A model generated the notes under the pieces. It was given only the letters and a program-made list of their open reading frames with translations, made no database searches and was not told the origin of the DNA. A stretch of DNA of 64,000 nt, taken from positions 11,844,001-11,908,000 of the forward strand of contig CM075992.1 in the NCBI GenBank assembly GCA_038087875.1. Reading direction: 5' to 3'. The position numbers and the translations under genes are program-made. Shown here one piece after another: positions 1 to 64,000 of the stretch (within the stretch, counting starts at the first letter, position 1; every line of letters begins with the position of its first letter). This DNA comes from Malacoraja senta. Lineage: Eukaryota.

Positions 1-2635
1 GGATTTTTTGAGGATATAACTAGGAAAATGGACAAGGGAGAGCCAGTGGATGTAGTGTACCTGGAGTTTCAGAAAGCATTTGATAAGGTCCCACATAGGA
101 GATTAGTGGGCAAAATTAGGGTACAAGGTATTGGGGGTAGAGTGCTGACGTGGATAGAAAATTGGTTGGCAGACAGGAAACAAAGAGTAGGGATTAACGG
201 GTCCCTTTCAGAATGGCAGGCAGTGACTAGTGGGGTGCCGCAAGGCTCGGTGCTGGGACCGCAGCTATTTTTTTTTTTTTTTTTTTTTTTTTAATTTTTT
301 ATTTATTAGAAGTAAGTACATTACATTACAACCACATACATTAGTACTCGTCACTTATGTCTTCTTACAATTAATGTACTCCATTTATTTTATACACTAG
401 TAAAAGGAAAAGATTGAAAGAAAGAAGAAAGTGAAGGAAAAAGTGAGAGTGTAGAAAATGTGACAACAAAAAAGGACGAAGACCCTATAAGAACAAAATT
501 AAAAACAAAAGAAAAAGAGTTAAGAAATAGACCCTAGAAAAGAAAGAGAAAGAGGAAAAAAAGAGAAACAAATATTTTTATGAGCATTACGTAAATGGGA
601 CATACCAACTCTTCAACTATCATCCCCCCTTACCTGACCTCAATTTTTTTTTTAAGGTATCTTTGCACCCTATATTTGTAATAATTCTATAAATGCAGAC
701 CACGTCAGGTGGAAGTGATCTGGTTTACCTGCTAGGAGGAGTCTTATCTCTTCTAGGTGTAATGTTTCGAACATATTTGAAATCCACATGTTTATAGTTG
801 GTATTGGAGCCTTCTTCCAAAATTTTAGAATTAGCTTTTTCCAGTTATTAACCCATAGTCTATTAGTTTCTTTTGAAACACATTTAGTTCTGGACCATCT
901 TCCGTTATTCCAAAGATAATCCATTCTGCTTTGGGTATCAGTCTTATTTTAAGTACTTTTGTAAAGATTTCGTAAATTTCAGTCCAAAATGTTTGAATTT
1001 TTGTACAGAAAACGAATCATTGCGCTATAGTAGCTTCTTGGGATTGACATTTATCACAAATAGATGATACATTTGGGAACATTTTATGAATTTTAGTTTT
1101 CAAATAATATAATCTATGTAAAATTTTAAATTGTATTAAAGTGTGTCTTACATTAATCGAACATTTATGCACGTTTAATAAGTGTTCATTCCAACTTTCC
1201 TTTGAAATTTTAATAGCTAACTCTTGTTCCCAGTCTCTTCTGATACCCTCCGTAGATGGTATTTGTACATTTAAGATAATATTATACAAATATGATATTA
1301 AGTTTGCTGATTCAGCTTTTATCTGCATTGCCTCATCCAATATATCTGCTGGGTTATTATAGTGATCTTTTGTATATTTTTTCAAATAGTCTCATATTTG
1401 AAAATATTTAAAATATTGATTATTTCTGAGTTTATATTTTATTTGTAATTGTTGAAATGAAAGTAATTTTCCAGTTTCATACAAGTCACCGAGCATTTTC
1501 ATTCCTAATCTATCCCAATGTGTAAAAGCGTTATCTATAATAGAGGGATTAAACGAAGGGTTATTAACTATGGGTAATAAAAGTGATAAATTTCTTAATT
1601 TTAAATTTTGTTTTATTTGTTTCCAAATTCGGATTGTACTATGAATAATTGGGTTCTTATTATAATTTATATTATTCAGTTTCATTGTATAATATACATC
1701 AATGATTTAGATGAAGGGATTCAAAGTAACATTAGCAAATTTACAGATGACACAAAGCTTGGTGGCAGTGTGAACTGTGAGGAGGATGCCATGAGAATGC
1801 AGGGTGACTTGGACAGGTTGAGTGTGTGTGCAGATGCATGGCAGATGCAGTTTAATGTGGATAAATGTAAGGTTATCCACTTTTCTAGCAAAAACAAGAA
1901 GGCAGATTACTATCAAAATGGTGTCAAGTTGGGAAAAGGGGAATTACAACATGATCTGGTGGTCCTTGTTCATCAGTCAATGAAAGTAATCATGCAGGTA
2001 CAGCAGGCAGTGAAGAAAGCGAATGGCATGTTGGCCTTTATAACAAGAGGATTTGAGTATAGGAGCAAAGAGGTTCTTCTGCAGTTGTACAGAGTCCTAG
2101 TGAGACCACACCTGGAGTATTGTGTGCAATTTTGGTCCCCTAATTTGAGGAAGGACATTCTGGCTATTGTGGGAGTTCAGTGTAGGTTAACAAGTTTAAT
2201 TCCCAGGATGGCTGGACTGTCATATGCTGAGAGAATGGAGCAGCTGGGCTTGTACACTCTGGAGTTTAGAAGGATGAGAGGGGATCTTATTGAAATATAT
2301 AAGATTATTAAGGGTTTGGACACAGTCCAGAACCAGGGACCATAGTTTCAGAATAAGGGGTAAACCATTTAGAACGTAAACGAGGAAACACATTTTCTCA
2401 CAGAGAGTTGTGAGTCTGTGGATTCTCTGCCTCAGAGGGTGCCAGTTCTCTTGATACTTTCAAGAGAGAGCTAGATAGGGCTCTTAAAGATAGCGGAGTC
2501 AGGGGATATGGGGAGAAGGCAGGAACGGGGTATTGATTGGGGATGATCAGCCATGATCACATTAAATGGCGGTGCTGGCTCGAAGGGCCGGATGGCCTAT
2601 TCCTGCACCTATTGCCTATTGTCTATTGTCTATTG
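1..2635 (+). mobile_element. CR1-type LINE, 3' part (RT + 3' UTR), interrupted by an L1 at 268-1687
   Basis: RT peptides MDKGEPVDVVYLEFQKAFDKVPH, SGVPQGSVLGP, FTDDTKL and [13 protein letters not shown]. Ends in a (CTATTGT)n-type tail at ~2609-2635. Confidence 0.93.
268..1687 (-). mobile_element. 5'-truncated L1 LINE (ORF2 C-terminus + 3' UTR + poly-A) inserted in CR1
   Basis: Poly-T at 268-292. The reverse complement is near-identical to the 3' ends of the L1s at 17250-21242 and 24495-30823 (ICDKCQSQEATIA, TWSAFIELLQI). CR1 resumes at 1688. Confidence 0.93.
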
Positions 2636-4192
2636 ACTTTCCAATACTCCTCTATGTACCTGAAACCAGCTGGTATGGCCTTGCCTCTTCCCATTCATGC
2701 CAAGTTCAAAGCACAAACTACACAGTGAGGCAAAACAGTAAAGTATTAAACACAAAAATATGAGTGTCACCACCCACCTTTGCAGCCTCTGTTGTCTGTG
2801 AAGTTACGTTGTTTGCTCGGGTGGAAATATCCTGCCTTACAGGTACAGTAGTAGCTTCCCACTGTGTTGTGACAATCAGTGTTGGGGCCACACAGTGCTT
2901 GTGCAGTAGTTATATTACATTCATCCTCATCTGGATGGAGGAGGAGAAAAAAGTTCCATGCTTTAATAAAAACCAAGAAGGGATGAGTGGTTTGTTGCCC
3001 ATGCCAGTCCTCACACTCCACAGCTCATCATTCCTGGTCCTATCGTGACCTGTCCCTCCATCTCCACCATCCCTTGATTCAATCAACATTCACAATGTCA
3101 GCCTGGTGTGTCCTCAACAACTGTGGCTCCACAGTGAGGAACAGGAAGACACAACCTTCTGAGCAAAGGGACCTTTCCTCAGCCCAGGCCTAAACGGACA
3201 AAGCCACTGCCTCTCTGCTCCTCTGTTACTCCCACATCTACATCAGCAAACTTAGATTATTTCTGCTTTTTGTGAAGTGTGTTATGTCATTACAAGGAGT
3301 CTTGCCTACCCCTGCTTCTCACAATACCCCTCACTCCTCCCCCCACCTACCCCACCTGGCCATCGCCACATCCCTCCCAGTGGAACCCCTCCCCCCTCCG
3401 TTGTTCCCATCCCCCATTACTCTTCCCATATTGATTCACTCTTCACCTTGCTTTCATATCAAATTCCAGAATCCGCAGCCTTTTCTTGTTTCCACATCAC
3501 CTCCCGGTCCCTGTCTCTATTTCCACCCTTCCCTACCCCACCCTATCTGCTAATTAACCCTTCCTCATCTGTATCCACCTATCACTTGCCACACTTGCCC
3601 CAAGCCCTCCCCCACTCTTTGCAGTGACTATCTCACTTCTATTCTTTCTGCCCACATGTAGGTCAGAACCTGTCCATTTTCCACCAGAGATGCTGCCTGA
3701 CCCACTGACAATTCTCCTTTGTTGTGCCAGATCCCAGCATCTGCGATCTCTTCTGCCTGCTAGACCACCTCATGATTCACTCTCATTCAAATATTCATCA
3801 CAAGAGAAATAGAACAAATTTCTTGGTCTTTTCACAGCCGAAGGCTTTGGTGAGATCTGAAAGTAAGGGCGGTTAGCTTTGTCCAAGCTTCCATCGCTGA
3901 TACATTGGCTCTTGAGGCAATACGATTCCGGAATGAGCAGTCTTCCCTTGATAGGGTTAGAGACACCTGGTGATTGAAGGTGGGGAGACTGGGAAACTTG
4001 AGGCAGAGTGAGGTACCCTGACATTGCCTCAGCTTTCCCCATCTTGGCGTCATGGATACCCGTTGAACCATCCGTACCATCCGCCATTCCGGAACTGAAG
4101 CTACTGGCTTATAGAAAAAGACTCAAAGTGCTGGAGTAACTCAGCAGCTCAGGCAGCATCACTGGAGAACAGGTACAGGTGACATTTTGGTT
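2636..4192. repeat. Local duplication unit 1 carrying an EGF exon
   Basis: Colinear and near-identical to 9548-12160 and 41320-42100. Confidence 0.9.
2778..2930 (-). CDS. Internal exon: calcium-binding EGF-like domain, copy 1 (probable ADGRE/CD97/EMR-like adhesion GPCR)
   Basis: Acceptor ctccatccag and donor AAG|gtgggt; 153 bp, phase 1-1. Encodes (D)[50 protein letters not shown], with 6 Cys, DxDEC and CxNTxGSYxCxC. The gene family is inferred from domain style only. Confidence 0.88.
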
Positions 4193-4589
4193 TGTCGTGG
4201 AGGCGGGTGGGGGAAGAAAGCTGGAAGAGAAGTCAGGGCAGGACAAAGCCTGGCAAGTGATATGTAGATACAAGTGGGGAAGGGGCTGATTAACTCCTGT
4301 GGATGTTGAAGAAACAGCAGCAAAGAGAAGCAGGAAATAGCACTGATTGGCTCTAGCCCGAGTGGGAGGAGAGTTAGAAGTGAGTCAGAGGGGGAAAACA
4401 GTTTAAAACTGAGGAATTTGGTTTGATAATTGGTAAATTAGGCAATTTATCAGTCAATATAAGCTAGGCGGCTCTTAGGGAGCAGCCTTGTGAGGGAAGT
4501 GCCTTGTGAGAAAAGTGTGAGTCTTTGGCGAGGAGGCTGAGGAGAGAAGGCTACACTTAAAGCTGGAGAGGACGGAACGCGGTGAACAC

Positions 4590-5462
4590 ATGTCGGGGCA
4601 GATGAGACAGTGTGAGTCTTGCAGAATATGGGAGCCCAGGGACACAGATGGAGCCTCTGGCTGCTACAACTGTAGCAAGTTCGTCCAGATTCAGCTCCTA
4701 AAGGAACGTGTTGTGGCCCTAGAGAAGCAGCTGGATTGCCTCCGGGCCATCTGGGAAAACGAATGTTTCCTGGGCAGCAAATACAGTGAGGTAGTCACGC
4801 CGAGGTTATGGGAAGAACCAAGGTGTGTAACGGAGAGAAAGGGTGGAAATCGTGGAGTGCAGAAGACTCGGGTGGTTGTGCCTAATGAAAACAGGAACGC
4901 CCTCTTGGGAACTGTCTGGGGAGACGATGTTTCTAGTCCGAGCGGTGGACACGTCGGTGGCTCCAATCCTGGAGATGGGACTCGACCGGCGAGACCGACG
5001 TCAGGCAGAGCCTTCGTGGTGGGTGACTCCATTGTCCGAGGGATGGACAGGAGATTCTGTGGAGGCAGACGAGATGCGAGGATGGTCTGTTGCCTCCCTG
5101 GTGCCAGGGTTCAAGATGTCACGAGCCGAATTCTGAACATCCTCGAGAGAGAAGGTGAACAGCCGGCAGTAGTTGTGCACGTAGGCACAAACGACATTGG
5201 GAAGAAGTGGAAGGAGGTTCTCCAACATGACTTCAGAGAGCTGGGAAGAAGACTGAAATGCCGGACTTCTAGGGTGGTTATCTCTGGATTGCTTCCAGTA
5301 CCTCGTGCTAGTGAGGACAGGAACAGGGAGATAGGGGATCTGAATGTGTGGCTGAGGGGCTGGAGCAGGGAGCAAGGATTTAGATTTATAGACCACTGGG
5401 ATCTCTTCTGGGGTAGGGGTGACCTGTACAAAAGGGACTGGTTACACCTTAACTGGAGGTGA
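4590..5462 (+). CDS. CR1 ORF1p: N-terminal Cys-rich segment/coiled coil + SGNH/GDSL esterase domain
   Basis: CESC..CYNC, GDSIVRG, HVGTND and DWLHLN motifs. Confidence 0.85.
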   Translation: MSGQMRQCESCRIWEPRDTDGASGCYNCSKFVQIQLLKERVVALEKQLDCLRAIWENECFLGSKYSEVVTPRLWEEPRCVTERKGGNRGVQKTRVVVPNENRNALLGTVWGDDVSSPSGGHVGGSNPGDGTRPARPTSGRAFVVGDSIVRGMDRRFCGGRRDARMVCCLPGARVQDVTSRILNILEREGEQPAVVVHVGTNDIGKKWKEVLQHDFRELGRRLKCRTSRVVISGLLPVPRASEDRNREIGDLNVWLRGWSREQGFRFIDHWDLFWGRGDLYKRDWLHLNWR

Positions 5463-8382
5463 ACCGACATTCTGGCAGGCAGGTTTGCTAGGGCTGCACG
5501 TGTGGGTTTAAACTAAATAGTGGGGGGGAGGGATTGACAAATTGGGAGAATAAAGATGGAGTTGAAGGGGAAGTGGCTGCAAGAAAAATTACAAAAGATT
5601 CTCAAATTAATGGGAAGGAAAGCTTTAGAATGGACAACAGAGTAAGGTCAGGGCCAATTGCGAACGGTGCGAGGGGGGAAGTGAATACGGAGGTCAAAGT
5701 GCTGATTATGAATGCGTGAAGTATAAGGAATAAAGTGGACGAGCTTGAAGCTTAGCTAGAAACTGGCAAGTATGATTTTGTGGGAATTACTGAGACATGG
5801 CTGCAAGAGGGCCAGGGCTGGGAACTGAATATTCAAGGGTATACCTCCTATCGAAAATACAGAAAGGTGGGCAGAGGGGTTGGGGTTGCCCAGTGGGTGA
5901 GGAATTAAATTCAGTCCCTTGCAAGGGGTGACATTGAAACAGGAGATGTGGAGTCAGTATGGATAGAACTAAGGAATTGTAAGGGTAAAAAGACCCTAAT
6001 GGGACTAATCTACAGGTCCCCAAACAGTAGCCTGGACATAGGGCGCAAGTTGAATCAAGAGTTAAAATTGGCATGTAGTAAAAGTAATGCTGTGGTTGTT
6101 ATGGGAGATTTCAACATGCAGGTAGACTGGGAAAATCAGGTTGGTACTGGACCCCAAGGAAGGGGCTTTGTAGAGTGCCTCTGTGATGGATTCTTTGAAC
6201 AGCTTGTATTGGAACCTACCAGGGAGAAGGCAATTCTGGATTTAGTGTTAAGTAATGAACTGGATTTGATAAAGGACCTCGAGGTTAATTAGCCATTAGG
6301 AGGCAGTGACCATAACATGGTCAGGTTTAATCTACAATTGGAGAGGGAGAAGAGTAGATCAGAGGTATCAGTGTTGCAGTTGAATAAAGGGGAGTATGGA
6401 GCCATGAGGGAGGAGCTGGCCAAAGTTGACTGGAAAGATACACTAGCAGGGATGACAGTGGTACAAAAATGGCAGGTGTTTTTAGGAATAATACAGAAGG
6501 TGCAGGATCAGTTCATTCCAAAAAGGAAGAAAGATTCCAAGGGGAGTAAGGGGTGACCGTGGCTGACAAGAGAGGTCAGCGACAGTATAAAAATTAAAGC
6601 GAAAAAGTACAACGTAGCAAAGTTGAGCGGGAAGCAAGAGGATTGGGTAATGTTTAAAGAACAACAGGAGATAACCAAAAAGACCATACGGGGAGAAAAG
6701 ATCAGGTATGAAGGTAAGCTAGCCAAGATTAGAACGCAGGATAGTAAAAGCTTCTTATGTATGGGAAGAGGAAAAAATTAGTTAAGACCAAAGTTGGACC
6801 CTTGAAGACCGAAAAAGGTGAATTTATCATGGGGAACAAGGAAATGGCAGATGAACTGGTACTTTGGATCTGTCTTCACTAAGGAGGACACAAAGAATCT
6901 TCCTGATATAGTAGTGGTCAGAGGATCTGGGGTGACCGAGGAACTGAAGGAAATCCACATTAGGCAGGAAATGGTGTTGGATAGATTGATGGGACTGAAG
7001 GCTGATAAATCCCCAGGGCCTGATGGTCTGCATCCCAGGGTACTTAAGGAAGTGGCTCTAGAAATCGTGGATGCATTGGTGATAATTTTCCAATGTTCTA
7101 TAGACTCAGGATCAGTTCCTGTGGATTGGAGGGTAGCTAATGGTATCCCACTTTTTAAGAAAGGCAGGAGAGAGAAAACAGGGAAATTATAGACCAGTTA
7201 GCCTGACATCGGTGGTGGGTAAGATGCTGGAATCAATTATAAAAGATGAAATAGCGGCACATTTGGAAAGCAGTAACAGGATCGGTCCGAGTCAGCATGG
7301 ATTTACGAAGCGGAAATCATGCTTAACTAATCTTCTGGCATTTTTGAGCATATAACAAGGAAAATGGACAAGGGAGAGCCAGTGGATGTAGTGTACCTGG
7401 ACTTTCAGAAAGCATTTGATAAGGTCCCACATAGGAGATTAGTGGGCAAAATTAGGGCACATGGTATTCGGGGTAGAGTGCTGACATGGATAGAAAATTG
7501 GTTGGCAGACAGGAAACAAAGAGTAGGGATTAGCAGGTCCCTTTCAGAATGGCAGGCAGCGACTTGTGGGGTGCCGCAAGGCTCGTGCTGGGACTGCAGC
7601 TATTTACAATATACATCAATGATTTAGATGAAGGGAATCAAAGTAACATTAGCAAATTTGCAGATGACACAAACCTGGGTGGCAGTGTGAACTGTGAGGA
7701 GGATGCTATGAGAATGCAAGGTGACTTGGACAGGTTGAGTGGGTGGGCAGGTGCATGGCAGGTGCAGGTTTATGTGGATAAATGTGAAGTTATCCACTTT
7801 GGTAGCAAAAACAGGAAGGCAGATTACTATCTAAATGGTGTCAAGTTGGGAAAAGGGGAAGTACAAAAGGATCTGAGGGTCCTTGTTCATCAGTCAATGA
7901 AAGTAAGCATGCAGGTACAGCAGGCAGTGAAGAAAGCGAATGGCATGTTGGCCTTTATAACAAGAGAAGTTGAATATAGGATTGAGGAAGGACATTCTTG
8001 CTATTGAGGGAGTGCAGCGCAGGTTTACAAGGTAAATTCCCGGGATAGTGGGACTGTCATATGCTGAGAGAATGGACCGGGTGGGCTTGTATACTCTGGA
8101 GTTTAGAAAGATGAGAGGGTATCTTATTGAAGCATATAAGATTATTAACGGTTTGGACACGCTAGAGGCAGGAAACATGTTCCTGATGTTGGGGGGAGTC
8201 CAGAACCAGGGGCCACAGTTTCAGAATAAGGGGTAAGCCATTTAGAACGGAGACGTGGAAACACTTTTTCTCACAGAGAGTTGTGAGTCTGTGGAATTCT
8301 CTGCCTCAGAGGGTGGTGGAGGCAGGTTCTCTGGATACTTTCAATAGGGAGCTAGATAGGGCTCTTAACGATATCGTAGTCG

Positions 8383-9490
8383 GGTGTTGCTAAGGAATTG
8401 GAATCCAGTTGAAAATCTGTCATTATCCAAAATCACGATGAAATTGGTTATGCTCATGGCATTAGTTTCAGCTCAGAGAGTTCAAGCATTACAGAAACTC
8501 AGAATTGATAGAATGAAAGTAGGGCCAAATGCTGTGACATTCTATGTCTATGATTTACTGAAGCAAAGTAGACCTAGGTTCACAGGATGCAAGTTGGAAT
8601 TTTTAGCATATCCTACAGATCCACAACTATGTGTAGTAACATATGTGAAATGTTACATAGAAACAACAAAAGTTTTAAGAGGCACCGAATTGGCATTTTT
8701 TATTATTCATAAAAAGCCTCATAAGAAAGTGTCAACACAAACAATTTCACGATGGTTGAAACAGGTGTTGAGATATTCAGGTATTGATACTGATAAATTT
8801 AAATCTCATTCCACCAGGGCGGCATCAACATCAGCGGCCAGGGATTCAGACAATAGACCTTATTCTCGCGGCCGCAGGATGGGCAAGTGAACAGATGTTT
8901 CACAAGTATTACCATAAGGAGATTAAAGATCTCAGAGGGTTTGGTGATGCCATGCTGGATACAGTATTAAATCCCCCATTATAATAAATGGGCCTAATTT
9001 TGTTACTTTTATTAAAATAAATAAAAACATTAACTGATTACATTCAAATGTTGTGGTTATGCATTGTTGATTGTGCTTACTCAAATGGAGTCAATCGATG
9101 CAGTGAACACCTGGATTTGAATCCACGGTGTGAAATCACAGAGCTTTGAAATCTTCACGTAGTCACTCACGTGACTCCGAAGTAAAATAGTAAGATTAAA
9201 CGAGAATTTACCAAGTTTGAAGATTGATCTTTATTTTATGAGGAGTAACGTTGAGGGATTACGTGCCCTCCGCTCCCACCCTCATAAAAGGATCAAGCTG
9301 GTAGTTCTGTCTTTATGCATCTTACTATCATACTTCAGTAATTATCGTCTGTGATTGTCACTCCGCTGCTTTGAAAGATTGACGCGTGTGCGGCTGGACG
9401 GGGCTTCTTCACGTAATCACTCAACGTTACTCCTCATAAAATAAAGATCAAATTTCAAACTTGGTAAGTTCTCGTTTAATCTTACTATTA
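8383..9490 (+). mobile_element. DIRS1-type tyrosine-recombinase retrotransposon, 5'-truncated (YR C-terminus + ICR + right ITR)
   Basis: YR motifs SAQRVQAL and FKSHSTRAASTS, with AAGWAS..F.KYY in a shifted frame. 9187-9265 is the reverse complement of 9411-9489. Confidence 0.9.
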
Positions 9491-9689
9491 AATTGTGCTG
9501 TTGGCTCGAAGGGCCGAATGGCCTACTCCTGCACCTATTGTCTATTGATTTTCCAATACTCCTCTATGTACCTGAAACCAACTGCTATGGCCTTGCCTCT
9601 TCCCATTCATGCTAAGTTCAAAGCACAAGCTCCGCAGTGAATCAAAACAGTAAAGTATTAAATACAAAAATATGAATGTCAGCACCCAC

Positions 9690-9842
9690 CTTTGCAGCCT
9701 CTGTAGTCTGTGAAGTTACGTTGTTTGCTCGGGTGGAAATATCCTGCCTTACAGGTACAGTAGTAGCTTCCCACTGTGTTGTGACAGTCAGTGCTGGGGC
9801 CACACAGTGTTTGTGCAAAATTTCTATTGCATTCATCCTCAT
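9690..9842 (-). CDS. Internal exon: calcium-binding EGF-like domain, copy 2
   Basis: Same splice sites as copy 1, 153 bp, phase 1-1. Encodes (D)[50 protein letters not shown]. Confidence 0.88.
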
Positions 9843-10495
9843 CTGGATGGAGGAGGAGAAAAAAGATCCATGCTTTAATAAAAACCAAGAAGGGGTGAGT
9901 GGTTTGTTGCCCATGCTAGCCCTCACACTCCACAGCTGATCATTCCTGGTCCTATCGTGACCTGTCCCTCCATCTCCACCATCCCTTGATGCAATCAACA
10001 TTCACAATGTCAGCCTGGTGTGTCCTCAACAACTGTAGCTCCACAGTGAGGAACAGGAAGACACAACCTTCTGAACAAAGGGACCTTTCCTCAGCCCAGG
10101 CCTAAACGGACAAAGCCGCTGCCTCTCTGCTCCTCTGTTACTCCCACATCTACATCAGCAAACGTAGATTCTTTCTGATTTTTGTGAAGTGTGTTATGTC
10201 ATTACAAGGAGTCTTGCCTACCCCTGCTTCTCACAATACCCCTCACTACTCCCCCCACCTACCCCACCTGGCCGTCACCACACATCCCACCCAGTGGAGC
10301 CCCTTCCCCTCTGTTGTTCCCATCCCCCACTACTCTTCTCATATTGATTCACTCTTCACCTTGCTTTCCTATAAAATTCCAGAATCCGCAGCCTTTTCTT
10401 GTTTCCACATCACCTCCTGTCTCTATCTCCACCCTTCCCTTCCACACCTCATTCCATCTGCTAATTAACCCTTGCTCATCTGTAACTACCTATCA

Positions 10496-11539
10496 TAGGT
10501 ATGTTACAAGACTTACCTTCAGCGGCGCTGCAATTCTGCCACTGGCCGTGTGCGCGATTTTGGTGCCTTTGAGGGGGGGGGCGGGGTTAAAACAAGGGTT
10601 TCTCCTACCTTGTCCTGTATTATATTTCATTGGAGTGCCAGCTTTTGCTGAAAAATCGTTCCAACGGGCGTTTTGTGTATTTTTTATTTTTATTCGATCG
10701 ACAAGTTCAGTGCTGGAATTATTTTAAAATCAGCTTCGAAACCTGTCAACGCCGACAACAGGGATGGATTTCACGCACGGGACAGGTAAACGAAAGCAGT
10801 TTATTTTATGTATAAAAGTGCTTCTTAAGAGGCCTTTAATTCACATTTTTTAATGCAAAACGGTGATTCTTTTCCCCGAACTAACGGCAGAATTTTTCAT
10901 GCCGATACGGGGTTAAATTCACTGCAAATCAACGATCCAAATGATCGCGTTCCAGAAAATCCCACTCGCAAGATGATTTAAATGCCCATTAATTTACAGG
11001 TATTAAACATTAAATTTCTTCCATTTGGCCTGTAAATCCATGACAATGAGATTTAAAAATTATGTTATATTGTGCATTCTTGTGTGAATGTTATTTGGAC
11101 ACTTAGGCTATTTAAAAATGTTAATCTATTCTTAAGAAATTGATAGATGTTTAGATCTAGTAATTGAATTTTGTAATTAGCTACAATTAGGTAACTAACT
11201 AATTATATGCTTTAATTTCATGTCTTCTAAGTAAGATTGTTTCATTTTTGTTTCAGAATGCTTCAATCTATAATACCTTAAAATGTATTTCAGGTCTCTC
11301 AATTTTTTAAGAAAGTTATGGGCTTTTGACTGTACTCGATCACAGCTTTTGTGTTAAGTCAATGGAAAAGCAATAGGGAACAAGATGCTAATTTCCGAGT
11401 ATGAAAATGGCCATAACTTTTTTAATACTGAAGATATGAAAGTGAATTAGGTGTCAAATTAAACGTCTTTTTATGCTTTATCCGATGGGATAAATTACAG
11501 ACTTGATTTTTTAAATCTCAAAATGTTGTTCCATTGCTA
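10496..11539. mobile_element. Non-autonomous DNA transposon-like insertion (~1.04 kb), superfamily unassigned
   Basis: Absent from unit 1. Flanked by duplicated CCTATCA (10489-10495, 11540-11546). Imperfect inverted termini TAGGTATGTTACAA ... TTGTTCCATTGCTA; no ORF. Confidence 0.75.
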
Positions 11540-12164
11540 CCTATCACTTTCCACACTTGCTCCAAGCCCTCCCCCACTCTTTGCAGTGACTATCTCCCTT
11601 CTATTCTTTCTGCCCACATGAAGGTCAGAACCTGTCCATATTCCACCAGAGATGCTGCTTGACCCACTGACAATTCTCCTTTGTTGTGCCAGAACCCAGC
11701 ATCTGCGATCTCTCGTGCCTCCTAGACTACCTCATGATTCACTCTCATTCAAATATTCATCACAAGAGAAATAGAACAATTTTCTTGGTCTTTTCACAAC
11801 CTTTGGTGCGATCTGAAAGTAAGGGCGGTTAGCTTTGTCCAAGCTTCCATCGCTGATACACTGACTCTTGAGGCAATGCGATTCCGGAATGAGCAGTCTT
11901 CCCTTGATAGGGTTAGAGACACCTGGTGATTGAAGGTGGGGAGACTGGGAAACTCGAGGCAGAGTCAGGTACCCTGGCTTTGGCTCAGCTTTCCCCTGGC
12001 TTCATGGATACGTGTTGAACCATCCGCACCATCCGCAATTCAGGATTCTTGGAAGCACAGGAACTGCATATGCTGGCTTATAGAAAAAGACAAAGTGCTG
12101 GAGTAACTCAACAGACCAGGCAGCATCACTGGAGAACAGGTACAGGTGACATTTCGGGTTATAT

Positions 12165-12709
12165 ACTATAGACAATAGGTGCAGGAGAAGGCCATTCGGC
12201 CCTTCAAGCCAGCACTGCCATTCAAAGTGATCATGGCAGATCATCGCCAATCAGTACCCTGTTCCTGCCTTCCCCCATATCCCCTGACTCCGCTATTTTA
12301 AGATCATTATCTAGCTCTCTCTTGAAAGCATCCAGAGAATCTGCCTCCACCGCCCTCTGAGGCAGAGAATTCCACAGACTCACCACTCTGTGAGAAAAAG
12401 TGTTTCCTCGTCTCTGTTCTAAATGGCTTACTCCTTTTTCATAAACTGTGGTCCCTGGTTCTGGACTCCCCCAACATTGGGAACATGTTTCCTGCCTCTA
12501 GCGTGTCCAAACCCTTAACAATCTTATATGTTTCAATGAGATACCCTCTCATCCTTCTAAACTCCAGAGTGTACCATCCCAACTGCTCCATTCTCTCAGG
12601 ATATGACAGTCCCGCCATCTCAGGAATTAACCTTGTAAACCTACGCTGAACTCCCTCAATAGCAAGAATGTCATTCCTCAAATTAGGGGACCAAAACTGC
12701 ACACAATAC
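12165..12709 (-). mobile_element. CR1 3' fragment
   Basis: [26 protein letters not shown] on the minus strand, followed by the CR1 3' UTR. Confidence 0.88.
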
Positions 12710-15700
12710 TTTATTTTATGAGGAGGTACGTTGGTGATTACGTGAAGAAGACCCGTCAGGGCGCCTGCGTGTCAATCTTCAAAGCAACGGTGTGAAATCA
12801 CAAACAACAAGAACAAAGTAATATAGTAACCTAATAAAATGAGTAAATTAAGAACTTCCATCTGACCTTTATGATAGAGGGTTGGCCGTGGTGGGCACGT
12901 AATCACCAACGTAACTCCTCATAAAATAAAGATCAAACTGGTAAGTTTTCATTTAATCTTACTATTTTACTTCGGAGTCGCGTGAGTGACTACGTGAAGA
13001 ATTTAAAGCTTTGTGATTTTCATGCCGCAGATACAAATCCCGGCTTCTCACTGCATTGATTGACTCGGAATGAGAAATAACCAATAATGCATTAATAATG
13101 ACATTTGCATGACAAATGCAGTAATTCATTTATTTGAATAAAATAATTAACAGTATCCCCTTTAACCCAGGGAAATTTAAACAGAACGTAATATAGTATC
13201 TGCAAACAGCCCCGTATTGGCAATAGGCCAATGGTAAAAGTGTTGACACACCAACTTATTAGATCACCCGGCGGCCGCGAAAATATGGTCGACGGGTCGT
13301 CCTTCACCCTGGCCGCCAATGTTGCTGCTAAATTAAATGGGATCCAAAAACATCACTGTTCCCACCTGCAGCAACCAAACTTGTTTTAACCATCTTAAAA
13401 TAGTCTGAACTGACACTATCTTGTATGGTTTTTCGTGAATGATAAACAATCTTGTTTTCATATTTCATAAGACCGTTGTAGCCTCAATGTATTGCAACAA
13501 ATATGTCTTAACATATAGACATGGATCCATGGAATATGCTAATACAACACTCTTGAATCCTGTCACACCTGATCCTACTTCATTTGAGTAGGTCATAAAA
13601 TGTAAAACATAACATAATCCTGATGTACTTCCATCTGTAACTTTTGTAATGTCTGCACTCTCTGTATTTGTTACAAATGCCATAAGCATGACTACCTTCA
13701 TGCTGAACTTGGCCAAATCAGAATCGTACCAAGAGTCCATTGATGAAGTAGCTTAAAACCACTCTATATTCCAGATTCCCATACCTAGGTTTAGAAGGTC
13801 TGGAATTAAAATTTCCTTTCATTAATCTGGAAATGAAAGAACGAGACTCAACAGGATATCTTTCCGACCTCATCAATAAAAAACGAGGATAATGTACTGC
13901 TGGCTGAATAAAATGCACTATCTCAACCCCTCAAATAGAGTGTTGAGAAAACCCAAGACATTTGAGACATGTGCCGTACAACATTTCATATTCTTTTATA
14001 CACAGAAAATTTTTCCCCATTCTTACATAATGGGAAAGCAGCATTTACAGAGTCACAACTCAGATTCACAAATGTCCTGCTTTTGAGTACTCTTCCACCA
14101 GACTGCTGTAAGCATATCCACAGTATGCCCAGACAATCCTCTTTTTAAAAACCTGCAAATTAACAGATCCATACAGGCATATGACGGATGTTACTCTCCA
14201 ATTATCGGATACACCAGTAACTACCTTCTTTTGGGAACCTTTATCAGAAACTGTGTCATAAATTCCAATATCAAAGGGAACCATGGCTGTGTAGACCAGT
14301 CTGGTACCACCAGTACCCCAGAGGCAGCATCCTGCTTCATTTTAAGCAGACACCAGTTTATGAGACAGAATGATGGAAAATGCATATAAAAACATACCAT
14401 CCTAATGTAGCGAAAAACATCAATCACTACTGTCTCCCGATGTAGTCCCATAACACATATCTCTGTAACTGGTGATTGAGTTTGGATGGAAAACAAGTCG
14501 TATCTGGCTTCCCAAATCTGACTACTATATCATTAAAATCTTAAGGTTCAACATCCATTCTTTGTTATCAAGGAAATTCCTGTAACCTTGTGTCTGCTAC
14601 TATATTGAATCTAACTAGTAGATAGATAGCTGAAACCAAATATTTGTCAACACACCAAGTCCAGATTTGATTAGCCAATTTGTCATATGACACCAACTGA
14701 ATTCCACCCATACAATTAATACATGCCATTGCTGTAGTGTTGTTAATTTGAAACTGAACATGCAGATTAGTTGTATTTAATAACAAGCTTGGAGTTCATA
14801 AGCCTTCCAATAGCTGTAAAACGTCGATTCTCCATGTCTGCAAAATAATACTTCTTCCAAATTCCATCTGTCCACAGATGGATACCTTTTCAGTGGCACC
14901 AATTCTAATGCACTGACATCAGTCTGTACGACCATGGAAGGCTGTTCAATCAGTATCTTGCTTGAACTACTGCAAACATGTTAAATCCACCACTGCAATC
15001 AGAAGCAGCATTTGTTGTTTAACAGCATAGCCTATCAAAATTGGCCACCATGCATCTTAGTGCCTTTTCTTTTTGCAGTCTGTAGCTGCTGGTAGTACAA
15101 TGGTCCATATTGTATTGCTGAAAATAACACTAATTTTCCTAGCAAGCTGGCCACCTGTCTTAATTGAAGATTGTTGCTTTTCCAACAGCTTAATGCAACC
15201 ATCAATTAGCTCTACCCTTTACCCTGGGTAAATTACTACCCTGTCAATTGAATCAATTGTGAAATTAAAATAATCAATTGTTGTAAGTGGCATTAACCTT
15301 AATTTCTCTCTGGATGAATTAAACCCAACTTTCAAAAGTGGATTGAACAATTGAGAGAGATAACTCACTAATTCTTTTGTTCGTCCTAATTAGGACATCA
15401 TCTAGTTAAGCCATCAACATCTGTCCTTGGACTCTAATTAGCCCCAAAATTGGTTTTACCAATTTAGTGAAATTCTAGGAACTGAAGTTAACCCATTGCA
15501 CAGAACTTTGAATTGCCATAATTGTTCATTCAGATAAATTTCAAATATTTTTATCTTATAAATGAACAGACACTAAGTAATATACATCTTTCAGATCTAT
15601 GTGCTATATAACATCTTTTGAAATAAGTTGTTTGGCAGTCTCAAAGTCTCCATTTTGAAGTGTGTATACTTCACAAAAAAATTTTAAGACTTGTCAGATC

Positions 15701-17249
15701 TAAAATACTCATCACCTTTTTAGGTCGAGAAATTTTAAACACAATTTGGTGGTTTTGATAAACCGATCTTTCAATTAATTACTTGTTTATAGACAAGTTT
15801 TCAATTCAGCTTGAACCTCCATCACTTCTTTTTGTGAAATTGGAGTGTTCTGCTTGGAACCTGCTGGATGGCAAATCAGTATTTGGATCGAATCAATTTG
15901 AAACTTTTGAATAATACTCAGAATAATAAATCTGAAGTAATTTGCTTCCAATATTTGGTTATTTTTGCCTTAATATATTCCCATGAGAACCAGGTCCACC
16001 TACCTCCTTTGTCACCTGAGTGATCTGTGGTCCCTGGCTCCTGGCAGGAAAAACCCATGCTTTTTCGTTTTCCCGACTGTGCCCCTGCTTCAATGGTCGA
16101 TTTGTTCCTGGTGTAGGCCCAGTATTTTGTATGATGTCTGAAAGGATACCTCCTCTTTGCAGACTTGCCGACCATTGATGTTTTGATCAACCTCGCTGTT
16201 TTTGCCTCATCATCCAACTCTTCTCTGAAGAGTAAGTTGAATGACTGCACATTGCTGGGCTTTACAGAGTTGCTGCAACTTGGGGTTGATGGTGGGCCGA
16301 ATGGCATACTTCCTGAAACAATTCATCTCGAAGTGGGCGCTACATAGCAACCCTAGTGCCACTTGATGCATCTCCATCCCTGGCCTCAATCCATTGTTTT
16401 TGCAAATTGCAGTTGTTCATCAACCCAGCAGCTTCAATATTCTCTGCAGTTTACTTTTCTTAGGCTCACCTGCCTTCGTCCATCTGACTCCTTATATCTT
16501 GGCTCACTGCTAGTACTTTCAGCAATACGCAGTTCCTTGGGGTCTCGTGCTGTTTTAGCATTTTCATCCATCGTAAGCTACTGGAGCTGATGGGAGACAC
16601 AATAGTTGATCGCAGAGGCCACTTCTTCTCCCAGTGGCTCTCCTGACTCTGACGGGGCAGCGAATCGTACTGCCAGGAATAAAACATCTGGCAGCTGCCG
16701 TCTTCGCTTGTATCGGAAACTCTGCTGACTCTGTGCACGCGCCTCATCAATGAGGGTGCTCTTAAACAGCCCTTTGCTAGGTGCTGCTGACCTGGCTTCT
16801 GGAGCCTGGCTTTGGCTACACTCGTCCCTGAGTGTGCTTTTCTCCAGTAACCTGTGTAACGGGCTTTTCATCTGAGAAATCCGCTCCAAAAGTGGTATCC
16901 AGATCGGACTCCTCCTCCGTGGGCCTCATGGACTTGACTTTAGCCTTGCGCCCCACTGGTGCTGACTGAGATATTTTCAACCCCAAGTCCACAGTCGCTA
17001 CGTTCCCAGCCAGCGACTGTACAGGGGTCTGAGGCAGCTGTTCACCGACCCCAATCTTGTGACTTTCCACCGGCTTTGCCGCGCGCCTCTTCCCCTTGTC
17101 CATTTTTTCCATGGCACCTGTGGAACAAATCCCCACAGACCCACAGCAAACGGACCCGGAAATATCGAAAAAAGTTTTTTTAAATTTACCTTGTAGTTTA
17201 CAACTACATTTCCACTAGAGGAGCGCTGCTCCTCACAAATGTTCGCGCC

Positions 17250-20200
17250 TCTTCATTTACTTCAAAATCTAGAGGCACGTCAATCATCATAAGAAAAGGT
17301 ATACCATTTAAAGCAAAGAATATTATAACAGATATAGAAGGGAGATACCTAATAGTTAATGGAGAAATCCATGACACTCCACTTTGGTAAATATATATGC
17401 CCCTAACTTTGATAACCCCCACTTTTTCAATAAAATTTTCAACATAATTGCAGAGTCAAACTATCAAAATGTTATAATAGGAGGAGACTTTAACTGTGTT
17501 TTAGATCCGTACTTAGATAAATCAAGTCAAAAACAGAGAGGGAATATGAAATCGAAAACTGGGGAACTCCTCAATACCTATATAAATAACACTAATATAG
17601 CAGATGTTTGGAGAATTGTTAATCCAACTGGCAGGGAATATTCGTTTTACTCAATGGTACATAAGACATACTCACGTATAGACTACTTTCTGCTGGATAC
17701 AAAATTAATCCCCCAAACATCTAATGCAATATACCATACAAATTCAATTTCAGACCATTCCCCACTAACTTTCTTTTTAAAACTGGAAGGATTGTCTAAG
17801 AATAAATCGTTCTGGAGATTTAATTCTCAAATTTTAAAAGATCCACAAGCGAGTATATATTTAAAAGAACAAATGGAGGTCTTTTTTCAAACAAATGATA
17901 CTTCAGATATATCGCCTACTTTACTTTGGGAATCTTTTAAAGCATACATTAGGGGTATTATAATTTCATATCAAGCTTTTCAAAATAAAAAGAATAAGAA
18001 TGAACAAAGACAGTTAGAAGAACTTATTAGACAAATGGATATAGATAATGCTAAAGATCCATCAATAGATAAACATAATAAAATAATAATTTTAAAATTT
18101 AAATTAAATAAATTATTATCTGCCAAACTTATAAGACTTTTTCAAATTACAAAACAAGAGCACTTTGAATTTGGGGATAAACCGCATAAACTTTTGGCTC
18201 GCCAGCTAAAAAAACGAGAAAAGGAACATACTATACCAAAGATCAAATCAGATAAAGGGGAATTATTAACAACACCGAAGGATATTAATAAAAGATTTGC
18301 GCAATTTTACGAGAATTTGTATACATCTAAAACGATAATTGATTCCAATAATATCACAAAGTTCTTGGATACCTGTAATCTTCCAAAGTTAGAGCTGAAG
18401 GAACAAGAGGAACTGGGTGCACAAATCTCAATTAAGGAATTAGAAGATACAATAAACTCATTAAAGAATGGAAAAACACCAGGCCCTGATGGATTTACTA
18501 ATGAATTTTATAAAAGCTTTTATGATAAACTAATACCAAGATTACAAAAAATGTACCAATACGCTTTTAAAAAACGAATACTACCTGATACATTAGCGGA
18601 ATCAACGATTACACTAATACCTAAGAAAAATAAAGATTTAGAAGAACCTGGTTCATATAGAGCTATAGCATTGTTAAACACAGATCAAAAAATATTAGCG
18701 AAAACATTAGCTAGAAGATTAAGTAAATACATTAGTAAATTAATAAACCCAGATCAGACAGGGTTTATCCCTAAGAGATACTCTTCTAATAATATGAGAC
18801 GTCTACTCAACATAATGCACTCACACAAATCTGAAGATAAAGAATTATCAATTATTTCGCTGGATGCTGAAAAAGCATTTGATCAAGTAGAATGGAATTA
18901 TATGGATAAAGTATTACAAAAATTTCAACTGGGAGAGAATTTTATTTTATGGATTAAGTTACTATATAACAAACCTACAGCTAGAATACTAACTAATAAC
19001 ATATTATCCTCGAAATTTCAACTATCAAGGGGAAATAGACAAGGATGCTCATTATCACCACAGCTGTTTGCTCTCATTATTGAACCGCTAGCAGAAAAAA
19101 ATAGAATACACCCTGATATTCATGGATATAATACTAAAGACTCATATAATAAAATATCTTTATACGCGGATGATATATTACTGTATATTACAAAACCTCA
19201 AATCACTATACCAAATATATTAAATTTAATTGAAGACTTTGGATCTTTTTCTGGATATAGAATAAATTGGAATAAAAGTGAAATTATGTCAATAAAACCG
19301 AAAGATTCAACACATCTTTTAAAATTCCCTTTTAAAATAGCTACAGAAAAATTTAAATATTTGGGAATCGAAATTACCAGAACATATCAAGGTATGTTCA
19401 GGGCAAATTTTGACCCCCTACTTAATAAATTAAATACACTAATTAAATTCTGGAAAACGCTCCCGATGTCTTTAATAGGCCGAATAAACGCAATAAAAAT
19501 GATCTTTTTACCACAAATTTTATACCTATTTCAATCAATTCCTATATACTTACCTAAGAAGTTTAAAAAAAAACTCGACTCAGATATCACTAATTTTATA
19601 TGGGACTATAAATCACATAGAATACAAAAAACTCATCTGAATAAACCTAAAGTATTGGGGGGTTTAGCACTACCTAATTTTATGTATTATTATTGGTCAG
19701 TAACTATTAAAAACATGATTCAACTGATGGATAACTCCGCCCAGCAAGTAGACTGGATTGTAATGGAGAAAGAGGATTGCTCCTCTAGAAACATTGGAGC
19801 AATCCTCCTCTCTCCAATGAAACTGAATAACATAAATTATAATAAGAACCCAATTATTCATAGTACAATCCGTATTTGGAAACAAATAAAACAAAATTTA
19901 AAATTAAGAAATTTATCACTTTTATTACCTATAGTCCTTCTATTATAGATAAAGCTTATACACAATGGGATAGACTAGGAATTAAAACGCTTGGTGACTT
20001 GTATGAAACTGGAAAATTACTTTCATTTCAACAATTACAAATAAAATATAAACTCGGAAATAATCAATATTTTAAATATTTTCAAATATGCGACTATTTG
20101 AAAAAATATACAAAAGATCATTATAATAACCCAGTAGATGTATTGGACGAGGCAATGCAGATAAAAGCGGAATCAGCAAACTTAATATCATATTTGTATA

Positions 20201-21242
20201 ATATTATTTTAAATGTACAAATACCACCTACGGAGGGTATCAGAAGAGACTGGGAACAAGAGTTAGCTATTAAAATTTCAAAGGAAAGTTGGAATGAATA
20301 CTTATTAAACGTGCATAAATGCTCGATTAATGTAAGACACACTTTAATACAATTTAAAATTTTACATAGATTATATTATTCGAAAACTAAAATTCATAAA
20401 ATTTTCCCAAACGTATCATCTATTTGTGATAAATGTCAATCCCAAGAAGCTACTATAGCGCACTCATTCGTCTTCTGTACAAAAATTCAAAAATTTTGGA
20501 ATGAAATTTTTGAAATCTTTACAAAGTTATTTAAAACAAGACTGATACCCAAAGCAGAATGGATTATCTTCGGAATAACGGAAGATGATCCAGAACTAAA
20601 TGTGTTTCAAAAGAAATTAATGGACTATGGGTTAATAACTGGAAAAAAGCTAATTCTAAAATTTTGGAAGAAGGCTCCAATACCAACTATAAATATGTGG
20701 ATTTCAAATATGTTTGAAACATTGCACCTAGAAGAGATAAGACTCCTCCTAGCAGGTAAACCAAATCACTTCCACCTGACGTGGTCTGCATTTATAGAAT
20801 TATTACAAACATAGGGTGCAAAATTACTTTTAAAAAAATAAAAAATTGAGGTCAGGTAAGGGGGGATGATAGTTGAAGAGTTGGTATGTCCTATTTACGT
20901 AATGCTCAAAAAAACATTTTTTTTTTTTTTTTTTTTTCCTCTCTCTCTCTTTTTTTTCCTAGGGCCTATTTCTTAACTCTTTTTCTTTTGTTTTTAATTT
21001 CGCTCTTATAGGGTCTTCGTCCTTTTTTGTTGTTACATTTTCTACACTTTTCTACACTTTCACTTTTTCCTTCACTTTCTTCTTTCTTTCAATCTTTTCC
21101 TTTTCTAGTGTAAAAAAATAAATAAAGGGAGTACATTAATTGTAAGAAGATACAAATGACGAGTATTAATGTATGTGGTTGTAATGTAATTTACTTCTAA
21201 TAAATAAAAATTTAAAAAAAAATAAAAAAAAATAAAAAAAGA
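17250..21242 (+). mobile_element. 5'-truncated L1 LINE with 15-bp TSD
   Basis: TSD ACAAA(T/C)GTTCGCGCC at 17235-17249 and 21243-21257. Carries an EN-RT ORF2 and a poly-A tail. Confidence 0.95.
17384..20814 (+). pseudogene. L1 ORF2 (APE endonuclease, RT, CCHC-like end), one frameshifting deletion near 19935
   Basis: GGDFN, YSRID, SDH, PGPDG, DAEKAFD, RQGC and YADD motifs in ORFs 17384-19948 and 19876-20814. Confidence 0.9.
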
Positions 21243-21464
21243 ACAAACGTTCGCGCCAATGCATCTGATGTAATGATGCGCAGGCGCCCTAACGGGTCTT
21301 CTTCATGTCGTCACTCACGTGACTCCGAAGTAAAATTGTAAGTTAAAGGCGTATACGAGATGCTGTTCCTCCAGTTTGCGCATGGCCTCACTCTGGCAAT
21401 GGAGGAGGCCCAGGACAGGTCAGTATGGAAATGGGAAGGGGAGTTAAAATGGTTAGCAACCAGC

Positions 21465-21546
21465 AGACAGTGCCCGAGGCCAGGATCAAACTCAGGTTCC
21501 TGGCGCTGTGAGTCAGCAGCTCTGTCAGTCGCACCACTGTGCCACT
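21465..21546 (-). mobile_element. tRNA-derived SINE head fragment
   Basis: Minus strand GGCACAGTGGTGCG...CTCACAGCGCCAGGAACCTGAGTTTGATCCTG, with A-box and B-box-like motifs. Confidence 0.6.
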
Positions 21547-21729
21547 AATAAACTATATCACATGTGCTGATATACGATGAAAATCGGTGTATCATGGGTT
21601 ATCCAGTCAAATCATACCATACATAGGTACAACAGGTGGTGCAAAAAGAGAAAGAAAACAGAGTGCTGAATATAATGTTACAGCTACAGAGAAAGTGCAG
21701 CCAAGAAAAAGTGCAAGAGCTGTAACAAG

Positions 21730-23430
21730 GTGGAATGTGTATCAGGCACAAAACTTGCCACACGCATCTCCTTTAAACTTTGCTTCTCTCACCTTAAAGA
21801 TACGCCCTCCAGTATTTGATATTTCCATCTGCCATTTCTCCGCAGATCCCTGTAGCTGATCTATATCCCACTGTATACTTTGACAGCCTTCCTTACAGTC
21901 TGTGACCCCTGCAATCTTGGTGTCATCTGGAAAATTTACTAAATACCCAATAACATTCACATCCAAGTCATTTATATATATCACAAACAGCATAGGTCCC
22001 AGAACAGATCCCTGTGGGACTCCACTTGTCACAGACCTCCTACCTGAATATTGTGTTTCCACCACAGTCCTCTGTCTTCTATCTGTAAGGCAGTTCTGAA
22101 TCCATATGACCAAGTCACTGTTTATCCCATGCATCATAATGTTCTGAATCAACAAACCATGGGACCTTTATCAAATACCTTACTAAAATCCATGTAGACA
22201 ACAACCACTGCTCTACCCTCATTAATCATCTTCATCATCTCCACAAAAGAATACATCAAGTTAGTAAGACACAATCTAGCATGAACAAAGCCATGCTGAC
22301 TGTCTATCTTACCCAATCTCTTCCAAATGGGTGTAAATCTGTTACTGAGAAATTCTCTCCAATATCTTCCTCGCTGATGTGAGGCTTATTGAGCTAAATT
22401 CCCTGGATTCTCTCTACTTCCCTTCTTACACAAAGGAACAACATTAGTGACCCTTAAGTCTTCTGGGATGTCGTCTGTGCTTAGAGAAGATGCAAAGATC
22501 TTTGTCAATGCTCCTGCCCTCTTGTTGCTTTCAATAACCTGGGATAAATCCTATCAGGCCCTGGGTATTCATGCACCTTAATGGTCTTTAAGAGTCCCAA
22601 CACCTCCTCTTTCTTAATCACAAACTGCTCTTGCATATTAGTATTCTCCACACTGATCCTCCATGTCTTTGGTGTAAAGAGATGCAATATACTTGTTTAT
22701 TTACCTGACCCTTGACCAAGTACAAGTTCCCTCCCTTATCCTTGAGTGGCCCAACCTAATCCCTGCTGACCCTTGTTTTTAAATGTAGGTACGAAATGTA
22801 GGGTTTACTTTAATCTGATTTGCCAAAGTCAATTTGTGGCCCCTTTTGGCCCTTCTAATTGCCTGCTTGAGTTCTTTGCTCCTTGATTTACATTCCTTTA
22901 AATAATTCCTTTAATTCTGTCTTAAACTTGCATACAGTTGTTCTTTCCTTTTGATCCAATTTACAACCTCTTCATTCATACTAAGTTCTCTTACTTTGCA
23001 ATCCTTATCCCTCCTGCTTACTGGAACATGCCGGTCCTGAACTATAATCAAATGGCCTTTAAATGATTGCCACATGTCAATGTGGACTTACTAACAACTG
23101 CTTCCAATATTACCTCCTGAGCTCCCGTCTAATAACAACATAATGTGCAAATCATATTTAGTACCTTACAGCAAAGTCCAAATTTATCCCTATACAAAAC
23201 AAACTAAAACATACGGAGTCATGATCACTATCCCCAAAATGCTCTTCCACCATAACACCAGTCACTTGGCCTGATTCGTTTCCCAACACATGGATAAGTA
23301 TGTTCCCTTCTCGGGCTGGACTATCCATGTACTATTTCAGGAAACCATTGTGAATCTAGCTCACAAATTCTGCCCTGTCTAAACTCTTGGTACTCAGTAA
23401 GTCCCAATCCATATGGGGAAGTTAATGTCA
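21730..23430 (-). mobile_element. Old degenerate CR1-type LINE
   Basis: VTSGVPQGSVLGPMLFVIYINDL, FPDDTK and PGPDRIYPRLL remnants. Confidence 0.8.
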
Positions 23431-23445
23431 TCTATTGAGATAACC

Positions 23446-23645
23446 CTGGAGAAACTCAGCGGGTGAGGCAGCATCTATGGATCGAAGGAAATAGGCAATG
23501 TTTCGGCTCGAGACCCTTCTTCAGACTCAGTCTCGACACGAAATGTTGCCTATTTCCATTGCTCCATAAATCCTGCTGCACCCGCTGAGTTTCTCCAGCA
23601 TTTTTGTGTACCTTCGATTTTCCAGCATCTGCAGTTCCTTCTTAA
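23446..23645. mobile_element. Penelope-like terminal-repeat hairpin (short inverted repeat)
   Basis: 23447-23512 is approximately the reverse complement of 23532-23598. Carries CTGAAGA-stem-GAAAC on the minus strand. Family assignment is from recall. Confidence 0.6.
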
Positions 23646-24633
23646 ACACATTAATTGAGACAAATGTAGGTCACAGTCAGAAATAGGGGAAAAAGTGAAT
23701 ACAGAAATAGCAAACCAATTAATGAAATAATTTTGCACTGTCTTTGCAAAGGAGGATACTGATGATCTCCGAGAAATGTTGAGGAATACATGGTTGACGT
23801 AAAGGGAAGGAACCAAATAAAAGCCTACCATTGGGGAATTTGGGGTATTGTAGGGATAGATTGCCTGGGCCCGGTATCTGCATAATTTGGGAGGTGATCC
23901 TTAAAAAAGCAAATGTTTTAGTTTCAGGAACAGTTCCAATTGACCAGGAGGTAGCGATTGTAACACAAATATTTTAAAAAACAGTCTTGAGATAACAGAG
24001 AATTAGAGATCTGTTTGTCTGACATCATTGGTGAGCACAGTGCAAGAGTCATTAGGTTTAGGTTTATTATTTTCATGTGTACCGAGATACAGCAAGATGG
24101 CTGGGATAAATATGTAGCGAAGGGGCTGGTGCAGTGGGGAGGGCTTCACATACATGGATCATTGGGCTCACTTCCAGGAAAGGGACCTGTACAAGAGGGA
24201 CAGGTTGCACATGAATGGGAGGGTTACTAGTATCCTGGTGGAGAGATTTGCTTCGGCTACTTGGGAAGATGTAGACAAGTATGACACCAGGCTGGGACCC
24301 AAACCAATAGTGTGGCCAATAAGCAAATAGAGCCTGATATAGATGTTGAAATATAAGAGGCAACGGAAACTTGTTTATCTTAATATCATGTACGACATTG
24401 TGTGAGAAGGGCCTGTTCCTGTGCTGTACTATTATATGCTCTGTGTTTTGTGAAAATTACAAACAAATCCTATGTCATCTAATTACTCCCACTTGACTTC
24501 CGCTGGTGCCATGTTGGACTAACAGACGTGCACCTAGCTCGTCTCCCGAAAAATTTCACGATTTATCGTGTAAAACGGGTCCAGAAGTCGGGATTGTTTT
24601 TAAAAACCTTACCGGAGCTTCTGGTCGCGGCGC

Positions 24634-24647
24634 TGATGACGTCATCA
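24634..24647. promoter_or_regulatory. Perfect 14-bp palindrome with CRE core in L1 5' UTR
   Basis: TGATGACGTCATCA contains TGACGTCA, within a CpG-rich 5' UTR. Confidence 0.5.
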
Positions 24648-24839
24648 TTAAGCGCGATGTTTTAAACGGTGGTTTAAAGCCCTTTAAATGAGTAAACTGC
24701 CTCCAGCTGTGAGCCCTCAGAGATCAGTGAAAAAGCTGCTGAGAGACCAGAAGAAGCCTGAAGCAGGTTACCTCTGAAGACTCTGAAGTCTCTGAAGTGG
24801 CTGCAGAAATGGATACGATCTAAGAAAGAGTTTGATGAC

Positions 24840-25811
24840 TTGAAGAAATCAGTGAAAAATATGAAAGATGAGATTTTGGATGAAAATAAAATTATGATGG
24901 AAAATATGAAGGAAAATATGAAGGAAGATATGAAGGAAAATATGGCAAATATGATGGAAGGAATGGAGAAGATGATGAGGGATTTAAATGCTGATAATCA
25001 GAAGGCTATGGATGCTAGCAATCAGAATATGATTGATTCACTGGACATTATGAATAAACGAATTGATGAGGTGAAAGATGGACTATCAGAGAGAATGGAC
25101 AAGATGGATGAAACTACTACGGACAAGTTCACGGCTGTGCTTGAAACAGTAGCTGCAAGTATGCGCACAATTACGGAATTGGAGAAACACACGGCTCGAG
25201 TGCTTGAAGACATGGCGAAACTGAGGCAAGAACATGAGCAAATGAGGCGAGAAAATGAACAAACTTCACTACAGATGGTGACTCAACTCAGTAAAGTTTC
25301 AGAAAAATGCCTGGACCTGGAAGCTCGCTCTAGACGTCAGAATTTGAGAATTCTTGGAGTCTCAGAGGGAGCCGAGGGGGAGGATGTGCGTGAGTTTGCC
25401 ATGGGCTTGCTTAAACAACTGCTGAATCTTTCCAAAGAACCGAAAATCGAAGTGGCTCATCGTGTCCCAAGATTTAAACAAAGATCTGGTGCGGGAAAAA
25501 CTTATCCACGACATATTATTGTGAAATTTTGGGATATTATAGAACTGGAAGATGTTATGAGCAAAATCAAATACGGTGTGCAACTGCGGCTGGACGATGA
25601 CACTATTAAGATATTCAGGGACTACCCGTATGAAATTGTGCAAAAAAGAAACAAATTCGAGAAGGTTAAGGATCTTTTAAGAGGGAGAGAAGGGATCAGA
25701 TATGGGATTTTTTACCCTGCGAAAATGCGTATTTCCTTTAAGGGTCTTGAAAAGTCATTTGTTAAGCCTGAAGACGCATTTAAATATGCCCAAACTATCG
25801 TTGAAAAATAG
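24840..25811 (+). CDS. L1 ORF1p (coiled coil + RRM/CTD, Transposase_22-like); original start probably ATG 24688, now disrupted
   Basis: DLEARSRRQNLRILGVSEGAEG, IEVAHRV, PRHIIVKF and YPAKMRI motifs. Confidence 0.88.
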   Translation: MKKSVKNMKDEILDENKIMMENMKENMKEDMKENMANMMEGMEKMMRDLNADNQKAMDASNQNMIDSLDIMNKRIDEVKDGLSERMDKMDETTTDKFTAVLETVAASMRTITELEKHTARVLEDMAKLRQEHEQMRRENEQTSLQMVTQLSKVSEKCLDLEARSRRQNLRILGVSEGAEGEDVREFAMGLLKQLLNLSKEPKIEVAHRVPRFKQRSGAGKTYPRHIIVKFWDIIELEDVMSKIKYGVQLRLDDDTIKIFRDYPYEIVQKRNKFEKVKDLLRGREGIRYGIFYPAKMRISFKGLEKSFVKPEDAFKYAQTIVEK

Positions 25812-26644
25812 AAATCAAAGGGGGGTTTGGCAGAGCTGAACCATTCTAAGCAATGCTTTGTCTGGGGATAGTTAGACTGTTATCTTTGGAATGTTGAATC
25901 AAGGACACTTTCTGTTCAAAACGAGTAAACAGCTGAACAGACGGGAATGGTATATACCAGAAGCATTTACTTGCTTATTAGACTATAATATTAAAACCAA
26001 TTGTAAGAACTTATCCTATTAACAACTTAATAAGTTATGCATGTTAGATTAGAATACTAACAAAAACAAAAATAAAAAATAACGAACTAACATACTAATA
26101 TGAATTTTTAATAAATTGAAACCTTATCTATGTGGGAGATGGGGATGAGAAACGAGCACCTGGCTTAGGCCCAGGGGTACGTCTCGTTAACCCCTTCAAC
26201 CAACAATTGATTCTTATTGAAGTCAAAAGTATCGGTTTAATAATTAGTAGTTAAAATTCCAATATATATATATATGTTATAATGAAATATATAGGGTAAA
26301 ATTGTATTATATATCTGAATGTGAGGCCCCGTTTTAATATTTTAATATGTTATGATTAACCAACAGAGCGGAGCTATTTGTGTAACAACGCAATGGAAGT
26401 CAAAACAAGGTTTTTTCCCACCTACAGGTGGGACACTCGCTACAATGACGACTATATCAGACACTGTATTTTCACTTTTTTAGGGTTTTTTTCTCACATA
26501 AAATCACATGTTTGTGTTTTGTGTTTAGTGATAAGCGTAAAATGGACATACCAACAAAACTTAAAAACTCAAAGGTTCCCCCAATACCCAAAGACATGGG
26601 ATATGGATGGTCCACAAGATTTAAAGGTACTATAATTATTCAAA

Positions 26645-29600
26645 ATGCATGACACCAAACAAAAGAACCTAGGAGGAATCTCATTTTGTAGTTGGAATAT
26701 AAGAGGTATTAACGAACCTATTAAAAGGGGTAAGATACTAGCTCAGCTGAAACTGTACAACTCCGACATTACCTTCCTACAAGAAACACACTTAAAATCT
26801 CAGGATCAAGTTAGGTTGAGGGCGAAATGGATAGGTCAAACATACCATTCTTCATTTACTTCAAAATCTAGAGGCACGTCAATCATCATAAGAAAAGGTA
26901 TACCATTTAAAGCAAAGAATATCATAACAGATATAGAAGGGAGATACCTAATAGTTAATGGAGAAATCCATGATACTCCACTTACCTTGGTAAATATATA
27001 TGCCCCTAACTTTGATAACCCCCACTTTTTCAATAAAATTTTCAACATAATTGCAGAGTCTAATTATCAAAATGTTATAATAAGAGGAGACTTTAACTGT
27101 GTTTTAGATCCGTACTTACATAAATCAAGCCAAAAACAGAGAGGGAATATGAAATCGAAAACCGGGGAACTTCTCAATACCTATATAAACAATACTAATA
27201 TAGCAGATGTTTGGAGAATTGTTAATCCAACTGGCAGGGAATACTCGTTTTATTCAATGGTACATAAGACATACTCACGTATAGACTACTTTCTGCTGGA
27301 TACAAAATTAATCCCCTAAACATCTAACCCAATATACCACACAAATTCGATTTCAGACCATTCTCCACTAACTTTCTTTTTAAAACTGGAAGGAATGTTT
27401 AAGAATAAATCGTTTTGGAGATTTAATTCTCAAATTCTAAAAGATCCACAAGCGAGTATATATTTAAAAGAACAAATGGAGGTCTTTTTTCAAATAAATG
27501 ATACTCCAGATGTATCGCCTACTGTATTATGGGAATCTTTTAAAGCATACATTAGGGGTATTATAATTTCATATCAAGCTTTTCAAAATATAAAGAATAA
27601 GAATGAACAAAGACAGTTAGAAGAACTTATTAGACAAATGGGTATAGATAATGCTAAAGATCCATCAATAGATAAACATAATAAAATAATAATTTTGAAA
27701 TTTAAATTAAATAAATTATTATCTGCCAAACTTATAAGACTTTTTCAAATGACAAAACAAGAGCACTTTGAATTTGGGGATAAACCGCATAAACTTTTGG
27801 CTCACCAGCTAAAAAAACGAGAAAAGGAACATACTATACCAAAGATCAAATCAGATAAAGGGGAATTATTAACAACACCGAAGGATATTAATAAAAGATT
27901 TGCGCAATTTTATGAGAATTTGTATACATCTAAAACGACAATTGATTCCAATAATATCACAAAGTTTTTGGATAACTGTAATCTTCCAAAGTTAGAGCTG
28001 AAGGAACAAGAGGAATTGGGTGCACAAATCTCAATTAAGGAATTAGAAGATACAATAATCTCACTAAAGAATGGAAAAACACCAGGCCCTGATGGATTTA
28101 CTAATGAATTTTATAAAAGCTTTTATGATAAAATAATACCAAGATTACAAAAAATGTACCAATATGCTTTAAAAAAACGAATACTACCTGATACATTAGC
28201 GGAATCAACGATTACACTAATACCTAAGAAAAACAAAGATTTAGAAGAACCTGGTTCATATAGAGCTATAGCATTGTTAAACACAGATCAAAAAATATTA
28301 GCGAAAACATTAGCTAGAAGATTAAATAAATACATTAGTAAATTAATAAACCCAGATCAGACGGGTTTAATCCCTAAGAGATTCTCATCTAACAATATGA
28401 GACGTCTACTCAACATAATGCACTCACACAAATCTGAAGATCAAGAATTATCAATTATTTCGCTGGATGCTGAAAAAGCATTTGATCAAGTAGAATGGAA
28501 TTATATGGATAAAGTATTACAAAAATTCCAACTGGGGGAGAATTTTATTCTATGGATCAAGTTACTATATAACAAACCTACAGCTAGAATACTAACTAAT
28601 AACATATTATCCTCGAAATTCCAACTATCAAGGGGAAATAGACAAGGATGCTCATTATCACCACAGCTGTTTGCTCATTATTGAACCGCTAGCAGAAAAA
28701 ATTAGAATACACCCTGATATCCATGGATATAATACTAAAGACTCATATAATAAAATATCTTTATACGCGGATGATATATTACTGTACATTACAAAACCTC
28801 AAATCACTATACCAAATATATTAAATTTAATTGAAGACTTTGGATCTTTTTCTGGATATAGAATAAATTGGAATAAAAGTGAAATTATGTCAATAAAACC
28901 GAAAGATTCAACACATCTTTTAAAATTCCTTTTTAAAATAGCTACAGAAAAATTTAAATACTTGGGAATCGAAATTACCAGAACATATCAAGGTATGTTT
29001 AAGGCAAATTTTGACCCCCTACTTAATAAATTAAACACACTAATTAAATTCTGGAAAACGCTCCCGATGTCTTTAATAGGCCGAATAAATGCAATAAAAA
29101 TTATCTTTCTACCACAAATTTTATACCTATTTCAATCGATTCCTATATACTTACCAAAGAAGTTTTTTAGAAAACTCGACTCAGATATCACTAATTTTAT
29201 ATGGGACTGTAAATCACATAGAATTCAAAAAACTCATCTGAATAAACCTAAAGTATTAGGGGGTTTAGCACTACCTAATTTTATGTATTATTATTGGTCA
29301 GTAAATATTAAAAATATGATTCAACTGATGGATAACTCAGCCCAGCAAGTGGACTGGATTGTAATGGAGAAAGAGGATTGCTCCTCTGGAAACATTGGAG
29401 CGATCCTCCTCTCTCCAATGAAATTGAATAACATAAATTATAATAAGAACCCAATTATTCATAGTACAATCCGAATTTGGAAACAAATAAAACAAAATTT
29501 AAAATTAAGAAATTTATCACTTTTATTACCTATAGTTAATAACCCTTCATTTAATCGCTCTATTATAGATAAAGCTTTTACACATTGCGATAGACTAGGA

Positions 29601-30434
29601 ATTAAAACGCTTGGTGACTTGTATGAAACTGGAAAATTACTTTCATTTCAACAATTACCAATAAAATATAAACTCGGAAATAATCAATATTTTAAATATC
29701 TTCAAATATGCGACTATTTGAAAAAATATACAAAATATCATTATAATAACCCAGTAGATGTATTGGATGAGGCAATGCAGATAAAAGCTGAATCAGCAAA
29801 CTTAATATCATATTTGTATAATATTATCTTAAATGTACAAATACCATCTACGGAGGGTATCAGAAGAGACTGGGAACAAGAGTTAGCTATTAAAATTTCA
29901 AAGGAAAGTTGGAATGAACACTTATTAAACGTGCATAAATGTTCGATTAATGTAAGACACACTTTAATACAATTTAAAATTTTATATAGATTATATTATT
30001 CGAAAACTAAAATTCATAAAATGTTCCCAAATGTATCATCTATTTGTGATAAATGTCAATCCCAAGAAGCTACTATAGCGCACTCATTCGTTTTCTGTAC
30101 AAAAATTCAAAAATTTTGGAATGAAATTTTTGAAATCTTTACAAAGTTATTTAAAATAAGACTGATACCCAAAGCAGAATGGATTATCTTCGGAATAACG
30201 GAAGATGGTCCAGAACTAAATGTGTTTCAAAAGAAACTAATAGACTTTGGGTTAATAACTGGAAAAAAGCTAATTCTAAAATTTTGGAAGAAGGCTCCAA
30301 TACCAACTATAAATTTGTGGATTTCAAATATGTTCGAAACATTACACCTAGAAGAGATAAGACTCCTCCTAGCAGGTAAACCAGATCACTTCCACCTGAC
30401 GTGGTCTGCATTTATAGAATTATTACAAATATAG
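26645..30434 (+). pseudogene. L1 ORF2 (EN-RT-CCHC) with one nonsense codon (27317) and one frameshift (~28672)
   Basis: SWNIRG, FLQETH, GDFN, PGPDG and YADD across ORFs 26645-27319, 27395-28684 and 28671-30434. Confidence 0.92.
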
Positions 30435-30871
30435 GGTGCAAAAGTACTTTAAAAAAAAATTGAGGTCAGGTAAGGGGGGATGATAGTTGAAGAGTTGGTA
30501 TGTCCCATTTACGTAATGCTCATAAAAATATTTGTTTCTCTCTTTTTCCTCTCTCTTTCTCTTTCTTTTCTAGGGTCTATTTCTTAACTCTTTTTCTTTT
30601 GTTTTTAATTTTGCTCTTATAGGGTCTTCGTCCTTTTTTGTTGTCACATTTTCTACACTCTCACTTTTTCCTTCACTTTCTTCTTTCTTTCAATCTTTTC
30701 TTTTTCTAGTGTAAAAAATAAATGGAGTACATTAATTGTAAGAAGACATAAGTGACGAGTACTAATGTATGTGGTTGTAATGTAATGTACTTCTAATAAA
30801 TATAAATTAAAAAAAAATAATAATAATGACTCCCACTTCAGTACCTTGTCTCAGTAGCTGTGTAATGTGGA

Positions 30872-31412
30872 GGTTGACACAAAATGCTGCAGAAACTCAG
30901 CGGGTGAGGCAGCATCTACGGAGAGAAGGAATTGGTGATGTTTCGGGTCGAGTCCCTTCTTCAGACTGAAGTCAGGGGACTAGTGGGAAGACTGGGAATG
31001 GGAGGGGAAGGGGTGGGAGAGCAAGGTTTACCTGAAGTTAGAGAAGTCAATGTTCATACCGCTGGGGTGCAGACTACCCAAGTGAAATATGAGGTGCTGC
31101 TCCTCAAACAGCCCCTCATATTCCACTTGGGTATTCTACACCCCAGCGGTATGAACATTAACTTCTCTAACTGCAGGTAGCCCTTGCTCTCTCTCTCCCC
31201 TTCCCCTCCCCTTCCCAGTCCTCCCACTAGTCCCACTGTCTCCACCCATTTTCTTTCTTCGTCCTATCTCCTCCCCTGACATCAGTCTGAAGAAGGGTCT
31301 CGACCCGAAACATCACCAATTCCTTCTATCCATAGATGCTGCCTCACCCGCTGAGTTTCCCCAGCATTTTGTGTCTACCTTCGATTTTACCAGCATCTGC
31401 AATTCTTTCTTA
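30872..31412. mobile_element. Penelope-like non-autonomous element forming a long inverted repeat
   Basis: 30876-30968 is the near-perfect reverse complement of 31282-31375. The inner arms 31026-31073 and 31133-31180 are also inverted. Confidence 0.65.
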
Positions 31413-31694
31413 AACAGCTGTGTAATTTGTTTTGTTCTACAGTAATGTAGGAACAATATGAAACCAACAGACAGGCTGGTCCTTTGTAAATTCTCCACAT
31501 GTTGTGCAACTTCAATTATTTACTGTAAGAGAAGTGAAAGGTTTGGATTTGCAACGTCACAGAAGTCTGAAGAATGGTCCTGAGCCAAAATGTCTTTCCA
31601 TGTTCTTCAGTGATACAGCCTGACCCACAGAGTTACTGCAGCACTTTACATCTATTTTTGTAAACCAGATCCTTGTTTCTACCACAGTCGTTAC

Positions 31695-31785
31695 CTTGAC
31701 ACCAGGTTACTGTTTTATCAGTGAATGTAATGCGTCCAGTGTTGAAGACAAATCCGTCCTGACAGGTGCACTGATAACTTCCCAG
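31695..31785 (-). pseudogene. 5'-broken EGF-like exon (second EGF type)
   Basis: Minus strand LGSYQCTCQDGFVFNTGRITFTDKTVTWCQ followed by a phase-1 donor CAAG|gtaac. The upstream half is replaced by CR1-like 3' sequence. Confidence 0.75.
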
Positions 31786-32184
31786 AGCACGTCTCCTGTA
31801 AATTTTCCTGCTCTCACCTTCAAATGATGCCTCTAGTCTTTAACATTTTCACCAACAACCTGTCCTGGACCAAGCACATTGAATCTATGACAAAAGAGCA
31901 CAACATTGTCTCCATTTCCTCAGGACACTGAGGACATTCAGCATATCTCCAATAACTCTCACCAACTTCAAGAGTTGTGGATGTAGCACAGTCCATCACA
32001 CAGAGCAGCCTCCATCTATACATCACCCTGTCTCATGGAAGCAGCCAACGTAATCAAGGACCAGTCACACCTGGTCACTCCCTCTTCACCCCACTCCCAT
32101 CAGGCAGAAGGTACACAAGCTTGAAAGTAGTTACCACCCTACACAGGAACAGCTTCTTCCCTTCTTATCAGATTATGATCTCCG

Positions 32185-32978
32185 AGGCGGTGCCGTCGAG
32201 TATGCAGCTGTTCGTCTTTTCCCCCCCTTTTTTAGTATGTCAAAAGTTTTTGATTTTGGAGGTCTAGTCTTTTGATGTGGGGGGAGGGGGGGAAGGGGGA
32301 AACTGTATTTCTCTGTCCCTACCTGGTCGGAGATGTGGCTTTCCTCCGAGCCGCATCTTCGCCCCTTCCTCGTGGCCTACCAGCAGGACTAGAGCGGCGT
32401 TTCCTGCCGGGACCAGCCAGAAACTCAGCTTCGGCGGCGGCACAGCCCTGAAGCACCATCACGGAGGGGGCGATGCTTTACCCGGGTCGCCATGTGGTAA
32501 GCTCCGGAGTGCTTGGACCGCCGACTCCAACATCGTGGAGCTGTGGTCGCGGAGCGTCCAGCTGCGGGCGGTGCTGCGTTTAAACACCGCGGAGCCTGGG
32601 ATCTCTCGCCGAGATCGCCAGTGTTGGAGCCCCGACCAGCACGACCTGTGGACTTCGGGGGCCGCGGTCTCTGGCAGCAAGCGGCCGTTCCAGACATTCC
32701 AGGCCGCTGAGAGTGTTCCTCTGACACCGGAGCTCCATCATCCGGCGAGAGGGCCTGAAACATCCGGCCACCGTCGCGGCGACTGCGGAGGCCTCAAATA
32801 GGCCCCGACCACGGGTGAAGAAGAGGAAGAGGACTGGACTTTGCTGCTTTCCCTCACAGTGGGAACCATTGTGGGAGGATGATTTTATGTTTAATGTCAA
32901 GTTCTTTAAAGTTGTGTTTTATTTATATTGGTGTGCTGCAAATGGCAACTCAAATTTCACTGCACCAAAAATGGTGTC
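32185..32978 (+). mobile_element. GC-rich non-autonomous LINE/SINE-like element
   Basis: CpG-rich body ending in a LINE-like 3' end (AAATTTCACTGCACC..TGGTGT); no convincing ORF. Confidence 0.5.
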
Positions 32979-33033
32979 CTTTGTCCTTTAATTTAGGGAG
33001 TAATCCAGATCTTCCAACCTAAACCACATTGCT

Positions 33034-33840
33034 TATTAGATTTAGATTAGATTCCTTTATTGTCATTCAGACCTTTTGGTCCGAACGAAATTTCTTTGCC
33101 TGCAGTCATACATATAATAAATAACAAACACACAATAAACACAAATTAACATCCAACACAGTGAGTTCACCAGGCACCTCCTCACTGTGATGGAGGCAAA
33201 AGTCTTAAAGTCTCTGTCTCTTCCCTCTTTGTTCTCCCTCTGCGCTGAGGCGATCCAGGCTTCTGATGCTGTGACCCCGCCGGGTGATGGCAAGACAGTC
33301 CCGCGGCTGAATCCGTGCTCCGTCCGCGACGGGCCGGTTCAAACTCCGCGGCCCGGGGTGGCCAAAGCTGCCGCCCTCCAGCCCAGCGGACGCAGCTGTA
33401 GTTGCGGGAGCCCCAGAAAAACAGGTCACCCACCTGTGACCTGCGAGCTCCCGACGATGTCGTCCACCGAGCCTCCGGATTTAGGTCGCCACCAGTGTCC
33501 TCGGTCGCCACCGCTGGAACGCCACCGCAGCCCCAAAGCCGGCCAGCCCCGCGCTGGTAAGTATGACTCGATGTCGGTCGGTCGCAGTTGGAGTTGGAGG
33601 CCGGCAGCTCCGCCATTTTGGCCTCAGCGCAGACGGGGGCAGAGAAGGGGGATACGACAAGAAAAAGTCGCATCGCCCCGAAGGAAGAGACAGAAAACAT
33701 GTTTCATCCCCCCCCCCCAACATACACAACCCAATAAACTAAAATTTGATTAAAACAGGACAAAAAGAAAACAACAAAAAAAGTAAAAACAGACGGACTG
33801 CAGGCGAGCCGCAGCTGTGCAACAGCGCCGCCACTTCCGG
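33034..33840 (-). mobile_element. GC-rich non-autonomous LINE/SINE-like element
   Basis: Starts CCGGAAGTGGCGGCG and ends ...TGACAATAAAGG followed by an (AATCT)n tail. Confidence 0.55.
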
Positions 33841-34040
33841 ATATTGGACTTGTTCACTGTAACTGTAACGCTACAATGCTATCAAACTATGTTCCATATT
33901 CGGGTATTTTCTCTTTGAACAACCTGTTGTATTTGTGTGTGAGATAACTGTATGCATGTATAGTATTATCCAATCTAATCTGCACCAGTGTAATCCAATG
34001 GCGTTTCCAATCTCATTCAAGGACAAACTCACCAAAGGTG

Positions 34041-34507
34041 GTACAGTCATACAGAGGTGGGTCTGGGTGTAGAGGGTGTGGTACAGTCATACACAGGTGG
34101 GTCTGGGTGTAGAGGGTGTGGTAGAGTCATACACAGGTGGGTCTGGGTGTAGAGGGTGTGATACAGACATACACAGGTGGGACTGGGTCTAAAGTGTGTG
34201 GTACAGTCATACACAGGTGGGTCTGGGTGTAGAGGGTGTGGTACAGTCATACACAGGTGGGTCTGGGTGTAGAGGGTGTGATACAGTCATACACAGGTGG
34301 GTCTGGGTGTAGAGGGTGTGGTACAGTCATACACAGGTGGGTCTGGGTGTAGAGGGTGTGGTACACACAGGTGGGTCTGGGTGTAGAGGGTGTGGTGCAG
34401 TCATACACAGGTGGGTCTGGGTGTAGAGGGTGTGATACAGTCATACACAGGTGGGTCTGGGTGTAGAGGGTGTGGTACAGTCATACACAGGTGGGACTGG
34501 GTGTAGA
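34041..34507. repeat. 40-bp minisatellite, ~11.8 units (one 34-bp unit)
   Basis: Unit GTACAGTCATACACAGGTGGGTCTGGGTGTAGAGGGTGTG. Confidence 0.97.
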
Positions 34508-35564
34508 ATATGGTCGTGTGATAAATGATGAACCTCATGATGTGCCTGCTGAATCTGTCCATTTGGATTTCAGGCAGAAGTGGCCCTTGCACAATCCTTG
34601 TGGAGACAATGTCCATCTTCTCCCATCTGTTGGCAGTTGGGCTGAAGGGCTGTATGACTCTATGATATTTACAGTATATATTTTATACACAAGAGGTGCC
34701 AATTGTGAAGACAACTAAAGGAATAGAAGTGGAAAGGAACGGAGTGGGGGCATGAGGGAGAAGGAGAGAAATGGGAACAAATCCAGGTGGGACACAGGGA
34801 CTGGAGGGGAAAAATGCTGGGGCAAGGGTAGGGTTTATTTGTAGCTGACTTATCTAAAACCGGAGAATTCAATACTCACACTCAAGTGGAATATAAGGTA
34901 CTGGGTTTTTTTCAGCTTGTATGTTGCCTCACTGTGGCAAAGTATAAGGCCCAGGAAAGAAAATTCAGTATGGGAATGGGAAGCGGAGTTAAAATGGTTA
35001 ACAACCTGGAGGTCTAATAGGCCCTGGCAGATTGAACATAACTATTCGGTCATGTAGTCTGCGGTTGGTCTCGCCAATGTAATGGAGGCCACATCTGGAA
35101 CATTGAATGCAGCTGCAGGGGAAAGTACCTGATGGCTTGGATGGGAAGGGATGTGAGCCAATGCTTTGTGGAGAGAACAGTCTATGTAGAAGGTGGAAAG
35201 AGTGGGGATGTAAAGATGTTGTAATAATGTTAGAGATTAGAAACCGCCATTAATGTTTAGATATCTCACCATTCCCTGACAGTGATCTACGACTGTTGAA
35301 TATCTCACCAGCACCATACTAGAACTAGGGTGAAGGAAGGGGACAAAGGGAGAGGGGGGAGTGGAGAGGTGTGTATGTTGAAGTTACTTAAAAGTAGAGA
35401 ATTCTATGTTCATACTGCTGGGTGATAAGCTACCCAAACAAAATATGAGGTATTGGTCTTCTGGTTTGCATGTGGCCTCACTCTAGCAATAGAGGAGGCT
35501 CAGGTCAGAAAGGTGAGTAAGGAAATGGGAAGGGGAGTTGAAATAGTTAGCAACCGGAAGATCT

Positions 35565-38500
35565 CACAGCCAATATAAGTAAGGCTGCTCTAGGGGAGCG
35601 ACCTTGTGAGGGAAGTGCCTTGGGAGAAAAGTGTGAGTCTTTGGCTCAAGAGTCTTCGGCGAGGAGGCTGAGGAGACAAGATTACACAAAAAGCTGGAGA
35701 GGACAGGACGTGGTGAACACATGATGGGTGAGATGAGACAGTGTGATGCTTGCAGGACGTGGGAGGCACTGGAGAAGCAGCTGGATGACCGCATGGCCAT
35801 CTGGGAAAATGAGAGTTTCCTGGACAGGACCTACAGTGAGGTGGTCACGCCCAGGATACATGAAGAGCGAAGGTGTGTGACTGTGAGAAAGAGGAGTAAC
35901 CGTGGAGTGCAGGAGACACAGGTGGCTGTGCCTAATGAAAGCAGGTACGCCCTCTTAGGAACTGTCGGTGGAGATGATGCTTCCAGTTCGAGCTGGGACT
36001 CGACCAGAGAGATCGACGTCGGGCAGAGCTATAGTGGTGGGTGACTCCATTGTCCGAGCTGCAGACTGGAGATTCTGTGGCGGAAGGCGAGGTGTGAGGA
36101 TGGTCTGTTGCCTGCCTGGTTGGTGCCAGGGTTCAAGATGTCACAAACCGAATTCAGAACATCCTCGAGAGGGAAGGTGAACTGACGGCAGTAGTTGTGC
36201 ATGTAGGCAGAAACGACATCGGGAAGAAGAGGAAGGAGGTTCTGCAAAGTGAGTTCAGAGTAAGGAAAATGACTGAAAAGCAGGACTTCTAGGGTGGTTA
36301 TTTCTGGATTGCTTCCAGTACCTCGTGCTAGTGAGGACAGAAACAGGGAGATAGGGGATTTGAATGTGTGGCTGGGGGGGCTGGTGCAGGGAGCAAGGAT
36401 TTAGATTCATAGACCACTGGGATCTCTACTGGGGTTGGGATGACCTGTACAAAAGGAACGGGTTACACCTTAACTGGAGGGAGACCGACGTTCTGTTAGG
36501 CAGGATTGCTAGGGCTACACGTGCGGGTTTAAACTAAATAGTGGGGGGGAGGGATTGACAAATTGGGAGTCTAAAGATGGAGTTGAAGGGGAAGTGGCTA
36601 CAGGAAAAGTTACAAAATACGCCCAAATTAATGGGAAGCAAAGTTCGAGAAGGGATAAGAGAGTAAGTTCAGGGCCAATTGCAAGCGGTGTGAGAGGGGA
36701 GGTGAATACCGAGGTCAAAGTGTTGTATATGGGCATCCTTTTGTTTTTTGTACAAAAATCCAAAAATTCTGGTATGAAATATTTGATATTTTTTCAAAAT
36801 TAATTAAAATAAAACTGGTACCAAACCAGAATGGATCATTTTTGGAATATTGGAAGGTATCCCTGAATTAAACGTGTATCAGAAGAATTTATTCAATTAC
36901 GGGCTAATAATGGGAAAAAAGCTCATACTTAAATTCTGGAAAAATGCGCCCACACCAACAATAAAAATGTGGACATTAAATATGTTTGAAACATTACATC
37001 TGGAAGAGATGAGATTCCTCTTAGCAGGTAAAGCAGACCAATTCCAAAAGACGTGGTCTACGTTTCTGGACCAATTACAAGCATGAGGTGCAATAGTAAT
37101 TTAAAAAATAAATAAATAAAGAAATGGTATCAGGACCTGGTAATGGGAGGTAAAACAATAAAAATGGACTTGGTTGGTGGTCCCCTTTCTGCGGAGTATA
37201 ATGTTATAATAGAGCGATTGTTCCTACTTTCTTTTTCTTTCTTTTCTAGGGTCTACTTTCTTACTTTACTTCCTTCTCTAACTTCTTTTCTAAGGGGCTT
37301 TCTTTCCCAACACTCTCTTGCACTTCACGACTTGCGCACTTTCTTTACTTTTCTTACTTCTATCTTTCTCTTAAAGCTCAAAAAAATGAAGCGGTACAAA
37401 AAATGTATTAAGATATAAGTGTTGTGTATTACTGTAATTTACCGTACTTCTAATAAAAAAAATTAAAAAAAAGAAGAAAAAAAAAGTGTTGTATATGAAT
37501 GCGTGAAGTATCAGAAATAAAGTGGACGAGCTTGAGGCTCAGTTAGAAATTGGCAAGTATGATGTTATGGGAATGACTGAGACATGGCTGCAAGAGGGCC
37601 AGTCCTGGGAACTGAATATTCAAGAATACGTCCCGTCGAAAAGACAGACAGGTGGGCAGAGGGGGTGGGGTTGCTCTGTTGGTGAGGAATGAAAACAGTC
37701 CCTTGCAAGGGGTAACATTTAAACAGGAGATGTGGAGTCAGTGTGGTTAGAACTAAGGAATTATAAGGGTAAAAAGACCCTAATGGGAATAATCTACAGG
37801 CCCCCAAACAGTAGCCTGGACATAGGACGCGTTGAATTAGGAGTTAAAATTGGCATGTGGCAAAAGCAATGCTGTGGTTGTTATGGGAGATTTCAACATG
37901 CAGGTAGTCTGGGAAAATCAGGTTGGTACTGGACCCCAAGAAAGGGAGTATGTGGAGTGCCTCTGTGATGGATTCTTTGAGCAGCTTGTATTGGAGCCTA
38001 CCAGGGAGAAGGCAATTTTGGATTTAGTGTTATGTAATGAACCGGATCTGATAAAGGAAGTTGAGGTTAAGGAGCCATTAGGAGGTAGTGACCATAACAT
38101 GGTCTAGTTTAATCTACAATTGGAAAGGGAGAAGAGTAGATCGGAGGTGTCAGTGTTACAATTAAATAAAGGGGACTATGGAGCCATGAGATAGGAGCTG
38201 GCCAAAGTTAACTGGAAAGATACCCTAGCAGGGATGACAGTGGAACAGCAATGGCAGGTATTTCTGAGAATAATATAGAAGGTGCAGGATCAGTTCATTC
38301 CAAAGAGGAAGAAAGATTCCAAGGGGAGTAAGGGACGACCGTGGCTGACAAGGGACGTCAGGAACAGTATAAAAATACTGTAAAAGAAAAGAAGTAGAAC
38401 GTAGCAAAGATGAGCGGGAAGCAAGAAGTTTGGGTAATGTTTAAAGAACAAAAGAAGATAACTAAATAGGCAATACGGGGAGAAAAGATGAGGTATGAAG

Positions 38501-40345
38501 TAAGCTAGCTAAGAATACAAAGGAGGATAATAAAAGCTTCTTTACGTATGTGAAGAGGAAAAAATTAGTTAAGACCAAAGTTGGTCCTTTGAAGACTGAA
38601 AAAGGTGAATTTATTACGGGGAACAAGGAAATGGCAGATGAGGTGAACAGATACTTAGGATTCGTCTTCACTAAGGAGTACACAAACAATCTTCCTGATG
38701 TACTAGTGGCCAGAGGATCCAGGGTGGCAGAGGAACTGAAGGGAATCCACATTAGGCAGGAAATGGTGTTGGGTAGACTGATGGGATTGAAGGCTGATAA
38801 ATCCCCAGGTGCCTGATGGTCTGCATCCCAGGGTACTTAAAGAAGTGGCTCTAGAAATCGTGGATGCATTGGTGATCATTTTCCAGAGTTTTATAGATTC
38901 AGGATCAGTTCATGTGGAGTGGATGGTAGCTAACGTTATTCCACTTTTCAAGAAAGGCGGGAGAGAGAAAACAGGGAATTATAGACCAGTTAGCCTGACA
39001 TCGGTGGTGGGAAGATGCTGGAGTCAATTATAAAAGATGAAATAGTGGCACATTTGGATAACAGTAACAGGATCGGTCAGAGTCAGCATGGATTTACGAA
39101 GGGGAAATCATGCTTGACTAATCTTCTGGAATTTTTTGAGGATGTAACTAGGAAAATGGACAAGGGAGAGCCAGTGGATGTAGTGCACCTGGAATTTCAG
39201 AAAGCATTTGATAAGGTCCCACATAGGAGATTAGTGGGCAAAATTAGGGCACATGGTATTGGTGGTAGCGGCCTGACATGGATAGAAAATTGGTTTTACA
39301 GACAGGAAACAAAGAGTTAACGGGTCCCTTTCAGAAAGGCAGGCAGTGATTAGTGGCGTACCACAAGGCTCGGTGCTGGGACCACAGTTATTTACAATAT
39401 ACATGAATGATTTAGATTAAGGGATTCAAAGTAACATTAGCAAATTTGCAGATGACACAAGCTGGGTGGCAGTGTGAATTGTGAGGAGGATGCTATGAGA
39501 ATGCAGGGTGAATTGGACAGGTTGGGTGAGTGGGCAGATGCATGGCAGATGCAATTTAATGTGGATAAATGTGAGGTTATCCACTTTGGTAGCAAAAACA
39601 GGAAGGCAGATTACTGTCTTAATGGTGTCAAGTTGGGAAAAGGGGAAGTACAACAGGATCTGGGGGTCCTTGTTCATTAGTAAATGAAAGTAAGCACAGC
39701 AGGCAGTGAACAAAGCAAATGGCATGTTGGCCTTTATAGCAAGAGGAGTTGTGTTTAGGAGCAAAGAGGTCCTTCTGGAGTTGTATAGGGCCCTAGTGAG
39801 ACCACACCTGCAGTAATGTGTGCAATTTTGTTCCCCTAATTTGAGGCAGGACATTTCTGCTATTGAGGGTGTTCAGCTTAGGTTTACAAGGTTAATTCCC
39901 GGGATGGCGGGACTGTCATATGCTGAGAGAATGTAGCAGCTGGGCTTGTATACTCTGGAGTTTACAATGATGAGAGGGGATCTTATTGAAACATATAAGT
40001 TTATTAAGGGTTTGGACAAAGTTGAGGCAGGAAACATGTTCCCAATGTTGGGGGAGTCCAGAGCCAGGGGCCACAGTTCAAGAATAAGAGGTAAGCCATT
40101 TAGAATGGAGACGAGGAAACACTTTTTCTCACAGAGAGTTGTGAGTCTGTGGAATTTTCTGCCTCAGAGGGCAGTGGAGGTTTCCTGGATACTTTCAAGA
40201 GAGAGCTAGATAGGGCTCTTAAAGATAGTGGATTCAGATGATATGGGGAGAAGGCAGGAACAGGGTATGATTAACCATGATCACATTGAATGGCGGTGCT
40301 GGCTCGCAGGGCTTAATGGCCTGCTCCTGCACCTATTGTTATCTT
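35565..40345 (+). mobile_element. Near full-length degenerate CR1-type LINE (same subfamily as 4300-9547) with L1 insert
   Basis: Esterase ORF1 remnants (GDSIVR), EN/RT remnants and the 3' UTR. Confidence 0.92.
36732..37482 (+). mobile_element. 5'-truncated L1 (second subfamily) with 15-bp TSD
   Basis: TSD AAAGTGTTGTATATG at 36717-36731 and 37483-37497. Encodes KKLILKFWK...FQKTWSTF and ends in poly-A. Confidence 0.92.
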
Positions 40346-40769
40346 TATGTCCTAGAGTTAAGTTCCATTAGCCATTCATTGGACCACTTTCCCAACTGAC
40401 CGAGATCCTTTTGTAAACGTATTATATATTTCCTCACTGCCCAGTATATCACAGATTTTGGAGTTACCTGCATATTTAGTAACCGCAATAACTACATGAT
40501 ATTCATATTGATAATGTAGATAAGGAACAACAATAGACCCATCACCAAACCCTCCCTGCAGCAATCCACTGGTCACAGTCCACAATCAAATAGATCAACA
40601 CATCACAACTACCCTTTGACTAGGTCATCCAAGCCAATTTTGTGATAGAGTCATAGAGTGATACAGCATGGACACATGCCCTTTGGCCCAAGTTGCCCAT
40701 GCCGGCCAACGTGTCCCTACCACACTAGTTCCATCTGCCCGTGTTTGGTCCGTATGCCTCCAAACCTGT

Positions 40770-42100
40770 CCCATCCATGTACAGTATCTGTCTAACAACA
40801 TCCCATTTGCCAGCTCACCTTGGATTCCTGACTAGTCTACCATGTGGAACCTTGTCGAATACCTTCCAAAGTCCATAAAGACAACATTGCCCTACCCCCA
40901 TCAATTCTCTTGGTGACTTCATGAAAAATCTCAGATTCATTTCCAATGAAAAAGGCCATGATGGCTGTAGAACATGGAATTTTGGAACAAACCTGCCGTA
41001 ATGTCCTGGCTGACTGGTTTGTTTGATGCAACTGATGTCACTCACAAATCATGGCACAGTTGGGTAAAAGCAATGTTATGAAAGGTAGAGTCAACGGACT
41101 TTCAAAGGCCATAAAAGATGTCAGAAAAGTTCATGCTGATAAAACAAGGTGGACGGAGGGAAGCTTATTAATTTCACACTGGTAGACGGCTCAAATATCA
41201 GAAAGAATGTGAGGAAAAACCGAGTCATCTCAGCTTTTGAATTGGAATCATCTTGTAGCTAAAAGGTGGGGGAATGGAATTGATATACGGCAGCATTGTA
41301 AGGAGAGGTGGGAGGCTTGATTTTCCAATACTCCTCTATGTACCTGAAACCAGCTGCTATGGCCTTGCCTCTTCCCATTCATGTCAAGTTCAAAGCACAA
41401 GCTCCCCAGTGAGGCAAAACTGTGAAGTATTAAATACAAAAATATGAGTGTCACCACCCACCTTTGCAGCCTCTGTTGTCTGTGAAGTTACGTTGTTTGC
41501 TCGGTTGGAAATATCCTGCCTTACAGGTACACTTGTAGCTTCCCACTGTGTTGTGACAATCAGTGTTGGGGCCACACACTGTTTGTGCAGAAGCTCCCAT
41601 ACATTCATCCTCATCTGGAAGGAGGAAAAGAAAAAAGATCCATGCTTTAATAAAAACCAAGAAGGGATGAGTGGTCTGTTGCCCATGCCAGCCCTCACAC
41701 TCCACAGCTGATCATTCCTGGTCCTATCGTGACCTGTCCCTCCATCTCCACCATCCCTTGATTCAATCAACATTCACAATGTCAGCCTGGTGTGTCCTCA
41801 ACAACTGTGGCTCCACAGTGAGGAACAGGAAGACTCACAACCTTCTGAGCAAAGGGACTTTTCCTCAGCCCAGGCCTAAACGGACAAAGCCGCTGCCTCT
41901 CTGCTCCTCTGTTACTCCCACATCTACATCAGCAAACTTAGATTCTTTCTGATTTTTGTGAAGTGTGTTATGTCATTACAAGGAGTCTTGCCTACCCCTG
42001 CTTCTCACAATACCCCTCACTCCTCCCCCCACCTACCCCACCTGGCCATCACCACACATCCCTCCCAATGGACCCCCTCCCCCCTCCGTTGTTACCATCC
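40770..42100. repeat. Local duplication unit 3 (uninterrupted left flank + EGF exon)
   Basis: 41320-42100 matches units 1 and 2. 40770-41314 matches 54480-54763 plus 59620-59879. Confidence 0.9.
41462..41614 (-). CDS. Internal exon: calcium-binding EGF-like domain, copy 3
   Basis: Acceptor tccttccag and donor AAG|gtgggt; 153 bp, phase 1-1. Encodes (D)[50 protein letters not shown]. Confidence 0.88.
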
Positions 42101-42107
42101 CCCACTA

Positions 42108-44360
42108 GCTCGGAAAACTGCTGACAGGCAGGACCTCCAGGGTGGTTATCTCTGGTTTGCTTCTGTGCTGGCGAGAGCAGGGACATTGAGATACAGGACC
42201 TGAATGTGTGGCTGAGGAACTGGTGCAGGGGGCAGGGATTTAGATTCTTAGACCACTGGGATCTGTTTTGGAGTAAGGGGGAACTGTACAAAAGGGACAG
42301 ATTGCACCTTAACAGGTGGGGGCCCGGCATTCTGGCAGGCAGGTTTGCCACTGCAACACGGGTGGTTTTAAACTAAATAAGGTGGTGGGGGGGGGGGGGG
42401 GGGTCAAATGGGATAGTCAAGGACAGAGTTAAAGGGAAAGGGAGTAAAGGGATTGTAAAATACTCCAGAATAAAAGGGAAAGAAAGCTCATGAAGGGATA
42501 AGAGAGTATGGCCAAGTGTAATAGGGATCGATGTGAAAGGTGAGATGCGGAAGGAATTAAAAATATTGTATATGAATGTGCAAAGTATAAGAAGTAAAGA
42601 AGATGAGCTTGAGGCTCAGTTAGAGGTTGGTAGATATGACATTGTGGGGATTACTGAGATGTGGCTGTAGGAGGATCCGGCATTGAAACTTAATATTCAG
42701 GGTTATACATCCAATAGAAAGGACAGGCAGGTGGGCAGAGGAGGGGGGTTGCTCTTCTGGTGAGGGATGGAATTCAGTCCCTTGCGAGGGAAGACATAGG
42801 GACTGAGGAGGTAGAGTCATTGTGGATTGAGTTCAGGAATTGCAGAGGCAAGAAGACACTAATTGGTGTTATCTACAGACCCACAAATAGTAGCCCGGAT
42901 GTAGGGTGTAAGTTGCAACAGGAGTTAAAACTGGCATGTAACTAAGGTAATGCCACTGTGTTGGTGGGGGATTTCAATATGCAGGTAGACTGGGAAAATC
43001 AGGTTGGTTCGGGACCCCAAGAAAGAGAGTTTGTAGAGTGCCTCTGAGATGGATTTTGGGAGCAGCTTGTAATGGAGCCGATGAAAGAAAAGGCAATTCT
43101 GGATTTAGTGTTGTCCAATGAACCAGATTTGATATGAGAACTAGATGTAAAGGAACCGCTTGGAGGTAGTGATCATAATATGATTAGTTTTAATCTGCAA
43201 TTTGAGAAGGAGTAGGTTAAATAGGAGGTGTCAATGATGCAGATGATCAAAGGGGACTATGAAGGCATGAGGGAGGAGGTGGCCAAGATAGACTGGAAAG
43301 GGATCCTAGCAGGAATGATGATGGTGGAACAGCAATGGCAGGAATTTCTGGGCATGATCCGGAAGACGCAGGATAATTTCATTCCAAAAAGGAAGAAAAA
43401 TTCTAAGGGGAGTAGGAGGCAACTGTGGGTGACAAGAGGAATAGAATAAAACTAAAAGAAAAGATGTATAACACAGTAGCCGGAAGCCAGAGGATTGGGA
43501 AACTTTCATAGGACAACAGAAGGAAACAAAACGGGCAACACGGGCTGAAAAGATGAAGTACGAAGGGAAGCTGGCCAGGAATATAAAGAAGGACAGTAAA
43601 AGCTTCTTTAGATATGTTAAGGGAAAAAGAGTAGCAAAGTCAAATGTGGGTCCCTTGAAGGCAGACACGGGTGAAATTATTATGGGCAACAAAGAAATGG
43701 CAGAAGAGTTGAATAGGTACTTCGGATCTGTCTTCACTAAGGAAGACACAAACAATCTCCCAGATGTATTGGAGGACAGAGGATCTAAGGGGGTAGAGGA
43801 TCTGAAAGAAATATTCATTAGGCGAGAAATAGTATTGGGTAGGCTAATGGGACTGAAGGATGATAAATCCCCTGGGCCTGGTGGTCTGCATCCCAGGGTC
43901 CTCAGGGTGGTGGCATTGCTGATAATTTTCCAATGTTCAATAGATTCAGGATCAGTTCCTGTGGATTGGAGGATAGCTAATGTTATCCCACTTTTCAGGA
44001 AAGGAGCGAGAGAGAACATGGGGAATTACAGACCAGTTAACCTGACCGGTGGTGGGAAAGATGCTGGAGTCAATTATTAAAGAAGTAATAATGGGGCATT
44101 TGGATAGCAGTAAAAGAATTAGTCCAAGTCAACATGGATTTATGAAAGGGAAATCATGCTTGACAAATTTTCTGGAATTTTTTGAGGATGTGACTAAAAT
44201 GGATGAAAGTGTGCCAGTGGATGTAGTGTATCTAGACTTTCAGAAAGCCTTTGATAAGGTCCCGCACGGGAGACTGGTGACTAAAATTAGAGCACACGGT
44301 ATTAGGGGTAGGGTGTTGACATGAATAGAAAATTGGTTGGCAGACCGGAAGCAAAGAGTA
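42108..44360 (+). mobile_element. CR1-type LINE internal fragment (second subfamily), cut by Gypsy insertion
   Basis: Esterase end, EN and RT remnants. Stops at ...GCAAAGAGTA just before the LTR. Confidence 0.9.
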
Positions 44361-44361
44361 C

Positions 44362-44498
44362 TGTAATGTATTCATGCATATTCATTATATGCTAATGAGT
44401 TGGTTTTGTATATAAGTAGGGAATGTTGGGTAATAAAACTCTCTTGTGATCCAGCCAGCCTGCAAGTTATTGTTCATTCTGCTGTCCGGAATATAACA
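44362..44498 (+). repeat. Putative 5' LTR (137 bp)
   Basis: TGTAATGT...ATATAACA termini, with TATATAA and AATAAA inside. Directly precedes the PBS; no second copy in the window. Confidence 0.75.
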
Positions 44499-44502
44499 AA
44501 AT

Positions 44503-44520
44503 TGGCGACGAGGATGGGAT
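44503..44520 (+). promoter_or_regulatory. Primer-binding site complementary to tRNA-Ser(GCU) 3' end
   Basis: TGGCGACGAGGATGGGAT is the reverse complement of ATCCCATCCTCGTCG-CCA (vertebrate tRNA-Ser(GCU) end, from recall). Confidence 0.85.
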
Positions 44521-44706
44521 AGATATTGTGAACTCATCCTTTAAATACAGTGCAAGACTGTTTTACAACACGCAGGATTGTTTAACAGTTTAAACAGTAA
44601 ATACGGAGTTGTGTCGCAGTTGTTTGCGAGCTGGACATGAGAGGCCTGCAGATCCTTCTATGCAGGGGGCTGTAGTTTAAAACAGCAGCTGGATAAATCG
44701 GCAAGT

Positions 44707-47700
44707 TTGTCAGGAGAGATAGTGGCTGAAACAAATAAGGCCGTTTGCGAACACATGAAAGCGATTCTGCTCACGGAGATAGGGCCTGAAGTGTACGGCA
44801 CACTTGTGAATCTCCTTGCACCCTCAAAGGCAAAAGACATGCCTTTCAATGACATTATAAATAAGTTGGAGGAGCACTTCAACCCAAAGCCTCTGGAAAT
44901 TGCAGAAAGCTATAAATTTGGCACTAGAAACCAGAAGCAGAATGAGACAATCAATGAGTACATTGTTGCCTTGAAAAACATAAGTTTACACTATAACTTT
45001 GCAACCTTTCTTGGACGAGCACTACGCGACAGATTTGTTTGTGGTCTGGTGGATGAACAAATTCAGTCCCAACTGATGAACACTCCAGATCTCACATTTG
45101 AGAAAGCATGCAAGATTGCTACCACAATAGAGATGGCATCAAAGAATGCTCGCGAGTTTCGCCCATCACGAACTGCAGTGGCCGTTTACAGTCACAAGGC
45201 AGTGCCTATGGCCAAACCAAGAGGCGCTAAACCAAAACTGAAGTATGGTGGGGAGCCGAGTTCAGCCAGTTGTTATCGTTGCAACGGTAATCACTCATCC
45301 CAATTTTGTCAGTTCAAAATGGCCAAGTGCTATAACTGCCAGAGGAAAGGCCATATCGCCTCAGCATGTTGGGCCAAGCATAAAACAGGAAACCAACAAT
45401 CTGCGGGAATCAAGCAACAACACCGGAGAGGAGTTCACAACTTGGAGGGGAACCCAGATGGAAATGAACTTGGGTTGTACACCATTTATGCAACCAACAT
45501 CGATAAGCCTACAACCAGCCAAGGCAAGGACTTTCAAACTAAACTATTGATTAATGAACAGTTAATCGATACGTGTATTGACACGGCAGCAGATTGTTCG
45601 GTCATGAGCAAAGACCTGTACGAAACAAAGTTCCCACAGATACCATTGTTTGAGAGTAAGGTCAAGCTGAGAACCTACTCGGGCAAAGTTTTGGAGACTT
45701 GTGGACAAATGAACTGTAAAGTTCAGCATAATGGTCAGTCGGTAACACTGCCCATCATAGTAGCCAGCTACAGAAATAAACCAACCCTCCTTGGAAAGGA
45801 TTGGCTGAGTAGAATAGAATTAGACTGGAAGAACATTTTCAGCATCAATTTGTCCAAATCACATCTTGAAAACGTCATAAGCAAACATGCAAATATTGTT
45901 CCTGACAGTGACACGGGATTAGCAGGGTACTCTGCACACATTCAACTTAAGCAAGATGTGAGGCCTGTGTATTGTCGACCAAGACCTGTACCATATGCAC
46001 TAAAGCAACAAGTGGAGGTAGAACTCGACAGATTAGAGCCTAATGGAGTACCTGTGAAGACAGACCAGAGTAAATGGGCAACGCCAATTGTGGCCGTACC
46101 CAAGGCTGATAAAACTGTTCGACTATTTGGTGATTACAAAGTCACAATCAACCAAGCCGTTGATGACGAACAATATCCGTTACCAACCTCGCAAGATCTA
46201 TACGCAGAACTTAGCGGAGCAAGAGTCTTCACTAAACTGGATTTGTCTCACGCTTATGCCCAACTCAATGTCGATAAGGAAAGTCAGCAGTACTTGACTA
46301 TCAACACACATAAGGGCTTGTATTCATATACAAAGCTGCCCTATGGTGTGAAATTCTCCCCGAAAATTTTTCAGTCTGTCATGGACCTAATATTACAAGG
46401 CATTCCGCACTGTGTGTGCAACCAGGATGACCTATTGATATTCACAGAAGGCATGGTAGAACATCTGAAAATCCTCGAGCAAGTTCTCATAAGACTGAAC
46501 TGCCACAATGTCAAACTGCGTCAATGGAAATGTGCATTTGCGCAGTCAGAGGTGGTCTACCTTGGACTGAAAGCAGATGCCAACGGACTTCGCATTGTGA
46601 AAGCGAAAGTTGAAACAATAGTGAATGCTCCAAAACCCAACAATGTGTCAGAGCTACGATCATTCCTTGGGATGGTGCAGTTCTATGCACGATTCCTTCC
46701 AGATTTAGCAACTGTGCTAAAGCCACTTCATCATCTGGTACAAAAATACATGAAATGGACGTGGGGAAAGGAACAGCAACGTGCATTTGACATCTGCAAG
46801 GAGAACTTGATAAGTGACAAACTTCTTGTTATGATACGACACGCGAGATGAAACTTGCTTGTGATGCTTCAAGTTATGGTGTAGGTGCAGTGATCTACCA
46901 TGTAATGAATGACGGACAGGAAAAGCCTATTGCCTTTGCATCCCGCACCCTGTCATCGAGTGAACGCAACTATGCGCAGATAGAAAAGGAAGCACTCAGC
47001 ATCGTGTTCGGAATCAAGAAATTCCATCAGTTTCGTCTCGGCAGACCATTCACCCTAGTGACTGATCACAAGCCACTACTAGTGATACTTGGTCCCAAGT
47101 CAGCTATACCCTCCATGGCGGCATCAAGGATGCAGCGCTGGGCAATTTTGCTGTCCCAGTATGACTACAAGGTTGAGTACAGAAGCTCCAAGTGCAACGC
47201 AGTTGCAGATGTGTTGTCCCGGTTGCCCCATGAGAACTCTGACGTGGGAAGTGAGAACTCAATCTACACAATGCAAGTGGTAGATGAAGACGTTCCAGTG
47301 ACTGCAACAGAAATTGCAGCAGAAACAAAGAAAGACAATGTGCTGAAGTGGGTTTATGAACAGACATTGCATGGTTGGACTGAAATCGATAGTGGATTGA
47401 ACTCAGTTCTGAACTCAGAGCTGAAGCCTTTCCATAATCGACGCCATGAATTATCATGTGAGCAGGGATGTGTTAAGTGGGGTTACAGAGTGGTTGTACC
47501 AGAGTCTTTGAGAAACAAAATTATGAACGAACTTCATGCCAAACATCCTGGCATAGTAAGCGTGGTCAATTGCCAGAAGTTTTGTGTATTGGCCTGGTAT
47601 TGACAGGGACATTGAGTCACTGGTGAGCAAATGTAGCGTCTGCCAAAATTGCCGGAGTAAACCACCAAAAACACCACTGTAACCCTGGTCATGGCCAAGT

Positions 47701-48610
47701 AGACCTTTTCACAGAGTTCATGTACATTTTTGCAAAAAGGGTAATGATCACTTTCTGGTGCTGGTAGATAGTCATTCAAAATGGATTGAGGTTAAACATA
47801 TGGGGTCAAGCACTACTACTGAGCGTACCATAGATGAGTTGAGATCCATTTTTGCATGCCATGGTTTACCGGAAGAACTTGTTTCTGATAACGGGCCTCA
47901 GTTTCGTTCAGAACGGTTCAAAGAGTTCATGCAGCAGAATGGTGTAAAACACACACTTGTTCCCCCATACCATCCAGCCTCTAACGGGGCAGCGGAAAGG
48001 TCTGTTAGAGTTGTCAAAGACGCTCTCAAGAAACAGGTTTTGCAGGGTAGTTCAAAGCTCAGCATGAAACATCGTTTGGCTAGATTCTTGCTGAAGTACA
48101 GAACCACACCACACACAACAACAGGTTACTCACCTGCAGAACTGTTGATGAAGAGAAGGCTAAGAATACACCTAAGTCTAGTTCAACCCAAGTTGACTTT
48201 GAGAGTTGAACAAAAACAATTAAGTCAGAAATGCCATTTTGACTCCCACAAAAAGGGGAGGGACTTGAAGCCAGATGAGCAGGTTCGTGTTCTCAGTCCT
48301 CCCAACAAGTCCAGTCGAGACAAATGGGATGTTGGGAAAATAGTGGAAGTGTGTGGAACAAAAAGATACTTAGTTGAAGTGGGAGATAGGATCAAAAGTG
48401 TTCATGTTGATCAAATGATTCCAGCCAAAGATGAACCAAAAACTGAACATGAAGTCCTAATCCCTGAGTCTTTATCGGAAAGTGAGTTGGAAGAGCCAAC
48501 TGTGATTGAAACACAAAGTTCAGTCAGTACAGACAAAGAAACAGATTCCTCTGATCAAAGTCGGAGAACTAAAACGGAGCCAACAAGCCTACAGTTGAGT
48601 CAACACCTAA
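44707..48610 (+). pseudogene. Gypsy gag-pol polyprotein, frameshifted
   Basis: CYNCQRKGHIASAC, IDTAAD, LDLSHAYAQ, NQDD, ACDASSYG, SDNGPQF and PPYHPASNGAAER. Confidence 0.92.
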
Positions 48611-48867
48611 ACCTGTTTTTTTTTAATTTCAAAATAGACTTTATTCACGTAATAAATATATACAATACGTGACACGTGCGAAAAATGTATCCGACATTTC
48701 CGGAGGCTATACAAATTGTTCAATGCAGTTAATACATTTTTTCAAATTCCACAGATCCGTCCCCCCACCCGTGCCACTCTTGTGGCCCCCTGGCGTGGGA
48801 TACCTTCCCTTATTTTGAGGGGCATTTCCACCATACCGTGCCCCCCATGTCCAGCAGCGGAAGGACC

Positions 48868-51800
48868 CTAGACTGTGGCCCTCCCCCACCGAGCCTTGGC
48901 GTTGGCTGCACCGAGCTTCAGTGCGTCCCTCAGCACGTACTCCTGCAGTCTGCAGCGGGCCAGTCGGCAACATTCCCCGACGGACATCTCGCTCTGCTGG
49001 GTGGTGAACAACGCTCGGGCAGACCAAAGAGCATCTTTCACCGATTTGATGACCCTCCAGCTGCACTCGATGTCAGTCTCTGAATGTGTCCCTGGGAACA
49101 GTCCGTAAATCACAGAGTCCTCTGTGACGGAGCTGTTCGGGATAAAGCGTTCCAGGGACCCTTGCCTACTTCTCCAGACTCTTTTTCCAAATCCACACTC
49201 TGCAAAGAGGTGGGCAACCGTCTCCTCTCCATAGCAGCCGTCCAGAGGGCAGCGTGCGCTGGCAGTGAGATTCTGACGGTGCAGGAAGGATCTGACTGGG
49301 AGGGCTCCCCTCACCACCGGCCAAGCCAGGTCTTGGTGCTTGTTGGTGAGTTCTGGCGATGAGGCATTTTGCCAGACAAGCTGGGCAGTCTGCTCTGGGA
49401 ACCACGCCACCGGATCCATCGAGTCCTTTCCCTGCAGTGCCTGCAGGACATTCCGTGCTGACCACTGCCCAATGGACATGTGGTCAAAAGTGTTGGTCCG
49501 GAAGAACCTTTCCACGGACGACAGATGGGGCGGCAATGTCCAGCTGACTGACACATTGCGTGGCATCTGCGCCAGGCCCATCCTTCGCAACACTGGGGAC
49601 AGGTAGAACCTCAGCAGGTAGTGACAGTTGGTGCCCACGTGCCTTGTTTCTACACACCGCCTGATGCAGCCACACACAAAGGTGGCCATCAGGGTGAGGG
49701 CGACGTTGGACACGCTTTTACCCGCGTTGTCTGCTGACTTGTACATTGTGGCCCATCGCACCCGGTCTATCCTCGACCCCCAGATGAACTGGAAGACGGC
49801 CCGGGTGATCCCTGTGGCATAGGAGGGAGGGACAGGCCACACTTGTGCCAAGTACAGCAGCCCCAAGAGCACCTCACACCCGATGACCAAATCTTTTCCG
49901 GTTATGGAGAGGGAGCGTTGCCTCCACAGCTCCAGCTGCTTCCCCACCTTGACTATCCGCTCCAGCCAATTCTTGTTACACGCCTCAGCCCCCCCCGAAC
50001 CAGATCCCCAGCACCTTCAAGAAGTCAGGCTTGATGGTGAAGGGGACAGAAATTCGGTCGGGCCAGCTGCCAAAGAGCATGGCCTCGCTCTTCCTGCGGT
50101 TCACCCTGGCTCCCGTGGCCGACTCAAACTGGTCGCAGATACTAATCAGTCTGCGGACCGACCTTGGATCCGAGCAGATGACAGCGACATCGTCCATGTA
50201 CAGGGAGGTTTTGATTTGAATGCCCCCCACTGCCTGGCAATGTCTCTCCTCTTATGCTCGAATCCTTCCTGATGGACTCGGCAAAAGGTTCAATACAGCA
50301 GACAAAGAAGACAGGAGAGAGAGGGCACCCCTGCCTGACTCCAGACCTTACAGGGAAACTGTCTGATTCCCACCCATTGATTTGGACTGCTCTACGGATA
50401 TTGGTGTAGAGCAGTTTGATCCAATTTCGGATTCCCTCCCCAAAACCCATTTTGGAGAGCACGTCCCTCATGTACGTGTGCGATATCCTGTCGAAAGCCT
50501 TCTCCTGGTCCAAGCTGACTAGGCAGGCATCCACCCTTCTATCCTGCACGTAGGCGATGGTGTCTCTCAGCAGCGCTAGGCTGTCTGAGATTTTCCTGCC
50601 AGGCACAGCACAGGTTTGGTCCGGGTGGATCACCTGTCCCAGAGCAGACTTGACCCGGTTGCCGATGGCCTTAGACAGGATCTTATAATCTACATTCAAC
50701 GGTGTTATGGGTCTCCAATTCTTTATGTCCTTCATCTCCCCCTTCTGCTTGTAGATTAGGGTGATGCTGCCCTTCCTCATCGAGTCTGACATGCTGCCGG
50801 CTAGAAGCATGTCGTTGTACACTTCCAGCAGGTCCGGGCCCACCCAGTCCCACAGAGCCGAATACAACTCGGCCGGTAAGCCATCGTTTCCGGGAGTTTT
50901 ACTCGTGTCAAAGGAACGGATGGAGCCAGTCAGCTCCTCCAGGGTCAGTGGTTGGTCCAGACTCTCCCGCTTGCTGTCCTCCAAGACCTCCGTGATAGAG
51001 GACAGGAAGTTCTGGGAGGCGGTGCTGTCTGTGGCCTTTTTGTCATACAAATCCATGTAAAAGGATTTGCAGATCCTCAGTATATCCATCTGCAAGGATG
51101 TTACCGAGCCGTCCTCCTCCCTAAGGCTGTTCATCACAGAGCTCCCCCTGTGAACCTTATGGAAGAAGAAACGTGAGCACGTCTCATCCTGCTCCACATG
51201 GCGGACCCTGGATGGGAAGATGATCTTGGAGGATTCAGACGTAAAGAGCCGAGCTTGCCGGTCCTTCACCTCTCTAAGTTCCTCCCTCACATCCACCCCT
51301 CTCGACTGCAGAAGGAGCAGTTGTTGCAAATCTGTCTAGAGTTGGCACAATTCCCTCTGACTCTGTCTTGCTCTCTGAACCCCTTTAACTATGAAGAACC
51401 TCTTAATGTTCTCCTTGGTTGCTTCTCACCAGAGTGTTGGGGAGTCAAAGAGGGGCCTCACCGTTCTCCAACATGCGTAGTCCCTCTTTAGCTCCTCAAC
51501 GTTCTCTGGGGTCAACAGCTTCATATTTAACTTCCACGTCCCCCTGCCTGCCTTCTGGTCCTCCTGTAGGTGACAGGAAGCCTGAAGGAGGCAGTGGTCA
51601 GAGATGAACACCGGCGTGAGGTCGGTGTGTCTCACCGTGACGGCCTTCGTCATGAAGACAAAGTCTATCCGGGATCGGGCTAAACCGTCCGATCTCGACC
51701 AGGTGAACTGCGGCTGGGACCCGCCTGCAGGGTTGCTGAAGGCGTCGTGCAGCTTTGCATCTTTTACCGTCTCCATCAGGAACTTGGACATGCTGTCCAG

Positions 51801-52291
51801 TCTGTTGTCGACACTGCCGGATCGTCCAGCCGCATCAATGATGCAGTTGAAGTCACCGGCCAGAACGAGCTGCTGGGACGTGGCCAGCAGCGATGGGAGC
51901 TGCTGGAGAACGGCCAGCCGCTCGCTCTGCACGGGTGAGGCATACACATTAATCAGCTGGAGCGTAGAACCATGGTATATAACATCCACCACGAGGAGAC
52001 GCCCCCCAACCACCTCCCTGACCTCAGTGATGGCGAAGTTCCCTCCCCGCAGCAAGATCCCCAGGCCGGAAGGGCGACAGTCATTGCCCCCCGACCACAC
52101 CGACAGTCCGTGGGGCCACCATCGCGACCACCTCCGATAGCAGCAGAGGTGTGGCAGCCCACACTCCTGGAGAAAAGTCACATCAGCCTTGACCTTGGCC
52201 AAGTACTGCAAGGTATTAACACAGTGCTCTTTATACTATTAACAGTGCTCTTTATACTGCACACGTTTAAAGATGCCAGTTTTAGCTCCAT
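48868..52291 (-). pseudogene. Tx1 ORF2 (APE EN, RT, CCHC), several frameshifts
   Basis: MELKLASLNV, FLQE, AGDFN, SRID, SDH, DQEKAFD, RQGCPLSP, YMDD and CPLDGCYGEETVAHLFAEC. Confidence 0.92.
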
Positions 52292-52367
52292 TGTCTTTAG
52301 AGTTACTGACCATTCTCGTGTCCCCTCATACCCACCGCTTCGGTGAATTGCCTCAGCTTTCCTGGGC

Positions 52368-53984
52368 TCAGGAACCCGGTGCCGGCATCCTCGATGAGGT
52401 GGGTTTCCTGTGGCGTAACCCAAGGTGTCGTTGGGGGGGCCTACTTGTTCCACCCCCTTCTGGGCTAGCTGCTTCCTCCATCTCCTGTAGCTGGGGTACG
52501 GTGGCTGGTTCCCTGCTCCCAGTTGCCCGGAGCTGTGGCCCATTGGCCTCTGCGCTGCTCCCGGTCGCCCGGAGCTGTGGCCCATTGGCCTCTGCAATGC
52601 TCCCTGTATCCCAGAGCTGGGGCCCATTGGCCACTGCAATGCTCCCAGTCGCCCGGAGCTGGGGCCCATCGGCCTCTGCACTGCTCCCTGTATCCCGGAG
52701 CTGGGGCCCATCGGCCACTGCAATGCTCCCTGTATCCCGGAGCTGGGCCCCATCGGCCGCTGCGATGATCCCGGTCTCCAGGGGCTGAAGCCCCTCGGCC
52801 GCTGCTCTGCTCTCGGTCTCCTGGGGCTGGGGGATGATCGGCGTGGCCTTTCTCTTTTCCCTCCCCTGTTTTCTTCCTCTGCCTCCATCGTTGGGACTTC
52901 CCGGTCGCCTCATCCTCCGACGAGGAGAGGTTGCTGCCTTCTGTCAGGGAGAGAGATCTTTTTTGTGATTTATTTTTGGACTTACCAGCCCTTTCCGACC
53001 TCGGCTCCTTCGGCTGAACCCTCTGGTGCTTCTTGTACGTCACTGTCGTCCATTTCTCCTGCTGTTCCCCCCCCTCCATCGACTCTCCCTCCTGGGCAGG
53101 GTGCTGGGGGTCTCCTTCAGGCACTTGGTGGCTCGAGGTGGTCGGGCTGTCCTCGTCCTTGTTCCCCCTTTCTGCTGCAGTCTTGGCAGTGGTGAGGGGT
53201 GTCTCACCCACCCTGGGGGTGCTGGCAGCAGCCCTCTTGTCACCTGTGCATAGGTGCAGGCTCTTTTAGGGCAAGCCCTGTAAAGGTGGCCTGCCTCCCC
53301 GCACAGGTTGCAGTTCTAGCTGGCCTGACAGTCCTTTGTCTCATGGCCCTCCGTCTTGGCAGTTCTTGCAGACAACTGCAGTGCATTGGACCATCACATG
53401 CCCAGGCTTGTTGCATTTCCTGCACAGCCTGGGCTGCCCCACGTAGCTCATGTATCCTCGGTTTCCTCCAATTGCGAAAACCGAGGGAGGGTGGAGGAAT
53501 GCTCCGTCCTTGTCCACCCTCAGCTTTATCTTGACTTGCCGCTTGCTCGTCCAGATCCCATGCAGGTCCTTCACGTCCACGCAGCTCCCTGTTCCCTCAA
53601 CATAAGAGGCAAGGAAGCTAAGGACATCCACTACGGGCACCTGTGGGTTAAACATATGCACCGTGATCATCCTTTCCTTCTGGGTGGGGAGAGTGAAGAG
53701 CGGCTGCACTTTCAGCAGCAACAGCGGAGCTTCATTCCCCTTCTCCCGGATGTCATCCATCAACTTTTGCCATCCCGTCGGATACTTGAAGGTAACGTCA
53801 AAGTATCCGTTACCCGGGAAGTCCTGGAGGCAGCAGATGTCCTTGGCCTCAAATTTGCAGGCCCCCAGCAAGATCTTCTTCACGAACAGGTCCCGTGAGA
53901 AGGGAACCCCTTGCTGAGGTCCTTAACGCTGATTCTCAGGGTATTGCAGATACCCTGTACTCCCGCTCCAGTTGCTGCTGCCAT
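52368..53984 (-). pseudogene. Tx1 ORF1 (ZCCHC3-like nucleic-acid-binding region + zinc knuckles + low-complexity tail), frameshifted
   Basis: ATG at 53984 (MAAATGAG). Motifs FDVTF, DLHGIWT and GNRGYMSYVGQPRLCRKCNKPGHVMVQC. Confidence 0.82.
52513..52766 (-). repeat. 42-bp coding tandem repeat (6 x 14 aa) in Tx1 ORF1 tail
   Basis: (I/S)A(A/V/E)A(D/N)G(P/A)QL(R/W)(D/A)TGS repeated six times. Confidence 0.9.
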
Positions 53985-54156
53985 TGTGGCTCAACGAGGT
54001 GTTAGGTTGCTTGCCCAAACCGGCATAGATCCACCTCTAAGCCCGCAGCCGACCGATTCCTCATCACCAATTTCGCTCCGCGATCCACGGCCCTTGTCCC
54101 CAAGGGACCGCCAGAACTGTTCTAATTAAGAACAGATAGTCTCTTTTACTCAAATA

Positions 54157-54212
54157 CTCATCCTGGGAGAACCTCCTTGGTGATCAAGGTCTCTCCCCTG
54201 CCAGGTAAGAAT
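54157..54212 (-). ncRNA. U1 snRNA-derived fragment (nt ~1-56, incl. stem-loop I), inner head of Tx1
   Basis: ATTCTTACCTGGCAGGGGAGAGACCTTGATCACCAAGGAGGTTCTCCCAGG matches the human U1 5' end (as recalled) at 45/51. It is a fragment, not a gene. Confidence 0.9.
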
Positions 54213-54239
54213 CAGGTAGGTTACGACGGAATGAGCGGA

Positions 54240-54264
54240 GGTGTCTCCCCTGCCAGGTAAGTAT
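54240..54264 (-). ncRNA. U1 snRNA-derived fragment (nt 1-25), outer head of Tx1
   Basis: ATACTTACCTGGCAGGGGAGACACC begins exactly at U1 +1 and matches human U1 (as recalled) at 24/25. Confidence 0.92.
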
Positions 54265-54763
54265 CTGAACGTTGCCTATTTCCTTTGCTCCATAGATACA
54301 CCTGTTACTGTTAGACGATCAGGCAGGATCCATAAACCAGTAGTCAGATTAGGTTTTTAAGTTAAGTAACTCACTGTCTAGGTAGAATGAAAATGTGTAA
54401 ATATGTAAAATAAATATATTGTGTTATCATTTAAAATCTGACCCACTGACAACTCTCCTTTTTTGTGCCAGATTCCAAATCTGTCCTATCCATGTACAGT
54501 ATCTAACAACATCCAATTCGCCAGCTCACCTTGGATTCCTGACTAGTCTACCATGTGGGACCTTGTCAAAGACCTTCCAAAGTCCATATAGACAACATTG
54601 CCCAACCCCCATCAATCCTCTTGGTGACTTGATGAAAATCTCAGATTCATTTCCCCAATAAAAAGCCATGCTGGCTATAGAACATGGAATTTTGGAACAA
54701 ACTTGCCATAATGTCCTGTCTGACTGGTTTGTTTGATGCAACTGATGCCAATCACAAGTCATG

Positions 54764-57700
54764 CAGAGAGAGCAGATCGAACAAAGCAGCAGTGAGAAGG
54801 ACTGTTGGCTTGACTTGGTGAGTCTTGAGTGCAGGTTTAAAAAACGGGCAACAGCACTTTAGCCATCTTCGAGTGCAGTTCGGACAAATCACATACTTCC
54901 AAGCTCATCAGAGGAAGGAAGGTTATGAGTGAGTGTGGGGATTGGCTGAACAATTAGATTGGAAGATTGGTAACTTGGACAATTAGGCAATTTAGCGTCT
55001 GATAAAAACAAGACTTGATAAAGGGGTGCGGCCCTGTCGAGGGAAGTGCCCTGTGACAAAGGTGCGAGTCTTTGGCTGTGAGTCTTTGGTGAGGAGGCTG
55101 AGGGAGGACGCCACACCAAACGCTGGAGAGGGAGAGATGAAGGAAGGAAATGTCAAGCAAACTGATCCAGTGTGATGCTCGCAGTATGTGGGAGGTCAAG
55201 GACACCGCTGGTGCCTCTGGCTGCTACAAATGTGAGAAGTGCATCCAGGTACAGCTCCTGAAGGACCGTGTTGGGGAACTGGAGAAGCAAGTGGATGACC
55301 TCAGTTTCATCCGAGAAACTGAGTCGTTCCTCGACAAGTCCTACAGTAAGATTGTTACACCTAAGGTACTGGAAGAGAGGAAGTGGGTGGCGGTGCGAAA
55401 GGGAGGGAAACATGGAATGCAAAGGTCCCCGTGTGTTGTACCTCTTGAGAACAAGTGCACCCACTTAGAGTCTGTCGGGACAGAAGACTTTAATACACTG
55501 AGCGGCGGACTGGCTTGCGAAGCAAAAAGGGCTGTTGAGCCAAAACCAAAGAGGCCAACGTCAGGCAACGCCATGGTAGTTGGAGACCCCATTGTGGGAG
55601 GTACGGACAGGGGTTTCTGCGGGAACAGACGGGATTCGAGGATGGTGTGCAGCCTTGCTGGTGCCAGGATCAAGGATGTCACGGACAGAGTGCATAAAAT
55701 CCTCAATGGCGAAGGTGAACAGCCGGAAGTGGTAGTGCATGTTGGCACAAACGATGTCGGAAAGAAGGGGATGAATATTCTGCTCGTGACTTCAGAGTGC
55801 TCGGAAAAATGCTGAAAAGCAGGACCTCCAGGTATGTTATCTCCAAGTTGCTTCCAGTTCCTCGTGCTGGCGAGAGCAGGAACAGGGAGATACGGGACCT
55901 GAATGTGTGGCTGAGGAACTGGTGCAGGGGGGCAGGGATTTAGATTCTTAGATCACTGGGATCTGTTTTTGGAGTAAGGGGGAACCGTACAAAAGGGACG
56001 GAGTGCACCTTAACAGGTGGGGGACCAGCATTCTGGCAGGCAGTTTTGCCCCTACTACATGGATGGTTTTTAAATGAATAAAGGGGGTGGGGTGTCAATA
56101 GGATAGTCAAGGACGGAGTTAAAGGTAAAGAGAGTAAAGGGGTAGTTAATGACCCAAGAATTAATGGGAAAGAAAGCTCACAAAGGATAGGAGAGTATGG
56201 CCTAGTGTAAAAGCGATCGATGTGAAAGGTAAGATGTGTAAGGAATTAAAAGTATTGTATTTGAATGTGCAAAGTATAAGTAAAGTAGATGAGCTTGAGG
56301 CTCAGTTAGAGGTTGGTAGATATGACATTGTGGGGATTACTTCGACGTGGCTGCAGGAGAATCGGGCCTGGGAACTTATATTCATGGTTATACATCCTGT
56401 AGAAAGGACAGGCAGGTGGGCAGAGGAGGCGGGGGGTAGGTCTGCTGGTGAGGGATGGAATTCAGTCCCTTGCGAGGGAAGACATAGGGACTGATGAGGT
56501 AGAGTCACTGTGGATTGAGTTGAGGAATTGTAAAGGCAAGAAGACACTAATTGGTGTTATCTACAGACCCCCAAATAGTTGCCCGGATATAGGGTATAAG
56601 TTGCAGCAGGAGTTAAAACTGATGTGTAACAATGGAAATGCTACTGAGGTGATGGGGATTTAAATATGCAGGTAGTCTGGGAAAATCAGGTTGGTTCAGG
56701 ACCCCAAGAAAGAGAGTTTGTAGAATGCCTCCGAGATGGATTCTTGAAACAGCTTGTAATGGAGCCGACCAGAGAAAAGGCAATTCTGGATTTAGTGTTA
56801 TGCATTGAACGAGATCTGATAAGAGAACTCGAGGTAAAGGAACCGCTTGGAGGTAGTGATCATAATATGATTAGTTTTAATCTGCAATTTGAGAAGGAGA
56901 ATGTTAAATCGGAAGTGTCAGTGATGCAGCTGAACAAAGGGGACTATGAAGGCATGATAGGGGAGCGGGCCAAGGTAGACTGGAAAGGGATCCTAGCAGG
57001 AATGATGGTGGAACAGCAATGGCAGGTATTTCTGGGCATAATCCGGAAGACGCAGGATCATTTCATTCCAAAAAGGAAGAAAGAATCAAAGGGGAGTAGG
57101 AGGCAACCGTGGCTGACAAGAGAAGTTAGGGATAAAATAAAAACTAAAAGAAAAGATATATAACACAGCAAAGAATAGCCGGAAGCCAGTGGATTGGGAA
57201 ACTTTCATAGGACAACAGAAGGAAACAAAACGGGCAATACGGGCTGAAAGATGAACTACGAGGGGAAGCTGGCCAGGAATAGAAAGGAGGACAGTAAGAG
57301 CTTCTTTAGATATGTTAAGGGAAAAAGCGTAGCAATGTCAAATGTGGGTCCCTTGAAGGCAGACATTGGTGAAATTATTATGGGTAATAGGAAATGGCAG
57401 AAGAGTTGACCAGGTACTTCGGATCTGTCTTCACTAAGGAAGACACAAACAATGTCCCCAGATGTACTGGAGGACAGAGGATCTAAGGGGGTAGAGGAAC
57501 TGAAAGGGTCCTCAGGGAGGCGGCTCTAGAAATAGTGGACGCATTGGTGATCATTTTCCAATGTTCAATAGATTCAGGATCTGTTCCTGTGGATTGGAGG
57601 ATAGCTAATGTTATCCCGCTTTTCAAGAAAGGAGTGAGAGAGAAAACAGGGAATTACAGACCAGTTAGCCTGACTTTGGTGGTGGGAAAGATGCTGGATT

Positions 57701-59619
57701 CAATTATTAAAGAGGTAATAATGGGGCATTTGGATAGCAGTAAAAGGATTAGTCCAAGTCAACATGGATTTATGAAAGGGAAATCATGCTTGACTAATCT
57801 TCTGGAATTTCTTGAGGATCTGACAAGTAAAATGGATGAAGGGGTGCCAGTGGATGTAGTGTATCTAGACTTTCAGAAAGCCTTTGAAAAACCCCCAACA
57901 TACTTACATTTTTGGAAAAATGCTTCTACCTCAACTCTTAAAATGTGGATTATAAGCATGAGACGCTACATCTTGAAGATATGAGCATCGTCTTAGCAGG
58001 AAAATCAGAGCAATTTTTGAAGATATGGTCTCCTTTCATTGATTCATTACAAGTATAGTATGGTGCAACACAACTTTGGAATTAAACCGTTTCACGGACA
58101 GGGTGATGGGTGTGGTGAGAAATGAAGCAAGTATATCAACACGTTATGGTCCTTTTAAAAAAATATTATTTTGTGTTTTTGTCTTCTTATTCTCTTTTAG
58201 GTTTGTACTTATTTACTCTTTGACTACACTATTTGGTAGTTTAGGGGTTTACATATTCACTATTTATTTCACTTTCTCTCTCTCTTGCTCTTTCTCTCTT
58301 TTTCTATTTCTTCCTTGTTAATTTAAAAATGGAAGATGCACAATAAATGTATTTTGTCATATGCCGCGGTTTATACTACTGTACACTGCTTCTAATAAAA
58401 ATGTAAATAAGAAAGAAAAAAAAGAAAAAAAAGAAAGCCTTTGATAAGGTCCCGCACGGGAGACTGGTGACTAAAATTAGAGCACATGGTATTGGGGGTA
58501 GGGTGTTGACATGGATAGAAAATTGGTTGGCAGACAGGAAGCAAAGAGTAGGAGTGAACGGGTCCTTTTCACAATGGCAGGCAGTGGCGAGTGGAGTGCC
58601 GCAAGGCTCGGTGTTGGGGCCACAACTGTTTACCATATATATTAATGATTTGGAAGAGGGAATTAGGAGCAACACTACCAAGTTTGCGGATGACACAAAG
58701 CTGGGTGGCAGTGTGAACTGTGAAGAGGATGTTTGGAGGTTGCAGGGTGACCTGGACAGGCTGAGTGAGTGGGCAGATGCGTGGCAGATGCAGTATAATA
58801 TAGATAAATGTGAGGTTATCCACTTTGGCGGCAAAAACAAGGGGGCAGATTATTATCTCAATGGTGTTAGGTTAGGTAAGGGAGAGGTGTAGCGAGACCT
58901 GGGCGTCCTTGTACACCAGTCACTGAAAGTTGGCGTGCAGGTACAGCAGGCAGTGAAGAAAGCTAATGGAATGTTGGCCTTCATAACAAGAGGATTTCAG
59001 TATAGGAGTTAAGAGGTTCTTCTGCAGATGTATAGGGCTCTGGTGAGACCACATCTGGAGTATTTTGTACAGTTTTGGTCTCCTAATTTGAGGAAGGACA
59101 TCCTTGTGATTGAGGCATTGCAGCGTAGGTTCACGAGATTAATCCCTGGGATGGCAGGACTGTCATTTGAGGAAAGATTAAAAAGACTAGGCTTGTATTC
59201 ACTGGAGTTTAGGAGGATGAGGGGATCTTATAGAAACATATAACATTATAAAAGGACTGGACAAGCTAGATGCAGGACAACTGTTCCCAATATTGGGCGA
59301 GTCCAGAACCAGGGGCCACAGTCTTATAATAAAGGGGAAGCCATTTAAGACTGAGGTGAGAAAAACCTTTTTCAACCAGAGAGTTGTGAATTTATGGAAT
59401 TCCCTGCCACAGAGGGCAGTGGAGGCCAAGTCACTGGATGGATTTAAGAGAGAGTTAGATAGTGCTCTAGTGGCTAGTGGAATCAAGAGATATGGGGAGT
59501 AGGCAGGCATGGGTTATTGATTGGGGACGATCAGCCATGATCACAATGAATGGCGGTGCTGGCTTGAAGGGCTGAATGGCCTCTTCCTGCACCTATATTC
59601 TATGTTTCTTTGTTTCTAT
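54764..59619 (+). mobile_element. Full-length degenerate CR1-type LINE (second subfamily) with L1 insert
   Basis: ORF1 55150-55815 (CYKCEKC, HVGTND), EN/RT fragments and a (TATGTTTC)n tail. The empty site is visible at 41049-41056. Confidence 0.92.
57888..58431 (+). mobile_element. 5'-truncated L1 (third subfamily) with 13-bp TSD
   Basis: TSD AGAAAGCCTTTGA at 57875-57887 and 58432-58444. Encodes LHFWKNASTSTLKMW and ends in AATAAA plus poly-A. Confidence 0.88.
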
Positions 59620-59879
59620 GGCACAGTTGGGTAAAAGCAATATTATGAAAGCTAGAGTCAACAGACTTTCAAAGGCCATAAAATGTCAGAAACATTCATG
59701 CTGATCAAACAAGGTGGACGGAGGGAAGCTTATTAATTTCACACTGGTAGACGGCTCAAATATCTGAAAGAATTTGAGGAAAAACCGAGTCATCTAAGCT
59801 TTTGAATTGGAATCATCTCGTAGGTAAAAGGTGGGGGAATGGAATTGATATACGGCAGCACTGTAAGGAGAGGTGGGAG

Positions 59880-62800
59880 ATTACAAGTTGAATCAGGAGT
59901 TAAAATTGGCATGTCGTAAAGGTAATGCTACCGTTGTTATGGGAGATTTCAACATGCATGTAGGCTGGGAAAATCAGGTTGGTACTGGACCCCAAGAAAG
60001 GGAGTTTGTGGAGTGCCGCCGTGATGGAATCTTAGAGCAGCTTGTATTGGAGCCTACCTGGGAGAAGGCAATTCTGGATTTGGTGTTATGTAATGAACCG
60101 GATTTGATCAGGGAACTTGAGGTTAAGGAGCCATTAGGAGGTAGTGACTATAATATGGTCAAGTTTAATCTACAATTGGAGAGAGAGAGAAGGGTAAATC
60201 GGAGGTGTCGATGTTACAGTTGAATAAAGGGGGCTATGGAGCCATGAGGGAGAAGCTGGCCAAATTGACTGGAAAAATACCCTAGAAGGGATGACAGTGG
60301 AACAACAATGGCAGGTATATCTGGGAATAATACAGAAGGTGCAGGATCAGAATTCCAAAGGGGGAGAAAGATTCCAAGGGGAATAAGGGGCGACAGTGGC
60401 TGACAAGGGACGTCAGTGACAGTATAAAAATAAAAGAAAAGAAGTACAACATAGCATAGATGACCGGGAAGCAAGAGGATTGGGTAATGCCTAAAGAGCA
60501 ACAGAAGAGAACTAATAAGGCAATACGGGGAGAAAAGATGAGGTACGAAGGTAAGCTAGCCAAGAATATAAAGGAGGATAGTAAAAGCTTCTTTAGGTAT
60601 GTAAAGAAGAAAAAATTAGTTAAGACCAAAGTTGGACCCTTGAAGACTGAAAAAGGTGAATTTATTATGGGGAACAAGTAAATGGCAGATGAGTTGAACA
60701 GGTACTTTGGATCCATCTTCACTAAGGAGGACACAAACAATCTTCCTGATATACTAGTGGCCAGAGGATCTAGGGTGACAGAGGACCTGAAGGAAATCCA
60801 CATTAGGCAGGAAATGGTGTTGGGTAGACCGATGGGACTGAAGGCTGATAAATCCCCAGGGGCCTGCTGGTCTGCATCCCAGCATACTTAAGGGAGTGGC
60901 TCTAGAAATCGTGGATGCATTGGTGATAATTTTCCAGAGTTTTATAGATTCAGGATCAGTTCCTGTGGATATGATGGTAGCTAATGCTATCCCACTTCTT
61001 AAGAAAGGTGAGAGAGAGAAAACAGGGAATTAGAGACCAGTTAGCCCGACATCGGTGGTGGAGAAGATGCTGGAGTCAATTATAAAAGTTGAAATAGCGG
61101 CACATTTGGATAGCAGTAACAGGATCGGTCCGAGTCAGCATGGATTTACGAAGGGGAAATCATGCTTGACTAATCTTCTGGAATTTTTTGAGGATGTAAC
61201 CAGGAAAATGGACAAGGGTGAGCCAGTGGATGTAGTGTACCTGGACTTTCAGAAAGCATTTGGTAAGGTCCTACAAAGGAGATTAGTGGGCAAAATTAGG
61301 GCACATGGTATTGGGGGTAGAGTGCTGACATGGATAGAAAATTGGTTGGCAGACAGGAAACAAAGAGTATGGATTAACGGGTCCATTTCAGAATGGCAGG
61401 CAATGACTAGTGGGGTACCACAAGGCTCGGTGCTGGGACCGCAGCTATTTACAATAAACATCAATGATTTAGATGAAGGGATTCAAAGTAACATTAGCAT
61501 ATTTGCAAATGACACAAAGCTGGGTGGCAGTGTGAACTGTGAGGAGGATGCTATGAGAATGCAGGGTGACTTGGACAGTTTGAGCGAGTGGTCAGGTGCA
61601 TGGCAGATGTAGTTTAATGTGGATAAATGTGAGGTTATCCACTTTGGTAGCAAAACAGGAAGGCAGATTACTATCTAAATGGTGTCAAGTTGGGAAAAGG
61701 GGAAGTACAACAGGATCTGGGGGGTCCTTGTTCATCAGTCAATGAAGGTACGCATGCAAGTACAGCAGGTAGTGAAGCAAGCAAATGGCATGTTGGCCTT
61801 TATAACAAGAGGAGTTGAGTATAGATAAGCTTCAAATTTCCGAAAACACAAATCTGATAAGCTTCAAATTTCCTTTGAACTCCTGAAAAATAATCTTCAC
61901 AAATACCAGGAATCAGTAAAATCTTCAAGAACTAAATATTTTCCACCCTTATCTCCAAAAATGCGCAAAATTCCAAGGTCCTGTTTAGTACCATCACCTC
62001 CATCATCTGTCCTGCCACCAGCACAAGCCTAACTGGGTCCCCTGCTAAGTGCGAGGAATTTACCACATTTTTCACCAGCAAGGTAAAGAACATAAGAATG
62101 AATATTTCCCCTCCCACCCGTGACCTGGCTCTCTCATTGGTCTGTTCTTCAAAATTGGACTGTTTCCAAACCGTTACTCTACCCTCCCTTGTAAAACTGA
62201 TCACCACCATGAAACCTACTACCTGTCCCCTCGACACTGTCCTCTCTGCCCTCCTAAAGGATGTCATTACAACAGCTGGTCCCAGCATCCTCGCCATCTT
62301 CAACAGTTCTCTGGCCACTAGCACTGTACCTACCTGCTTCAAGCATGCGGTGGTCCAACCACTCCTGAAAAAACCTAACGTCGACCCCACCTTGCCAAGC
62401 AACTACAGACCCATTTCTAAAATGCCTTTCCTCTCAAAAGCTCTTGAAAAGGTAATTTTAAGTCAACTTATACCTTACCTTCACCAAAACATTATCTTGG
62501 AAACTTTCCAATCAGGTTTCAGGGCTCACCATAGCACAGAGTCTGCCTTGCTGAAGGTACACAATGAACTACTGCTCACCGTTGACTCCAGCGACTGTGC
62601 AATTCTGCTCCTTCTTGACCTCAGCGCAGCATTTGATACAGTCGACCACACCATCCTAATTGACCGTCTCTGGTATGGGGTTGGTATTGATGGCACTGCC
62701 CTGAGCTGGTTCATCTCCTACCTCAAAGGTAGGAGTTTCTCGACTAACATAGGCAACTCATTCTCCTCCCCAGTTAATCTCTGCTGTGGGGTTCCACAAG

Positions 62801-64000
62801 GTTCCATCCTTGGCCCCATTCTCTTCTCCCTGTATATGCTCCCCTTAGGCCAAGTCATTGAAAGGCACGGCATTTCCTTCCATTGCTACGCAGACGATAC
62901 ACAACTCTATCTCCCCCTGAAGCCCAAAAACCAATCAAATCTGTTTAGCCTTACCCACTGCCTCGAGGATATAAAGTGTTGGATGGCCCAGAACTTCCTC
63001 CAACTAAACGAGAGTAAGTCTGAGGTCATCCTTCTCGGCCCCTCGGACTCAATCAAAATGATAGCAGGCAGCCTTGGAAGCCTTACCCCACTACTCAAAC
63101 CTCACGTCAAAAACCTTGGCGTGATATTTGACTCAGCACTGAAATTTGACAAACAAGTCAATGCCGTGGTAAAAGCTAGCTTCTTTCAGCTTCGGACGAT
63201 AGCTAAAATAAATCAATTCCTCCAGTTTGATGACCTCGAAAAGATCATCCACACATTCATCTCCTCCCGCCTAGATTACTGCAACTCCCTTTACACTGCC
63301 ATCAGCCAATCTTCCCTGCCCCGCCTGCAACTGGTCCAAAATGCCACAGCGAGACTCCTGACGGGCACCCGAAAAAGGGACCACATCACCCCGATCCTGG
63401 CCTCTCTCCACTGGCTCCCTGTGCGGTTCCGTATAAACTTCAAGATCCTCCTCCATGTCGACAAAGCCCTCAATGGGCTTGCCCCTACCTACATAAAAAG
63501 TCTTCTCACCCACCACTCCACCTCCAGGCCCCTCAGATCGGCCGACTTAGGGTTGCTGAATATCCCACGGTCTAGGCATTAGGTCAGGGGCGACCGCGCC
63601 TTTGCGGTTGCAGCCCCTAGACTGTGGAACAGCATCCCCTTTCCCATCAGAACTGCCCCCTCCATCGACTCTTTTAAGTCAAGACTAAAGACTTATCTAT
63701 ACTCCCAAGCCTTTCCTGACGTCCTCTGAGTGAGGGCTACATGTATATATGTATGTAGTTTGTTTTGTTTGTGCTATTCTTATAACAAATGTAAAGCACT
63801 TTGGCCAACGAGAGTTGTTTTTTAAATGTGCTATATAAATAAATGTGACTTGACTTGATATGAGCAAAGAGGTCCTTCTGCAGTTGTATAGGGCCCTAGT
63901 GAGACCACACCTGGAGTATTGTGTACAATTTTGGTCCCCTAATTTGAGGAAGGACATTCTTGCTATTGAGGGAGTGCAGCGTAGGTTTACAAGGTTAATT
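59880..64000 (+). mobile_element. 5'-truncated CR1-type LINE interrupted by L2, running off the window
   Basis: EN/RT fragments at 59880-61823. Resumes at ~63858 (GAGCAAAGAGGTCC). Confidence 0.9.
61824..63857 (+). mobile_element. 5'-truncated L2-clade LINE
   Basis: Open RT ORF 62098-63582 ([55 protein letters not shown]), ending in a (TGACT)n tail. Confidence 0.9.

What the first reader, a model, noticed from the sequence alone, without database searches (positions are those of the whole stretch)
2778..41614. Three duplicated EGF exons diverge almost only at amino-acid-changing sites, clustered between Cys1 and Cys2
Seen, by hand count: copy 1 vs copy 3 has 11 nucleotide differences, none synonymous. 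Copy 1 vs copy 2 has 9 differences, 7 non-synonymous. Most fall in the loop NITTAQAL / NRNFAQTL / MGASAQTV. All cysteines, Ca-binding residues, splice sites and the NFT sequon are intact, and the flanking introns are very similar. Inference: diversifying selection on a ligand- or pathogen-contact surface of an ADGRE-like leukocyte receptor with a hypervariable EGF array.
Basis: partly seen in the sequence, partly recalled or inferred. Interest (0 to 1): 0.72.

Follow-up and report, generated by a model that had tools for sequence, protein, structure and literature searches.

The report
Skate CD97-like receptor's diversifying EGF array
Three near-identical exons belong to a tandem array of seven calcium-binding EGF domains in a CD97-like adhesion receptor gene, likely of a skate, whose copies keep their scaffold but vary in the loop that binds CD55 in human CD97, likely through diversifying selection, a pattern already proposed for mammalian relatives.

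Summary
The counts are right: three 153-nt phase 1-1 EGF exons on the minus strand, with 11 differences/0 synonymous (copy 1 v 3) and 9/2 (1 v 2). Alone they prove little: 7 of 9 is the neutral expectation, and the best pair gives P 0.035-0.07. They are 3 of 7 EGF exons of a ~214-kb ADGRE5/CD97-like gene with an open 20-exon frame, GAIN and 7TM. It lies in a cluster of young paralogs (20 exon matches on this contig), and relatives' probable-RNA contigs splice such exons in tandem. Across 17 copies whole-exon omega is 1.5-1.8 (not significant), but site models find about 20% of codons at omega about 5 (2dL 17-23). That beats 24/24 intron nulls and 40/40 conversion nulls, but 3/41 rate-variation nulls reach it. 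Structural residues are conserved. Variation peaks at codons 6-18 (hottest is 16, just past Cys2) and 47-49, near CD97's CD55-contact loop, and toggles N-glycan sequons. Against a loop-specific story, GAIN and 7TM paralog exons also show N/S of 1.3-1.9, some paralogs are broken, and distal flanks diverge faster than the near ones. Verdict: real, probably selected (~60%), agent untested; a new member of a known pattern.

The parts
2778..2930 (-). EGF_CA exon, copy 1 (4th of 7 in gene A); 153 nt, phase 1-1; loop NITTAQAL at 2893-2916; codon 16 at 2884-2886
9690..9842 (-). EGF_CA exon, copy 2 (3rd of 7); loop NRNFAQTL at 9805-9828; no sequon at codon 6
41462..41614 (-). EGF_CA exon, copy 3 (2nd of 7); loop MGASAQTV at 41577-41600; no sequon at codon 6
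31695..31785 (-). Relic 3' half of a different EGF exon, most like the last calcium-binding EGF of the shark ortholog (17/30 identical); donor GT present, none of the nearby upstream AGs I read by eye gives a frame-keeping length; probably not used
   Evidence: also present in another paralog
2561..3584 (.). Duplicated unit around copy 1 (exon plus intron flanks), 92-95% identical to the units around copies 2 and 3
9487..10495 (.). Duplicated unit around copy 2
41317..42107 (.). Duplicated unit around copy 3

Best explanation
The three exons are repeats 2-4 of a seven-repeat calcium-binding EGF array in an open-frame CD97/ADGRE5-like adhesion GPCR gene, and their surface residues at codons 6-18 and 47-49 are likely under diversifying selection while the disulfide and calcium scaffold is conserved. 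Shown: gene structure (signal exon, a short two-Cys exon, 7 EGF exons, linker, GAIN with H-L-T cleavage motif, 7TM), family placement, conserved scaffold, clustered amino-acid variation, and tandem splicing of homologous exons in relatives. Inferred: one exon type, best matching CD97/EMR2 EGF2, was amplified by unequal crossing-over, which symmetric phase 1-1 exons allow without breaking the frame; the other ancestral EGF types were lost, leaving one relic half exon. The gene then duplicated into a birth-and-death cluster with partly relaxed constraint. On top of this, selection likely favoured changes on the face that in CD97 EGF2 binds CD55, some of which add or remove N-glycan sequons (codons 6 and 16). 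The repeats would form a rigid rod of differing binding faces that pulls on the GAIN/Stachel switch. The selecting partner, a fast-changing host ligand or a microbe, is not identified.
For: Open frame over 19 AG/GT exons, 891 aa without stop, plus a phase-1 ATG exon; GPS above cut-off. The 7TM groups with shark ADGRE5-like proteins (100/99) inside the CD97-like clade (100/98). M2a v M1a 2dL 16.9 and 23.5, M8 v M8a 16.7 and 23.4, with 20-23% of codons at omega 5-6; all 5 subsets nominally significant, P 0.002-0.03. Nulls against the observed 15.1 under the same shortcut: 0 of 24 intron pseudo-codon sets (max 4.4), 0 of 5 off-frame readings of the exon (max 10.5), 0 of 40 simulations with CpG, double mutations and conversion (max 13.5). 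Variant counts: synonymous 8/34.2 = 0.234, near-flank 144/601 = 0.240, non-synonymous 44/115.8 = 0.38. 13 structural codons show 2 changes v 7.7 expected; the other codons 42 v 20.2, and P 0.027 against synonymous sites; codons 6-18 show 24 v 6.0-11.6 under four baselines. Contigs of 4 probable-RNA runs cover the exon only; 2 of 4 show the clean 2930-to-2778 joint. Best PDB matches are CD97/EMR2 EGF2, whose T70/P71 loop and residues 79-82 and 86 contact CD55 (PMC8191316).
Against: Whole-exon omega 1.49 and 1.81, P 0.19 and 0.06; synonymous v non-synonymous variant counts P 0.13. 3 of 41 simulations with omega <= 1 and intron-fitted gamma rate variation reach 15.1. Flanks more than 200 nt downstream or 500 nt upstream diverge 5-9%, against 2-5% near the exon; scaled to 6.5-7.5% the excess at non-structural sites gives P 0.09-0.32. 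GAIN (44 N/8 S, ratio 1.85) and 7TM (40/11, ratio 1.29) paralog exons also lack a purifying signal, and some paralogs carry a stop or gaps; intact A v B gives pN/pS 2.3 and 1.47. The window 6-18 was widened after seeing the data. 15 of 41 minor amino-acid states are shared with other skates, so some homoplasy may be conversion of old motifs. Only 8 synonymous variants exist, so all ratios are imprecise.
Confidence: 0.6

Rival explanations
1. Relaxed constraint in young redundant duplicates. Surface positions drift neutrally, only the scaffold is kept, and a local mutation hot spot makes codons 6-18 look selected.
For: N/S >= 1 in GAIN and 7TM exons too, with broken paralogs; M0 not different from 1; gamma-rate null reaches the observed LRT in 3 of 41; distal flanks as divergent as the exon's mean of 7.2%; one repeat of gene A has lost Cys1 and two copies in another paralog have a 1-bp deletion.
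Against: Synonymous rate equals the near-flank rate and pairwise pS is 5.0% v pN 7.9% although many codons are invariant; no 24-nt flank window reaches the loop's 16 variants (max 15); scan-corrected bootstrap P 5e-5 to 1.4e-3 against near flanks; N/intron falls from exon 2 (3.7) through EGF (1.6) and GAIN (1.2) to 7TM (0.8); intron pseudo-codons never mimic the signal (0 of 24).
Confidence: 0.28
2. Old loop types shuffled among repeats by gene conversion while nearby intron is homogenised. The exon looks more diverged than its flanks and tree-based tests over-count changes, with no ongoing positive selection.
For: Intron and exon distances are uncorrelated (r = 0.06); three copies share the same loop although their flanks differ by 4.5-5.8%; divergence dips to 1.8% 100-200 nt upstream of the exon; 15 of 41 minor states shared with Amblyraja/Leucoraja repeats; conversion between EMR2 and CD97 is cited in PMC2720389 (passages).
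Against: A PHI-like test found no distance decay of incompatibility (P 0.38); simulations with 10 conversion tracts gave 0 of 40 at the observed LRT; tree-free variant counts show the same excess; old neutral tracts should also carry synonymous changes, and the loop has 14 N v 2 S.
Confidence: 0.1
3. Assembly or base-calling artefact: false duplications and errors create the copies and differences.
For: The cluster has many scaffold gaps and inverted fragments, and one inverted copy has an identical exon 2 and first EGF exon; 1-bp deletions in two copies may be errors.
Against: A second contig repeats six exons with 1 difference in 918 nt; introns carry different transposon insertions; relatives' contigs show the same alternative letters at codons 13, 15 and 16; Amblyraja has a nine-repeat array of this type.
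Confidence: 0.02

Closest known systems
CD97/ADGRE5 (and EMR2/ADGRE2), EGF-TM7 receptors
   Same: Tandem EGF domains, GAIN/GPS and 7TM; the repeat best matches EGF2 (PDB 9mqr, 7do4, 2bo2); the variable Cys1-Cys2 loop aligns with the T70/P71 loop whose Pro/Leu difference lowers EMR2's CD55 affinity (PMC8191316).
   Different: CD97 has five distinct EGF types; here one type is repeated seven times at about 93% nucleotide identity, behind a two-Cys stub, with only a short linker before GAIN. No ligand known; CD55 binding not tested.
Shark ADGRE5-like proteins (Heterodontus P0003, Carcharodon P0097, Cetorhinus P0102, Pristiophorus P0108)
   Same: One clade with gene A at 100/99, 68-71% identity over GPS-7TM; same order of parts.
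   Different: They carry a few (four by eye in P0003 and P0097) mutually divergent EGF domains; gene A has a homogeneous array, a relic of the last shark-type EGF, and a longer branch (0.36 v about 0.1-0.17).
Amblyraja radiata P0001 ('LTBP2-like') and Leucoraja erinacea P0002 ('ADGRE2-like')
   Same: 84-86% identical repeats; nine tandem repeats in Amblyraja; the same positions vary (Spearman 0.52).
   Different: Database models are truncated before GPS/7TM, and the LTBP name is a mislabel by this evidence; states unique to those species correlate only weakly with variable sites here (rho 0.21, P 0.13).
Mammalian ADGRE1 (F4/80) rapid evolution and EGF duplication
   Same: EGF duplication, only structural and calcium motifs conserved, immune selection proposed with relaxed constraint named as the alternative (PMC6174849, passages); positive selection reported on ADGRE1/2/4/5 branches (PMC8584163, passages).
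   Different: Different clade (EMR1-like v CD97-like); there a 7-domain block doubled and variation is between species, here single exons amplified and variation is between repeats and paralogs of one genome.
Other homogenised ADGRE EGF arrays in databases (turtle P0005, catfish P0006, stingray P0009)
   Same: Runs of near-identical EGF repeats.
   Different: Independent expansions of other sequences (about 40% identity); their selection was not tested here.

Membership tests
ADGRE (EGF-TM7) | Tandem N-terminal EGF-like domains, mostly calcium-binding | tested here: met
   3 of 3 window exons over the EGF_CA cut-off; 7 in gene A, one lacking Cys1
ADGRE (EGF-TM7) | GAIN domain with GPS motif and autoproteolysis consensus H-L-T/S | tested here: met
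   GPS 61.3 bits v 22.5; H-L-T followed by the Stachel-type stretch in the spliced frame; cleavage itself not tested
ADGRE (EGF-TM7) | Adhesion-type 7TM in the same reading frame | tested here: met
   Open frame across AG/GT exons; 44-71% identity to ADGRE 7TMs; the stop-codon exon was not located
ADGRE5/CD97 clade | 7TM groups with CD97 rather than EMR1-4-like proteins | tested here: met
   Split supported 100/98 in a midpoint-rooted 26-row tree without ADGRL outgroup; one-to-one orthology not shown, as this is a local expansion
ADGRE5/CD97 clade | Binds CD55 through EGF1-2 | not testable with these tools
   Only sequence correspondence to the contact residues
ADGRE (EGF-TM7) | Leukocyte expression | not testable with these tools
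   Runs are unnamed, guessed RNA, from related organisms, tissue not given
LTBP/fibrillin | TB (8-Cys) domains, secreted without 7TM | tested here: not met
   The array splices into GAIN and 7TM exons; no TB family among P0001's listed Pfam domains
Repeat array under diversifying selection | Site class with omega significantly above 1, robust to rate variation and conversion | tested here: inconclusive
   Significant LRTs; 0/24 and 0/40 nulls but 3/41 under gamma rates

The most novel reading that the evidence does not exclude
Skates turned the CD55-binding-type EGF2 module of a CD97-like receptor into a variable, multi-gene repeat repertoire: unequal crossing-over and conversion shuffle a set of long-lived loop types among repeats and paralogs, selection keeps them different across species, distal repeats shed their loop glycan to expose a binding face, and exon skipping would combine them, giving a germline-encoded variable innate receptor wired to a mechanosensitive GPCR.
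Probability: 0.2. Interest if true: 0.65.

Novelty: new member of a known kind. Interest (0 to 1): 0.36.

Why it matters
ADGRE receptors are known to evolve fast, duplicate EGF domains and be suspected of pathogen-driven selection in mammals, but for most of them no ligand is known. This locus gives a within-genome natural series: 17 full copies of one domain with a fixed scaffold and a few variable surface sites that map beside the one solved ADGRE-ligand interface. If the selection signal holds, it names residues to test (6-9, 12-13, 16, 47, 49) and extends the pattern to cartilaginous fish, for which my four searches found no report. If it is only relaxed drift, it is an ordinary birth-and-death cluster.

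Tried and rejected
Three-exon synonymous deficit as proof of selection: rejected. Whole-exon omega > 1: not significant. PHI-like recombination test: no signal (P 0.38). First read-laying over 7.8 kb was swamped by repeats and showed no exon joint among listed rows; the exon-only laying worked. No RNA holder on record for this organism was listed. LTBP identity, from the Amblyraja label: rejected. The relic at 31695-31785 as an eighth used exon: rejected by eye, no frame-keeping acceptor. GPS and later exons for the paralog at 12.69-12.75 Mb were not matched by gene A exons in the fetched stretch, although a GPS of some kind lies at 12.77 Mb; left unresolved. Earlier scan findings: none by place, sequence or words. 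Literature searches with zero hits: ADGRE+cartilaginous+positive selection+adhesion GPCR, ADGRE+shark+gene expansion+immune, CD97+elasmobranch+EGF; one search listed nothing on skate ADGRE among its 20 shown of 699. No structure or complex prediction was run: model coordinates are not returned for surface mapping and no candidate ligand was in hand. No supplements were read; those of PMC8584163 (repertoire trees) could include elasmobranch ADGRE sequences.
Full report
Observation. The three exons exist where stated, on the minus strand: 2778-2930, 9690-9842 and 41462-41614, 153 nt each, flanked by AG and GT, phase 1-1. All three exceed the Pfam EGF_CA cut-off. In the true frame, copy 1 v 3 differs at 11 bases with none synonymous, 1 v 2 at 9 with 2 synonymous, and 2 v 3 at 14 with 2 synonymous (the codon labels printed were off by one base and were not used). 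Flanks differ by 3.9-5.0%, the loop of codons 6-13 by 21-33%, and the rest of the exon by 2-5%. The clustering is therefore real. The shortage of silent changes is weak on its own: with 75-79% non-synonymous sites, the three pairs give P 0.035-0.07, 0.56-0.70 and 0.25-0.41 under omega = 1.

What it is. The window is G000:C16:11844001-11908000. A DNA search found 26 matches of 26 candidates scored, 20 on C16 between 11.05 and 12.75 Mb and 6 on contig C2194. The closest proteins are from skates (84% Amblyraja radiata, 86% Leucoraja erinacea), then horn shark, so the organism is inferred to be a skate. Using these proteins on fetched neighbouring DNA I traced gene A on the minus strand: ATG exon at 11941560, a short two-Cys exon, seven EGF exons (the window holds numbers 2-4), a 38-nt linker, GAIN exons, GPS at 11788.6 kb and 7TM exons down to 11727 kb. 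Nineteen exons with AG/GT borders give 891 aa with no stop; the final stop exon was not located. The GPS scores 61.3 bits and holds H-L-T. In a 26-row tree of GPS-7TM, gene A joins four shark proteins (100/99) within the CD97-like side of a 100/98 split (midpoint root, no ADGRL outgroup). The repeat best matches EGF2 of CD97/EMR2 among solved structures. Against the shark ortholog it matches the first and second calcium-binding EGF almost equally (49.3 v 48.9 bits, the first over its full length), so 'EGF2-derived' is likely, not certain. A relic 3' half of another EGF type sits at 31695-31785. The surrounding region holds several more paralogs, cut by scaffold gaps and inversions, some with a stop or gaps in exons or 1-bp deletions in EGF exons. 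C2194 repeats six of gene A's exons with 1 difference in 918 nt.

Expression. No run is on record as RNA for this stretch. Contigs of four runs guessed to be RNA, from related organisms and three studies, cover 2778-2932 and nothing of the flanks; two show a clean joint from 2930 back to 2778, and two show the same join with 15 unlaid letters. This is what tandem EGF exons spliced together would give. It shows splicing of homologous exons in relatives, not of these copies, and gives no tissue.

Selection tests. I used 17 of the 26 matches, dropping 6 C2194 duplicates and 3 partial copies. One-ratio omega is 1.49 (exon tree) or 1.81 (unit tree), P 0.19 and 0.06 against 1. My own implementation of M1a/M2a, M7/M8 and M8a (F1x4, branch proportions fixed from M0, naive empirical Bayes) gives 2dL 16.7-16.9 and 23.4-23.5, with 20-23% of codons at omega 5-6; sites 16, 47, 49, 13, 8, 9, 12 and 38 stand out on both trees. 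Five subsets each give P 0.002-0.03. Against an observed 15.1 under the same shortcut, 0 of 24 intron pseudo-codon sets and 0 of 5 wrong-frame readings reach it, nor do 0 of 40 simulations with CpG hot spots, double mutations and ten conversion tracts, but 3 of 41 simulations with intron-fitted gamma rates do. Tree-free counts: synonymous 8/34.2, near-flank 144/601, non-synonymous 44/115.8; block bootstrap P 0.002-0.007 against near flanks. Thirteen structural codons chosen from the EGF consensus (my knowledge) show 2 changes against 7.7 expected, so the fold is under purifying selection; the others show 42 against 20.2.

Results against. Collinear flanks further out diverge 5-9%, near ones 2-5%. 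With the baseline scaled to 6.5-7.5% the general excess fades (P 0.09-0.32), though codons 6-18 remain high (24 v 10-11.6, P <= 0.001, window widened after seeing the data). The excess is not confined to EGF: among paralogs exon 2 has 11 N/1 S, GAIN 44/8 and 7TM 40/11, none significant alone, and open-frame genes A and B give pN/pS 2.3 in GAIN and 1.47 in 7TM. A 7TM without purifying signal points to relaxed constraint in young duplicates. The ratio of N to intron rate still falls from the tip inward: 3.7, 1.6, 1.2, 0.8. Fifteen of 41 minor amino-acid states recur in the 11 Amblyraja and Leucoraja repeats, and relatives' contigs show the same alternative letters at codons 13, 15 and 16. The array is thus probably older than these species, and some apparent repeated changes may be shuffled old motifs.

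Mechanism. Symmetric exons let repeats be gained, lost or skipped in frame (shown by phase; skipping not observed). By the alignment and the numbering of PMC8191316 (I read parts 1-3 of 6), CD97 T70/P71 fall at codons 7-9, F79-C82 at 17-20 and E86 at 24; the hottest site, 16, is K78, next to F79. That paper shows the T70/P71 loop reaches into CD55 and that Pro v Leu there helps explain EMR2's lower affinity. So the variable patch lies on or beside a known ligand face, though contact D81 is invariant here (17 of 17). Changes at 6-8 and 16 remove or create N-x-T sequons: in gene A the three distal repeats lack the codon-6 sequon and the four proximal ones have it. I commit to diversifying selection on a binding face, over a background of relaxed constraint (0.6). 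The partner is untested; force transfer to GAIN/Stachel is inferred from the family.

Known and novel. Waddell et al. (PMC6174849, passages) report EGF duplication, exon skipping and conservation of only structural and calcium motifs in mammalian ADGRE1, and propose pathogen selection while noting lack of constraint as an alternative. Wittlake et al. (PMC8584163, passages) call ADGRE numerically unstable, with positive selection on several branches. EMR2-CD97 gene conversion is cited in PMC2720389 (passages; the original was not read). Homogenised EGF runs also occur in turtle, catfish and stingray database proteins. Searches for an elasmobranch report found none, within a library that lacks most subscription papers. 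This is a new, reasonably quantified member of a known pattern. Interest 0.36.

Noticed in passing
   Followed up: partly
L011 (G000:C16:11827210-11827362) and L022 on C2194: The most proximal EGF repeat of gene A has Cys1 changed to Ser in both assembled copies, leaving an unpaired cysteine: a decaying domain or a possible disulfide link.
   Followed up: no
window about 3030-3130 and equivalents: The intron 100-200 nt upstream of the exon is only 1.8% divergent among 17 copies, against 5-9% further out: a conserved splicing element or a conversion hot spot.
   Followed up: partly
G000:C16:11920.1 kb exon 2 and four paralogs: The N-terminal two-Cys exon has 11 non-synonymous and 1 synonymous variant among 5 copies, the highest excess in the gene (P 0.14 alone).
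   Followed up: partly
G000:C16:11941-11986 kb: Exon 1, exon 2 and the first EGF exon recur inverted across a scaffold gap at 11954.6 kb with identical coding sequence but 13/652 flank differences: a haplotype misjoin or a recent inverted duplication.
   Followed up: no
window 17250-21231 and 26849-30826: Two 95% identical LINE-type copies (endonuclease plus RT; 857-aa open stretch at 17375-19945) inside the long intron between copies 2 and 3.
   Followed up: partly
window 44641-48669 (+): LTR-retrotransposon-like gag-pol frames (zinc knuckle, protease, RT by Pfam for 44641-46848); further RT frames at 50145-51335 (-) and 61936-63579 (+).
   Followed up: partly
window 34038-34507 and 52514-52832: Tandem repeats with periods of about 80 nt and about 42 nt seen in the self-comparison.
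   Followed up: no
P0001: The Amblyraja protein labelled LTBP2-like is the N-terminal half of this ADGRE, read into an intron after the first GAIN exon.
   Followed up: yes
G000:C16:11130995-11131143 and 11069073-11069227: Partial EGF exon copies: one inverted inside a 7TM intron of paralog B, one split copy just upstream of its linker exon.
   Followed up: no

Follow-up and report, generated by a model that had tools for sequence, protein, structure and literature searches.

The locus examined here raises the question of why the leader of a retrotransposon should carry the 5' end of U1 snRNA, and whether the stem-loop I contained in it has been kept by selection to recruit U1-70K. On the minus strand of the window (the whole 64,000-nucleotide stretch of Malacoraja senta DNA that was analysed), positions 54212-54162 align clearly with U1 nt 1-51, nt n lying at 54213-n, and the region to which the preliminary description of this DNA drew attention, 54162-54197, corresponds to U1 nt 16-51. 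The rest of U1 is missing from the segment, including the loop of stem-loop II and the Sm site, and its match to the Rfam U1 model (E=6.7e-7, 33.9 bits) falls below the gathering score of 69.5. The 64-kb window held no U1 match at the Rfam gathering level, no U1 gene as defined by a 164-nt RNA with an Sm site, and no U2 gene. Apart from a second, outer head in the same leader, no other copy of the U1 head was found in the window; a head-specific pattern gave no match in metagenome contigs, broader patterns gave none in viral contigs, and no locus related to ORF1 was found in viral contigs.

The host element and its insertion site

That the U1-derived stretch lies inside retrotransposon RNA, as first described, is borne out by the alignment and by the surrounding LINE, which is full length, dead (its frames are broken) and runs on the minus strand from about 54296 to its poly(A) tail. 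The body of the element and its target comprise the following features.

53341 to 53984, minus strand: start of ORF1 (ATG at 53984-53982; frame broken near 53905)
48868 to 52235, minus strand: ORF2 in three pieces, with Exo_endo_phos, RVT_1 and zf-RVT in order
51426 to 52235, minus strand: ORF2 piece, APE endonuclease
50142 to 51335, minus strand: ORF2 piece, reverse transcriptase (RT)
48868 to 50016, minus strand: ORF2 piece, zf-RVT
48616 to 48624, minus strand: poly(A) tail, the 3' end of the LINE, with 0-1 base shared with the target
44641 to 48615, plus strand: Gypsy-like LTR retrotransposon (protease, RT, RNase H, integrase) interrupted by the LINE and resuming at 54297

ORF1 encodes two ZCCHC3-type RNA-binding domains and a CCHC knuckle, and five of its seven homologues name an organism, in every case a cartilaginous fish (Heterodontus, Mobula, Heptranchias). 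Among 120 RT homologues listed, one is named transposon TX1 149 kDa protein (P0108, 41%), most of the other names being uninformative. Judged by its domains and by the names of its homologues, the element is most likely a Tx1-like LINE of a cartilaginous fish. A tandem repeat of about 42 bases (52513-52832) separates its ORF1 and ORF2 domains. The window also holds a second, L1-like LINE on the plus strand (24762-30434, with RT and zf-RVT), at whose 5' end no U1 match was found.

Relatives of the element were sought in contigs of four runs (X1, X3, X4 and X5, from four organisms, among 24 runs listed), aligned to 53800-54350 at 80% likeness, a threshold at which other U1-like repeats may have been included. 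The resulting variants are unphased, 40 of 81 rows are listed, and depth is not a measure of copy number. The inner head is covered in all four runs, and six of the listed pieces (14, 28, 29, 30, 31 and 32) extend from it into the UTR of the LINE; it is thus a fixed part of the family.

Insertion of the element into a U1 gene was ruled out, the 3' flank being the Gypsy-like element. No real target-site duplication was found at the ends of the LINE, where only 0-1 base is shared with the target; a candidate duplication of 7 bp was rejected because loose ends of empty sites, seen at 54297 in X3, X4 and X5, show the motif already present twice. In X4, one contig (54207/54297) has an inner-type head, truncated at U1 nt 6, attached to the same Gypsy-like element 13 bases from the present insertion site. 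This single contig hints at a possible independent insertion and at target preference.

Assembly of the leader

Read 5' to 3', the leader consists of a piece of a high-copy repeat, U1 nt 1-25, a leader segment, U1 nt 1-56, a U2 piece and two hairpins.

54265 to 54296, minus strand: high-copy repeat piece at the extreme 5' end of the insertion, 90% alike over 30 nt to 23473-23502 and 23542-23571
54240 to 54264, minus strand: outer U1 head, nt 1-25, identical at 25/25 positions to the U1 locus L015
54213 to 54244, minus strand: leader segment upstream of the inner head, with a best U1/U2 match of 9 nt only
54157 to 54212, minus strand: inner U1-derived segment, U1 nt 1-56, of which nt 1-51 align clearly, internal and fixed in the 5' UTR of the family
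54127 to 54138, minus strand: U2 snRNA-derived piece, U2 nt 37-48, a 12-nt exact match (7/3000 shuffles)
54117 to 54135, minus strand: hairpin 2, 7 bp, with a common one-base deletion in its loop
54087 to 54111, minus strand: hairpin 3, 10 bp, its upper stem having the stem letters of the shifted U1 helix described below

The outer head is a later addition. It joins the native UTR across a 5-nt microhomology (54240-54244, the letters of U1 nt 21-25), and beyond 54244 the leader continues with non-U1 letters in 17 contigs of X1 and 12 of X4. A junction of five shared letters is what a template switch would be expected to leave. In one X1 contig both heads and the repeat piece are identical throughout (54181-54296) at a depth of 116.7, most other listed X1 pieces standing at about 40-66; both heads may thus have been propagated together in one piece. 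Eight X1 contigs carry the leader segment 54213-54244 and then no U1 (54211), and represent either a sister family or another repeat. In one contig of X5 (54161-54206) the sequence returns to a point 46 bases earlier, so that the U1 head is duplicated in tandem. The repeat piece at the extreme 5' end reaches a summed depth of up to 1.8 million in X1; its counterpart at 23450-23600 consists of two inverted copies arranged head to head.

Downstream of the inner head, a form one base shorter, common in all four runs, extends the U2 match to nt 52 (15/16 positions, 3/2000 shuffles). Hairpins 2 and 3 together stand out against shuffled sequences (z=-3.99, 0/200 shuffles). The stretches 54087-54111 and 54175-54189 share five stem letters per arm, and cross-pairing between them is possible.

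Departures from U1, competing folds and variation within the family

For comparison, 16 U1 loci were fetched from public contigs and reduced to 14 distinct ones (L001 and L007 overlap L002 and L008 and were dropped); they are taken to be fish host DNA, and 13 score above the Rfam gathering cut-off, L010 being cut short. The search pattern fixed nt 5-21, 23-25 and 27-32, and those columns are therefore uninformative. In the remaining ones, A26 is present in 14/14 loci and nt 39 is T in 13 and C in one; U26 and A39, each found in 0/14, are thus new in the element, and the reported exchange of one stem pair (A26>T with T39>A) stands. The same is true of G22: the loci are evenly split at this position between C (7) and T (7). 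The supposed conversion of a wobble into a G-C pair by T44>C, on the other hand, is no change of the element, since all 14 loci have C44; pair 20-44 never varies among them and the element. In non-mammalian U1, C44 may occur together with U45. Position 45 is T in the element and A in 14/14 loci. C34 is indeed present in the loop and differs from the human one, and it also occurs in one of the 14 loci (L008). Three further differences (A3>T, A52 and T53) had gone unlisted. The loci themselves vary at nt 22, 33, 34 and 39, and L006, an apparently intact U1 locus, also carries a 26-39 mismatch. A search of the literature, in listings, found no U1 sequence from a cartilaginous fish.

Among these loci, U1 adjoins U2 in L008, L002, L006, L015 and L016, and in L008 genes for U1, U2, U5 and U6 and a tRNA lie within 2.4 kb. 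In L010 (9-55) the U1 copy ends at about nt 47 and is followed by unrelated sequence, possibly an insertion in a U1 gene; an element named as U1-targeting, Dada-U1, appears in the excerpted text of PMC4640811.

Two features of the inner segment bear on its fold.

54165 to 54197, minus strand: stem-loop I region, nt 16-48, with a lower stem common to both folds
54172 to 54174, minus strand: nt 39-41, paired in the canonical fold and bulged in the shifted fold

All 10 pairs of the canonical stem can form in this copy. A two-sided change, however, affects only one of the ten (26-39, from A-U to U-A), and eight never vary; the plural "compensatory changes" of the preliminary description reduces to this pair. 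A count of one in ten is matched by 53/500 shuffles, while three to five random changes would leave an intact stem bearing a two-sided change with a chance of 0.011-0.014. The 26-39 swap is thus real and modestly above chance, yet it is a single pair. An in-place inversion of the loop was ruled out as its origin, the loop letters not being inverted.

The lower stem (16-22/42-48) is shared by two registers. Above it, two alternatives compete, the canonical upper stem (23-27/38-42) and a shifted helix of 5 bp. The latter, which ViennaRNA prefers, pairs nt 24-28 with 34-38, closes a 5-nt loop and leaves nt 39-41 bulged. For this copy the predicted energies are -15.5 (canonical) and -16.7 kcal/mol (shifted), a gap of 1.2, and the predicted share of the shifted helix is 0.57-0.89 in five contexts. 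G22, U26 and C34 each contribute one pair to the shifted fold, 12/12 of whose pairs can form here, compared with 8 or 9 for the five U1 loci included in this count. Over the same short span, the predicted share of structures with loop 28-36 open is 0.24 here, against 0.54-0.86 in 14/14 U1 loci; the corresponding predictions are 0.09-0.24 for this copy and 0.00 for the variants, in a comparison whose controls fail at full length. ViennaRNA opens the loop of real, full-length U1 in proportions of 0.00-0.72 in 12 loci, a misprediction, and because of this misfolding fold prediction taken alone is a weak guide.

Binding of U1-70K to stem-loop I, as seen in the crystal structure of Kondo 2015 (PMC4383343), requires G28 to be flipped out and A29 to pair with A36, while stacking and phosphate contacts fix loop nt 33-34; binding is weaker when G28 is lost (PMC8457000). 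Compared with that complex, the element keeps the lower stem and loop nt 28-33 and 35-37, so that the GATCAC and AAG of the loop are preserved as first noted, and it differs from the human loop (28-37) at nt 34 only. Its preferred predicted fold, however, pairs G28 with C34 and U26 with A36 and also engages A35, and a helix in which G28 and A36 are paired would block the form that U1-70K binds.

Variation within the family bears directly on these alternatives. Among the 40 of 81 rows listed, nt 39 and 40 are the sole variable sites of the stem-loop. A39 occurs in all four organisms and dominates in X1 (82% of depth), whereas C39 accounts for 18% of depth in X1, 39% in X3, 79% in X4 and 51% in X5 (10, 11, 8 and 13 contigs, respectively); ordinary U39 stays below 5% in each of the four runs. 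Nt 40 is U in 50% of the X4 depth and A in 56% of the X5 depth. Changes outside the listed rows were deduced by subtracting these from each run's tally of change types. No A>C remains in X3 or X4, which excludes a G26 partner at a level of at least 5%, and in X4 no change remains at any U of the RNA, so that U26 stands opposite C39; X1 and X5 each have one unlisted A>C, and G26 is possible there. Matching partners for the nt-40 variants may lie among the unlisted rows of X4 and X5, and these variants are therefore not counted as breakage of the stem. The swapped pair is accordingly disrupted at 39% of depth in X3 and 79% in X4, and in these two organisms, where C39 occurs without G26, the upper stem is not maintained across copies. 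The earlier statement that the stem is unbroken by any change is true of this copy but fails across the family.

Forms with C39, U40 or A40 are predicted to favour the shifted fold by 4.7-8.7 kcal/mol, with a shifted-helix share of at least 0.98. Both variable sites are unpaired in that fold, but at P=0.077 only. One might object that the C39, U40 and A40 contigs stem from unrelated U1 pseudogenes or non-autonomous repeats, in which case nothing would be known of constraint in the LINE itself. The contigs are short, were aligned at 80% likeness and yield depths rather than copy numbers, and the eight X1 contigs that share the upstream leader and then lack U1 illustrate the danger. Against such a mapping artefact, the scarcity of U39 in every run and the absence of A26 from X4 argue that the aligned contigs carry the diagnostic U26, and pieces 14 and 28-32 run from the head into the UTR of the LINE; we regard it as highly unlikely.

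Continuing selection on canonical stem-loop I, which would recruit U1-70K to stabilise the RNA, export it or mask its splice sites, can draw on the 10/10 pairs formed in this copy, on loop nt 28-33 and 35-37, identical to human U1 (PMC4383343, as excerpted) and invariant among the 40 listed rows, and on A39, which restores the canonical register and dominates X1; a tightly binding protein could, moreover, pay the 1.2 kcal/mol. Yet the swapped pair is widely broken in X3 and X4, C39 reduces the predicted open loop to 0.00, and the head is no less variable than the rest of the aligned stretch (3/56 against 34/357 sites, P=0.45). Selection of this kind is unlikely on the present evidence, and the case for it is not supported, given C39 at 18-79% of depth and the exclusion of G26 in two organisms.

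A related proposal treats the A39/G40 form as a two-state switch, shifted without protein and canonical with U1-70K, which would couple the element to the state of splicing and which other subfamilies would have lost. Both registers are fully paired and close in predicted energy, and A39 is found in all four organisms; but after the loss of U39, two of the three bases pair with U26, which makes the coincidence cheap, and a rival shifted register is present in real U1 loci as well. We consider such a switch extremely unlikely. A broader version, which strikes us as very unlikely, would make the leader a selected U1-U2 chimeric RNA module whose A39/G40 hairpin is flipped between two states by U1-70K. 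In the block 54091-54212, 3 of 122 nt are variable, compared with 34 of 291 (P=0.002, with a boundary set post hoc and for listed rows only), and its changes fall in bulges, loops or wobble pairs. If true, the RNA of the element would mimic part of an snRNP and control its own stability, export or splicing. A conserved pairing of nt 4-12 with 47-56 was ruled out: nt 53 is C, as in U1, in 98, 48, 76 and 96% of depth in the four runs, and the C53 of most copies breaks one pair.

Origin of the fragment and comparison with known systems

The explanation that we favour, with somewhat better than even confidence, is that a captured U1 fragment became fixed in the leader and has since moved away from the U1 register. 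The reverse transcriptase of the LINE would have switched template onto U1 RNA in the course of an ancestral retrotransposition, placing U1 nt 1-56 before an older U2 fragment. Later 5' additions would then have buried the piece in the 5' UTR, where it is fixed and internal in four organisms and would have been inherited with the family. U26 and C34 are predicted to favour the shifted 5-bp helix, in which the U1-70K loop is closed and nt 39-41 stay unpaired. Contig tallies in two organisms show that subfamilies lacking an intact 26-39 pair multiplied nevertheless. Since related copies often break the swapped pair, the hairpin is probably not kept for docking of a splicing protein. If the U1 piece acts at all, it most likely does so together with the two other small hairpins, the three forming a structured leader, and probably not as a docking site for U1-70K. 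Serial 5' additions with microhomology agree with the account of Kojima 2015 (PMC4494074, in the parts available), and lend support to capture followed by a shift of register.

The absence of U39, together with the gain of canonical fold by A39, counts against it. With U39 the shifted fold would be even more stable than it is with A39, at a predicted -18.1 kcal/mol, whereas A39 raises the predicted canonical share from 0.00 to 0.28. A39 may thus be a true compensation, one that may have arisen in the donor U1 gene or early in the element. The former possibility, that U26-A39 arose and came under selection in a variant U1 gene carried by some ancestral host, was captured ready-made and has drifted since, would account for a two-sided change of about 1% chance and for the lack of U39. 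It accords with the variation of U1 loci at nt 22, 33, 34 and 39, with the recombination with other U1 sequences invoked by Kojima 2015 (PMC4494074, in excerpt) and with the older SINEU-2 head printed there, which by eye has G26-C39, G21-C43 and A20-U44, but altered loop nt 30 and 35. Its difficulties are that U26 occurs in 0/14 U1 loci, though none of these is known to come from a cartilaginous fish, and that the outer head, a newer sample of host U1, is ordinary throughout nt 1-25, although it ends before nt 26. We hold a ready-made donor to be doubtful, though a serious candidate; as it concerns origin, it can be combined with the capture and shift of register that we favour.

As evidence of selection for recruitment of U1-70K, the locus is weak, resting as it does on one pair that the family as a whole does not preserve. 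The SINEU-2 head printed in PMC4494074 offers a precedent for compensated U1 stems in heads of this kind, which that paper does not discuss. U1 heads are described there for the crocodilian Tx1-Mar elements Tx1-2_Crp, Tx1-2B_Crp and Tx1-4_AMi, the last of which prefers LTR retrotransposons as targets (PMC4494074, in part). The present element resembles these in being a Tx1-like LINE with a U1-derived 5' region, in this copy inserted into an LTR-type element; it differs in its cartilaginous-fish host, in the internal position of its U1 piece and in the second head upstream. SINEU-2 combines a 5' U1 with a 3' U2 and shows recurrent U1 5' extensions (PMC4494074, as excerpted). The element shares with it the order of U1 then U2, repeated U1 additions, short homology at junctions, the near or complete lack of a target-site duplication and, as read by eye, a pair 26-39 altered on both sides; unlike SINEU-2, it is a coding LINE, its U2 piece measures 12-16 nt only and different letters are changed. 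Keno and Utopia, which target U2 genes, offer a further parallel (PMC4640811, in part): the U2 nt 37-48 of the element span their shared site, beyond which downstream U2 begins at nt 39. In contrast to them, this copy does not sit in a U2 or U1 gene, its flanks being the Gypsy-like element, and the snRNA pieces travel inside the element itself. A search of the literature, mostly in listings, found no report of U1-headed Tx1 LINEs in cartilaginous fishes. The locus widens the range of these LINEs, and of the U1-then-U2 arrangement known from SINEU-2, beyond crocodilians to include cartilaginous fishes. The role of snRNA heads was left open by Kojima 2015 (PMC4494074); since some natural subfamilies of this LINE retain the U1 stem and others break it, that role becomes testable.
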